Shown piece after piece: positions 1-64,000 of a stretch of 64,000 nucleotides of DNA (positions are counted from its first letter, which is position 1; every line of letters starts with the position of its first letter). The position numbers and the translations under genes were made by a program. Where the stretch lies: contig NC_081370.1 of assembly GCF_030684315.1 (NCBI RefSeq), positions 49,494,728 to 49,558,727 on the forward strand, read 5' to 3'. The notes beneath the pieces were generated by a model. It was given only the letters and a program-made list of their open reading frames with translations. It was not told the DNA's origin and did no database searches. Source of the stretch: Stegostoma tigrinum. Its lineage: Eukaryota.

Positions 1-24
1 AACAAGTGAATCATGAACAGTAAC

Positions 25-130
25 AACATAGAACATAGAACAATATAGGCCCTTCGGACCACGATGTTGTGCCAACCTATTATCCTACTAAGGTCAATCT
101 ACCCTGCATATACTACATTTTACTTAGTCC
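25..130 (-). mobile_element. CR1 LINE 3' tail fragment
   Basis: (catagaa)n tail followed by ggcccttcgg...gatgttgtgcc, the reverse complement of the CR1 3' end seen elsewhere in the window. Confidence 0.7.
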
Positions 131-834
131 TCCAATGGATGACATTAGTCATTATACTGTCTGTGTTTCGTTGTAAATTGGATATTGCAGCACATTGCAC
201 ATTCTTCAAGAATAGGCATGTACATAACTCAGAGTAGATATTTTCCTAATCAACTTGCTTGGATATGTTATTACATAACTCTGATACAGGTGGGACTTGA
301 GCCGAGGTTTCCTGGCTCAGAGGAAGGGACACTACTACAGTTTCACAAGACCATGAAGGAACACATTGCAAACATCCAATTAAAGATAGTTCATACTTTT
401 TCTTCAGATCAACTGGTGCTGTAAGGGGACAATTCCCATCAATCATTTTAAACCTAATACATTTCTCTTTTGCTTTTGAAACTGAATTGACTTTAGTCTT
501 TTGTTAAAGATCTTCACCTAAATGTCAATGCAGCATATTGTTCTTTTAATACTTCAAATTTTGAAAGGTAGTTGTGAGTGAGTCAAATGTATCTAATCAA
601 TCAATTACATATTCAATTGATATTGGATTAGAGTGCAATCAACACGTGGCGTGGGGATAGATGTTCAGTTTAATAAGAGTTTAAGATGGGATATAACACA
701 TTAGTTATACAGCAAAAATGTATGATCATCAAAAGTAATGATTACTGATCCAAATGAGTCAGCATCACTGACCTGCACAAATGTCTTTATTTCTTCTTGT
801 ACTTCATTTCTTAGTGTCCTGATCACGTTGGCTT

Positions 835-1600
835 AACATGAGAACTCGGAGCAGGAGTAGGCCATCCAGGCCCTGGAGCCTACCCTGCCATTTAATAAGA
901 TCATGGCTGATCTTTTTGAGACTCAGCTCCACTTACCCACCCACTCACTATAACCCTTAATTCCTTTACTGTTCAAAAATTTATCTAGCCTTGCCTTAAA
1001 CACATTCAGTGAGGTAGCTTCAACCGCTTCACTGGGCAGGGAATTCCATAGATTCACAACCCTTTGTGTGAAGAAGTTTCTCCTGACCTCAGTCCTATGT
1101 CTGTTTCCCTTTATTTTGAGACTATACCCCCTAGTCCTAGTTTCACCTGCTAGTGGAAACAACCTCCCTGCCTCCACTTTATCTCTTCCCTTCATAATCT
1201 TATATGCTTCTATAAGATCTCCCATCATTCTTCTGAATTCCAATGAGTATAATCCTACCCTACTCAGTCTCTCCTGATAATCTAACCCTCTCGACTCTAG
1301 AATCAACAGAGTGAATCTCCTCTGCATCCACTCCAGTGCTAGTATATCCATTCTCAAGTAAGGAGACCAAAACTGCACACAGTACCCCAGGTGTGGCCTC
1401 ACCAGGACCCTGTACAGCTGCAGCATAGCCTCCTCATTTTTAAACTCCATCCCTCCAGCAATGACAGACAAAATTCTATTTGCCTTTTTAATCACCTGCT
1501 GCACCTGCAATCCTACTTTTAGCGATTCATGTAGAAACACACACATGCCACTGCACAGCAGCATGCTGCAATTTTTCACCATGTAAAACATAATCCATTC
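835..1600 (-). mobile_element. CR1 LINE, 5'-truncated (RT C-terminus plus 3' UTR)
   Basis: ORF 923-1591 has CR1 ORF2 motifs LYRVLVRPHLGYCVQFWSP, LYSLEFRR..GDLIEAYKI and RRNFFTQRVVNLWNSLP. Confidence 0.9.
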
Positions 1601-1867
1601 ATAGAGCTCTCAGAATTACTTGATCAGGATTTTCATTCAGAATCCTCTTACTAGTGCTGACTGAAACCTAAAATCTGTTAGTCTATACCGACGTTCAGGG
1701 ATGGAAACCTGCATGAATTATTGATAAACTCTTGTGGCTCTACAAAGATTTAATTTATTTCAAAAGGCAGGCACCCTAATCTGAACCTTGTGTTATCTTT
1801 GATGTCAATCTATCCTCTATTAGCCCATTGCCTTTTGTATGGGTCATGCCCAAAAAGAATCATTCTC

Positions 1868-2005
1868 TTTGAGGAAGGGTCACTGGACCTGAAATGTTAA
1901 CTCTGTTTTTTTCCTTCACAGATGCTGTTGACCTACTGAACTTTTCCAGCAACTTGGTTTTTGTTCCTGATTTACAGCATCCGCAGTTCTTTCGGATTTT
2001 ATTCT
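1868..2005 (+). mobile_element. Penelope-like element terminus (family B) with degenerate hammerhead core
   Basis: tgagga-agggtcactggacct-gaaa-tgttaactctg; homologous to 19816-19951. Confidence 0.65.
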
Positions 2006-2009
2006 TATC

Positions 2010-2950
2010 CTTGACAAGCAGCACAAAGACTCGCCACCACTTGACCCTCAGTAGCAGCTGTATGTATCGTACAAGATGCACTTGAGAAAATCACCAATAT
2101 TCCTTGGATAGTATTCTCCAAACTCACAACCACTACCACAAGGACAGAAGGTATGGGGTAACACTATCATCTTCAATTTCGCAATGTAAGAGGCTAAGAA
2201 TACTGCAGCGACTAACTCACCTCCCGACTTCCCAAAGCCAGCCCACCACCTACAAGGCACTACTCAGGAATGTAATGGAAAACTCCCCACTTGCCTGGAT
2301 AGGTGCAACAACATTCAAGAGTCATGACACCATCCAGGACAAAACAGCCTGCTTGATCGGTAACATATCCAACGGCATTCATTCCCTCCACCATTGCTGC
2401 TCAGTAGCACCAGTATTTACTACCAACAAGATGCACAGCAGAAATTCACCAAAGATCTTTAGACAGCAGCTTCCAAACTCATGAACTTGTCTATCTCGAA
2501 GGACAATGCCAAAAATTACATGGGAACACCACTACTTCAGGTTCCCCTTCAAGCCACTTATCATCCTGACATGGAAATACATCACCGTTCCTTTACTGTT
2601 ACTGGGTCAAAATCCTGGAAATCACCCCTCTTTTCCAGGGCATTGTGGATCAATCTATAGCACATGGACTACATCGGTTCAAAGCAGCAACTAGCCATTG
2701 CCTTCACAGGAGCATCATGGGATGGGCAGTAAATGCTGGCCAGCTAGCGATGTCTACGTCCCAGAAGTGAACAAAAAAACCCTTTGGTGTCATTGGGTGG
2801 AAATCCCAGAAACCCCCACCCTAGTAATGGAGGTACCTACATTAAATAAATAGTAGCACTTCAAGAAGGCAGCTCATTACCATCCTTTCAAGGCCAGTGA
2901 GGGATGGCTAATAAATACTGCTCTAGCCAGCAAAACCCATATCCCTTGAA
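2010..2950 (+). mobile_element. Second LINE family (CR1/L2 group), 3' part with a duplicated 3' tail
   Basis: ORF 2104-2484 YKALLRNVMENSPLAWIGA...DTIQDKTACLI; tail gggatgg(g)c..taaat(g)ctg at ~2720 and again at ~2900. Confidence 0.7.
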
Positions 2951-3272
2951 ACAATAATTACAACTACTTCCTTCCAGTGCTTACAACCTCCATTTCTATC
3001 TTTCACAAGGTAGCACTTTCTCCCTATTCTATCTCAGTTAATGCAATGAGTCATCAAAAGATTTTGTTCATTTGACTATCAGTTATTAATGTACAAGAGT
3101 GAGAGGCCTGCTAATAAATATTCACAACATTATCCAGTTCAATTTTTCTTACCCTTGATCAGATGAGTAACTTGGGCCTTTCTTCACAGATGTTATGTCT
3201 AAGTGTTCCCATAAACTACCAAATACATGCACATTAAAATTCACATTGTTGCTACTTATGGTTTTCTATTTA

Positions 3273-6200
3273 TGTTAGCCCATAGAGCATACTTCAGATA
3301 GTCAGGCTCTGTGGAGTCAAACATCTTGATATTTACTTACAAGGCTGTAGTATCACAGACTTACACACACAGTCTGGGTCCGTGCTTACTGATTTGCTGT
3401 ACATCGCACACATTCAACCTTTGACTACACCGATTCCCTTATACACTCAGACAGATTGAGAGAGACGGAAAGGGCAGTGAGCACCTTTAGTACCAGAATG
3501 TCACATATTATGATGTTATGTCAATATCCTATATGTACAGGCCTGTATGATCTGGATTAAATGCCATGGTACAACAAACCCCTTTTCCAATTAAAGAATG
3601 GAAAGGCTTTTTCACTAACTTGCGCAGATTGTGTATCAATATATTGTTTCAATCCATTTATATTGTGCTTTGGTGAAAGACAACATGGTCAGACTTGGTC
3701 ATTATATCACTATCACAACTTAATGGTACAGCTTCGCTCTACAGTGTCCTACCCATCATTGCAGGTATATGTGTATCATTCATTGTTATCTAGCTTGATT
3801 CTTCAGTATCTGAGTTGTCATTCTGCATGACAGGTTGTTGATGTGCCTTCTGGTTACATTGTCTATTTGCTGGACATGATCATTGCTTATTGGCATGTTG
3901 TACTATTTAGGCTGGGTACAGCAGATGATAAAGCAATGTGATCATGTGAAATTCACAAATGTTGTCCCAATTCAAGTTTAAATATCTGCATGCTCATTGA
4001 GCATTCTCTTGTGGTATTTTCTCTCTTCTTTCCAAAAATGTGTCACGTACATGTGATTGGGTAGTGAGGATGTGTGTATCCGTCTCCTAAGCAACAGAGT
4101 TGTTGATGAGGTAAATCAGCTACCTAGAGCAGTGGAATGTAGGTTTAAACAGCTCTCTGAAAATCTTGGCAAGTTTCTTGAATTTAATGATCATGGATTT
4201 TACTGAGTAAGCAGTGCATTTTGTGAGAACAGTCGACTGAGGGCAGTGAGAGGAAAAGTAATATGTTTTAACATCCCATTTTCTGCACGTTTCTGGAGAG
4301 TTCACTAGAGCACTGCAGACTGTCATTGGACACAATTTGTTGACGTACACCAAAGATATTGAAAAGGCAATCAATGCGTTAACAATCATTGGGCAAATTG
4401 TATCCTGTCACACAAATTGGAATTTGATGAAATTATCAATCAACAGCATGTAGCTCTATCCTTGGACAGAGAAAATATCAGTTACAATCTTACATCTTGG
4501 TTCAGAAGACTCATGTGGAATTGACATGTCTCCCATAATTTGATTAAGTAAGTAATCTCCTTAGTATGCTGTGAAAATGTATGGATTCATTCTTCACTCT
4601 CTTGGCTTTTCCCATGCCCAAGTTACCAACATGTATGTAGTTTAGCATTGATGTAAACCTTGCAGAATTTTGCCTTGTTTGTCTTTGAAGATTACATATG
4701 TGGAGAGTCCTAGTTAATCAATGAATGACCAGAATGAACCTACTAACTCAGGGATTTGCTAGATAGGCTCAAGTTCAATGATGATAATGATAATCTCTTT
4801 GCACTTTTCAAGTAGGTCATCATCTGACATAGCTTGTCGAATCTGTTCTGCTTGACAATGACCAAAACGTATGATATCATTGTTAACATTAACTTTCTTT
4901 TACATTCTACATCCTTGTGTCACATCCAAAATGAAATGATCAATTCCTTCACTTTGCCATTTGCAAGTTGACTTGATCTCAAGCTTCTGCATCCTGAAAT
5001 TAATGCAAACCTAACTCAAATATGAAAAATGTTATCAGGATCATTGTGGTTCTTGTTAGAAATACCAGAAAGTTTTATTATTCTTAGCACCTGTGGCCAA
5101 AATGAAAAGAAAGTTGACTGTTTTCTTGTCTTTGAACTGCTGATGCTCAGAGTAAAGAACATAGAACATAGAACATAAAACGTAGAACAATACAGTGCAG
5201 AACAGGTCCTTCGGCCCTCGTTGTTGTGCCAACCTATGAACTAGTCTAAGCCCCTCGCCCTACAGTATCCCATCATTATCCATATGCTTACCCAAGGACT
5301 GTTTAAATGCCTCTTATGTGGCTGAGTTAACTACATTGGCAGGCAGGGCGTCCCACGCCCTTACCACTCTCTGAGTAAAGAACCTGCCTCTGACATCTGT
5401 CTTAGATCTATCACCCCTCAATTTGTAGCTATGCCCCCTTGTACAAGCTGAAGTCATCATCCTCGGAAAAAGACTCCCACTGTCCACTCTATCTAATCCT
5501 CTGATCATCTTGTATGTCTCAATTAAATACCCTCTTAGCCTCCTTCCCTCCAATGAGAACAGACCCAAGTCCCTCAGCCTTTCTTCATAGGGCCTGCGCT
5601 CCAGACCAGGCAATGTCCAGGTAAATCTCCGCGGCACCTTTTCCAATGCTTTCACATTGATGGTTTTAAACAACTGAAGTTCTGACTGAATGTCAATGGA
5701 TTTCCAATCCATGGCTTCATCTGTGCCTTCCATCTTTTTGCTTTTTAAAATGCTAGCATAATAACCTATATTACAGTATAGTGTTTTTGTGTTTTCACTA
5801 CCCTATACGTACTTTTGTATTGTATGTTGCTGTCCTTGCAAAAATTGCAGGCATGTTGTGGCTTTCTCTTTTCTGTAGGTGGTATTTGTCGCAAATTAAA
5901 GGAGTGGGAATGTTGTATATGTCTTTATTTGAAGTTTTGCTTAAATGTGGAAATGAAAATGGCAAAACTGACTGATGTCTGGACACAGGAAACACTAGAA
6001 ATAAAAATTTCCATGTTTTTAAATTGTATTTTGTTTAGGCATGTTTTGAATCTGTCCTTTCAGAATAATTTAAGAGTCTCAAAATTCATAATCAGATCAA
6101 CAGCCTCTCCTGTTTTTTTTAAGACATGAAGTACTCACTGTGCTTCAGCCAAGATTTTAAGTTTGGTTATAGCACAGTGATTTTGGTTGTAGTTATAATT

Positions 6201-6649
6201 TCAACTCTGAATATGAACAAATTGATGGATGACTGTCAGGGTAAAGGCATTCCACATCTGCTAATTGTGCCATCATCCTTTCAGCCTTTAGTGTCCTTAC
6301 TGCCACTAATTAGCTGCCATGGTTAGCTTTGAGTGCTCAGGACCCAGTTTGTGTCCTCTATAAGTGTTAATCTACATACCTAATCTGTTGAATCAAATAC
6401 CTTATAGTTTCTTTACAGCGCTAACTATTTACAAGGCTATGACATGACATCCTAGACACACAGTCTGGCTTGAGTGTTTACTGATGTTACCGCAAATTGT
6501 ACACACATTATGAACTGACTACACCAATTCAATGAAAGAAAATGAGAGATTGACATTGGAGGAAGTACGAGAAGATCATGTTATGATATTATGCGACTTT
6601 CTTAAAGGTGTAGGTATGTCCGTCCTGGAGCTGATACCATAATAGAACA
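3273..6649 (-). mobile_element. Decayed Gypsy/Ty3 LTR retrotransposon with both LTRs
   Basis: Diverged direct repeats ~3273-3576 and ~6321-6649; on the minus strand a polypurine tract (ggaaaaggggtt) abuts the TGTTGT start of the 3' LTR; ORF 4120-4389 has integrase-like KWDVKT..SSHCPQS...SVKSMIIK; interrupted by CR1 at 5156-5657. Confidence 0.7.
5156..5657 (-). mobile_element. CR1 LINE 3' fragment nested in the Gypsy element
   Basis: (catagaa)n tail; ORF 5314-5733 LFSLEGRRLRGYLIETYKMIRG..RGHSYKL..FFTQRVV. Confidence 0.9.
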
Positions 6650-7050
6650 TGTACTGTATTGCCTGGGACCTCACAAACTGAAACACTTCACCAGTTGACA
6701 TCTGTAATTAGTGCAAGAAACACTTTGTAAACTGTTGCCAGTTTCAAGGTTTCCTTGTGAAAGCCATATGCAGTAATTTGCACCAGATCCATGTAAAGGA
6801 TTAAAAGCTGCATATGTATTTTTATGATTTACAAGCGTTGTTCAAACCCTCAGAAAAACCTTAACAGTGAAAATCAAAGACTGTCTCAAAACAAACTAAA
6901 ATACTTACTAGAGTTCTGCATTATCATGATGACAGGCTGATTGAGTCAAAATGTTTGCTGAGGAGATGTACAACCGATGGAACACAAATGTCTTTTGAAC
7001 ATTGGCAGATTTTAAACAGATGTAATGCAATCAAAGTTACAATATAAAAT

Positions 7051-7197
7051 ACAAATGCTGTCAGTGTGAAGTAACTGCCAGAATTGACTGCAATCAGTCC
7101 CCTGCACGGCTGAATCGTTAACTGTTTGGTTCACCGGTATTTTAAACTCTCCGTCACTGCCTGCTTCTCGCATACGTTGGATAATGCAAATGTATTA
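7051..7197. repeat. Source arm of a 147-bp inverted duplication (partner 7950-8096)
   Basis: Reverse complement matches 7950-8096 with about 3 mismatches. Confidence 0.95.
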
Positions 7198-7708
7198 GTA
7201 CTTCAGAGAGCATTTTTATGGACCTTAATGAGCAGTAGGCAATATTATCTAAGACTGTTGGTCCCTTCAGCCTGGTTCTTATAATAGTGAATCCTTTAGT
7301 CAAAATTGAATGAAAAGTCATTTATCTATTTCATACTAATAATATATACTAGGCACATTGTTAATAAATGCCCAAGACATGGCTTGGGGCTTGGCATGGC
7401 CTCGGTTGCATCTCATGAGGTAGCTGTGAGATGGCAAAAAGAACTGAGGTTGAATCCGGTAGTTCAAGGCAGCAATGGGTGATCCATTGGCATTTCCATT
7501 CCTGTCCTACAATCCCTCAGAAATGTGTTCTTTTCCAGTTTAACGTCTTTTTACGCAGTTCACAGATGAAAGGTCACAAACCTGAAACCTCAAGGCAGAT
7601 TTGCAAAGCAGATTCAGTAGCCAACGCCAAGATGAATTCTGGCTCCAGGCTCTGACACATGGCCACGTCACCCACATTTCTGAATGTAAACACCTTTATT
7701 GATCAGGA

Positions 7709-7919
7709 TAACAAAGTGTAGAGCTGGATGAACACAGCAGGTCAAGCAGCATCTTAGAAGCAGGAAAGCTGACGTTTCGGGCCTAGACCCTTCCTGAAGA
7801 AGGGTTTAGGCCCGAAACATCAGCTTTTCTGCTCCTAAGATACTGCTTGGCCTGCTGTGTTCATCCGGCTCTACTCCTTGTTTTCTTGGATTCTCCAGCA
7901 TCTACATTTCCTATTATCT
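7709..7919. mobile_element. Palindromic Penelope-like terminus (family A) with hammerhead core
   Basis: Inverted arms; core ctgaaga-agggtttaggccc-gaaa-catc at 7794-7821; TSD ctttattga(t/g)cagga at 7694-7708 and 7920-7934. Confidence 0.85.
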
Positions 7920-7949
7920 CTTTATTGAGCAGGAAGTTGGTTTGGTGAA

Positions 7950-8096
7950 TAATACATTTGCATTATCCAACGTATACGAGAAGCAGGCAGTGACGGAGAG
8001 TTTAAAATACCGGTGAACCAAACAGTTAACAATTCAGCCGTGCAGGGGGCTGATTGCAGTCAATTCTGGCAGTTACTTCACACTGACAGCATTTGT
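7950..8096. repeat. Inserted arm of the 147-bp inverted duplication
   Basis: Inverted copy of 7051-7197, flanked by direct repeat gtttggtgaat (7940-7950 and 8097-8107). Confidence 0.95.
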
Positions 8097-8167
8097 GTTT
8101 GGTGAATTTTGCTGCCTGCCTGATATCAGTAGCAAAGTCAGACTGCAGCCATAACATGGATATCACA

Positions 8168-8565
8168 GCATGGAACTGAATGAACACAGCGAGCCAGGCA
8201 GCATCAGAGGAGCAGGAAACCTGATGTTTTGGGTCGGGACTCTTCTTCAGAAATGGGGAAGAGGCAGGGGGCTTTTAAATGCATAGGGGTGTTGGGTTGT
8301 TAAAGGTAGGTGAGATGGTGATAGCAGGTAGGTAGTGGTGGGGATTGGTCAGTGAGGTGGGATGAGCAGATAGGTAGGAGGGAAGACGGACAGGTCAAGG
8401 AGGTGGGGATGAGAGGGAGGGTTGGTCTTGGGATGAGGCCGGGGGGTGGGGAGATTTTATAGATCGTAAAGTCCACATTGAGATCATTGGGTTGTAGGTT
8501 CCAAGGCAGAATATGAGGTGCTGCTCCTCTAGTTTCCGGGTGGCATCGTTGTTACACTGGAGGCC
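8168..8565 (-). mobile_element. Penelope-like element 3' fragment (GIY-YIG C-terminus plus terminus)
   Basis: ORF 8395-8601 GLQCNNDATRKLEEQHLIFCLGT; degenerate hammerhead near 8224-8250. Confidence 0.8.
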
Positions 8566-8677
8566 ATTTTTTGCTCTCCTGCCAAATAGACCAGGCAGCA
8601 CCTCAGAGGGAACATTACGGACATGTAAAATAAAGACACTGATTCAAACTGGCACAAGGAATGACAATTTTCAACTT

Positions 8678-8918
8678 GGCAGGGTAACTCAGTGGTTAAC
8701 ACTGCTGCCTCACAGCACCAGCGACCCAGGGTGACTCAGTGTGCAGTTTGCACATTCCCCCCTGTGTTTGTACTGGCTTCCCCTTGGACGGTCTGGTTTC
8801 CTCCCACAGTCCAAAGATGTGCAGGACATAGATCAGCCATGGGAAATGCAGGATGATAGGGCTGGGGTACGGATCTGGGTGAGATGCTGATTGGCCTGCT
8901 TCCACACTGCAGTGATTC
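8678..8918 (+). mobile_element. HE1/V-SINE-type tRNA-derived SINE (degenerate)
   Basis: A-box-like ctcagtggttaacactgctgcctcacagc; central tttgcacattcccc...ggtttcctcccacagtccaaagatgtgcagg. Confidence 0.85.
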
Positions 8919-8939
8919 ACAATGGAAACATTAAAGTGA

Positions 8940-10080
8940 CCTGAGATTCCTTCGATTCCTTGTAAGCTTCAGTAAGATCACCTATCATTCTTCCATCTAT
9001 ATGGACTCTATCAACTCATAAGATACCCCAATAAGCACATCAAATGCTGGCCTATCCAGTAATGCCAACAGCCTGTGAATAAATGAAAAGAAAGCCCACA
9101 TCCAGGTATCAGCCCAGCACACTTATGCAGCTATTACTAAAGCAAATATATCCACGCTTAAGTGACAATGTGCTTCCTGTGCACCGTATTCTTTGGTGAT
9201 CTCAGTAGCTATACATTTGTAACAAAACCTTCTACCTTTCTACTCCATTAACCTTGCATTAAAGACCAACACTCCAATTGCCTTCTGTATTAGTGGCTGG
9301 ACTTACATGGCACCTTTAGTATTTTATTTATATTGGCACTCAGATGCCTCTATACCGAAGCATTCAACAGTCTCTCCCCATTTACAAAAATGTCCTGCGT
9401 TTCTTTTTCTGCGAAGAGGACAACCTCACATTTTTCTATATCGTACTACATCTGGCTAATAGTCGTCCATGTATTTAACATGTCTAAATCCTCTTGCAGA
9501 CTTCTTGCATCCTCCTCACATAGCATTAGCTAGGATATATGGCTCAGGAACAGGATATTCGAACCAACCAGGCCATAGTTGTGTTTGTGCTCTCTTCAAT
9601 CCTTCTTTCACCATTCCCTCATTAAATCTATAATCACAACCCTCTCTTCCTTTCTCCACCATACACTTGTCTATCTTTATCTTGAATTCATCCCTTTAAT
9701 TAGTTTTAATTACTTCCTGTGATAATGATTTCCACAATCTAACCACTCTTCTGAAAAAGAGGTTCCTTGTAATTTCTCTATTGGATTTCATGGTGACTGT
9801 CCTACATTGATGGTTTCTGGTTATGCATTTTTTCACAAGAGCAATGATCCCTTCTGTATCCACTCAATCAAACACTTGCATAATTTAAAAGCTATCAACA
9901 GGTCACACCCTCAGCATTCCTTTCTCAAGGGAATGATGAACCAGTCAATCAATGTTGTCCTGATACATATAGCCTGAATTTCTGGTATCATACCTGTAAA
10001 TCTTCTCTGCACTCTCTCCGGTGTGTCTTTTTTTATTCATTCTAAGGTGACCACAACTGCCCACAGTGCTTTTAACCTAA
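8940..10080 (-). mobile_element. Old, decayed CR1 fragments
   Basis: Weak similarity to reverse-complement CR1 ORF2 (gatcacctatcattcttc, ttccacaatctaaccactct, aaatcttctctgcactctctcc). Confidence 0.5.
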
Positions 10081-10667
10081 TCAAAAAATAGTCTGGGTAT
10101 AGCATAAAGAAGACAGGAATGAGTGCTCAACAGCAGATGAGCTGAGACAGGGCTAAGTTAAGCAATATTCTGGGGGCAGATGTAGGCAGCCTCAGTGACA
10201 TGACTTAAATGAGTTTGATGCTCATGTCGGTATCATATGTGACACTAAGGTTGTTTAAAGACAGATCTATTCTCAGGTAAGAGCCATGAAGAGAGATGTA
10301 GTTGTCAGTGAGAGAATAGGATTTGGTACGTTATTCTTCATCACTATTTCTGTGAATCTATTAACCTCATCATGAATCTCTTATTTAGAAAGTCATCAAG
10401 ACTACACAATTACTGTTGCCTGCAACTCTACTTTTCGTTGCTTTATCTTAACTCCAAAGCACAGTCAATCATTCGACAGTGTGGGAGTCTGAGATACAAT
10501 AGAACTGATAAAAAATGCTTCTTAGTTGATCAAACCTAAATAAGACACGAGGGAGGTAATAGTTTGCTCTGCTCTAGATGAACTGTGGAACCTCCATATC
10601 CATTGATCATTGTGCAGCATTAAAATAGTTAATATGCTTGTCATTTATAGCCTGACAAGGAAAGTCT

Positions 10668-10960
10668 GGCGCGATGGCTCAGTGGTTAGCACTGCTCCCT
10701 CACAGTGCCAGGGGCCTGATACCACAGTACCAGGGCACATTATTCCAGTGTCTATGCGGGTTTCCTCCAGGCACTCCGGTTTCCTCCCACACTCCAAAGA
10801 TATGCAGGCTCGGTGGATTGGCCATAATGTGTAGGCTAGGTGGTTTAGCCATGGGAAGTGCAGGGTGACAGGATTGAGAAGCAGAGTGGGATGGTCTTCA
10901 GATAGTCATTGTAGACTTGATGGGCTGAATGCCCTGCTTCCACATTGTGGGGATTCTATT
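10668..10960 (+). mobile_element. HE1/V-SINE-type SINE
   Basis: ggcgcgatggctcagtggttagcactgc; gggtttcctccaggcactccggtttcctcccac. Confidence 0.85.
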
Positions 10961-11129
10961 TTAAAAAAATATTCTAAAGGAGGTATTTCTCAAAAAAGTA
11001 ACAAATATAATTTTCTTCGAACTAAATTCTCAAGTTAAATAAATTAGAGAACTTTAGACAGCTATCAATATTTTGTTCATGGTGTAAGTACAATTACACA
11101 GTGAAATACAGATCCCGGACATACAGATA

Positions 11130-11965
11130 GGATGTAAACTGATACAACACAGCAATGGGCCCTTCAGCCAGACATGATGTGAAATTAAACTAATGCCTTT
11201 TACTTGCCCGTGGTCCATATCTCTCCATTCCTTGCATATTCATGTACTTATCTAAAAGCTTCTTAAATGTTCCTATCATATCTGTCCCCACCACTATCCC
11301 TGGCAGCATGCTCCAGACTCCTGTGTAAAATGTTTGCCCCTCATATCTCATTTGAACTTTCCCCCTCTCACCTTAAATGCATGCCCCCTAGTTTTAGACA
11401 TTTCAATACGGGAAGAAAAGATTTTGACTGCCAACCCTGTCTATGCATGTCATAATTTTATAAGCTTCTATCAAGTCACCCCTTAGCCTTCGCTGCTCCA
11501 GAGAAAACAACACAAGTATTTCTAGCCTCTCCCTATTGATCATATCCTGTAATCCAGGCAGCATCCTTGTCAATCTCTTCTGCACCCTTTCCAAAGCATC
11601 CATAGCCTTCCTGTAATGCAGTGACCAGAACTCAATGCAGTACTATAAGTGTGGCCTAACAAAAGTCTTATGAAGCTGCAACATGATATCCTGACTCTTG
11701 TACTCAATTACCCATATGCCTTCTTACTCCCCTATCTACTTGGGTGGCTACTTTCAGGGAGCTACAGATTTGAACCCAATGCTGTTCAAGGACCTGCCAT
11801 TAACTCTGTACTTTTCGTTAACTTTTGATCTCCCAAAGTGCAGCACCTCATGCTTATATGAATTAAAGCCCATCCACCATTTCTCCACCCATATCTGCAA
11901 CAGTCTATATCCTGCTGTATTCTTTGACAACCTGCTACCCTATTCACAACTCCACTGATCTTTGT
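11130..11965 (-). mobile_element. CR1 LINE fragment
   Basis: ORF 11403-11603 DALERVQKRLTRMLPGL...FSLEQRRLRGDLIEAYKI. Confidence 0.85.
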
Positions 11966-13064
11966 ATGGCAAAGACCAGATCGTATTTTCATGGTGTTGA
12001 CTGAAAGATAATGATTGATCAGGACGCTGATGATCTTCCATTGAATAATGCCATGGGATCTTTCCAACCACACAACCAAACAGAAGGGGCCACTTTTTAA
12101 AACTTCATCTAAAAGGAGGTTCCTCTAGTAGCATAACACTCCCTCAGTTTTGTTCAAAGCATTGGCCTTGATAGTTGCACTCTTGAAGAATTGGTTTCAA
12201 TGTTTAGAAGCAATTTGAACGCAGAACTTTATGGCTCAGGGCACAAGTTTTCAATGGCAACATTGCTGAATTGACGGTTATAAGTCATCACAGTTTAAGA
12301 AGAACCTCAGTGTGCTCAAAATATGGAGGGTTGAATCTTACTTTTTTTAGCTAAGTGTCCATTCTGTTGAGTTTTGAATTTCATAATGTGTTCTTTCAGC
12401 GAGACCTAGTGAGTTTTCTTGCCATACCTTGCCTCATTTAAGCACCTGTCTCATCCTTATGGCAATTTTCTCATCTGTTTCTTGTCTGTGGTACCAGTCA
12501 CTGAACCTGGAACAAATTGCCACTGCCTGGATCCTCACGTTGGGCTGGCATCCTTGACCCCAGTGCCACCTTTAAAAGGATGGACAATCACCGTTAGTCT
12601 GAAGTTGGGGGTTTTCTAGCATTTTCTTGGATTTGGCAGGGGAAGGAAAAGTGGTACCCTACTTTGTGGGCACCTGGAGGTCCTGGTGGACAGATTTGAT
12701 TTGATTTATTATTATCACATGTTCGGGGCTACAGTGAAAAGTATCGTATTACGTACTAACTAGATAAATCATACCTTACATAAGTATGTCAGAGTAATTG
12801 AACAGAATGCAGAATATAGTGCGACAGCTACAGAGAAGGTGCAGAGAAAGATCAACCCTAATATATGAGAGGTCCATTCATAAGTCTGATAACGCCAGGG
12901 AAGAAATTGTTCTTGAATCTGTTGATAAGTGTTTTCAAATACTTGTATCTCCTGTCAGGGTGGAGAGGGTGGATGAGTGGATAGCCAGGGTGGGAGGGGT
13001 CTTTGATTATGTGACTGTTTTCCCAAGGCAGCAGGGAGCACAGATGGAGACAATGAAAGAAAGT

Positions 13065-13190
13065 TCTTATGAAAAGTCACCTAGACTTGAAGCATTAGCT
13101 TGCTCTCCCTCCATAGATGCTGCTTCACTGCAATTTTCAGGGTTTTTCGTCTTCAGTACAAATTCCAGCAGCTGCAGTAATTTGCTCCTC
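13065..13190 (+). mobile_element. Penelope-like terminus (family B), decayed, nested in the Rex LINE
   Basis: gttcttatga-aaagtcacctagactt-gaag-cattagct...agatgctgc; similar to 19816 and 33104. Confidence 0.5.
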
Positions 13191-13639
13191 ATCCAATGGC
13201 TGGAAAGCTGCTTTATTTGATGGGCTGGAGATGGAAGGCTGCTTCACATGATGGACTGGACTGTGTTCACAACTCTCTATGACTACTTGAGATCTTGGGC
13301 AGATTAGTTGCCATTCCATGCTGTGATGCATCCAAATAGAATAATTTCTATGGTGCAAGTATAAAAATTGGTAAGAATCATTGTAGACATGCTGAATTTC
13401 TTTTGTCTGCTGAGGAAGTAGAACCATTGACCATAATGTCAACATGGATGGACTAGGATAGATTGTTGGTGATACTCACTCATAGGGACTTGATGCTCTT
13501 GACCATCTCAAACCTCAGTACCATTGATACAGACAGGGGTGTGTCCTCCACTTTCTTCCTGAAGTTGATGACCAGCTCCTTTGTTTTGCTGACATTGAGG
13601 GAGAGATTGGTATCTTTACACCATGTCACTGAGCTTTAG

Positions 13640-13986
13640 TTTTCTTCGTTCATTCACAGGAGGACATCGCTGGCTAGGCAGCACTTATTGCCATAATTGC
13701 CTGGATGGCAATTAAAAGACAACCAGATTGTTGTGGGTCTGGAGTCACATGTAGGCCAGACCAGGTCAGAATGGCAGTTTAGCTCCCAAAGGGCATTAGT
13801 GAACCAGATAGGTTTTCCCTGACAATCAACAATGGATTCACGGTCATCATTGGATTCTTAATTCCAGATATTTATTGAATTCAAATTCCACCATCTGTTG
13901 AGGTGAGATTTAAACCAGATCCCCAGAATGTTGTCTGGTTCTCTGGGTTAACTGTCCAGTGATAATACCACTGGGCCATCACCTCC
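13640..13986 (-). mobile_element. Second tRNA-derived SINE family (possibly MetaSINE-type core)
   Basis: Reverse complement of 21452-21820: cattagtgaaccaga, gggtctggagtcac, ttgaattcaaattccaccatctg. Confidence 0.8.
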
Positions 13987-14269
13987 TCTGGCTCTCGATC
14001 TCTGACCTACTCTCCATCATGTTGTTGCTTGAGATCCAAAACATTACAGTGGTGTCATCAACAAGTTTGTGAATGGAATTAGATCTGAATTTGGGTACAC
14101 AATCATGAATGCATGACAAGTAGAGTGAGGGGCTGAGTACATGGCCGCAGAGGACACCGGTGTTGAGAATTATTGTGGAGGAGGCATTGTTGCTAATCCT
14201 CACTGATTGTGATTTGTGGGCCAGGAAATCGAAGACCTAGGGGTAGGTGGGGAGCCTACGTCACAGAGA

Positions 14270-14445
14270 CTGGAATAGCGGAGGAACATCCTTTTCCTCA
14301 GGGACTAGCAGTGGAGGCTACAACACCAGACCATGTCAGGTTGGCCAAAATTGCCATCCAGATCAATGCAGTCTCAACTATCTGAATGAATTCCCAGCAC
14401 AATTGGACAAAGGTCAATAACCTTCTCCATTCCGACTGTGTAAGT
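14270..14445 (+). pseudogene. Relic Myb/SANT-like DNA-binding exon, as in the Harbinger accessory ORF
   Basis: Hand translation with stops and a frameshift: RRNILF...HQTMSGW..IAIQINAVST..NSQHNWTKVNNLLHS, ending at a gtaagt donor. Confidence 0.45.
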
Positions 14446-14577
14446 GCTAATATCTTCTCTCTGATACCTCACACTCTATTTCTGCGGCTGTGTCTAGCTA
14501 CAGCAATTACCACTCCCAATATTCCCTACAACATCTTCCTTCATTCACTCTCAACCCTCAACAAAACTAACCCTGCA

Positions 14578-14673
14578 TTCTGAAGAAGCGTTCAGACCCG
14601 AAGCATCAGCTTCTCCACTCCTCTGATGCTGCTTGGCCTGTTGTGTTCATCTAGCTCTACACCTTGTTATCTC
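14578..14673 (+). mobile_element. Penelope-like terminus (family A), single arm
   Basis: ctgaaga-agcgttcagaccc-gaag-catcagc...gcttggcctgttgtgttcatctagc...ttgttatctc. Confidence 0.75.
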
Positions 14674-15061
14674 TGCATACCTCTGTGCTGCCCATGCACT
14701 CACTCAGGGCATCTGCACCAACAGTAACAAGCTATGCCACCCACTTTCACCTCCCTGAATTCCTGCCTCTCTCTCATTCTAAGAGTAAAACAGGTCACAA
14801 GGGGGCAGAGTGTATCCAGGTGGGTAGTGGTCTGCCTGACATTTGACTCCTCACTCCTTCTGGGAACAGGATCCTGACTCTGAACACCCAGAGCGATTGT
14901 CTTAGTGTGTGCCAGTCTGTCGACCAGTATTGGAGGCTGCGCTTGACATATTGTGCCTGGATCTCCCTGAGCAAAGTCATCACTTGATGAAGGACTGTTA
15001 ACAACCAGGAGAAACTCCTTACTTTTGTGCATGTACTAACCAGCAAGGCATTACAGCTGTT

Positions 15062-15160
15062 CTAGAACATTGAACATAGAACAATACAGCACAGTTTAGG
15101 GCCTTCAGCCCATGATGTTGTGCTGACCTATTATCCTACTAAGATCAACCTACCCTGTAC
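15062..15160 (-). mobile_element. CR1 3' tail fragment
   Basis: agaacattgaacatagaacaatacagcac...ggccttcagccc; similar to 25-130. Confidence 0.7.
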
Positions 15161-15859
15161 TGTGAGCCTGTTACCTTTGGCTCAGCGTCAAGGCAGAAAA
15201 GGGCAATGAAGGGCTGGTGTGAGCATCCACGTACGCTCAGAGTGAGATACTGCTAAGACAGCAAGTGAGCAGCCAAGGAATGCAGCCTGGAGCAGTACAT
15301 GAGCTGGGTTTTTGTTTTGCCCCTGAATGTAAAGTGTTCTTACAACTGTATTGCAATGCTAGTTGCTGGTTCAGCCTGGGGTTGCAGCAATGAAGTGCAG
15401 AAGTGGCCTGTAAGTGGATTGGATCCAAGCCATGAGGGTTCTTAGGAGCTGGCACATGTCGGAGGCCAATATCAGTGTTCATCTTGTCTGTGTGTGTGGG
15501 GTCAGTGCCCATGAACGATGCCTTGAATTCTTCTCTGTACCTGATTTCTAACCTGGATGCTCTTTGGATCAAGTGACGAGCTGAAGTCAGCTTGTATCCA
15601 AGCTGATGTCCTTGTTCAGAATTCTTGGCATCCAGTTTGCTCACACTGGGTAGTTTGAGAGAAAGCTGCATATCAATAAGGTAAAATTTACAGTTAATAA
15701 GCTCGTTAACAAGCAATAAACCACTTTAATGGACAATTCACCATTGCTTTGCGAGAATCTCACCTTGATCTCTACAGCTTAGTTGAAATATGCAGTGTTT
15801 TGCCTGCCACATCAAGTTAGGACTCACTGAATTCATTGGCGAACAGACTAGATGAGGGT

Positions 15860-16069
15860 TAATGGGAACTGAAGATGCTGGAGAATCCAAGATAACAAAG
15901 TGTGAAGCTGGATGAACACAGCAGGCCAAGCAGCATCTCAGGAGCACAAATGCTGACGTTTCGGGCCTAGACTCTCTGCTGAAGGGTCTAGGCCCGAAAC
16001 GTCAGCTTTTGTGCTCCTGAGATGCTGCCTGGCCTGCTGTGTTCACCCAGCTACACACTTTGTTATCTT
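15860..16069. mobile_element. Palindromic Penelope-like terminus (family A)
   Basis: Inverted arms; core ctgctga-agggtctaggccc-gaaa-cgtc at 15976-16003; TSD agac(t/c)agat(g/a)agggt at 15845-15859 and 16070-16084. Confidence 0.85.
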
Positions 16070-16410
16070 AGACCAGATAAGGGTGGCAGGTTTTCTTCCC
16101 TAAAGGACATTAGTGAACATGATATGTTTTTAGAACAAAAAAAAATTGTTGGTTCTCCACCACTAATGCAATGTGACCCTCAGATAGGCTGTCAGTAATG
16201 AACTCAGAGTGTGTGCTAAACAGTAATGTTAAGTAGAAACAGGCTGGAAGCCTCCAAATAAATGCTAAGAGATTGAGCACTAAAATAGCAAGCTAAGAAT
16301 GAGTAAGGGACAATACATTGTACATAGATGCATGAGAAATATGTACGTCCATGCACATAAAGTGACCTGGTACAATCATGCAAGTCATAATTATCCCACC
16401 AGTCATAAGT

Positions 16411-16733
16411 GGGTGGCACAGTGCCTAGATGGTTAGCACTACTACCTCCCAACACCAGGGACCTGGGCTCGATTCCACCCTTGAGTGACCATCTGAGTGA
16501 AGTTTGCAATTCTCTCTGCGTCTGTGTGAATTTCCTCCAGGTGCTCCAGTTTCCTCCCACAGTTCAAAGATGTGATGGATTGGCTACACGAAATGGTACC
16601 AGAGGGTACAGGGTTGCGCAGGCTAGGTGGATTAACCCCAAGAAATGCAGAGTTAGAGGGATGGGGAGGATCTGGGTGGGAGGGTCACTGTTGGGCTGAA
16701 TGGCCTGCTTGCATACTACAGGGATTCAATGAT
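16411..16733 (+). mobile_element. HE1/V-SINE-type SINE
   Basis: gggtggcacagtg...ggttagcact...ggctcgattcc; tttcctccaggtgctccagtttcctcccacag. Confidence 0.8.
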
Positions 16734-17894
16734 CCTCAAAGAAAGTGTTGAATGAGGTGATGTGAGAATTGGCTCAAGAGCAGGCAGGATTATGTGTGAT
16801 GTTAATGGTTTGTCAATATTGAATTGTGGGATGAAATATAAGGATATCTTAGAGCACCTACGGATATTATTGTGAAGCATCGGGTGGATGATGACCAGGG
16901 TAAATATTCAGTGAGCTGCAGCCACTAGGTCCCTTGTTTGATTTACAAGTCAGGAATTAGCACCATCTGGTTTCTCAGGGGGGAGGGGAAGAACATTGGA
17001 AGTGATGTACAAATAAGATGAGTTGAGGCTGTTAATGAAACACAAGTACAAGTAAATAAGGTAGAAACTACTCAATGACAAGCTTGTGAAGTCGCTGTTG
17101 AAGATTTGAGGGGAGAAAAGAAACTTTTTTCCTTCTCTACATTTTTCTCCTTTTCTCACCATTGCTCACATCATACTGGGGAGGAAAAACTTACATCCAA
17201 AGTCTTTTGCTTCAGGCTCAATAAAAGCTAGATGAATAAAGAAATAATAATGCACCCTCTGTTGAGGTGTACAAAAGGCAGTATTATGTTGGTGCTTTGT
17301 ATCCATTCATATACCGGTGCATATGAAACAATTCACACATCTTAAAATAAACCGCAAAGCTCTATCTGAATTGTTAACAGCGCTTGAACAATGAGAGGAC
17401 TTTACAGGGGGCAAAGTTCTCCAGAATACCTACAGTCAACACTGCTAGAGAGTGAAATCCTTGACACAAAAGAAAAGAAACAGAAGCCAGAATATAAATG
17501 AAGTTAAAAAATAAAGTCAATTAGGTTGTCACCATTACCATATACAATGGAGAGAAATGTTGACTGAGCCACCTACGGAATATTATTATACTCATAGAAA
17601 TCTGTGCCGGTAATAAACTGCCTGTGAGGCAAGGGCTTTTCATACTGGGACTTTTTTTTGAGATGGGGCAGAAGCATGAACTCTCCAAATACAGTAATAG
17701 GTTCAGTGAAAGATCGATGAAAGCCCTGCATATATTTTGCGCTTAGTTTAACTTCAGCAGATGATCAAGACAAACAACTTAAACACTGTTGTCACAGGTA
17801 ACCTCCTAATTATTTTTTCTTATGTTAGAGCACAAGATCTTTGCACACTACGTCAAGTTGCTGACAAATACATCATTGGTTGCAACAACCAATG

Positions 17895-18360
17895 TAAGAA
17901 CATAAGAACCAGGAGCAGGAGTAGTCCATCCATCCCCTTGAGCCTGATCTCCCATTCAATAAGATCATGGCTGGTCTTTTCATGGATTCCACTTAGCTCA
18001 CCATAACCCTTATTTCCTTAACTGTTCAAAATCTGTCTATCTTTGCCTCAAAAATATTGAATGAGATAGCCTCAACTGCTTCACTGAACAGGGATTTCCA
18101 CAAAATCCCGGCCCTTTGGGTGAAGAAGTTCCTAAGCCCTAAGTCTGCTCCCCCTAGTTTTAGTTTGACCTGCCAGAGGAAACAACCTCCCTGCTTCTAC
18201 ACTATTTTCTATATTTCTATAAGATCCCCCCTGCCCCTTATTCTTCTCAATTCCAGTGAGTATAATCCCAGTCTCTTCAATCACTCTTCAGAAGCCAACC
18301 CTCTCACTTCTGGAATCAACTGAGAGAGCCACCTCTGCATTCCATCCAGTGCCAGTATAT
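17895..18360 (-). mobile_element. CR1 LINE 3' fragment
   Basis: taagaacataagaa tail; colinear with 835-1340. Confidence 0.8.
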
Positions 18361-18946
18361 GCTACCTTATATGAGGATACAGCAAGCCATGGGAATGCAT
18401 TTTCAAATGGTATATGTGGAAAGACTAAAATATTTAGATATTAATAAGATTGTTGAGAATTCAAGGTAGCAGCTCACAGTTTCTGATTGAAGTTGACCTA
18501 AAACAGTACCTAACACAAGAAAGATATTGCAAATGAAGGCATCACACTGCAGCTTAAGTGAAAATGCAACTTGTTGAGATAAATAGAAAATCTATAAAAG
18601 ATGAACTACTGTCTTTGGAAAGCAGGGATTAAACAGCGCAGCAGGTTGCACATGAAGGTTTAATACTTCAAGGGCTGTATGTAGCTTTGGCTTTAAAAGT
18701 AGTGTATTGTCTTATGAAAAAGTTTGTTTTCAAGTAGGAAGAGAAAAATTTGCAACTAGCTTTGAAAGCCTAAAAACAAATCCACAGGGAATGATTAACC
18801 CTTTGGAATACTCCAAATAAATACTTCGATACAACATGCTGAAGAAATGAGACAACTTCTGTATTTTTCTTTTACTAATGGCAAAACTGTTTAAAAGCCA
18901 CTGATTCCATGACAGAGAACATGAAAAAGCAGCCAGTAGATTGCTA

Positions 18947-19485
18947 CGTGATAATGGGAACTGCAGATGCTGGAGAATTCCAAGATAATAAAGTGTGAAG
19001 CTGGATGAACACAGCAGGCCCAGCAGCATCTCAGGAGCACAACAGCTGACATTTTGGGCCTACACCCTTCATCAGAGAGGGGGATGGGGAGAGGGAACTG
19101 GAATAAATAGGGAGAGAGGGGGAGGCGGACCGAAGATGGAGAGTAAAGAAGACAAGAGAGTTGCAATGGGAGAGAGATTCCCTGAGGTTGGTCCGGAGGG
19201 AGGAGGGTAACTTCTTCAGGTTAGGCATCCCTGGAAGAGGCTTCGCAGTGAGGTTAAAATAGTATCAGAGATAATGGGAACTGCAGATGCTGGAGAATTC
19301 CAAGATAATAAAATGTGAGGCTGGATGAACACAGCAGGCCAAGCAGCATCTCAGGAGCACAAAAGCTGACGTTTCGGGCCTAGACCCTTCATCAGAGAGG
19401 GGTCAAGGCCCGAAACGTCAGCTTTTGTGCTCCTGGGATGCTGCTGGGCCTGCTGTGTTCATCCAGCCTCACATTTTATTATTAT
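18947..19485 (-). mobile_element. Penelope-like insertion: two tandem termini plus an inverted arm
   Basis: Terminal unit at ~18948 and ~19268; minus-strand hammerhead cores at 19048-19075 (mutated) and 19368-19395 (intact); inverted arm ~19400-19480; perfect TSD agtagattgcta at 18935-18946 and 19486-19497. Confidence 0.9.
19368..19395 (-). ncRNA. Minimal hammerhead ribozyme core
   Basis: Reverse complement is identical to 58489-58516. Confidence 0.7.
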
Positions 19486-19815
19486 AGTAGATTGCTAACA
19501 TGTTTTAATCTCATTTACTTACATGGATAATTGAACATGTCTGTCATACCTTAATCGTAAATAATGATTATACATTACACGTCTGGAAAATATAAACCTG
19601 GAAAAAGCCACCACAAATGAATATGTGGACACCAGGAAAAGATTCTCCATACGAAATGATCGAATGTTTGTGTCTTAATAATTATTTGTTAAACAACTTC
19701 AGAAACAGATACTTTGCAATCAGGAAAACAAAACATTTCAAGAGAATTGGCAAGGGTTTTTTTGCCATAGCTCATTGAATAGTGAAACAGTAACATAATG
19801 TCACTAAATTAGGAA

Positions 19816-19951
19816 GTTCTGAGGAAGGGTCACTTGACCTGAAACATTAACTCTGTTTCCTCCTCCAAAGATGCTGCCAGACTAGCTGAGTTTTTCCAGC
19901 AACTTTGTTTGTGTTCTTGATTTACAGCATCCACAGTTCTTTCAGTTTATT
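19816..19951 (+). mobile_element. Minimal Penelope-like terminus (family B) starting at the hammerhead
   Basis: gtt-ctgagga-agggtcacttgacct-gaaa-catt-aac; perfect TSD tcactaaattaggaa at 19801-19815 and 19952-19966. Confidence 0.85.
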
Positions 19952-19974
19952 TCACTAAATTAGGAATTCAGTGA

Positions 19975-20980
19975 GTCTTAGAGCCATAGAGTTGTACCGC
20001 AAGGAAACAGACCCTTCGGTTAAATTCATCTGTGCCAACCACAAATCTTAAATTAATCTAGCCCCATTTGTCAACATTTGGCCCCTATCCCTCTAAACCA
20101 TTCCTAATCAGAAACCCATCCACATGCCTTTTAAATGTTGTAATTTTATCAGCCTCTACCAATTCTGCTGGCAAGTTCTTCCACACATGCACCTACCGTT
20201 TCATAAAGATGTTGTCCCTTTGGCCCCTTTTAAATCTTTCCCTTCTCACGTTAGACCTATGCCCTCTAATTATGGGGTCCCCCACCCTGGAGAAAAGACC
20301 TTGGCTGTTACCTTATCCACGCCCCTCTTTTATAGAGATGGTAGGAACTGCAGATGCTGGAGAATCTGAGATTACAAGGTGTAGACCTGGATGAATGCAG
20401 CAGGACAAGCAGCATCAGAAGAGCAGGAAGGGTGAGCAGGAAGGTCTACGCCCAAAACGTCAGCTTGCCTGCTCCTCTGATGCTGCTTGGCCTGCTGTGT
20501 TCACCCTGCTCTAACCTTGTTATCTCTCTTTTATAAACTTCTATAAGGTCACCTCTCAGCCTCCAACCCTCCAGGAAAAATAGCCCTGGACTATTCAGCT
20601 TCTCCCAATAGCTCAAACTGTCCAACTCTAGCAACATCCTTGTAGTTTTTTTTTCTGAATCTTTTCAAATTTCATAACATCCTTCTTACAGCAGGGAGAC
20701 CAGAACTGAGCTCTGTATTCCAAAAGAGGCCTAACCAATGTCTGGTACAGCTGTTCAATGACTTCCCGGCTCCCTGTAATCAATGCAATAACCAATAAAA
20801 GCAAGTATACCAAATACCTTCTTCACTCTTATGTCTACCTGGGGCTCCGCTTTCAAAAACCTATGAACGTGCACCCCGAGGTCCCTGAAGTGGTTAACAG
20901 TCCCCAGGATCTTATCATTAAGTGTATAAGTCTTGCCCTGATTTGCCTTTCCAAAATGCAAGACCTCACATTTATTTCGA
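19975..20980 (-). mobile_element. CR1 LINE fragment interrupted by a PLE palindrome
   Basis: ORFs 20446-21000: NKCEVLHFGK..DLGVHVHR, LYQTLVRPLLEY, LRGDLIEVYK. Confidence 0.85.
20335..20525. mobile_element. Palindromic Penelope-like terminus (family A)
   Basis: Inverted arms; TSD ctcttttata at 20325-20334 and 20526-20535. Confidence 0.85.
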
Positions 20981-21451
20981 TTAAAGACCTTATCGTTCAA
21001 ATCAAATTTAAATTTAATTAATTAATAAGTCTGCAATTTACCTTGAAATTATTGTTGATTGCTGTAAATATGTGCCTGGTCACTTCAGGATTAGTAATCT
21101 GCCATCCTTCCCTATGTCTAATTTACAAGTGATTACACACCCAATGTAATTTGAAGGAGTATTAAATGGGTCATTCAAACAGCCCAATCTGTTGGCTGCA
21201 GCAATTTTGTAGACTCTTTCAACATCTCAAGAACAATTATGTAGACAACAAATGTGGACTTTGCAATATTATATCCAACCAATGAAAGAAAAATGAAAAA
21301 AAATCATTTTCATTGAGGAAGGAGTCAGGTTTTACAAGGGTTAGGCAGGAAAGTGAGGTCAAAGCTATAATCAGATCAGGTATAATCTTACTGATGGTGG
21401 AGCTGGCATGATGGACCAAATAGTCTATTCCTGCTCCTACTCATATGAAGA

Positions 21452-21820
21452 GGAGGCAATAGCCCAGATGTATTATTGCTACACTATTCATCCAGAGACT
21501 GAGGCAATGGTCTGGAGACCGGAGTTCAAATTCCACTGTGACCCCCGATTGTGGAATTTGAATTCAAGAGGAAAAAGTCTGGAATTAAGTGTCTAATGAT
21601 GACCCTGAAACCATTATTGATTGTTTAGGGTAAATAAAACATCTGGTTCACTAATGTCCTTTAGGGAAGGAAACTGCCATCCTGACCTGGTCTGGTGACG
21701 TGACTCCAGACCCATAGCAATGTGGTTGGCTCTTACCTACTCTCTCAGCAATTGGTGAATGGGCAATAAATGTTTCTCTAGCCAGCAGTGCTCACATCCC
21801 ATGAATGAATCAAAAAAAAA
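21452..21820 (+). mobile_element. Second SINE family (possibly MetaSINE-type core), near full length
   Basis: B-box-like ggagttcaaattcc; core ggttcactaatgtcctttagggaaggaaactgccatcct; tail gggcaataaatg...cacatcccatgaatgaat plus A-run. Confidence 0.8.
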
Positions 21821-23448
21821 TTTATAATCCCTGGCATGCGTTTGCAGAAAGTAATTTTGTCTCAGTTTAAACTTGGACGCATTTCAGGCTCTATCTCTTT
21901 ATTTAACTAGTGCACTTGTCATAATGACTAGATGTGGTGATTTGTACATACATGCTGGTTAAAAGCTGATTGACGCCACACAAATATCTTTTATGTGTTA
22001 TACGGGAGATGATGAGAATTTTCACTATAAGTACATGGCAGAATCTTTTTCTTGTGATGAATAAACAATGCCTAATTTGCATTGATCATTCTGCAGTCTG
22101 ACCTTTTACAGACCCTTTTCGTTTTTCTAAAATAAATCTGAAATATCTTTCTTTTGATGTCAAAAGTGTTTACTTAAGGAGTAACATTTTTTATTAATCT
22201 GGGCTTTTCTGTAAATTGTTATGATTTTTACATCTTACAGTCCCATTCATTTAAGGTAAAAATGGAGAATTGTGAATCAAAGCTGCAGAGCCTGCTAAAT
22301 ATAGGTCTTAATTATAGAGTTGGCACTCCCCTCTGCTATTTTGCTTGTAGATTTTACAATGAAGAAAACGTCATAGGATTTTCTGATGAGCTTTAAGACC
22401 TTGGCATCAGGGTTAGATAGGGGGGCAGGGACGGAGGAATGAGGGGGTGGGGGTGTGGTGTGGGCAGGGGTGGAAGTTGTCAGAAGCTCAGATTGTGCAA
22501 GAAACACTTATCAGTGATTCTCCCTTAATTAGTTGCCAAGAGGGTGGTACTGATAGCCAACGAAAGATGGCAGTCAGCTCTCCAGACTGAAAGGCAAAAG
22601 GACACCTTCCAGCAGAAAAGAAACAGAAGCTCGTATTTAAAACAGAGAGAACAAGCGCTTCAAAAAAGGGTGAATTCTCTCCTATTTTCATTCCACTCAT
22701 AATTGAAAACAAAACCCTGCTCTCAGTCAAGAGAACAATTCATGTCACTAAGATCTCTTTAGTTTCCACTCCCTGACCACAACTCACTGCCTTCACATTT
22801 CAGCTTTTAGATTCCCAGCAAGTACATGTCTAGCTATTGGCATCACTAAGGGGATGGCTGAGAGCTTCCACACGTCTCTAAGGAATAAACACCATTATCA
22901 ACTGAGACACTGGGCCACTCTGTATCTTCACTTGCTGAGCCAGCACCAGAAGACTGCAGCTAAACCAGGAGTGAAGATGGGTTGATTCGCCTGGAGGACA
23001 GAGCTGTAGATGATCCTAAATGTAAAAAAAAATCAGAGGAGGGCATTGATGGGCCAGTCCAAGGAGAACACTGATGAATACACTTGCAGAGATGCCCGAT
23101 GTTTTACCGTTCGATTAGATGGCTGTCAAGAAGTGTGGAAGAAATTGGCTCATCACAGCGCATACTGTCACTCAGAGCTTAGCTTCTACCTTTTATGGTG
23201 AATAGTCACCTCGGTGATAGTACTTGTGGAGATGGGTATGGTGCAGTGTCTAGTGGCTACTGTCTCAGCTTCCACTACAATACAAGCAGAAGTCATGCAA
23301 CTATTAAGTGCTAAACTGAAGCTTCTGAGATCTAAACTTGGTGGCATCCAGGTTTTTATCATAGGAGATTTCAACCCATTGAGCCCAACCTGCCATTCAC
23401 CTATGATCATGGTTAATCAAACATTTCAATGCCTTTTGCCCACCCCAT

Positions 23449-23730
23449 GGGGTGTGATAACACTCAGTAGTTAACACTGATGCATCACAGCAGCAGGGAC
23501 CTGGGTTCGATCCCAACTTCGGGCGACCATCTGTGTGGAGTTTGCACATTCTCCTCATGTCTGTGTGGGTTCCCTTCTGGTGCTCCGGTTTCCTCCCCAG
23601 TCTAAAGATGTGCAGGTTGGGTAGATTGACCATGCTAAATTGCCCAAAATGTCCAGGGATGTGCTGGCAAGGTGGATTAGCCATGGGAAATATTGGGTTA
23701 TGGGGACAGGATAATTCTATAGGGATTCTA
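23449..23730 (+). mobile_element. HE1/V-SINE-type SINE
   Basis: gggttcgatccc B box; tgtgtggagtttgcacattctcc...ggtgctccggtttcctccc. Confidence 0.85.
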
Positions 23731-23739
23731 AGATTTCCA

Positions 23740-25600
23740 TACCCTGTACATCACTGGTAATTATAAATTTATCAGTTTATACCTTTAACATCCTCAAAAA
23801 CTGAGCTTCCAAAGCCTTCTGTGGTACAGAATTCCAAAAGTCCACAACCACCTGGGTTAAAAAAGTATATTTTCATATTTTTTACCCTTACCTCAGACCT
23901 AAATGACATTGCCTTTATTTTGAAATTGTTTTCTCTGGTTTTAGACTCACCACTCAGGGAAACATCTCACCCTGTTTGTGCTTTTAAGTATTTTGTTAGT
24001 TTTAGTGAGATCACTTAAAATCCCTCAAAAATGTCCTAAATGCATGCCCAGATTTGCTCAACCTCTCGTTATAGGACAGTCTTGCTATTCTGGGAACACA
24101 TCTGGTCCTTCACTGCACTCAACCAATGGCTGTAATATTTTACTGAGATAAGCAGACCAAAATTGCACTCAATGCTGGAAGTGTGGTCTAACCAATCTCC
24201 TACAAAATTGAAGCAAGACTTCATTACTCCTGTACTCAAATCCTCTTGCAATAAAGGCTATCTTTTCATTCACATTCATCACAGTATGCTGCACCTGCAC
24301 ATTAGCCTTCAGTGATTTATTGACGAGAACAACTAGTGTGCATTTACACTTTCCAACTTCTTATGATTTAGGATTTACTCTGTACATCTGTGGAAAAGTG
24401 GAAAATCTCAATATTTTCCCACAACATATTGTCCCTGCTATGTTCTTGTTCATTCACAAACCCTATCCAAATTCTTTAGAAGACACTTTACATCTTCATC
24501 ACCATGTATATTTCCAGTTAGCAATCTACAATATATTTAAAATATCACATTTGTTCCCATATAGTGAACAGCTTGGCCCCAAGTACTGATCCTTATGGTT
24601 CCTCACTAATCATAGCTTGTCAATGTGACACTGACTCATTTATTCCGACTCTCTGTTTTCTTTCTGTTGCCAGTGATTAATCCACACCAGCACATTACCT
24701 CCTATTCCGTGTACATTAATATAGCCATCCAGCTTTCTGAGGGGGAATTCATCAAAAGCCTTATGAAAACCGAAGTACTCTAAGCCTATCAGTTCTCTTC
24801 GAACATAGAACATAGAACAGTACAGTGTAGGTCAGGCCTTTTGGCCCACAACCCTGTTATGAACATAACACCAAATTAAGTTAATCCCTCCTGCTTGCCC
24901 ATGGTCAATATCACTCCATTTTTTTTGCTCATTCTTCTGCCTACCTAAAAGCCCCTTAAACATCTCTCCAAAAATTTTGTTTGTAGTATCTTCAAAAAAC
25001 TCCAACATGAAGCAAACAAAAATTTCATCAATCAATCTATGCTGACTTTATCAACCAAGTGTGTACATATCCCATCCTTAATTTTCCCAATTACTGATGC
25101 AAAGCTAATAGGTCTGCAGTTCTCTCTCACTCCTTTCTTAAGTAGTGAGATTTGTTGAGCTTATAATAGCCATGTGTGGTTTCAGCGAAACATTGCCTTT
25201 TTGTGTGAAATCGACAGGAGTTTTCACAGTTTGTTTTTATGTTGCTTTTTGCTATTTTGCATTCCTATTCTATTTCCCTTTCCTGAAAAGTTTATTGCTC
25301 TTCCTTTTTTTGTATTCTATTAAACTTGCAATTCTCGGAATGGCTGCTATTTGCAACAACGTTATAGGTTTTTTCCTTTAATCTTTCAGAATGCTGAACT
25401 TCCTTTGTTCACCGTGTTGACCAACAGGTTTTGAGGTTTTGCAGCTTAAAGGAAAGTGCAGTTGTTGTAAGTTATGTCTTAGTTCTATAAAAACTTTGTT
25501 TTTATTTCCACTGCCTATGGGCAGTCATGTGTTTTAATGAATCCATCTTAGCCAATTTTTGCCTCTTGCTTATATTTGAATAAAGAAAGCTGTGTGATAT
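23740..25600 (-). mobile_element. Old CR1 LINE (decayed) with a younger CR1 tail at ~24799-24965
   Basis: Patchy similarity to CR1 ORF2 (gaccaaaattgcactcaat, gctgcacctgcac, atcaaaagcctt); (catagaa)n tail at 24801. Confidence 0.6.
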
Positions 25601-25714
25601 CCTGACTTCAGAATGCAATGCCTCCCTTTAAAACACAGAAAAAAATTGTATTGTGTTGTAGTCATTCATCCTGAGAGGTTATTTTATAACAAGATTATTA
25701 ATTTACTCATTAAA

Positions 25715-25990
25715 ATTAAGGAATAATTGGGAATGTGGTATTAATCTAGAGTTCCTAGTTATGTTCTGGTGACCTGGGTTTAAGTCCAGCCATGGCAGAT
25801 GGTGGAATTTGCATTCAATCTAAAAGTCTGGAATTAAGAATCTAATGATAATCACTCTTGTTGTGAAAACCCACTTGTTTCACTAATCCCCTCTAGGGGA
25901 AATAAAACTGCTGGCAATTGGTTGACTCTCAACTGTCCTCTGGGCTATCAGAGATGGACGACAAATGTCGACAAAAAAAATCCTCTGAAT
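25715..25990 (+). mobile_element. Second SINE family, internally deleted
   Basis: catggcagatggtggaattt...aagtctggaattaag...tcactaat. Confidence 0.7.
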
Positions 25991-26237
25991 AAATTTTGTG
26001 AAACGTTATACTCGATCTAGTATGTTGTCTAGTCGGCTCCCAACATACTGCTCTGGAGAACCAACCTAACACAAATTTCAGAAATGCATCCTCTACAGTT
26101 CACCCAGTCTATATACAGATTAAAGTCATTGTGTGGGATAATTATGGCCATGCTGATCTCATTTTATGATTAATATCATTCCCCACACTATACCTGCTGT
26201 CTAGTGGCCTATAAAAAGAAACTCCAACCAGTGTCTG

Positions 26238-26608
26238 GGGGAGAGGGGGAGGCGGACCAAAGATGGAGAGAAAAGAAGATAGGTGGAGAGGAGAGTATAG
26301 GTGGGGAGGTAGGGAGGGGATAGGTCAGTCCAGGGAAGATGGACAGGTCTTTCCTGGACTGACCTATCCCCTCCCTACCTCCCCACCTATACTCTCCTCT
26401 CCACCTATCTTCTTTTCTCTCCATCTTCGGTCCGCCTCCCCTCTCTCCCTATTTATTCCAGAACCCTCACCCCATCCCCCTCTCTGATGAAGGGTCTAGA
26501 CCCGAAATGTCAGCTTTTATGCTCCTGAGATGCTGCTGGGCCTGCTGTGTTCATCCAGCCTCACATTTTATTATCTTGGATTCTCCAACATCTGCAGTTC
26601 CCATTATC
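26238..26608 (+). mobile_element. Penelope-like 3' end with inverted 5' segment and hammerhead
   Basis: 26238-26347 inverts the following sequence; core ctgatga-agggtctagaccc-gaaa-tgtc at 26484-26511; TSD actccaacca(g/a)tgtctg at 26221-26237 and 26609-26625. Confidence 0.9.
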
Positions 26609-28236
26609 ACTCCAACCAATGTCTGTTGTCCTTTGCTGTTTCTTAGGTTTACAAATCAAATTCCACACTTTATTCTGATCTGATATCTTACTGATTTCAT
26701 CCCTCAATATCAGCACAACTCTGCCTCCTATTATTTCTCATCTGTTTTTCCCAAGGGTCAGATATCGTTGAATATTCAGTTCCTCGCTCTGGCCACCAGC
26801 CAACCACATTATGAGCGCTGCATGCATTCAGGTTCCATGCTCTTAGCTTTGACTTTTTGACATCATTCCACTCTTGAAGAATACTTCACATACATGCATA
26901 TGTTTCTCCTGTCTTCTAGTGTCTCTGGCATCTTTTTTAACTTCCTGCTACCAACAACTTTACTTCCTTTTAATTTGGGGTACCCCTCATGTACCCATCC
27001 CCCTGATAAGCAAGTTCAAACCTGTCCCAACAGCTCTAGCAAACATAGACACTGATATTCAGAACTGTTAGCAACCAGCCAGCAATGTGTCATTCAATAG
27101 ATGTCTCACATTGCTGAGGTATTGCTGCTTGAGACCGTCAGTGGTCAGTTCCGCAACACTCCTGGTGGCAATGTAGCTCTCACTTCTGGAATGCATTCAG
27201 ATGGTGAAGTGGGTTTGTGTACAATAATCATATCTGCACACAGCCAGCCTCTGGTTACTCATGGTAGCTCAAAGACATGAAAAACAACAAAATACCTCAG
27301 GATGAATGCATTGATGCCAGCAGGCACTCACTTCATCTACTCTTACTCGAACCATACATTGATGGAGTAAAACCACTTGTTGTCGTTCCAGTCTTTATTT
27401 ACAAGGGGCTCAGAGAATCACTTAGGTCATGTCAATGGCTCCTCTTCTAATTCTTTTGCATGCATCAGACATGCAATGATTTCCATTGCAGACCTCTGGC
27501 TACTTTAGGTCTTTCTCCAGTGCCTCACCAGTGTAATATTTTGCCTACCCTTTGCCTATGAGATGAATGAGCAGCCTGGTTGATTTTCCAGTAAAGCACA
27601 GTGTCAGCACAACTGGGAATGCAAGAGCTCATTTTGATTCAAACACATGGACCACAGAACTCCTGAGATTTTGCAGGATACCATTTATTTAAATAATTGC
27701 TCAATTGCGTCCAGAGGAAATCGACTAAGGATGTATAAGTCAATGAGCGAGCCATCCGTACAACGTTGCTGAAGAATTTCTGCCACATCATAAAGGAACA
27801 GTAACATTTGTAAAGGCAGAGGAAATAAACTATGAGGACAAAGTAACAAGTAATATAAAAACAGACAGAAATAACTTCTTTAAATAGATAAAAAAAGAGA
27901 GTTGCTAAAGTGGCCATGAGAATGTTGAGAAAAAGACCGGATGAACAATTATGCGGGACTAGGCAGATGAGTTAAGTAATTACTTTGATCAGGTTTCACA
28001 ATAGAGGGCACAAATAGCATTCCAAAAATACGACAAAGTCAAAGGAGTAAGGGAGAGACCATAACAATCCCTCGAGCAAGAGGGCAGCAAATTAATGGAG
28101 CTAAAGCTGATACGTCTCCTGGACATGATCAGTTGTATTCTCTGACTTTAAAGTAAGTAGGAATAGATATAATCGATGTGCTGGTAATAATCTTGCAAGA
28201 ACCTTTACATGCTGACAAAATCCCAAGAGATCCAAA

Positions 28237-28398
28237 GAGCTGCAGATTAGCTTGATCGGCCATGATGAATTACTCCATAGTGTTCAGGGTTGTGCAGGTT
28301 TCGGTGGATTAGCCATGGGACGCTCTTCGGAGGGGTAGTGTGGACTCAATGGGCTGAATGGGCTGCTTCCACACAGTAAGGATTCTATGACTCTGTGA
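28237..28398 (+). mobile_element. HE1/V-SINE 3' half
   Basis: ggtggattagccatggg...tgggctgaatgggctgcttccacacagtaaggattctatga. Confidence 0.7.
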
Positions 28399-29170
28399 TT
28401 TGAATATCAATATCACACCCTTATCCAAAAAGGGAGACAGACCAAAAAAAGTGGCCAAGTACAGATCACTTAGCTTATCATCTGGCAATGAGAAAATGTT
28501 AGAAAAGAATCAAGCAAAGTCAACATGGCTTCATAAAAAAGAAATCATGCCTGACAAGTTTCTTGAGGAGCTCCTTGAAGAGGTAATGAGCAGGTGGATA
28601 AAAGGAAACCAGTTGATTTAATATACTTGGACTTCCAAAAGGCATCCAGTAAGGTATGGTACATTAGGCTAACTAACAAAGTGAGCCCATGGTGTGTAGC
28701 ATGGCTAGCAGATTAAAGACATTATAAAAGACAGGGAGTTGGGATAAAGAGGGCATTTTCAAGATGGTAACCTGTAACTTACAAAGTACTCAGGGATTAG
28801 TGATGGGCCACAATTATTTGTAACATATATTAATGATGGATTTGAATGTACAATAGCCAAATTTATGAATGACACACAAATAAGTCGGAAGGCAAATAGT
28901 GACGATGACACAAGAGTCTACAAAGAGATATAGATAGATTGAGTGAGTGGACAAAACTTGGCAAATGTTAGATGTGTTGTGTGAGAAAATGCAAATGAAA
29001 ACCCTTTGGCAGCAATAAAAGAAGAGCTGAATATTATTTAAATTAGGAAAGTTGCAGCACAAGGGATTTGAGAGACTTTGTGTATGAACCACCAATAACT
29101 ATTTTTGAAGTTCTACGGGTAATAGGGAGAGCAATTATAATGTTCTCCTTTATTTCAAAGATGTTGAAGG

Positions 29171-30652
29171 CAATAGACAATAGACATAGACAATAGGTGC
29201 TGGAGTAGGCCATTCGGCCCTTCAAGCCAGCATCACCATTCATTATGATCATGGCTGATCATCCATGATCGGTATCCTGTTCCTGCCTTATCCCCATAAC
29301 CCTTGATTCCACTATCTTTAAGAGCTCTATCTCTTTCTTGAAAGTATCCAGAAACTTGGCCTGCACTGCCTTCTGGGGCAGAGCATTCCATATATCCACC
29401 ACTCTCTGGGTGAAGAAGTTTTTCCTCAACTCTGTTCTAAATGGCCTACCCCTTATTTTTAAACTGTGTCCTCTGATTCTGGACTCACCCATCAGCGGAA
29501 ACATGCTTCCTGCCTCCAGAATGTCCAATTCCTTAATAATCTTATATGCCTCAATCAGATCCCCTCTCATCCTTCTAAACTCAAGTGTATACAAGCCCAG
29601 TCACTCCAATCTTTCAACATATGATAGTCCCGCCGTTCCGGGAATTGACCTCGTGAACGGGGGCGGCATGGTGGCTCAGTGGTTAGCACTGCAGCTCACA
29701 GCGCCAGGGACCCGGGTTCAATTCAGCCTCAGGCGACTGCCTGTGTGGAGTTTGTACATTCTCCCCATGCCTGAGTGGGTTTCCTCCGGGTGCTCCGGTT
29801 TCCTCCCACAGTCCAAAGATGTGCAGGTTAGGTGGATTGGCCATGCTAAATTGCCCACAGTGTTCAGGGGTGTGTGGGTTATAGGGGGATGGGTCTGGGT
29901 GGGATTCTTCAAGGGGCGGTGTGGACTTGTTGGGCCGAAGGGCCTGTTTCCACACTGTAGGGAATCTAATAATAAACCTACGCTGCACACCCTCAATAGC
30001 AAGAATGTCCTTCCTCAAATTTGCAGACCAAAACTGCACACAATACTCCAGGTGTGGTCTCACCAGGGCCCTGTACAGCTGCAGAAGGACCTCTTTGCTC
30101 CTATACTCAATTCCTCTTGTGATGAAGGCCAGCATGCTATTAGCTTTCTTCACTGCCTGCTGTACTTGCATGCTTGCTCTCATTGACTGATGTACAAGAA
30201 CACCTAGATCTCATTGTACTTCCCCTTTACCTAACTTGACTCCATTGAGATAGTAATCTGCCTTCCTGTTCTTGCCACCAAAGTGTATAACCACACATTT
30301 ATCCACATTAAACTGCATCTGCCATGCATCCGCCCACTCACCTAGCCTGTCCAAGTCACCCTGTATTCTCATAACTTCCTCCTCACATTTTGCACTGCCA
30401 CCCAACTTTATGTCATCAGCAAATTTGCTAATATTACTTTTATTGCCTTCGTCTATATCATTAATAGTTATCGTAAACAGCTGCGGACCCAGCACCGAAC
30501 CTTGTGGTACTCCACTGGTCACCGCCTGCCATTCCAAAAGGGATCCATTTATCACTACTCTTTGCTTCCTGTCAGCCAGCCAATTTTCAATCCAACTCAG
30601 TATTTTGCCCCCAATACCTTGTGCCCTAATTTTGTTCACCAATCTCCTACAT
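29171..30652 (-). mobile_element. Younger CR1 LINE (RT domain to 3' tail)
   Basis: ORFs 30211-30687 (TSGVPQGSVLGP..ISKFADD), 29683-30183 and 29259-29594; (caataga)n tail; possible TSD ggcaa. Confidence 0.95.
29659..29974 (+). mobile_element. Full-length HE1/V-SINE nested in CR1
   Basis: gggcggcatggtggctcagtggttagcact (A box), gggttcaattc (B box), central domain, aatctaataat tail; splits CR1 at gtgaac|ctacgc. Confidence 0.95.
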
Positions 30653-30944
30653 GGCAAAAAAAGGGGATTCTTAACACAACTATGCAAAGAACTACTCAGA
30701 CACCACCTGAAATAATGTGAACAGTTTTGGTCCTGTTATCAAAAGAAAGGTGTTTTGTCATTGAAGGCAGTCCTAAAACAGTTATGTTCATTGATTCTGG
30801 GTATGGAAGGATTTTCTGATGAAGAAAGGTTAGGTTGGTTGAGCTTTTACTCATCGGAGTTTAGAGGAATGAGAGGAGACCATATTGAAACTTGTAAGAT
30901 TCTCAGGGATCTTGACAAGTAGATGTGGAGGGCTGTTTCTCCTT

Positions 30945-31570
30945 ATGGACCAGGCTAAACCTCCTCAAAATATATTGCAAAGATAGCCCAGACCCTAACT
31001 TTTTCTTATTTTAATGTGTTGTATTTCAGTTGCAATTTGATTGGGCAAACTGCCAATCTTGATGCAAAACACACTTCATTCATATACTATAGATAAAATA
31101 CAAGAAAAGAAAGAATAAGTTGAAAAAACAGCTCAATTGGAAAAATTAATGGAATAATAGATTATATAACCACTATATAGTAACTGTTCCAATATGGTAA
31201 CATCCCATAAACACACACCTGCAAAGGCTAATTTACTAAAATAGATTGTCTCACAGCTAATTCTCCAGTCTGGGAAGAAAAGCATCAAGAGAAAACTCTG
31301 AGAGAGAGAGACAGTAACAGGGAGAAAATGTTCTGCAGCTTCCAAACTGAGCTTCAAGGCCCCAGCAAATGCTACTGAGAAACTAAAATGAAAAATCCTG
31401 GCTCTCTGGTTGCTTGATCCCACCCATTCAGGCTGCTTCTTTTGTTCCAACTTTTAAAAAACCCAAGGCCTCACAAACTGTTTATTTTATTGTCTGGCAT
31501 GCACCTCTATCACAACCTTTCCTCAATTAAAAAATGGACAAAATGCACTTCTTAAAGCCAGTATTGTCAT
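30945..31570 (-). mobile_element. Solo-LTR-like repeat (same family as 41272-41930)
   Basis: ~620 bp colinear with 41272-41930 (aagatagcccagaccctaactttttcttatttta; aacatcccataaaca; cttaaagc); interrupts CR1. Confidence 0.6.
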
Positions 31571-32369
31571 AGGAGAGTCTTGGATCAGAAGGCATAATCT
31601 GAGAAAAGGGGATCATCCCTTTAAAAGAGACTTGATAAATTTACTTTCTGCCAGAGGGTAGTGAATCTTAGCATTCTTTACCTCAGAGGGCTGTCAAGAT
31701 TTTGTCATTAAATGCAGTCAAGGCTGAGACAGACAGGTTTTGACCCAGTAATTGGATCAAGAGTTATGGGAAATAAGGCAGTATGGGGATGAGGATGATA
31801 AGGCCAGCCATGATTTCATTGAAAAGGAAGAAGACCTAATGGGCTAAATGTCTGATTTCTACTACAGTTTGTTGTTTATAGCTTAGTAGTCAAAAACACA
31901 AATATCTTGCTATGTAAAAGACAAAATGAAGGCTTCACCTGAAGTAGGGGAGGATGAATGACTTGTTTTTTACTGAAAGCCCAAGGCACAATGCTAAGAA
32001 TGGTGCAGTAAATGGGGATTATCATCTCTATGTCCTGACGTTCCTTCCTCATTACTCATGTGTTCGTGCTCCCTAGGAAATGACAGCAAGGGGAGAAGAG
32101 TGTACACGCATATGAGGAGGTAATCATTACAGATTCTTAATGCTGTGACCTAAGGGCTTCACAAGTCCCTTTTAAAATAAATCTTCAATTCCAAGATCTG
32201 ACTCCCTGTAGAAATATCAAAGTGTAATTGGGCAGCTAAAGGTTAAAATGTTGTGTAGTCAAATATGTCCTTGCAGTATTCTAAGTAAGAGGTGTTCTTG
32301 TCATCGTGTGTTTTATTAGATGACTTTGGCAAAGATTAGGAGGTGAGGTCATGTGTGTGTCTCTCTCTC

Positions 32370-32374
<5 letters not shown>

Positions 32375-32431
<57 letters not shown>

Positions 32432-32443
32432 ACACACATACAC
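32375..32443. repeat. (CA)n microsatellite
   Basis: Direct reading. Confidence 0.98.
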
Positions 32444-32449
32444 AAGTGA

Positions 32450-32955
32450 ATCGATGGGGTAAGTTTATATTTTCAGATGCATTTTATTTTGTTCAAAAAG
32501 CACACAATTTATGGGCTGTCAGTCAATATGATGTTTTATAAATTCCTACTCCAAACCAAAACACAAACAGATTCTAAACAAGGCCTCACATCTAACATGC
32601 ATTGTCTAACCCAAAATGTTACCTCTTCTTTACACTGATAAAACCTTTAGCTCTCTCAGGACTGTGGCTTGAAAGGAATTCAGGGATTTACATTTGCGTA
32701 TTAATCAATTAAAGCCTTCTAATTGATTAAAGATTTAACAGCATCTTCGGTTTGTTTAGTACATCCTCATCAATGGTGACCCTTTGATCTTTTACTTATA
32801 AATTCTGAGCCTGACACTGCCTCTCGCACTAACGCCTGAAGAAGGATTGAGGCTCCGACAGCTTGCGTTTTCAAATAAATCTGCTGGACTAGAACCTGGT
32901 GTCGGGTGATTTCTGACTTTGGCTACCCCAGTACAATTCTGGGACCTCCACGTCA
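32450..32955 (+). mobile_element. Penelope-like 3' region (family C) with degenerate hammerhead
   Basis: ctgaaga-aggattgaggctcc-gaca-gctt at ~32836-32864, then aataaatctgctggactagaacctggtgtc; related to 61810-62385. Confidence 0.6.
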
Positions 32956-32992
32956 TAGCTGGAAGTGATGTAGCAGTGGGTTAAATGCTCCA

Positions 32993-33240
32993 GTAAAACA
33001 ATGAACTGCTAGAAATTTGAAACAAAAACAGAAATTGCTGGCATAACTCAGCAGGTCTGGCAGCATCCGTGGAAAGAGAAAGCAGGATTAACATTTAAAG
33101 GTGAGTTCTGATGTAGAGTCGCCGGACTTGAAACATGAACTCTGCTTTCTCTCCACAGATGCCGCCAGGCCTGCCCAGTTTTGCCAGCAATTTCTCTTCT
33201 CGTTTCAGATTTCCAGCTTCTACAGTTCTTTATTTTATTC
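32993..33240. mobile_element. Palindromic Penelope-like terminus (family B)
   Basis: Arms aaattgctggc..aactcagcaggtctggcagcatc and gatgccgccaggcctgcccagttttgccagcaattt; gagtt-ctgatgt-agagtcgccggactt-gaaa-catg-aactc at ~33104-33142. Confidence 0.75.
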
Positions 33241-35129
33241 TCAAATTGATACTGGCCAAACTCAAAAAGGTTGACAACCTGATAACTGTGCAGATCTTAA
33301 CAATTTGTGTACATCTTTAAATGATAATGTTTGTAGTCTAACCTTCGTGTTTTTATTTATTTACTTTGTGAATTGTAATTTGTATTGCGATCATAGTAAA
33401 GATATATTTTGGAACAAGACTCCCTCTGGTCTCTGTGCATCGCAGACCAAATCCAATATAAATCACTTACAAATACATTAAGGAAATTTGCCAAGGGACA
33501 TATTTCCTTAATATAGCTTCCGCTAGGGTAACATATACAAGAAATATTTGATTAAATAATAGGATTCATGCTGAAAGAATTACCTAGACATAATAACATG
33601 GAAACACATCATTTAACTTCGCAGTTTTCTGTTGGTGTTTGGCTGCTTCATAAACAATACTCCTCATCCCACGTGCCCACCCCATTTACATTTATTCCCC
33701 AAACACTTGCTTAATGCGTTCCTGAGATTCATGCTTCAATCATGAACTCTGGTGATGTGTTAAGCAGATTCATACAGCAGAAGTTTTCCAACCTGGCACA
33801 TTAATTTTCTGTTCGAACCGACCATTTTGGAATCATGACCCCATATGCTAGGAGTAGCTGATTCAGAGGAATCCTTCAGGATCACTGTACAATTTTAGGG
33901 AAGGGGAATGGATGAGGAGGAGGCAGGGGGACAAAAATGGGGCAGCTTCAGCCATGTTTCCAATGAATCTTTAGCTGACGTAAAAATGACAAATTTGAAA
34001 TAGTTGCAGCAAATTTCTTCAGCACCAGCAGACTCTGTGGCATTGGTCTCTTGGCAAAAAAAACCCTGTAAAGGCAAGAGCAAAATCCGAAATTGCCAGA
34101 AAGACTAGTAGATCTGGCAGCATCTTTGGAGAGGAAGCAAAGTTAATATTTTGGGTGCAGTAACCCTTTTTCTGAGTTCTTGTCATTGTCCTTAACATCT
34201 TATCATTGACCCAGGTGTAAACACGTCTCCTTGGGCCCTGCTAAAATTCTACCTGTAGGCTTAACCAATAACAAGGGAGAGCGGGTCCCATGGGATCACA
34301 TGGGAAACATGGGAGAATGGTCAGTAGATCTGTCTTTCACCAGAATCACAGATGTGCAGTGTTGTTTGGAGAAACACTTTAGAACCCCAAACAGTGCGTT
34401 TTGCTATAGTGTTGTTGCCTCTGTTGTAGTTTTTTTCATATATTTTCAGATCAACCTGTTTGGAAATGCTATTGCACAGTTTTGGATCAGTTGGGGCTTG
34501 ATCCTATGCTTCCTGGGTTTGTGCACTTTAGAGAGAGAAGCCATTAGGACACACAGTGACCAAGTATGATGGGAAATCCTTTGACAGAAATCTCAATTCC
34601 AGATTAAAAGTACTAACCCAATATGCAATGTCGAGGAGATGGTGATGAGAAGGAGACAGGGACAATTCAAGAGAGGATTCAAGATGCATGGAGGTTTTTT
34701 GCCCAGTGCACTGATACCTCCCTGATGTACTATTGGATCTGACAGGTTGCAGAAGGTTATTCTAATTTCTAACAGCGAGAGGAAACTGTGGTGGAAATGG
34801 AACGGCTGTAATACGTTGCACAGGGGGTAACACCTGATAGTTATGGCCAAATGGTTAAGGTGAGGGATTTTAAAACTTCTTAAGGTCTCCCCTCATAGGT
34901 TCTAATCCAGCCAACTGCTTTTGTTTATGGCTGAACTCTGTTTACTTGACTGTGTGTAAATAAGTGTGTGTTTTTAAGGCTCCTATTGTGAGTGGTAATG
35001 TCCCTATTTCTGGGCTTGGAGCATGAGGTTCAAGTCTCACATGTTTGAAGACCCTGGATGGGAGGTTATTTAGGAAAATATCTACCCAGGAAGTCAGCAA
35101 CAGAAAGGAATTCCCACACTCGTGTTCAA

Positions 35130-35310
35130 GAGAAGAAGAATGGATGTGGACATAATCGAAATGTTTCAAAAGCATTTGGATAGGTACATAAATAGGGAAT
35201 GTTTGGAGGGAGGTCGGCCAGGAGCAGGCAGGTAGGGCTCGTTTAGTTTGGGAATATGGTCAGCATGGTTGGACCAAAGAGTCTGTTTCTGCGCTATTTT
35301 ACTCTGTTGG
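35130..35310 (+). mobile_element. CR1 3' end fragment
   Basis: tttcaaaagcatttggataggtacat...tggaccaaagagtctgtttc. Confidence 0.65.
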
Positions 35311-35949
35311 CTCTGTAAGAAACATTCATTATTCAATCTTTCTGCATGAATGTATCCTCACATTTCTAACATTGGCTTTGTAAATCTTTCATTAGCTGCA
35401 TCCACTATCTCTTTGCATTTTATAATATAATGATCAGAAATGTACACAATGTTCAGCATATGTCCAAATCAATGCTCAATGCAATTTCAGCATTTTTTCA
35501 CTTTTCAGTTTAGGCCTTTTCCACGAACCTAGCGCTTCGCTTGTTTTTTTTCGTTAGTGACCTTATTAATCTGTGTCGCTACTTTCAGGAGTATTTGTTT
35601 GTCTTCCATGGATTACGTTGCAGTAATCAAATGTAATTGACAAAATAAATGGATTTCCGTAACCCGTGCACTGACCTGAGAGGCAATCCAACATCAGTTA
35701 AAAATCTGAATCAATTCCTGTTTGGCAATTCAAATTTCAGTAGAAATGTCCACCGAGCTAAGAGATGATCTCGAAGAAATTTCTTTAATGCTGTGTCCAC
35801 TTTGCACAGATACTGTGAGATTGTAAGAGATAGAGTATGAAGTAAAGTAATGTTGCTCATTCTTGAGAGTGGCCACCAAATAAGAATGATTATTATGCAA
35901 TAAAAATAAATTGCATTGATATATTTTCATCCGCATTAAATTTCTGAAA

Positions 35950-36250
35950 TTCCATTGGAATTCTGGTGTCATAGCTGCATACCAGCAGAACTCCTGGGAA
36001 AATGGTGTGGATCCCATTGATCCTGGCCTCTGCCTTTTTTTCCAGGTGTTTCTTGGATGCATTCCGAGAGCTGGATCTCATTCTTTCATATTAATAACAT
36101 GCAAGTTATGTTTGGCATCATGGTCAAGGAAGCTGGAAAGTGTTTCCATTCTCAGCTTAGAGGAAGCCCTATACACCAAGTGAGAGAAGGCATGCTGACC
36201 TCCACAGGGACAAATATGGTAAGGTCCAATCCAGGCTTCCAAAGAAATTA
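35950..36250 (-). pseudogene. Possible Harbinger (HARBI1-like) transposase relic
   Basis: RINGIHTIFPGVLLVCSY weakly resembles NRKGFHS.NVQLVC; very decayed. Confidence 0.3.
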
Positions 36251-37139
36251 AAATGTTCACAAAATCTTCATGCTTGAAAAATCCATTTCATGAGTCAGTA
36301 AAACAGTGCCCTGGCTTCAAACATGGGACGATTCAGCACTTTGTTCACTATGGACAAGCATCAATGTCAGGCATATAACCTGAAGAATGTGCTGAACAGG
36401 AATAGATAATAATCCTTTTCACAAACTACTGGAAGAGTTTCTTGTTTTTGCCCGTCTGTCCTCTGTTTGTTCTTTGTCCAGATAATATTGTTTTACATAT
36501 TTTGAAAAATCTTGCTGGACAATTTTGAAGCCTTATCCCCACTGCAAGGTCCTGTCAACACTAAGCCTGTCATTAATAGATTCCTACAACATTCAAGTAA
36601 TCCTGTCCTGAAAATCACACACCCTTCTTCCAAAGCAAATGCAGATCACGTGATGCCCCTGTGCTGTATGTGGTGTAGCTTCCCACAGTCTCAAAAAATT
36701 AACAGACAGGAGATAAAACCATTTCATACTGAAGCTGAACCAAGAGTGAAAATCAAATGTGAATGCAGAAAAAGACACTGAAAATGAAGCAAGTTAACTT
36801 TTTTTTATTGGAGATTTTCTTGTGTCAGGTGAGATCAGATTGGGACTCCACTCACAATGTGGCTATTATGTTAATGCAAAGTTAATCAGATATAGTACAA
36901 GTGGACCTTTAATGAACTAATTTATTTACACTGCTTTATTTCACAACAGTACTATCTTTAAAACTGGCCAAATTGATAGTGTTGAAAGTTATTGCTTCCA
37001 GAACAGAAATCCTAATCTCTTGCCCTTACTACAGTGAAAGATTGAAAGTCAAGAGAAACAATTTTAACTACAGGGTTTTTGCTCATCTTCTGATGAATTT
37101 CCTTGCAGAATATTGGAAAAGATCCAAGTGATATTCAGC

Positions 37140-37228
37140 TGACACAATTCCTTTACAGGATGTAATTCAGTTACATGGAGATGCAACACCAGTTACTATG
37201 CATGTGTTGGATTTATTCACAGTGCTTT
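37140..37228. repeat. Arm 1 of a perfect 89-bp inverted duplication
   Basis: Exact reverse complement of 38767-38855. Confidence 0.95.
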
Positions 37229-37886
37229 AAAAACTCTGCTCCATGCGTACGACAGCTTCCATAATTTACTTACTTTTCTCTGAGCCCACTCCCAAGCTTA
37301 ACCCAATAAGGCATGGTTAGCATCAATAGTAAGCAGAATCACGTAATCAAACACTGAACACGACCAAATGCACATTTCACATGAATGCTTAAATGGATTG
37401 CATCTTCGTACTGCTTGCCAGTCTGCTACCTTCATGTGCAGGGAAATGTCCTCTTGTCTTTGGTTAGTAGTGGTTTTCAAAAGGGTACTCTCTGTTCTTA
37501 TCAGTAAGGAGAGTTTAGCTGCAACTGCAGATGGTAGTTGCAGTGTATTGTTGATGATGGATTATCATTTGCAATGCTTTACTGTCTTATTTTAATTGCA
37601 AGGTTTGTAGACTATGAAGAGTCTTGGAACACTTTAATGTCAGAAGGTGTAGGGAAAAAAATTCACATTCTCCACCCATGTTCTATGTCACTATGATGAG
37701 TGGTAAACATGAGCAGACTACAAAAAAAACCCTGTGCCAATGAGCCAGCTTTGGTTCCACTTAATTGACTTCCACTTCAATGTGTGTGGAATGTGACAGA
37801 TTCAGGATGCATGGCATATAACCTGAAGAATTTGAAATAAAATAGGCGATATTTTTGACTCAAAATCAAAGTGCATTTCAGATCAG

Positions 37887-38445
37887 AGATAGTAGGAACT
37901 ACTGCTGCTGGAGGCCTTATGCTCGGTTCATGACAAATGACTGCACCTCCCAGTGTGAACCACTTCAACTCCCACTCAAACTCCTTGGATGACATGTCCA
38001 TCCTGGGCTGCCTCCAGTGCCACAACGATGCTACCCGAAGGTTGCAGAAACAGCACCTCATATTTCACTTGGGAAACCTGCAGCCAAATGGTATCAATGT
38101 GAACTTCACAAGTTCCAAAATCTCCCTGCCCTCGACCACATCCCAAAACCAGTCCAGCTCGTCCCCGCCAACTTGATCTGCCTGTCTTCCCTTGACTTAC
38201 AAGCCCTCATCCTAACTCACCACCATTACTGGCTCCATCCCTGCCTCCTCAGCCTAAATGTCTCCTCTCCACTTAACCACACCTTTATCCATCTTCCATT
38301 CGCCTCCTCCTCTCTCTCTATTTATTTCAGAATCCCCTTCCCCTCCCCCATTTCTGAAGAAGGGTACAGGCCGGAAACATCAACTTTCCTGCTCCTCTGG
38401 TGCTGCTTGGCCTGCTGTGTTCCTCCAACTCTACACCTTGTCACC
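37887..38445 (+). mobile_element. Penelope-like 3' fragment (GIY-YIG C-terminus) with short inverted tail
   Basis: ORF 37937-38176 HFNSHSNSLDDMSILGCLQCHNDATRRLQKQHLIFHLGNLQPNGINVNF; core ctgaaga...gaaa at 38354-38377; TSD tttcagatcag at 37876-37886 and 38450-38460. Confidence 0.9.
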
Positions 38446-38766
38446 TGTGTTTCAGATCAGCTGCTTAGGTCAATCCAGATATCGATTATAGCCAAATAGT
38501 TTATCGCACATCTCAATATAGGCTACAGGTTGCCCACAGCGGAGATGTTTAACAATGATTCAGTGTTTAATGGTGCTCCGAAATAGTGACAGCATCAATG
38601 GAAATCTAACGGTGTAATTCAGAAAGAGTCCTAATTTGTGACTAAGCAGTCAATAAAATCATGATGTCATTTGGAAGCCATCACATCTCGTTAATATTTT
38701 GGAAATGATTGCTAGCATTCAAAAATGATCACAGATTGAAATAAAAATTATGAAAGACAGCCTATG

Positions 38767-38855
38767 AAAGCACTGTGAATAAATCCAACACATGCATAGT
38801 AACTGGTGTTGCATCTCCATGTAACTGAATTACATCCTGTAAAGGAATTGTGTCA
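38767..38855. repeat. Arm 2 of the perfect 89-bp inverted duplication
   Basis: Exact reverse complement of 37140-37228. Confidence 0.95.
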
Positions 38856-40199
38856 ATGACACATTCCTAAATTCTACAATAGGAACAAAAGTAAACAAAT
38901 CTTACACATATTTTCAAAGCTTTTCTCAAAAGTTTCCCTCATCTTTTTCATTTCGGCTTCTTTTCAATGATTCTCTGGTACCTCTTGTGCTTACTCTCTA
39001 AATATAACAATACACACTGAAAGATGAAAGGTAAAAAAAACTTACCAACTCACCAAGACCCTTTGACAGCAGTTTCTAAACCCATGATCTCTACAACCAA
39101 AATGGCCATTGGCCTCAGTGCATGAGAACACCAGTCCCAAAAGTGTATCTTAAAGTCACATACTGTTGTGACTTAGAACTGCATTATCTTTGCTTCACTG
39201 CACCTGGGTCAAAATCTACAACTCTCTTACTAACAGCTTTGGCTTACTTGGCCGTTGTTCTTTCGTACATGACCACCGAAATCTTGGAGGTGCAAAGTAA
39301 TGTGACACAAGATGTCAACAAGCCTCCTAACAACTGTGACTCTATTGCCACCTGCAATGATGGGAAGGTCAACAAGCTCAGGGCGTGGCCCTGCTCAGTG
39401 TCCAGGCCAGGTTCCTATCCAAGAAGTTCAGAGATCCCAGTAAGGTTGATACTTAAAGGGGCAAGAGGAAGAAGTGCTTAAAATGCAATGCGAATGTTAA
39501 ATGTAAAAATAGCTACCAGCCAAGTCTTAGGGCTGCATTGCGAACCAACTCCGCACCCACCACCCATTTCAGGATTACAAAGGCCACCTCTCCATGTCTC
39601 AGGACTAGATGACCCTCCTCTCCCATTCTCCTTGTTCAAGAATAAATAAAAGAAAGAAATAAAATACAACGGTAACACTTTGAATTGATTGTATGGGACC
39701 TCCTTTGCGAAGTAAACAAGATGTGTCTCACTTACAAGGTTTTGGCTGGTTTTACTTTCTCTGCCAAGTTTTGGGGCACTCCATACCAACCCCAACCAGA
39801 CTCTGGGCCCCGAACTTGCTCCTTCCCATACCCCCAGGATGGGCTGCAAGACAAAACATTTCAGCTACATTATTTTTTATAAATTTCAGGGAGGAAAGTA
39901 CACGATATGTCTAAACTGCTTTACGAGAGGTCTCTACCATGACAGTAAACTAAAGATTCGCCTATTTGTCTGTCTGTATTTTCCCAAGATTACACTATGA
40001 CTGTCTTCAGTGTCAAACAAATCAAAAGTTTCCTGATGGCTCCCATTTCAACAGTGCTCAGGGTCCAATGATCAGACATCAATCTACATTTTAAACAAAG
40101 GCCTCACCAGATTCAAGCAGGGTCCTTCTGTCTGATTAGAATTGTCGACTTGAATTGAAAATGGCAGGACTGGGATCAGGTGAGTAAGTCCCACAGTAG

Positions 40200-40690
40200 G
40201 GAAACAGGAGGCTGGAGGAACACAGCAAGCCAGGCAGCATCTGGAGGAAAGGAACAGCCAATGTTTCAGGTATTACCCTTCTTCAGGACTGGATGTGGGG
40301 GTAAGGGGAGCTGCAGATAAAGATGGCGGGGAGGTCGGGTAGCAGGATCATGGCGATCATTGGCAGTAGGTATGACCCGGCTGTTTGATGGGATAGATGA
40401 ATCCAGTTGGTGGCTGGAAGGGAGGGTCAGATGGTGGAATGGAACGGAAGATTTGGATCTGGAGAGGAAAACACGCTCTCTGAATATTTCAACATAATGG
40501 GGATAGATGGGAAGGTTATGTGAAATTGGAGAACTCAGTGTTGAATCCTCTGGGCTGTGGGGTGCCCAAGTGGAAGATAAGGCGTTGTTCTTCAAATTTG
40601 TAATCCGAGTCTCTGGAACACTGGAGGAGGCTGAGGATGGACATGATGGAGGTGGAGTGGGAGGGTGAGTTGAACTGGGCAGGTAGAACA
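40200..40690 (-). mobile_element. Penelope-like 3' fragment
   Basis: ggaggaacacagcaagccaggcagcatc; minus-strand core atgtttcaggtattacccttcttcag at 40261-40286; decayed GIY-YIG C-terminus ~40520-40680. Confidence 0.75.
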
Positions 40691-41271
40691 CAAATTTTCC
40701 ATCAAGGCTTAGCTTTTTGGTTGTTATCCCTTCCACTAGAATCTCTGACTTGTGCTTAAGTCCAGTGAGACTCAATGTACATACTGAAAATCTTCACAAT
40801 TCAAGCTCCTTTTACCATGCTATGTTTCCATCAGATTATGTTAAAAGTGTAGAGCGAAGTTCCTATTTGCAAGACTTTGCAAGGGAATCCAGGTGATTGT
40901 CCTTCCAACATTACTAACTGAACACAAAGTGCAGAATTGCTGACATGGAAAATATATCTTACAAAAGAAAGCCAATCGCACATTTCTGAAAGTGAAGTCT
41001 GGTAGTGGTTACAATATGTTGCTGTGCATCATTATTGTTACTATTTAGCAAATGCAAATCCCTGAAGCCAAGTGATAACCTCCTCATTTATTGAGTTTGA
41101 TTTGATTTATCTGTAGTAAACCAAGCCTGTAGTGGGGACGCTCCTTTGTAATGTACAGCATTTCCTGTATTTCTACACAGTGCAGAGAGGTTTATACTGA
41201 GGTCCCAGCAGCAAAGGTTGACTGCACAGAGGTTGTAGCCTGTCCCTAACATGTTTAGCAAGGACTACCTT

Positions 41272-41930
41272 TGTCATGGTGCTATGGAACTGACCGAAGC
41301 CCCTCAAAATGTGTTAGGAAGATAGCCCAGACCCTAACTTTTTCTTATTTTAAAGGTCAGCACCAGCATTGTGTTCCAGATGCAATTTTATTGATCAAAC
41401 TTCCAGGCTTGAACCAAGGCACACTTTATTCATACACTGTAGTTACAACACAACAAAAGGAAAAAAATAAAGAAAAGAATTGCCTTAGCTGTGACTCTAT
41501 TCGAAAACTTAACGGAATAATAGGTTAATTTACCACTAAACAGTAACTGTTCCAATATACTAACATCCCATAAACATACCCTTGACAAAGGTAAATTCAG
41601 TAAAACAGATTGTCTCACATGCGACTCCAGAAGCAGGACGAGAACCCTAGCTCTTAGCTGTAACTGAGAGAGGAGAAACAGCTTCCACATTTGGTTTCAA
41701 GATCCCAGCAACAACTGCTGCTGAAAAACTAGGAGCTAAAAATCCTGGTTCTCTGGGAGCTGGGCCCAGTTATCCAGGCTGCCTCTGTTGTTCTAGCTCG
41801 AAAAAAAATACCTGAAGCCCCATAGGCTGTTTCCTTTATTGAAGCCAAACAGACAACTCAATGCCCCTGTCTTAAAATCTCTCTTCAACACAAAACGGGA
41901 CAAAGTACACCTCTTAAAGCAATATGTGGC
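41272..41930 (-). mobile_element. Solo-LTR-like repeat
   Basis: tgtca...tggca ends; minus-strand AATAAA near 41425; homologous to 30945-31570. Confidence 0.6.
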
Positions 41931-41959
41931 ACTCCAAAACTTGCCCATTTGACAGATGG

Positions 41960-43000
41960 AGTTTGACACAATGAACACAACGGTGACCTCCCATGCTTCC
42001 CAGTCTTTGATCCACTCAGGGAGTTTGTTCCCAATGAGGTGGCAAGGTAGAAGGTGGGCAGAAGGTGGGTTGGAAGTTCATCATGGAGTGACAAGTGAAA
42101 CCTGGCACTGAGGGTTTCAACCAGCTTGTGGGTTTTCATGAGCGGGCAGCAGGCCTTTGTGGGAGCGATATTTGTGAAAGCATGAAAGCTGTTGAGTAGA
42201 GGATTCCCGTGATGCATGTTGTTGCAAATACTTGCATGTTAACAAGGTCAGGGTGTTATGACCCTTGCCAGATGGGTGCACAGCAGTCCACTGTGAAATC
42301 TGATCAGGCAAGTGTTGAGGCCCAGATTGCAAGAGACTGGCATTAGAAAATTAAGGGAGTTTAGAAGAGGCTCCTTATGGAATCTCAGGCCTATCACTGA
42401 GCAATCCTCTGCTATTATGGCAACAGCTAGCATGTTCTCTCAATCTTTCGACATAATGTTGAGGGGCCATTAGGTGCCAATGACAGCACATTGGGTATCT
42501 TGTTGTACTTACTGATTGGGTATTTCCGAGTTTCAGTGTTATAACTGGAACAGAAAAGATGCATTTTGAAAATGAGAAATACCCATTATTCCATTCCAGG
42601 ATTAGGTTTGAATTTGCTGAAAGGGTCACAATGTTGCTTTCTGTGGAGACTACCACGTTGTTGGGAAAGCAAAATAAACAGCTTTCACCTGAATGTATGT
42701 GCTTCAATAGAACAGCCACGGCACATTATTTTTTGCGGTTGCCATACACAGGCTCGTTCTTGCTTTTCCACAACACTTCTGTCATGTTAAACCTCAGTAA
42801 CTGATCAGGGTCATGTTATATTTATCAGCAAGGATGGTCATCAGTCATTTATTAAACGAGAAGCTCACTTCACAATATTGCAAAAGGGAATTCAATTTGG
42901 GCACAACAGCCACCTCCAGGGCATTTTTCTTGCTGTCAGCATTCGACATTATTTCATCTGATGTTTCCAAAAGCATTGTAACCATGCTTTAATGTAATGA
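41960..43000 (-). mobile_element. Possible decayed Tx1/L1-clade LINE ORF2 C-terminus
   Basis: Fragments such as HHGNPLLNSFHAFTNIAPTKACCP...ET loosely resemble the Tx1 C-terminal zinc-knuckle region; weak. Confidence 0.3.
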
Positions 43001-43774
43001 TAAAGTAGGTGTAAAGCTCTCAGCTCATTTTCCACAAGATCAATTATTTGAGCACCTGTTATTTTCCGCAAGGAGTTTACTGCCCTCAACCAGTAGTCAA
43101 GGTCAGTGAAAGCTAAATCTTATCAACTGTACCTCTCGCTGCAAACAGACTGCACCATCCATACCAGCCACCTATTTTCACAGGCTGACCAACAATCTTA
43201 TGTCACGGTCTCCACAGAGACCTATCATTTTCAAAATAGATTCGAGCTTCCTGTTAATCGTTAAAAAAAATCGAGATTTCATGTTTCAAATCTCTTACTG
43301 CAACAAATGACTGAAAAATGGTAATTATTGACTAAACCTTGTTGAAATTCTGTAGGCAGCCGATATGGAAAAGAATGTTCCTCTAATCTCATGCTGCACT
43401 CTGCAAGGAATTACACTCCTCAGCGTAAATAGCCGATTATTGCTACCAGTGCAGTAGGGGAGGCTCAGGCCGAGCTTATGACCCTACCTAGTCATTCTTC
43501 TGATTGTCTATAACAGAGGAATGGCAAAGTAGAAAAATTTGTGGATCTGCAGTTTCATTCATTGATCAGGAATCTGATGTTTTTATTCTCACGAACAGCC
43601 GGTCCATGAGAGTTCATTTGCCAGTTACCTTGTCTCTTCCTGCTCCTCTACTTTTCCTTCTTTGCTTCACTTCCTGAGTCTGTTTTCCTTTCTCTTGGTC
43701 ACCAATTGTTGACAAGAGTCCAGCTGTTGGGATGGCCAATTAGTGGAAGATGCAGCAACCACCACAAATTTTAC

Positions 43775-44531
43775 AGGGCTAATGGCAGGATTCTCACCAA
43801 TGTGAAGGAACAGAGCGATCTTGGGGTCCATGTTCATAGATCCCTCAAAGTTGCCACCCAGGTTGATAGTTTTATAAAGAAGGTGCATGGTGTGTTGGCT
43901 TTCATTGGCAGGAGGATTGAATTTAAGAGCCATGAGGTTATGCTGCAGCTTTATAAAACTCTGGTTAGACCACACTTGGAATATTGTGTTCCGTTCTGGT
44001 CACCTCATTACAGGAAGGATGTGGAAGCTTTCGAGAGGGTACAGAGGAGATTTACCAGGATGCAGCCTGGCGTGGAGGACAGGTCTCATGGGGATAGGTT
44101 GGGGGAGCTAGAGCTTTTCTCATCAGAGCAAAGAAAGGATGAGAGGTGACTTGATAGAGGTTTACAAGATGATGAGAGGCATAGATAGAGTGGATAGCCA
44201 GAGACTTTTTCCCAGGACAGAAATGACTATTATGAGGGGGCATAATTTTAAGGTGATTGGAGGAAGGTGTTGGGGAGATGTCAGAGGTACGTTCTTTACC
44301 CAGAGAGTGGTGGGCGTGTGTAACATGCTGCCAGCAGTGGTAGTAGAGTCAGATACATTAGAGACATTTAAGTGACTGTTGCATCGGCACATGGAGGATA
44401 GTAAAATGGAGGGTCTGCAGGGTAGTTTGATCGTAGTAAGATAATAGGTCAGCAAACAGTGTGGGTCAAAGAGCCTGTACTGTGCTGTACTTATCTATGT
44501 TCTATGTTGTTTATTCTATGTTCTATGTTCT
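43775..44531 (+). mobile_element. CR1 LINE, 5'-truncated
   Basis: ORFs 43706-44149 and 44139-44375 (DLGVHVHRSLKVATQVD, LYKTLVRPHLEYC, RGDLIEVYKMMRG); (ttctatg)n tail. Confidence 0.95.
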
Positions 44532-45418
44532 AAATTAGGACATCAGCCCTGGTGACCACTAGGAGACTTTGTCCTAGCTACCCAGATGGGGTACAGGACC
44601 TGGCCCGATTGACTGCTTGCTGATGATGCTCCTCATTGCAGCCAAGCTCTCAATATCTCACATTCATTATGGCAGGCAGGTCCAGGGGACAGAGACATTT
44701 GCCACGTGTTTATATACCAACTGCGAACTAGTAAGCAAAGATGTTTAGAGTTCATTGCAATGTGGTGAGTATGAGGCAATTTATGTTCTCACAGTGGCTC
44801 CCTTGGGAAGCCCAGTATGCCAGAAAAGACCTGTGCCATTTCCTCCTGTTTTTCTTTGTTTAGGGAGATAATGATCTATCCCAGCTTCTGGTGTACAGAG
44901 CCTCTGTCAATGGAAGCAATGCATGATAAGCCATGCCACATTGCAATGCCACCCTTTGCGCACCGGAATGATTCATTTGGATAGAGTTACAGAAGCTTTG
45001 ACAACCAATGACGGCTCTCGTCTTACAGTACGGCTAATGGTCCACTGTGGAGATTGGAACCAGGGCCAGGTGGATCACAAGGTCTCCGAAAGTCTTGATT
45101 AGGGCTGTTAACCTGGGCCCGTCAGGGAGCCCTGGGCTCACAGATATAAACAGAAGATTATGCCCAAGCTTGGGTGTCCCTGGAAAGGGAGTACGCAGTG
45201 TCAACCAACACTCTTGATATCTTTTGGGCGAGATGGGCACCATAAGGTGGAGTGCTTTTTCTGCCCCTCCAATTCTATTTTGGTTTAATCCCTATCCTCC
45301 CCCTCAGTTTTTCCTTCACATAGGCTTAGCCCTTAGGGGCTCTGTTTGATGCTGGTTCATTGGTCACCATGAATGTTCCTCCTGGTGGTAGTATGTTAAT
45401 AAAATTATTTACGTTTGG

Positions 45419-45591
45419 AGACAGCAAGAACTGTGGGTGATGGGGTCAGAGTCAACACAGTGTGGAGCTGGAGGAGCACAGTACATCAGGCAGGTCTATT
45501 TTGAAGAAGGGTCCTGGCCCAAAATGTCAACTTTCCTGCTCCTCTGATGCTGCCTGGCCTGCTGTGTTCCTCACCTCCACACTGAGTTGAC
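45419..45591. mobile_element. Older palindromic Penelope-like terminus
   Basis: Arms gtcaacacagtgtggagctggaggagcacag and ctgtgttcctcacctccacactgagttgac; decayed core ttgaaga-agggtcctggccc-aaaa-tgtc. Confidence 0.7.
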
Positions 45592-45634
45592 AAAGTTATT
45601 TGCACACTTGGTGTTTTTTACTGTGTACCACACC

Positions 45635-45724
45635 TGCGCGCACATACACACACGTGCGCGCGGCACACACAGACACAGACACACACACACACACACGCAC
45701 ACACACACACGCACACACACACAC
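45635..45724. repeat. Imperfect (CA)n/(CG)n microsatellite
   Basis: Direct reading. Confidence 0.9.
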
Positions 45725-46299
45725 TGAGGAGATTCTAATCTCCACAGCTGAGGATTGACTCCGAGCTGGCTGACCACAGCCAGTGTACTGAGTAGTAAAC
45801 AGAAGGGGACTTGGTCACAGGAACACACTTCTATGCAGCTATTTCAGTGATGACAGGAGAAAACAGGACATGCCAGAAAAACACTCTCTTACTGTAGTCA
45901 TCTTATACTTAGGGTAAATATTTCTGGCATCATGCCTCTATTTGGGAAACAATGTAAACTGGAGATTATATTCGAGCTTGGGTGTCCCTGGAAAAACAGC
46001 GCGTGGTGTCTGGCAAAACTCTCGATGCCTCAGGGAGAGGTGGCCACTGTGGACTTTGGGATGCTTTATTTCCCATTCCAATTCTATTTTGATTTGCTCC
46101 CTACCCTGCCCTTCATGTTTCTTTCACACAGGCACTGCCCCTACAGGGTTCTGCTTCTCACTAGCTATTTTTTGTCTGGCCACATGGGTGTTTTCCCCAG
46201 TCATCGAATATTAATAAAGTTATTTATATACCCAGTGTTTTCATTGTGTCTTGCACCTACACGTACACACAACATGGGTGCTGGGGAATATAAGTACGA

Positions 46300-46501
46300 C
46301 AGGTAGTTCTCCTGTAAATCGTGTTTCATTTCCACCAATTGGCTGTAATGTGAGTCATGAATCGTGAACATTTGTTTGCACAATGTGAAATTTCTGCTGT
46401 ACAGGTTTGGCAATTTTCTATAGCGATTTCCCTATAATCTGATTTTCTATCATTGAAGGTCGCACAAGAACGCAACTATTGCATTAAAGGAGAAATACCT
46501 G
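46300..46501. mobile_element. Tc1/mariner-pogo (Tigger-like) MITE
   Basis: TIRs caggtagttctcct and aggagaaatacctg, followed by TA; second copy at 48121-48333. Confidence 0.7.
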
Positions 46502-47059
46502 TACAGCTTTACAGCAGTAGCGTGGGGTTTTATAAAGAAAAAAAAAACGGGAGATTAGAATCTCTTCAAAAAAAGGGAAAAAAATATAAATGGGAGATTC
46601 AGAGTCCCCTCAGTCTAGGTGCTGGCTTTGAACGGGTTGTCACAACCCATGCACAGTGAACATGTAAATAAAAGGGTGGTTTGGCGATGGGATACTAGCC
46701 TCTTTGCAGCTATTTCATCCACAAAGTGGCACGTTTTTGTGACCACCAACTTGGTGAAGTATAGCAGCTGACCACATTGCTCCTGGTTTAGGTAGGGTGT
46801 GATGTATATTATTGTTGCTTGGGATGTTAGCAACATTGTATAGATCGTGACTCAATGAGAAATTCGCAGGATTGGGTTGGACCCTCTTCCTCTAATCTCA
46901 CAGAGATCAGTGGAATATGAATGGAGCAGACAATTCAATTCTACCTGTGCGAACTCGACAGGTTTGTATTATGTTAACTGTGAAAGGTTTTAATTGTAAT
47001 GAGCGGGAAGCAGCACACATGCCTCTGGTGGCCTGAATGGAGATTTTGTTTTAATTCAG

Positions 47060-47535
47060 TCATTGGATGTGGTTGTCTGAGGAGTCATGAATGGTGCTGA
47101 ACATTGTGCAATCATCAACAAAGATCCTGTCTTCTGTTCTTATGATGAGGTGAAGGTCATTGATGAAATGGCTAAAGATGGGTGGGGCTAGTTCTGAAGA
47201 ATTCCAACAGCTGAAATGGCTGACCTCCAACAACCGCAACCTTCTCCCTACATACCAGATATGACTCCAACCAACAGAGTTTTGCTGGGGCTCCTTCATG
47301 ACACTCTCAGTCAAATGTAGCCTTGATATCAAGGGCTGTAACTCTCACCTCACGTCTGGCGTTCAGCTCTTTTGTCCTTGTTTGAACCAAGGCTGTAATG
47401 AGGTCAGGAGCTGAGTGGCCCTGGTGAAACCCAAACTGGGCGTCACTGAGCAGGTGCTGTTTGATAGCACTGTTGCTGACATCTTGTATCACTTTACCAC
47501 AGATCGAGAGTAAACTAATGGGGCGGTAATTGTTC
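47060..47535 (-). mobile_element. Second LINE family, RT fragment
   Basis: NYRPISLLSICGKV...QFGFHQGHSAPDLIT...ALDIKATFD; IFVDDCTMF. Confidence 0.85.
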
Positions 47536-48120
47536 AGCTTGTTTAAATGTCCAACCATATTCATGGCTGAATGTGGTAGCACTACAGTATTGCACCCTTG
47601 ACTGGAGAAAAATGTAAAAAGTAGGAACGATATTCAGTCACAAAAAAGTGGAGGTTGTTTGGTTCTATAGGATAGCTGCACGGTTAAAGGGCTGACACAA
47701 TCCTAGCAGATGGTCAGCGAAACTAGTTTACCAGAATATGTACTGCTTGCACAAAGGAATCACTTCATGGAAGTAGGAGAATAAATGTCTCATATCTACA
47801 ACAAAACAGAAACAAGGCAGGTTGACAAAGTGCCAGCTCAAACTAGATAATAGAGTAGGTGTATTATAAAGTGAAGCACTTTCAAATTTATCGAGATAAC
47901 TAACTAACAGGCATGTCATGGTCTGAACTTTTAATCAATACATTTAAGATTGGACATCAGCACGATGTTAAGATGGTTGAGGTAAATCATGTGAATTTTG
48001 ACATTTAGACTGCAGACAGTTCTCAAGTGTCTGACAAATACCTAATTAAAAGTGCTGAAGTACCTACCCTTTTTGAATTTCAAAGGTTACCTGAGAACAA
48101 GCCTCTTAGATATTCAACAA

Positions 48121-48333
48121 CAGGCTGTTCTGCTGTAATGCTTGATTCGTTAACATGAATTGGCTGCACCATGATTGATGAATAGTGGATGCTGTTTGTA
48201 TAACACAAACTTTCTGCAGTACAGGTATAGCAATTTTCTACAGTGATTTCTCTCTAATGCAATTTTCTATGGTGATTTTCTGTAGTGCAAAGTTACACAA
48301 GAATGCAACTATCCTGTTATAGGAGAGCTACCA
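48121..48333. mobile_element. Tigger-like MITE, second copy
   Basis: caggctgttctgct...aggagagctacca; internal tacaggtatagcaattttcta shared with 46300-46501. Confidence 0.65.
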
Positions 48334-48521
48334 TACAGGAAACCTCACAACCTCTTGTGAATATGTTGCTTTGGAAGACGCGCATTTCAACTTCAAATAA
48401 CTGAACTCATTCAAGAAACTGCAGGCCTTTCACATGGAAGGTGGGAAATCATAAATCAGAGATTAAATTAACTGCAATTTTTACACGTGTAGTATCTTTA
48501 TCAACATTCAATCCTTGTCCT

Positions 48522-48523
<2 letters not shown>

Positions 48524-48597
<74 letters not shown>
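48524..48597. repeat. (TG)n microsatellite
   Basis: Direct reading. Confidence 0.98.
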
Positions 48598-48599
<2 letters not shown>

Positions 48600-49277
48600 T
48601 TGTGTATATGTCTGTATGTGTGAATGTATGTGTGCCTGAGAGAAATGTTGTGTTCATTTAGGGCACATGTGTGAGGCCAAATAACCTTCTTTATTTTTAA
48701 CACAAAGGCTTTCTGCTGAGCTATTTAGTTGGAATGTACAGTCCAAGGATTTAAAAAAAAGTACCCCTTCCCATGCAAAGCATTCTGATTATGGGCTGTA
48801 AGGGAGCATGTACATACTGTCTGGTTGTGTGACACTGCTTCAAGATCCCACATTTGAAATTTGGTCAGATTATAGCCTCAGTTTTATAAATGATCCGCTA
48901 TCTACAGCTTCTGTAGGCAGCAGGTCAACTCTCTCCAATAAAGTAATCTTCCTTCACGGTCAAACAATGGCAGTATGGATTAAACAAGTGCGAGTACTCC
49001 AGGGAAGTAAACATGCATTTGCATGCTAGTGATCTTATGTAGATAGATACAGTAAGAACAGAAATCCTTTTGCTTCATGCAGCCTGCACATAATTTTGAA
49101 TGGTAAAATATATTCAATCAATAATTCTCATACTGTAAAAGAAAGGAGGACAAACTTGCTGAAATGTATTTTCTTTTCATGATGTTGCTGTTGGTAGGCA
49201 GGACAAATGATGTTCTTAGTAGCCCTTCTTAATAATAAATCGGTGGCCTCTTTACTGCATGTGCTCTCCAATTGTCA

Positions 49278-49628
49278 GGAAGCATTGGCCTAGTGGTATC
49301 ATTTCTAAGCTGTTGGTCCAGGGACAGAGGCAAAGTTTTGGGGATCTGTGTTTGAACCTTGCCACAGCAGATGGTGGAATCTGAATTCAGTAAAAATCTG
49401 GAATGCACAGTCTATCGATGACCATGAAACCATTGTCAATTGTCCAGAAAAACCCATTTTATTCACTCGTGTGCTTTAGGGAAGGAATATGCTATGCTCT
49501 CCTGGTTTAGCCCAAATGTGACTCCAGACTCATATCAATATGCTTGACTTTTAACTATCATCTAGGATGGGGAATAAATTTGGCTTGAGCCAGAGATACC
49601 CATATCCTGAGAATGAATTCAAAAAAAA
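49278..49628 (+). mobile_element. Second SINE family copy
   Basis: ggcctagtggtatc; gcagatggtggaatctgaattc; ctttagggaaggaa; gtgactccagac. Confidence 0.8.
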
Positions 49629-50064
49629 TACTTTTTGATTGCACAATGTCCCCAACAAACTGAAGGTCAATGTGACCTTCCTAGGAACTGACATTGTGTC
49701 ACAGATCCTAGCAATTGTCTGGAGATCTTTCTGAAAGAAAGGGATAGAAATATGGTTCTTCATCACAGTCTCCTTCTAAAATCTTTGCTTTATTTAGTCA
49801 CAAGTAAATGTAGCTGTGTTAGAATCTGACTGCAGAGCTTGTAAGCAGATATTTCCTGCCCAGTTCTCTATTCTGTTTGAGTACTGGTAGATGAAGAGGA
49901 GGTCTTCTGGCACAATGACCTCTAGTTCAAATACCACCCAAGGACTAGCCAGGCAATGAAGGTGTATTCATAATGTGGTTGAAATGGCCAAGTAACTACC
50001 TTTTAACACATGCTGAGAATACGTGTAGGAGGGATTCCTGGTCAGTCATGGAGTGAAATTGAGG

Positions 50065-50625
50065 GATTGAGGTTCACAAGGAAGAGGTATTAGAAATCCT
50101 ACAGAGGGTGAAGATAGATAAGTCCCTTGGGCCGGATGGGATTTATCCTAGGATCCTCTGGGAAACCAGGGAGGAGATTGACGAGCATTTGGCATTGATC
50201 TTTAACTTGTCATTGTCTACAGGAATAGTGCCAGACGACTGGACGGTAGCAAATGTGGTTCCCCTGTTCAAGAAGGGGAGTAGAGACAACCCTGGTAATT
50301 ATAGACCAGTGGACCTTACCTCAGTGTTGGTAAAGAGTTGGAAAAGGTTATAAGGGATAGGATTTATAATCATCTAGAAAAGAATAAATTGATTAGGGAT
50401 AGTCAGCATGGTTTTGTGAAGGGAAGGTCGTGCCTCACAAACCTTATTGAGTTTTTTGAGAAGGTGACCAAACAGTAGAAAAAAAGAAAAAAATTTGGAC
50501 AAGCATATGGACGTACATGGAATAGCATAGGTTAGATGGGCTTCAGATCGGTATGACAGGTTGGCACAACATCGAGGGCCGAAGGGCCTGTACTGTGCTG
50601 TAATGTTCTATGTTCTATGTTCTAT
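50065..50625 (+). mobile_element. CR1 LINE with a large internal deletion
   Basis: ORF 50108-50353 DKSLGPDGIYPRIL..ANVVPLFKKG..NYRPV; joined at ~50475-50495 to the 3' end with (ttctatg)n tail. Confidence 0.9.
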
Positions 50626-50947
50626 GAAAAGAAAGTTGGATTCTCTGCCAACGCTGCCCATAGTTTTAGACTACAAAGCTGGCATAATTCATGTTACCAT
50701 GACAATTCAGACTCCGAGAGCGAACTGTATTGTACACAATGCTATGTAAAATGCATGGAAGATTCAACTAAAATAAATAGTTCACTTTTCGTAAAAAATT
50801 TCACTGATTCAGCTTCAACAATTATGCTGTTACTTCTGACCTTATAATGGACTTGTCCTCCATCACATGGTCAGAGGGGAGTATTCTCTGATGATTACAC
50901 AATGCTCATCATTATTCATGATTCCTCAAATAGTAGACTATAGTAAC

Positions 50948-51865
50948 CTAAGATATAGGAGCAGAATTAGGCCATTCAGCCCATCTAGTCTGCTCCAGCC
51001 TTCAATCATGGCTGATATGTTTCTCTAATCCATTCTCCTGCCCTCTCCCCATAACCCTTGATCCTGTTAATAATCAAAAACCTATCTATTTCTGTCTTAA
51101 AGACACTCAATGACTTGGCCTCCACATCTTTCAGTGGTAATGAGCTCCACAGATTCATCACTTTCTTGCTGAACAAATTCTTCCTCCTCTCACTTCTAAA
51201 GGGTCATCCATTCACCCTGAGGGTGTGCCCTTTGGCCCTAGTCTCTCCGACTGGTAGAAATATGTCTCCATGTTCACTCTACCTGGCCCTCTCAGTATTT
51301 CATAAGTTTCAATCAGATCCATCCTCATCCTTCTAAACTGCATCAAGCACTGAGCCCTCCATCAATCCTTGTATTACAAGCCATTCACCCTCAGGATCAT
51401 ACTTGTAAACTTACTCTGGACACACTTCTAATGCCAACATGTCATTCCTTAGATATGTGATCCAAAATTGCTCACAGTATTCTAAATGCAGTGTGACAAG
51501 AGCCAGATGCAGCCTCAGCAATACATCTCTGCTTCTGTATTCTAGCTCCTCTTGAAATTAATGCTAGCATTTAATTTGCCTTCCTGACTGTGAATTGAAC
51601 CTGCATGTTAGCCTTAAGAGAATCCTGAATTAGGACTCCCAAGTCCCTTTGTGTTTTAGATTTCCAAAGTCCTTCCTCATTTAAGAATTAGTCTATATCT
51701 CTATTCTTCCTACCAAAATGCATAACCTCACAACTTTTGACATTGTATTCCATCTGACACTTCATTGTTCATTCTTCTAGGCTATCCGTGTCCATCTGCA
51801 GCCTCGCTGCTTCCTTAAAACCATCTGTCCCTGCACCTATTATTTTGTCATCTGCAAATGTAGCA
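50948..51865 (-). mobile_element. CR1 LINE fragment
   Basis: taagatataggagcagaattaggccattcagccc 3' end; colinear with 29190-30420. Confidence 0.85.
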
Positions 51866-51919
51866 ACTTGTCCATATGCAGCATCCAGGCCTGGGCTGAG
51901 AAATGGCAAGTAACATTCA

Positions 51920-52235
51920 TAGAGTCATTGAATCTCAACAGTGTGGAAACAGGCCCTTCAGCCCAACAAGTCCACACTGACACTTAGAACATCCCACCCA
52001 TAAACCCATCCCCCTAATCTACACATTTCTGAACACTACGGCCCATTTAGCCTGGCCAACCCACTCAGCCTGCACATCTTTGGACGGAGAGAGGAAACTG
52101 GAACACCTGGAGGAATTCCCTGCAGATATGGGGAGAATGTGAAAACTCCACACAGACAATCGCCCAAGGGTGGAATCAAACCCAGGTCCTTGGTGCTAAT
52201 GAGACAGTGCTAACCAGCGAGCCACCGTGCAACCC
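51920..52235 (-). mobile_element. HE1/V-SINE nested in a fragment of the second LINE family (~51870-52500)
   Basis: cagtgctaaccagcgagccaccgtgcaaccc (reverse complement of the 5' end); cattca repeated at both flanks. Confidence 0.85.
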
Positions 52236-52639
52236 CATTCAGTCCAAACCAGTGCAAGGCAATGACAATCTCCAACAGCATAGAACTTAACTATGGCCCA
52301 TTGATTTTCAATGGCACCACCATCATTGAAAATTCCACTGTCAACATTCTTAGTATTATTGCTCAGAATTTGAACTGGCCAAACCAATTATATAAACATA
52401 ATGGCTACAAAAGCAGGTTAGAAGCTCAGAATTCTTTGGCAAGTAACTTACGTCCTGTCTTCCCAATTCCTGACCACTATATACAAGATACACATCAGGG
52501 TGTGTTTTTTTTTATTTAACCAGGGAGTAATGTGGGCTTGGAGGGAATGCGAAATCATCAGATCAGCCATGACTTTATTGAGTAGCAGAGCAGTCAAGAG
52601 GGGCCAAATGGCCAACTTCTAATCCCACACCATATGTTC

Positions 52640-53950
52640 ATAAATTCTCCTGAAGTAGAGTTGATCCTGTTCTCTCAGAATCTGTGAAGCTCTTTGGTTT
52701 CTGCTTCCAGTGCAATTTGAATAGCTTTGCTGAAAGCTAAATCTTCCCTGAACTACAAGAAATATGACAAAGATTCATCAATAATTCCAACAACAACTCA
52801 CTTCTTTGAATTCTGATTTCAAAGAATCATTGTCACGGTTTCCTCTAATCCTTTTAAGTCATTAGTAAAATTATCAAAAGATTCCCCTGGGAATCTGAAC
52901 TCTTCTGCTAAATTTTGCCATTTCAAGTATTTTGTTTTTATTAGATTAATTACCTATAACTTTTACTTTTTCTTTATAAGCCTCTATGTCTTCTCTAATG
53001 AGCTTCGGCAATTTAAACATAACCCACTATAAGACTTATTTAACACAATAATGCATTAATCTGTTCAGCTTCAGGTTTGGTAGTTAAATTTGAATCAATT
53101 CTACATTTTAAGAAGTGTGTTCGCCAAGATTTCCAGTCCTGTGTTCTATTTGGCTCACCTTTGACATTACATCTTTGTGCAAGCATTATTTTTCATGACA
53201 TTCCTTCTAAATCTACTTATTAATTCATATTGCTGTAAGCTACTGTATCTATCTCAATGCTTTTTATAGAGTGAAGTTTTCAAACCTGTATCCTTGAATT
53301 AGATCAATGTTGTTATGTCTAATGTTTTCCCATCTTGTTAGGCCTAAACACAAAGCATGTCATATTTTAATGAACTCCACTACGCATGCCTTAAAAGTTT
53401 TTTGGTTAAAATTAGCTTAAATTCTGAATATTTTAACCTTCTAGAAGTCTGAAAATTCTTCTAACTTTCTTCTTCTGTGAGACTCTTTCCGACGCATTTA
53501 TAAAAAAAATTGTCCCTGTATCACTATTAATGAATTGTGCCACTTCACCAATACTGCAGCTTTAGCATTCAATTACTTTTCTGGCTTTTGTACTGTCTGC
53601 TGTAGTAATGTCTCATGAAGCCTGCACACAATCAAGGTGATGCTTGACTCAAAGGGTCAGCATTCATTTTTAATGTGCTGCCCTTCCTCACCCGCTTTTT
53701 GTACCATTATTGTAAAGTTATAAAGAGATATCCAAGCTTACACCTGGAGTTCCCAATATCTCCTAAAACCTTATTTTCTTAAAACTCCAGTTTCTTCCAG
53801 TGAAATGAGTTTTTATTCTTCTCCTAACCCACATTGATTATCCTGCACCTCTTACCAGCTCTGATGGAAATTTCCTTTGGACTGCTACTTTTAGTCAACT
53901 GCTGATACAATGCGGGCCTCTGACTGTTGTTGAGTGGCAGACTGACATTT
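52640..53950 (-). mobile_element. Decayed Gypsy gag-like relic
   Basis: Minus-strand fragments PGESFDNFTNDLK and DLAFSKAIQIALEAE are typical of Gypsy gag; extent uncertain. Confidence 0.45.
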
Positions 53951-55059
53951 TGGAAAATAGTAAGGTTCTTAAAGTGATGCACTTAATTATTTTGAAGTTT
54001 TTTTTTCAGTGTCAAATGGATTTTTTCCATTTTTATTATCTTCAGGTACTTCAATAACACTTTGTTACATAACTCAGCTCAATCATGTACTTTGGGGGTG
54101 ATTTCTAGATCCACTCACTGCATAGGCAACTTATTCTTTGTATAACCATTGAGCCTTTTTGTTATTCACCCAATATTTTGGTCATTCTTCACTGGATTTT
54201 ATATTCTGTCCAATCTTCTGACCTGCTGTCTATCTCTGCACAATTATATGCTATTTCTTTAATTTCAATTCTATCTTTAAAATTTCAAGTCAACTTCAGA
54301 AGATAGGTCTGTTCCTTGGAATTTTCCTTATTCATTGGACATTTTTTTTGTGTCTTCTGAAATATCTCCTTAAATGTCTGACACTGCACCTGTATTGACA
54401 TCTCATTTCACCTAATTTGCTAATTTACCAGCTCTGCTTTCATATCCTCGTTACTGCTAAAATTTAATTTTAAAAAATAGCCTCAGACCCGCTCTTCCTC
54501 TCTTTCAAACTGAATGTAAAATTTGATCATATGATGACCACTGCTATCAAAGTGCCTTCACTATGAAATCATTAAAGGCCTATCTCACATTGTTCTTGAG
54601 ACATGGTACTCAGAATTGGATACAATACTTCAGTTCAGGCTAAATATGATTTATAAACATTTGTGATTTCTTTACTCTTATATTGAATGCTTCAATGCCT
54701 TTTTACTAGCTTCCTCAACCTGCTTTCTATCTTCTTTATTTGTGGACATGTACCCTTGGTATCTCTGTTCCTAAAACATATTTAGAATGACATTCTTCAT
54801 TTATATTGACTGTTCTTGTTCTTCAAACCAAAACTTCACCTTTTTCTTAAATAAATTTCATTTCCCATATATTTGCTTATCCCTTCTAGAAGTCTTTTAC
54901 TGCTGTTCCTATAATATACAACACTGTATAGTTTTGTTCTGAGCTCTCGAGCCTTGCGTGAGAGGATGTCATGCAAAAATGTGCCGGAGGCCAGAGACAG
55001 TACATCTCAAAGAGGGAAGACAACAAAAATGTTCCCAGTAAAAATGATGCAGAAATTTA

Positions 55060-55440
55060 TGCCCACTTTGCATAAGCATCACCAGCTGCTCCTTGATGTA
55101 TTTGATGTCCCTCTTGATCCAAAGTCTCTATTATGCAGCCACTTTGCAGCATACAACAGAAACCCTTAATGTCCTTGGCTGAGTTATATTGCAAGACGCA
55201 CCAACAAGCCTTCCTGATATGCTGCCAATCATGTGTTCGACAAGTGCGTTGTTGGATGGAACTACTCCTTTGCTCAGCTGGAGCCTTGGAATAATACCAC
55301 ATCAACAGAGTAACTATGTCGCAGTCTGGCAAGGGGTTGTCCTGGGAATTGCTTGTCACAGTCATATTTTGATGGGATATGGGACTGCATAAAAACAAGA
55401 GGATTAGAGTAGCAGACTCTGTGACTGAACAAGTGAACAT
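55060..55440 (-). pseudogene. Possible Harbinger (HARBI1-like) transposase C-terminal relic
   Basis: ORF 55057-55446 ...PAEQR...LQYNSAK...CCML loosely matches P.T.AE..YN...LQYSP.....CC.LHN. Confidence 0.35.
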
Positions 55441-55934
55441 GAACAAGTGTTAAAAGCTGCAGATGATCTGGGTAGAATGGTTTCCAGTTGCAAAATGGGA
55501 TACAGGCGCAATGGGTTACTCTTAGATATTTGGGAATCCTGTCATGTCATGGAATCACTATCTACAAGTGACTCACTGAGTGAAAGAAAATCAATCATTG
55601 TAGAAAATCTTTGGAAATCTTAGGAGAGAAATTGCTATATGTGTATCATCATTAGTTGTGAACATCACTGCTCTACCTTTGTATTATACACCACCACACA
55701 GCCAGGGTAAGGGTGCACCCAGTTATAGATTACCAGATCAGCCATGATCTCATTAAATGTTGCTGAATGGGCTCAATGGACCGAATGGCCTACTTCTGTT
55801 TCTATGTTTGATGGTCTTATGGTTCCTTACGTTCACCAGTGAAATTTGACCCTGTATTATTCTAACTCCAAACATCCCAAGCAGTTAATGTAAGGCCAGT
55901 GACCCCCAAGTAATGCTTGAGTAGCATTATCATC

Positions 55935-56590
55935 GTTTAGAGTCATGGAGTCATAGAGCTGTAAGGCATGGAAACAGACCCTTCACTCTAACTCGTCCTT
56001 GCTGACCAGATATCCTAAATTAATCTTGTCCCATTTGTCAGCATTTGGCCCATAAGCCCTATAAAACCTTTTTATTCATATAGCCGTCCAGCTATCTCAT
56101 AAATGTTGTAATTGTACCAGCCTCAACCACTTAATCTGGCAGCTCATTCCATACATGCACCACCCTCTGCATGTAAAAGTTGCCCATTAGGTCTTTCTTT
56201 CCCCTCTCACCTTAAACCTCTGGCCTGGGGTAAAGACCTTGGCTGTTCAAACTATCCATGCCCCTCATGATTTTATTAACCTCTGTAAAGTGAACCCTCA
56301 GCCTCCGACACTCTAGGGAAAATAGTCTATTCAGCCTCTCCCCATAGCTCAAACCCTCCAAACCTGGCAACATCCTTGTAATTTTTTTCTGAACCCTTCC
56401 AAGTTTCACAACATCTTTTAATAGCAGGGGGACCAGAATTGCATGCAGTATTCTAAAAGTAGCCCAGCCAGTGTCCTGTGCAACCACAACATGACCTCCC
56501 AACTCCTATACACAATGCACTGATTGATAAAGGCAAGCTTACCAAACACCTTCTTAAATATCCTATCTACCTGTGACTCCATTTTTAAGA
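55935..56590 (-). mobile_element. CR1 LINE fragment
   Basis: ORFs 56212-56657 DVVKLGRVQKKITRMLPGLEGLSYGERL, LLEYCMQFWSP; agtcat tail. Confidence 0.85.
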
Positions 56591-56608
56591 AGCGATTAAC
56601 CCACAGTC

Positions 56609-56700
56609 CAAGATAACAAGGTTTCGAGCTGGATGAACAAAGCAGGCCAAGCAGCATCAGAGGAGCAGAAAAGCTGACATTTCAGGTCTGACCCTTCTTT
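56609..56700 (-). mobile_element. Penelope-like terminus (family A), single arm
   Basis: gataacaagg...gctggatgaac..gcaggccaagcagcatc...gacatttcaggtctgacccttc. Confidence 0.75.
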
Positions 56701-57693
56701 GGAAAAAGTTACTGCAGCCCAAGGTGTCTTTGCTTAATCAAGAATAAAACAAGCATAAAGCTGCAGTTGTGTTATCTGAAGGACAAGTAGCACAAATTGT
56801 AGATAAAATAAACTTTTGGTACATTTTCAATTTCAAAGTGATTAGGCGTGCCTGGTCTAATAATAAACTATTACTTTACAATGGAACAGCGTACTTCTAA
56901 TGTCATGTATCAAGTGATCTGAAGTAAGATGGAGCATGAGATCTTTATACCCTTAGGGTACTGTGATGGCATCTTGAACATGTCTCTTAAGGGTATACTG
57001 ACTTTGAGATGTAGCACACAAACAATTTGATTAGTAACAAAGGTCTAAGACCATCTCTGATGTATTTTGCATACATGCTACACTTACCTATGTCACTTTG
57101 TATCAAGTAGCAGCACGTTGACTACACAATCTAAAAGCAGAATTCCGTTTGCCAGAGTGTTGCAACTATTGGAGGGAGCTGTGACTGGGCTCCGCTGATC
57201 CCAGGATTTGAGCCGACGTGGCTGCCATTTTAGAGCAGCATTTGGAAACATTGCTGAATGTTTCTCTCACGAAATGATAAGTTAAGTGCCTACCTGTCTC
57301 TCTGAACTGTTTAAATAAAAACAAGCACGCCTTTCCCCAAAATCCTGGTTTACTGCGATCTCTTGCTCATACTACCAGAGCAGATTAAATGATTGTTCAT
57401 CTATTCCTTTGTGCTATACAGTGATTTTTGCATATTCCCTTTCCTGTGATTACCCATAAAACAAGACTAACTATATGGCTTAACAGCAGATCATTGGTAT
57501 TGAATGGCTTTGAGGTGATCTGAGCGTTTGCAAAGTAAATGAAAGTTAATTTGTCTGCATCTATATGCTTGCTCCAGTGAAGGATAAACAGGAGAGATAA
57601 TGGGAACTGCAGATGCTGGAGAATTCCAAGATAATAAAATGTGAGGCTGGATGAACACAGCAGGCCAAGCAGCATCTCAGGAGCACAAAAGCT

Positions 57694-57721
57694 GATGTTT
57701 CGGGCTTAGACCCTTCATCAG
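57694..57721 (-). ncRNA. Minimal hammerhead ribozyme core (variant)
   Basis: Reverse complement reads CUGAUGA-A-GGGUCUAAGCCC-GAAA-CAUC. Confidence 0.6.
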
Positions 57722-58488
57722 AGAGGGGGATGGGGAGAGGGAACTGGAATAAATAGGGAGAGAGGGGGAGGCGGACCGAAGATGGAGAGTAAAGAAGATA
57801 GGTGGAGAGAGTATAGGTGGGGAGGTAGGGAGGGGATAGGTCAGTCCAGGGAAGACGGACAGGTCAAGGAGGTGGGATGAGGTTAGTAGGTAGCTGGGGG
57901 TGCGGCTTGGGGTGGGAGGAAGGGATGGGTGAGAGGAAGAACCGGTTAGGGAGGCAGAGACAGGTTGGACTGGTTTTGGGATGCAATGGGTGGGGGGGAA
58001 GAGCTGGGCTGGTTGTGTGGTGCAGTGGGGGGAGGGGACGAACTGGGCTGGTTTAGGGATGCTGTTGGGGAAGGGGAGATTTTGAAACTGGTGAAGTGTG
58101 GTATCAATGTGGACTTCACCAGTTTCAAAATCTCCCCTTCCCCAACTGCATCCCTAAACCAGCCCAGTTCGTCCCCTCCCCCCACTGCACCACACAACCA
58201 GCCCAGCTCTTCCCCCCCACCCACTGCATCCCAAAACCAGTCCAACATGTCTCTGGCTCCCTAACCGGTTCTTCCTCTCACCCATCCCTTCCTCCGACCC
58301 CAAGCCGCACCCCCAGCTACCTACTAACCTCATCCCACCTCCTTGACCTGTCCGTCTTCCCTGGACTGACCTATCCCCTCCCTACCTCCCCACCTATACT
58401 CTCTCCACCTATCTTCTTTACTCTCCATCTTCGGTCCGCCTCCCCCTCTCTCCCTATTTATTCCAGTTCCCTCTCCCCATCCCCCTCT

Positions 58489-58516
58489 CTGATGAAGGGT
58501 CTAGGCCCGAAACGTC
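58489..58516 (+). ncRNA. Minimal hammerhead ribozyme core
   Basis: CUGAUGA-A-GGGUCUAGGCCC-GAAA-CGUC; palindromic ACGU in place of stem III; GUC cleavage triplet. Confidence 0.7.
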
Positions 58517-60489
58517 AGCTTTTGTGCTCCTGAGATGCTGCTTGGCCTGCTGTGTTCATCCAGCCTCACATTTTACTATCGAGGATAAACAGGAAGTGAG
58601 AAAGGTTGCAGTGCCAGTGAATCAATGCATTCACGATAAATTGCCCAAAACATTACACAGCGTTACCCTGCAAAGAACCATTGCCATAGGACAAAAGCAG
58701 AAATACAGCCTCCAGACATGATTCTGGTCATTAGCTGCTTTACAATGAGTGCTGTGAATAGACAGAACTGTAGGCTGAACACTTAGTATTTGTTCCTGGT
58801 CAATTCAATGATTAAAAATGATCTTTTGCTGCCCTCTGTATGATCCAGGAGCAGTGCCACACTTTGCAAAGAAACTGACTTTGGGTTAACATTGCAAGGT
58901 CAATCCATAGCACAACACTCACATGCACGGTGCCCATGCCTATAGCTTTGGAACTGTATTATGGGCTTCATCATCTCTAATTATTTCTGTAGGCAATGAC
59001 TGGATTAAACAAAATGAGTGTTAAAATTAGCTAAGATAAAAGTCATTAGTGTGTGATTCCTGCTTTCTTAAAATGATCCAATACCTGCTAATGATAGCAG
59101 CTAACATCTCAACATGTTTTATGTTTGAATACAAGACATTGAGCTGATTAAAGCATTTGGCTGCATTGTGTATTTTAATCTTCTTTCAGAGTCATTTTGC
59201 AGTATCAAACACATTGAAACATTGGTTATTATCATACCGTGTATCACTTTCAATTGCACATTACTGTGATATCATTAGCATCAATGTGGGACAGCAATGA
59301 GCATTCTACATACTCCGGTAACTGAGAAACCAAATTGGTAAGAGGCTAATAGCACGAACATTACATTTGAATGATTTTTGATGTATATGTGATTCAAAGA
59401 TATGTTAATTTATTGCAAAGCTATTATTTTTGTGGATAAATTCCAAAGAGACATGCAAAACAAAAAGAACCAAGATTTTGTCCACACTTCAACTCACTGT
59501 GTAGCAAAGTAGTAAAAAGTAATGATCTCAGAACGTAAGACATGTGCAATCTCTGTGAAATATTGTCAGTGTGCACTGACATTTGTGCAAGTCAGAATAA
59601 TGGTCTCCAAAGACAGAAGCCCAAAGTCCTGACTAGATTATAAGCTATCCCTCATCCACTTCTGTGCTTTGTATTATTTGGTCAAGACATGCTCATTATG
59701 CCAATAATGTAAATGAGCTTGTGTAATACTTCTAACATTGCAAAAAAGTCAGGACGGCATCCGGTGCTCCAATCCATTAGTGTTGGGTGTCCCTCATTAT
59801 CCTTCATTTATTCTCATCACCCATTCCTCTAATTAATGAACATCTAGAATTTCTGATCAAAACAAATTTCATTCCAGTAAATTTTATGGCATCAATAACT
59901 ACCCCACATATAAGCCATTCCATAATTGCATTCATATAGATTATGTCATGTCCACACGGGGCCTGATTGCAAAATGGTCCACGAATTGCAAGTCTGTAAA
60001 GCTCCCTTAAAACCCTTTTAGATTTTCACATGTTTCTATTAAAAAACACAATTATCAGCAAGCCTTTAGCCTTAAACAAGGTCAAGGTAAGTTTTTGGAA
60101 CAACTACTGCTCTAAACTTGCTGAGTACAAAATTAATACAGTAATGAGCTAAACCATATATGCAAGCATTAAAATTAGGTGCAGATAAAAGATGAAGTGA
60201 GGCCAACTTATTATCAAGGCTGGCTTGCTACTTGACTGAAGACTGTTTTCCCAAAGCTAGAGGGTTGAAAGTCAGATTTCAGCATTTGCGATTGCTGCTT
60301 CCATTAAATATATAATTGGAGTATTTTCTCATGGACTGAGCTAAATAGATTGTGCAAGGACGTGACACCTTTATTTTGTTGTGAAGGCTTTGCAAGTTGT
60401 AAGCCTTGATAACCTGGCTCACTACCTTAGTCTTTTATTTAAGTTGACTTTCTCCATATTGCTACTGAGAACACACTGTCTCTCTGATG

Positions 60490-61280
60490 TCAATTTTTAG
60501 GATTCCCACTTGAATTTCTGTTAAAATTGCATGGCCAATTGGCCAATGGCCTAAGCAACGAAGCCTGAAATAAATTTTCCGCACGCAAGGCCTAATGGAA
60601 TGCAAGGATGGCAAGGTCACCACAGGTCAAAAGCAAACAAGACCAGCCTAGATCTGTATTTCATATAGAACTGAGGTGGTCAGCACTGTCAATGGGAGAG
60701 TTATTATGACCCAAAACTCATTAAGAAGTACTCAGCCAGAAACATAAGGCAAGCCAAGATTTTTGTGTATTTCTTGGTTTTGGCCAGAGACCTTGGCATC
60801 ATGGAGTAAACAATCTAGCAAAGGGGATGGGTACACCTAGGGTAAACTGGCCCAACCTCATTGGTCAGAGAACATTCCAGAAGGGCTCAGAAAGGGTGGA
60901 TAAGAAGGGACATCTGGCAACCATTCTCTCAGCGAAGACTCGGACAGTGAAGATTCCGTGTCAGACCCACCTTTGAAACTGGGAAAATGCTGAGTGCCCT
61001 CTCATTGGATCTCAGTGAATTGGTTCCAGCAACCCAATCGAGTTCACCAAAGAGGGTAATATTTGTGTTTTTCAGGCAGTTGGCCTAGTTTGGGGAAAGT
61101 TAACTTAAACTGTGCGAGCTTTGTTTTCTTTAACTTATAAGTTTTTCTAATAAAACTATGTTTGAGCAGTCCCTTGTTTGTCTCATGCAGTGAGAGCATC
61201 TGGGGAAACTTATGTTATGAGTAATAAACTGGTCGAAATGCCTGTACAGAATATTTGACAAGTAACAATTGTGTCTCACA
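60490..61280 (+). mobile_element. Possible solo LTR
   Basis: LTR-like length and composition, AATAAA at ~61149, possible tgtcaa...ttgaca ends; no TSD found. Confidence 0.3.
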
Positions 61281-61809
61281 ACCTAGCATATTCAGACCAG
61301 AACTTAAGGTGTTTCCTTTGTTATGTTTGATGAATCATTATTCCATGAACCAATTATGCTAGAATTTCCTGTGGTATCTTCCAGACTTCCAGTTCTTTGG
61401 GAAGCTTTGAATTCTCCCACTTTTCGAAAGACCTATGTGACATCCAAGTAAATTCTCATTATTTCTCTTCGTGATTAATGTTGAGATAATGCAACTAAAT
61501 GTTTGCTTTTTAACTTTAAATTAATCAACAAAATCAATCATGTGACATCTGGGAGCCACCTTTGTAAAAAAATCTATTTTACAAATCTTCAGAAAATAAA
61601 TAATATTGTACTATATGGCTGTTACAATTACTAAGGATGTTTAGTATTACTGTTGATGGAAAATCTAATCCAATCTAAAAAATAACATTTTTGGAGGGTG
61701 AGCTTATCAATTCATCAGAACTCAATCCTGACAATTAAATCCCTCATAAACACTGACAGAAGTTGGGTGAAGCTTATCCCAGAACTATTCTTACTCCTGG
61801 TGTAGAAGA

Positions 61810-62385
61810 GCATGTGTTAGACTGGGATGGACAAAGTTAGAAATTACACAACACCAGGTTATAGTCCAAAAGATTTATTCGAAATTGCAAGCTTTCGAAG
61901 TGCTGCTACTTCATCAGATGAATGGGAGGGTAGGGCACAAGCATATAATTTATAGGCAGAGAAATCATTGCAAGGTAATTCCAGGTAATTGAGAGTGTCA
62001 AAAGATAGTTCTGATGTTGTGAGTGGAGTGTCAACAGGCTGAATAGCAAGTGAAGGGATGTTCTAATATCTGATTATTCAAGACAGAGAGATAATTACAA
62101 ACAAAAATAAAATGGTGAGATAACAAGATGTAGAGCTGGATGAACACAGCAGGTGAAGCAGCATCTGAGGAGCAGGAAAGCTGACATTTCAGATCTAGGC
62201 CCTTGCTGAAAATTTCTGAAGAAGGGCCAAGACCCGAAAGGTCAGCTTTCCTGCTGTGTTCGCCCAGCTCTATACCTTGTTATCTCAGATTCTCCAGCAT
62301 CTGCAGTTCCTACTATCTCCAAAAATAAGGTGGTGCTAGAAACAAACCAAATGGCAAGCATGATAGGTTTCAGAGTTGCAGGACA
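61810..62385 (-). mobile_element. Penelope-like 3' region (family C) with hammerhead core
   Basis: cacaacaccaggttatagtcca; reverse complement of ~61889-61917 reads CUGAUGA-AGUAGCAGCACUUC-GAAA-GCUU. Confidence 0.7.
62118..62319. mobile_element. Palindromic Penelope-like terminus (family A) nested in the family C element
   Basis: Inverted arms; core ctgaaga-agggccaagaccc-gaaa-ggtc from 62216; TSD caaaaataa(aa/gg)tggtg at 62102-62117 and 62320-62335. Confidence 0.85.
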
Positions 62386-63374
62386 AGGGTCCGTTATTCT
62401 TTCTCCACCATTGAACTTTACTAACATTGCAGTGTGAATACCATAACCAAGAGGATTTCAATACACTACAGCCAAGCTACAGCAGTGGAGTTCATCAAAT
62501 TGCAAGGATTTTAACAATTAAATTCCCTTCGAACACCCCAATTATTCCACTTCACATCTTTATACTCCATCAAAATACAGAGAAAGGAAATACTTAAGCA
62601 TTGCAGCATTACCATGGGATCCTGCCATCTGTAAATGCTAAACATGCCACACAAGAGAAAAAGTTGATTGAAAAACAGAGTTTAAGTGCAAGTCATTAAA
62701 ACACAATAAGAGTGAGCATCAATTCTCAGGACACGAAAAAACAAAGTTTTCCAATTCCATATGCAACGCAGAGTATTTCCTCTTTGGAGCACACATTGGG
62801 AAGTCATAAAGGCCACAATGTTATTAAAACATATCACATGAATTTCTCACTTTATGTAAAAATGACAAAATAACCTGACAACTCACTATTGTGTGGCAGC
62901 CAAATTATAGATCCATTTCAGATTCTCTTCTCAGGGCACCAACAATCAAGATCAATTTTGACTCATAGCAATCAGTTTTAGTGCAATATTATCAACATTA
63001 ATGCGTCTATCCCTCCTCAAAAATTGACCAGGGTGAGAATGTTTTCCGACAAAGATGAAGCGAGGAAACTGAACTTTCTGCTGTCACTGAGTAGGGGCAG
63101 CCACAATGATTTCTAGCAAGGGGTGCCTTGCAAGGCAACTCAGAGATAAACTTGAACATAGCTCATTGGGATGTGAACACGGAGAAAAGTCAATACTGAG
63201 TGGTCTCCCAAGAGAGGCCATCAATCCCAGAATTCAGTTTCAAAGGATGATACTCTAAAAATTACCAGGACAGGTTAGTGCAGTATGCTTACTTTGTTTG
63301 GTGGTTTCAATCTCTTTGAAATTGTAGGGGTGAGTTGGGGGGGTGGGGGGCAGGCGGAGTTGCTGGTAGGGTAA

Positions 63375-63718
63375 GTACAGGAAAAATGTTCTCAATGGTG
63401 AAGGAGCCCAGAATGGTGGGGGGTTTGGGGCTGGTGGGGGGTGGTCACAGTCTAAGAACATGGGGTAGACCATTTAGGACTGAGATGAGGAAAATCTTTG
63501 CACCCAGCGAGCAGTGAATTTGTCAAATTTACCACCACAGAAAGAAGTTGAGGCTAAAACATGGAATGTTCTGAGGAAGAAGATAGATATGGTTCCGAGG
63601 GCTGAAGGGATCAAAGGTAATGGGATGAAAACAGGAACCAGGTGCTGAGTTGAACGACCAGCCATGATCATATTGATTGGCAGAGCAGATCTGAAGAGCG
63701 AAAGGGCCTACTTCTGTG
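63375..63718 (+). mobile_element. CR1 3' fragment
   Basis: GHSLRTWGRPFRTEMRK; agccatgatcatattga...gcctacttctg. Confidence 0.8.
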
Positions 63719-64000
63719 TGTCTAGGTATTTTTTCTACACAACCTGTTCAGATGTGTTATGATACACCTCTGAAGCTCATAGGACTTGAATCCAGGCCTT
63801 CTGGCTCTAAGTTAGGGGCACTACCAATGTACCACAAGAGACCCATTTTTCTATGCTTCAATCTGATGCTGCCTATGTTGTTCAGCTGATCCAATATTGC
63901 TTGTTTGTTTCAATACCTCAGTCAGGGGTTTAGCCTGCATTGCTTAAAAACAAGGGGGCTAATGAGCTCACACAGCTCGATGGCTATCATGTGGTTCAAA

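Follow-up and report, generated by a model that had tools for sequence, protein, structure and literature searches.

Minimal hammerhead ribozymes of Penelope-like elements in Stegostoma tigrinum: a possible self-decapping switch at a predicted transcription start

Hammerhead copies in the window and the elements that carry them

The window analysed here, a stretch of 64,000 nucleotides of Stegostoma tigrinum DNA (NC_081370.1), contains 28 hammerhead-bearing repeat ends, 20 of A-type, six of B and two of C-type (Table 1). They were found with profile HMMs of the hammerhead core and tail, run on the window and on sampled stretches of the genome, in agreement with the first-pass annotation, which had claimed more than 15 intact or decayed cores. 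Only two of the 28 are fully intact and the remainder are mostly decayed, a point missed at first reading. The strict descriptor was passed solely by the copies at 58489+ and 19395- and by nothing in each of 200 dinucleotide shuffles, and the relaxed descriptor gave seven matches in the window, where shuffles averaged 0.005. A pattern requiring only the CUGANGA..GAAA spacing occurred 17 times (shuffle mean 8.7, maximum 17); since the shuffle maximum equals the window count, this pattern alone is weak evidence. The eight copies named at first reading all lie at, or within one base of, the places given for them. As hammerheads they fared unequally: 58489+ and 19395- are intact, and damage to core or palindrome was found in 1869 (C3 changed), 33108 (A9 and position 17 changed), 32836 (GAAA changed) and 26484 (palindrome lost). 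An Rfam scan of the window returned no hammerhead family match at E<=5; its miRNA-type matches were all under the gathering score and correspond to fold-back insertions.

Round-coordinate stretches together with the window yielded 196 profile HMM matches in 574 kb and 375 tail-anchored matches in 1.174 Mb. These samples correspond to one hammerhead per 2.9–3.1 kb, close to the one per 3–4 kb estimated earlier.

Judged by their sequence, the carriers are EN+ Penelope-like elements (PLEs) of the Neptune/Nematis type, these clades not being separated from one another. The assignment to Penelope made at first reading is borne out by reverse transcriptase (RT) and GIY-YIG remnants that immediately precede the hammerhead in copies of A, B and C type. 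The 3´ 510 aa of the A-element ORF, with RT and C-terminal GIY-YIG, form a frame ending 228 bases before the core, which matches RVT_1 and GIY-YIG weakly, with E-values of 6e-5 to 0.015 that fall short of the Pfam cut-offs, and has a C-x4-C-x2-C linker, fitting the CX2-5CxxC before the endonuclease. The N-terminus was seen separately and no full-length ORF was found in the loci examined. Decayed frames of B and C hold like remnants with a partial linker. Pfam searches of 20 window frames returned nothing except an unrelated RT fragment, and a long frame following the A1 tail at locus L099 belongs to a neighbouring LINE and not to a Penelope ORF. We found pseudo-LTR anatomy, fold-back (inverted) copies and two classes of 3´ ends, at about +96..102 and +130..138 (287 anchored copies). 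The RT, the linker, the C-terminal GIY-YIG, pseudo-LTRs, inverted 5´-truncated copies, an optional tail of 30–40 bp and a 3´ hammerhead are shared with the EN+ PLEs in the sections covered of Craig et al. 2021 (PMC8557442), where the function of the hammerhead is called unclear. Tandem units, such as the three at locus L147 outside the window and the internally deleted mini-units also found at L311, are a small minority; most copies are run-off or truncated ends.

Table 1. Hammerhead copies and associated features, in window coordinates
Feature	Coordinates	Strand	Basis
A1 minimal hammerhead, intact (C3 to C17), predicted cut after 58516	58489..58516	+	strict descriptor
A1 TATA-like box, first T 34 bases before C3	58455..58461	+	long-copy consensus; off TATAWR
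TCT-type start motif, predicted +1 at 58485, also 5´ strand of stem I	58484..58490	+	8,198 genomic starts; YC+1TYTYY
Fold-back A1 insertion with 96.9% identity between its arms and a 13-bp target-site duplication; contains two pseudo-LTR ends and the 3´ end of the ORF	57591..58586	.	
Second, decayed core in fold-back 57591..58586	57721-57694	-	
A1 minimal hammerhead, intact; copy begins at predicted start (~19399)	19368..19395	-	strict descriptor
Internally deleted A1 mini-unit, 12-bp target-site duplication: inverted arm, hammerhead, leader, start codon at 19228, deletion junction, 3´ UTR with TATA-like box, long tail	18948..19482	-	
Second, decayed hammerhead in mini-unit 18948..19482, 320 bases on	19075-19048	-	
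A1 core, palindrome decayed, in fold-back insertion 26237-26615, 10-bp duplication	26484..26511	+	
A2-type tail-out palindrome joined at predicted start, core 7794+, 9-bp duplication	7691..7924	.	
A1-type tail-out palindrome, forward arm beginning 4 bases before decayed core 15976+	15852..16085	.	
A2-type tail-out palindrome, core 62216+, 9-bp duplication	62107..62325	.	
A2 core, decayed; TATA-like box, Inr and GIY-YIG remnant upstream (37949-38125)	38354..38381	+	
B solo stub, predicted +1 to tail; core 19819-19848 decayed at 11.1 and palindrome	19815..19951	+	
15-bp duplication flanking B stub 19815..19951	19801 and 19952		
B core, C3 lost	1869..1898	+	
B core, decayed, starts at predicted +1 with G before; forward arm of palindrome 32994-33241	33104..33137	+	
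C core, stem II decayed, TATAAA 37 bases before C3	61889..61917	-	
C2 core, GAAA lost, TATAAA 39 bases before C3	32836..32864	+	
Core of a further subfamily (D), GIY-YIG remnant upstream (40522-40677)	40260..40286	-	

Families and architecture of the ribozyme

The motifs are almost certainly minimal type I hammerheads (min-HHR) in the pseudo-LTRs of PLEs, an already known kind. At least five subfamilies carry them: A1, A2, B, C and C2. Of the three families proposed at first reading the A, B and C types exist, but the two copies named as C fall in separate subfamilies (C and C2) and A, taken as one family, splits into at least A1, A2 and the further type (D) at 40286. The flanks had been called clearly different, which holds for C-type against A and B, where identity is at shuffle level, but not for A against B, which are 66–70% identical over 50 bases downstream (shuffles 49%, 95th percentile 58%). 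The letters gagtt had been mistaken for a family B flank: the upstream sequence of the family itself ends in CAGTT and the G is an extra base, and in the 19819 copy the letters before the core belong to the 15-bp target-site duplication.

Conservation of the CUGANGA/GAAA core, proposed earlier as a check, was found: all 14 positions (C3UGANGA9, G12AAA, U16.1-H17) are identical among the A1, B, C and C2 consensuses, and 13 of 14 in that of A2, for which the query copy biased the matches. Stems I–III differ between the family consensuses by compensating pairs, with C-G in A/B and G-C in C/C2 at 15.2-16.2, G-C versus A-U at stem II pair 3 and U-A versus C-G at stem I pair 1. Pairs were counted per family by anchoring, because stem II and GAAA of different families did not line up when 12 copies were aligned with MAFFT; of 30 copies each, those with indels or lost anchors were dropped (C 7, A1 0, C2 7, A2 3, B 2). 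The palindromic pair 15.2-16.2 was C-G in 30/30 A1 and G-C in 22/23 C and 22/23 C2 copies; in A2 and B matches the palindrome is mostly CpG-decayed.

Stem III has no loop 3 and a palindromic 15.1-16.1, an extra base lies between 9 and 10.1, followed by a G10.1-C11.1 pair, and stem II has at least 4 bp in the families, with one internal mismatch in C2. This upholds the minimal architecture with an extra base after A9 and a palindromic stem III described at first reading. The consensuses match the min-HHR of metazoan PLEs as given in excerpts of Cervera and de la Pena 2014 (PMC4209133), which also share the short helix I, the several consensus families and the occurrence mostly as single motifs or close opposite-strand pairs. 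That paper counts about 4,000 motifs in the coelacanth and 9,000 in Xenopus; we found 94,130 exact A1-type cores genome-wide. Helix I has 2 bp in A1 and A2, as had been noted for family A, 4 bp in B and 5 bp in C2 (long copies); in C it has 4 bp by consensus, with 3 long copies only in the pair count. A 2-bp helix I is also reported in the part covered of a study on D. virilis Penelope (PMC2377424). In the predicted A1 monomer fold the 2-bp stem I has a pairing probability of 0.0 and the best fold would hide the core.

Non-LTR retrozymes are short units derived from PLEs, every unit having a single type I hammerhead, and are also present in a cartilaginous fish according to excerpts of a preprint (bioRxiv 10.64898/2026.07.22.740005). 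They are marked by tandem non-coding units with intact hammerheads; the window does not fit this pattern, its one same-strand pair (19395, 19075) having a decayed second core.

The 5´ edge of short copies and the promoter signals

Short copies begin sharply before CUGA, 4 bases before it in A and B and 7 bases in C. The 5´ end profile placed 367 of the 375 tail-anchored matches, and in these 1.174 Mb of unselected DNA ends were enriched in -7..-1 compared to -40..-8 for A1 (28 vs 1; 144 copies, 65 of them longer and 50 shorter), A2 (37 vs 11; 121 copies) and B (28 vs 7; 83 copies), with p<1e-14 in each. Genome-wide, 8,198 A1 copies start at -4 and 2,870 at -5, and 256 C copies start at -7 and 89 at -4. 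With the edge at -7 in C and at -4 in A1, it keeps step with the promoter rather than lying a constant number of bases from the core. Among the eight short copies of C2 no clear 5´ edge was seen.

Upstream of the core we found a TATA or TATA-like box, with its first T at -34, -35, -33, -37 and -39 relative to C3 across the subfamilies (A1 -34, C -37, C2 -39; the A1 box was taken from the consensus of 18 long copies). The predicted starts lie 29–31 bases after the box and thus inside the published window of -32..-28 for the first T (PMC5580651). The same source gives TATAWR for the box, BBCA+1BW for the Inr and YC+1TYTYY for the TCT motif. B, C and C2 have TATAAA; the A box, TATTTA, is TATA-like and misses TATAWR. 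At the predicted start C, C2 and A2 fit the Inr fully, B has one mismatch and A1 fits TCT. This position of the motif at a predicted transcription start was absent from the first reading.

Many copies show an extra G at the edge where the family has C: among the first 100 listed copies per family, counted by eye, 82 in A1, 52 in B and 75 in C, with 26% expected. When fold-back-like prefixes are left out, 42/60 A1 and 52/77 C copies among those listed retain it. A1 copies starting at -5 have an excess of G as well (41/100 among the first listed), so fold-back junctions or a spread of starts may account for part of the G signal. L1 and AMV RT have been described to copy the cap as G (PMC4038843), and the extra G likely marks the hammerhead as the front of a capped Pol II transcript. 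We hold it very probable that the start site lies on the 5´ strand of stem I.

Promoters within the pseudo-LTR, as here, appear in the passages covered on D. virilis Penelope (PMC2377424) and Adineta Pen2a (PMC3846280), the latter with a putative TATA box and an Inr-like motif. The D. virilis promoter is, in contrast to ours, TATA-less and internal, and an intron follows 46 bases downstream of its start. The passages covered of PMC4209133 describe neither start-site placement nor copies ending at cap or cut, and the literature searched held no prior report of the start-site placement or of a cut-site footprint, with subscription journals, Repbase/Dfam entries and supplements outside its scope.

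The cut-site footprint and the fate of the leader

Perfect A1 fold-backs centred on the tetramer starting at 1.1, the predicted cut, number 727, compared to 53, 148 and 24 for control self-complementary tetramers in A1. Likewise, 3,676 A1 matches start at the cut against 967, 746 and 624 at neighbouring positions; among the first 100 cut-site matches listed about 60 are fold-backs, many counted on both strands. Non-fold-back A1 starts at the cut are about twice their neighbours, which is partly explained by microhomology, and the unselected sample gives a weak signal of 3 ends at the cut among 144. In family B the cut lies in the middle of a 6-base palindrome, where cut and uncut templates would not be distinguishable. 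The A1 fold-back peak likely records occasional germ-line cutting, and on balance we favour cutting by the family A hammerhead in vivo.

It is possible, if rather doubtful, that the start site is placed correctly and the hammerhead never cuts in vivo, the family A peak reflecting a joining or nicking preference at an A/T-flanked tetramer, or an RT pause. The three control tetramers speak against such a preference, giving 5–30x fewer fold-backs although one has the same base make-up and lies 4 bases upstream; an RT stop at stem II would be expected about 8 bases further upstream, and the core letters are kept across unrelated flanks. For the absence of cutting speaks family C, which has no cut peak genome-wide (62 at the cut vs 421 and 150 at neighbouring positions, counts made up mostly of sequence variants), as do the 2-bp stem I of A1 and its core-hiding monomer fold. 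Excerpts of the literature add low in vitro activity of min-HHR (PMC4209133), cleavage of 1/9 Xenopus dimers (bioRxiv 10.64898/2026.07.22.740005) and an anole element for which no RNA-seq reads end at the cut and cutting is dispensable for insertion (PMC11167929).

The short copies might instead be a separate SINE-like or retrozyme-like element starting at the hammerhead and spread from its own masters, as solo stubs with their own target-site duplications (19815-19951) and the internally deleted tandem mini-units (18948-19482, L147, L311) could indicate. This is improbable: in five subfamilies the stubs equal the end of an autonomous subfamily letter for letter, their upstream flanks are mutually unrelated, and a stub has no upstream TATA box, whereas the extra G points to capped transcripts of box-bearing copies. 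We give as little credence to a circular template of cleaved and re-ligated RNA, the rolling-circle model of Cervera and de la Pena (PMC4209133, excerpts), in which the edge would arise from frequent template switching at stem I; tandem mini-arrays whose units have one hammerhead each would suit it, yet a circle has no cap, and the edge follows the distance to the TATA box and, in three families, shows the extra G. That the edge is a 3´ splice site, as in D. virilis Penelope, where the intron end abuts helix I (PMC4209133, excerpts), is most improbable, since B, despite its upstream pyrimidine run and AG, has copies that include the AG rather than start after it, an AG is missing from the edge in A1 and C, and the shared upstream exon to be expected is absent among the copies.

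We consider it probable, from sequence evidence, that each hammerhead is the first 32–37 bases of a capped Pol II RNA that is mostly copied uncut and occasionally cut. Transcription would start at the 5´ strand of stem I, making the hammerhead the 5´ end of the element RNA. RT would start 95–135 bases downstream, run off the capped end and copy the cap as G; on the anole element RT start sites were shown in vitro (PMC11167929, in the part covered). Where both strands of a break are extended, the two cDNAs would join head to head, giving tail-out palindromes, and longer copies would arise from RT starting in the downstream pseudo-LTR of a read-through transcript. Two copies would pair via the ACGU/AGCU palindrome, probably assisted by protein, and the capped leader would be cut off about 140 bases before the start codon, so that cutting would be a concentration-dependent decapping switch limiting translation. 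This switch role is a tentative proposal. We give even odds to the wider reading, a self-decapping hammerhead with the genome as a fossil 5´ RACE library of capped uncut and cut RNA; as part of it, thousands of insertions may derive from capped uncut RNA and hundreds to thousands from cut RNA, the latter being the first trace of PLE cleavage in vivo.

Similar to our proposal, Poseidon PAc of Anolis has, in the sections covered of Frangieh et al. 2024 (PMC11167929), two RT start sites setting the tail, extension of both target strands, unprocessed RNA as the main template and a protein-assisted hammerhead. Its ORF starts inside the hammerhead; in A1, 167 bases separate C3 from the start codon. 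The same sections contain no mapped start site and report no in vivo cut ends for this, the one biochemically studied element.

The bare presence of a hammerhead motif is ordinary; new, as far as the literature searched shows, are its placement at a predicted start site and the candidate in vivo footprint. If the hammerhead is indeed a capped leader, the start site would be fixed to the base in three families. The template would be a capped sense RNA, to which the extra G points, unlike the antisense self-primed template favoured for head-to-head palindromic insertions in the passages covered of the Adineta paper (PMC3846280). The ribozyme would then be a leader remover and not a cutter of tandem precursors, with the exact RNA ends named.

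Hammerhead copies and their carriers

The hammerhead copies named in the first-pass annotation are present in the window, and its density of one per 3–4 kb is correct when all copies are counted. Profile HMMs built from genomic copies gave 28 ends with a hammerhead across the window, of which 20 are A-type, 6 B and 2 C-type; in 574 kb of unselected genome they gave 196, and a tail-anchored search, using the sequence downstream of the core, found 375 in 1.174 Mb. Intact hammerheads are scarcer: two in the window, none in 200 shuffles and 55 in 1.174 Mb (54 of type A), by extrapolation about 150,000 genome-wide. The 3.2-Gb genome contains 94,130 exact copies of a family A core; Rfam did not detect the motif in the window.

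The motif and its host class, Penelope-like elements (PLEs), are already known. At least five subfamilies were resolved (A1, A2, B, C, C2), and the window contains a further one, D. Upstream of the family A core, a frame ending at a distance of 228 bases gives weak RT and GIY-YIG matches and contains a C-x4-C-x2-C linker, a combination described as a hallmark of Neptune and Nematis PLEs (PMC8557442). Long B copies (locus L085, outside the window) match the family A protein at about 50%, and long C copies retain decayed linker and GIY-YIG remnants. Family A is young, since its best 40 other matches are 98–99% identical. The A tail is related to that of B, the C-type tails to neither. Target-site duplications of 9–15 bp (6 of 9 window elements checked), tail-out fold-backs and two classes of 3' ends about 33 bases apart are the same as published for PLEs.

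Fourteen core positions are identical in the A1, B, C and C2 consensuses, whereas flanks of A or B resemble those of C only at shuffle level. Base pairs differ between family consensuses: C-G becomes G-C at a stem III pair, G-C becomes A-U at stem II pair 3, and U-A becomes C-G at stem I pair 1. Stem I is shortest in A (2 bp), with 4 bp in B and C and 5 bp in C2. The predicted fold of the A1 monomer has a stable stem II (0.86–0.96) but no stem I, and its core is paired with the 3' strand; stem I is not predicted in B either and reaches 0.42–0.48 in C. These folds agree with the weak, dimer- or protein-dependent ribozymes already described (PMC4209133; PMC11167929).

Coordinates of features in the window and at other loci
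Feature	Location	Strand	Remarks
A1 mini-units with internal deletions	window 18948-19482; L147:5076-6190; L311:7100-8150; L043		junctions differ (320, 301, ~440 bases); L147: three in tandem plus one inverted copy, retrozyme-like
Subfamily D	window 40260-40793	-	4-bp stem II, predicted 5-bp stem I, endonuclease remnant
TCT-type start motif, young A1	window 58484-58490
Inr, older relative A2	window 38348-38354
Inverted pairs by Penelope ends	window 7047-7197 / 7950-8100; 37140-37228 / 38767-38855		97-100% identity; possibly local inversions or duplications from insertion
Four tail matches inside 350 bases	G000:C1:149364335-149364689		possible very short tandem units
Intact core pair, spacing 59 bases	G000:C1:2722793-2722882	same	possible very short tandem units
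RT fragment, unrelated LINE	window 30211-30735	-	RVT_1, E 5e-16
Separate dispersed repeat, 7 copies	window 8678, 10675, 16411, 23462, 28231, 29660, 51917		150-320 bases
CA/GT microsatellites	window 32375, 45664, 48524		30-55 units

A probable start-site edge at stem I

In unselected DNA, 5' ends accumulate in the seven positions before C3 (the C of CUGA) compared with the preceding 33: 28 versus 1 for A1 (144 copies), 37 versus 11 for A2 (121 copies) and 28 versus 7 for B (83 copies). Family B sequence starts about 4 bases 5' of CUGA in 25 of 30 loci. Over the whole genome, 8,198 A1 copies start at -4 and 2,870 at -5, 2,763 B copies at -4, and 256 C copies at -7 versus 89 at -4; short C2 copies were too few to show an edge. 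Long copies of all subfamilies contain a TATA or TATA-like box with its first T 34, 35, 33, 37 or 39 bases 5' of C3, and the edges lie 29–31 bases downstream of that T, in agreement with textbook core-promoter spacing (PMC5580651). The edge motif is an Inr in A2, B, C and C2 and a TCT in A1, a promoter type described as uncommon and characteristic of genes for ribosomal proteins (PMC5580651). A rival reading takes the edge as a splice junction.

The base preceding the edge is C in each family's own sequence. Among the first 100 matches listed per family, counted by eye, it is G in 82 (A1), 52 (B) and 75 (C), with 26% expected; after removal of fold-back-like prefixes, G remains in 42 of 60 (A1) and 52 of 77 (C) matches listed. 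G is also raised at the A1 -5 start (41 of 100 listed). An additional G is a known product of reverse transcriptases copying the cap (PMC4038843). We infer that the transcript is sense and capped, and that it opens with the 5' strand of stem I.

Ends at the predicted cut

A1 copies starting exactly at position 1.1, the first base after the predicted cut, gave 3,676 matches versus 967 at -1, 746 at +1 and 624 at +2. Among the first 100 cut-site starts listed, about 60 are fold-backs whose centre is the self-complementary tetramer beginning there. Since this tetramer alone could attract joins, other tetramers were counted as a control: perfect A1 fold-backs numbered 727 at 1.1, whereas the tetramer four bases upstream gave 53, one in stem II 148 and one in the tail 24. 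Two cDNAs running off a cut end could anneal at the 1.1 tetramer with no trimming. As evidence against cutting, family C has no cut-site peak (62 at the cut versus 421 and 150 at its neighbours, counts dominated by variants), and in a small unselected sample 3 of 144 A1 ends lie at the cut. On balance, hammerhead cutting in vivo in family A is somewhat probable; the opposing view is that the ribozyme is inert.

Proposed transcription and copying of the elements

Our literature search turned up no description of a PLE hammerhead placed at the start site, of PLE insertions with a cap-derived G or of PLE insertions that end at a hammerhead cut. A putative TATA box and Inr were noted in an Adineta pLTR (PMC3846280), and an internal promoter without TATA is described for D. 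virilis Penelope (PMC2377424).

The A1 mini-unit insertion in the window shows, as read from its sequence, one complete template of the putative capped sense type: start, hammerhead, start codon (167 bases past C3), deletion, then a second promoter and hammerhead, with neither core cut. It has alternatively been considered that templates are circular, and that the short copies are a separate SINE. In the model we prefer, Pol II would initiate at stem I and the RNA would serve mostly uncut. Reverse transcriptase priming at either of two internal sites and then running off at the cap would yield stubs (short copies from the predicted start to the tail), priming in the downstream pseudo-LTR would yield longer copies, and extension on two strands fold-backs. 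An occasional dimer- or protein-assisted cut would remove a 32–37-nt capped leader upstream of the start codon; tentatively, this removal might act as a concentration-dependent brake on translation.
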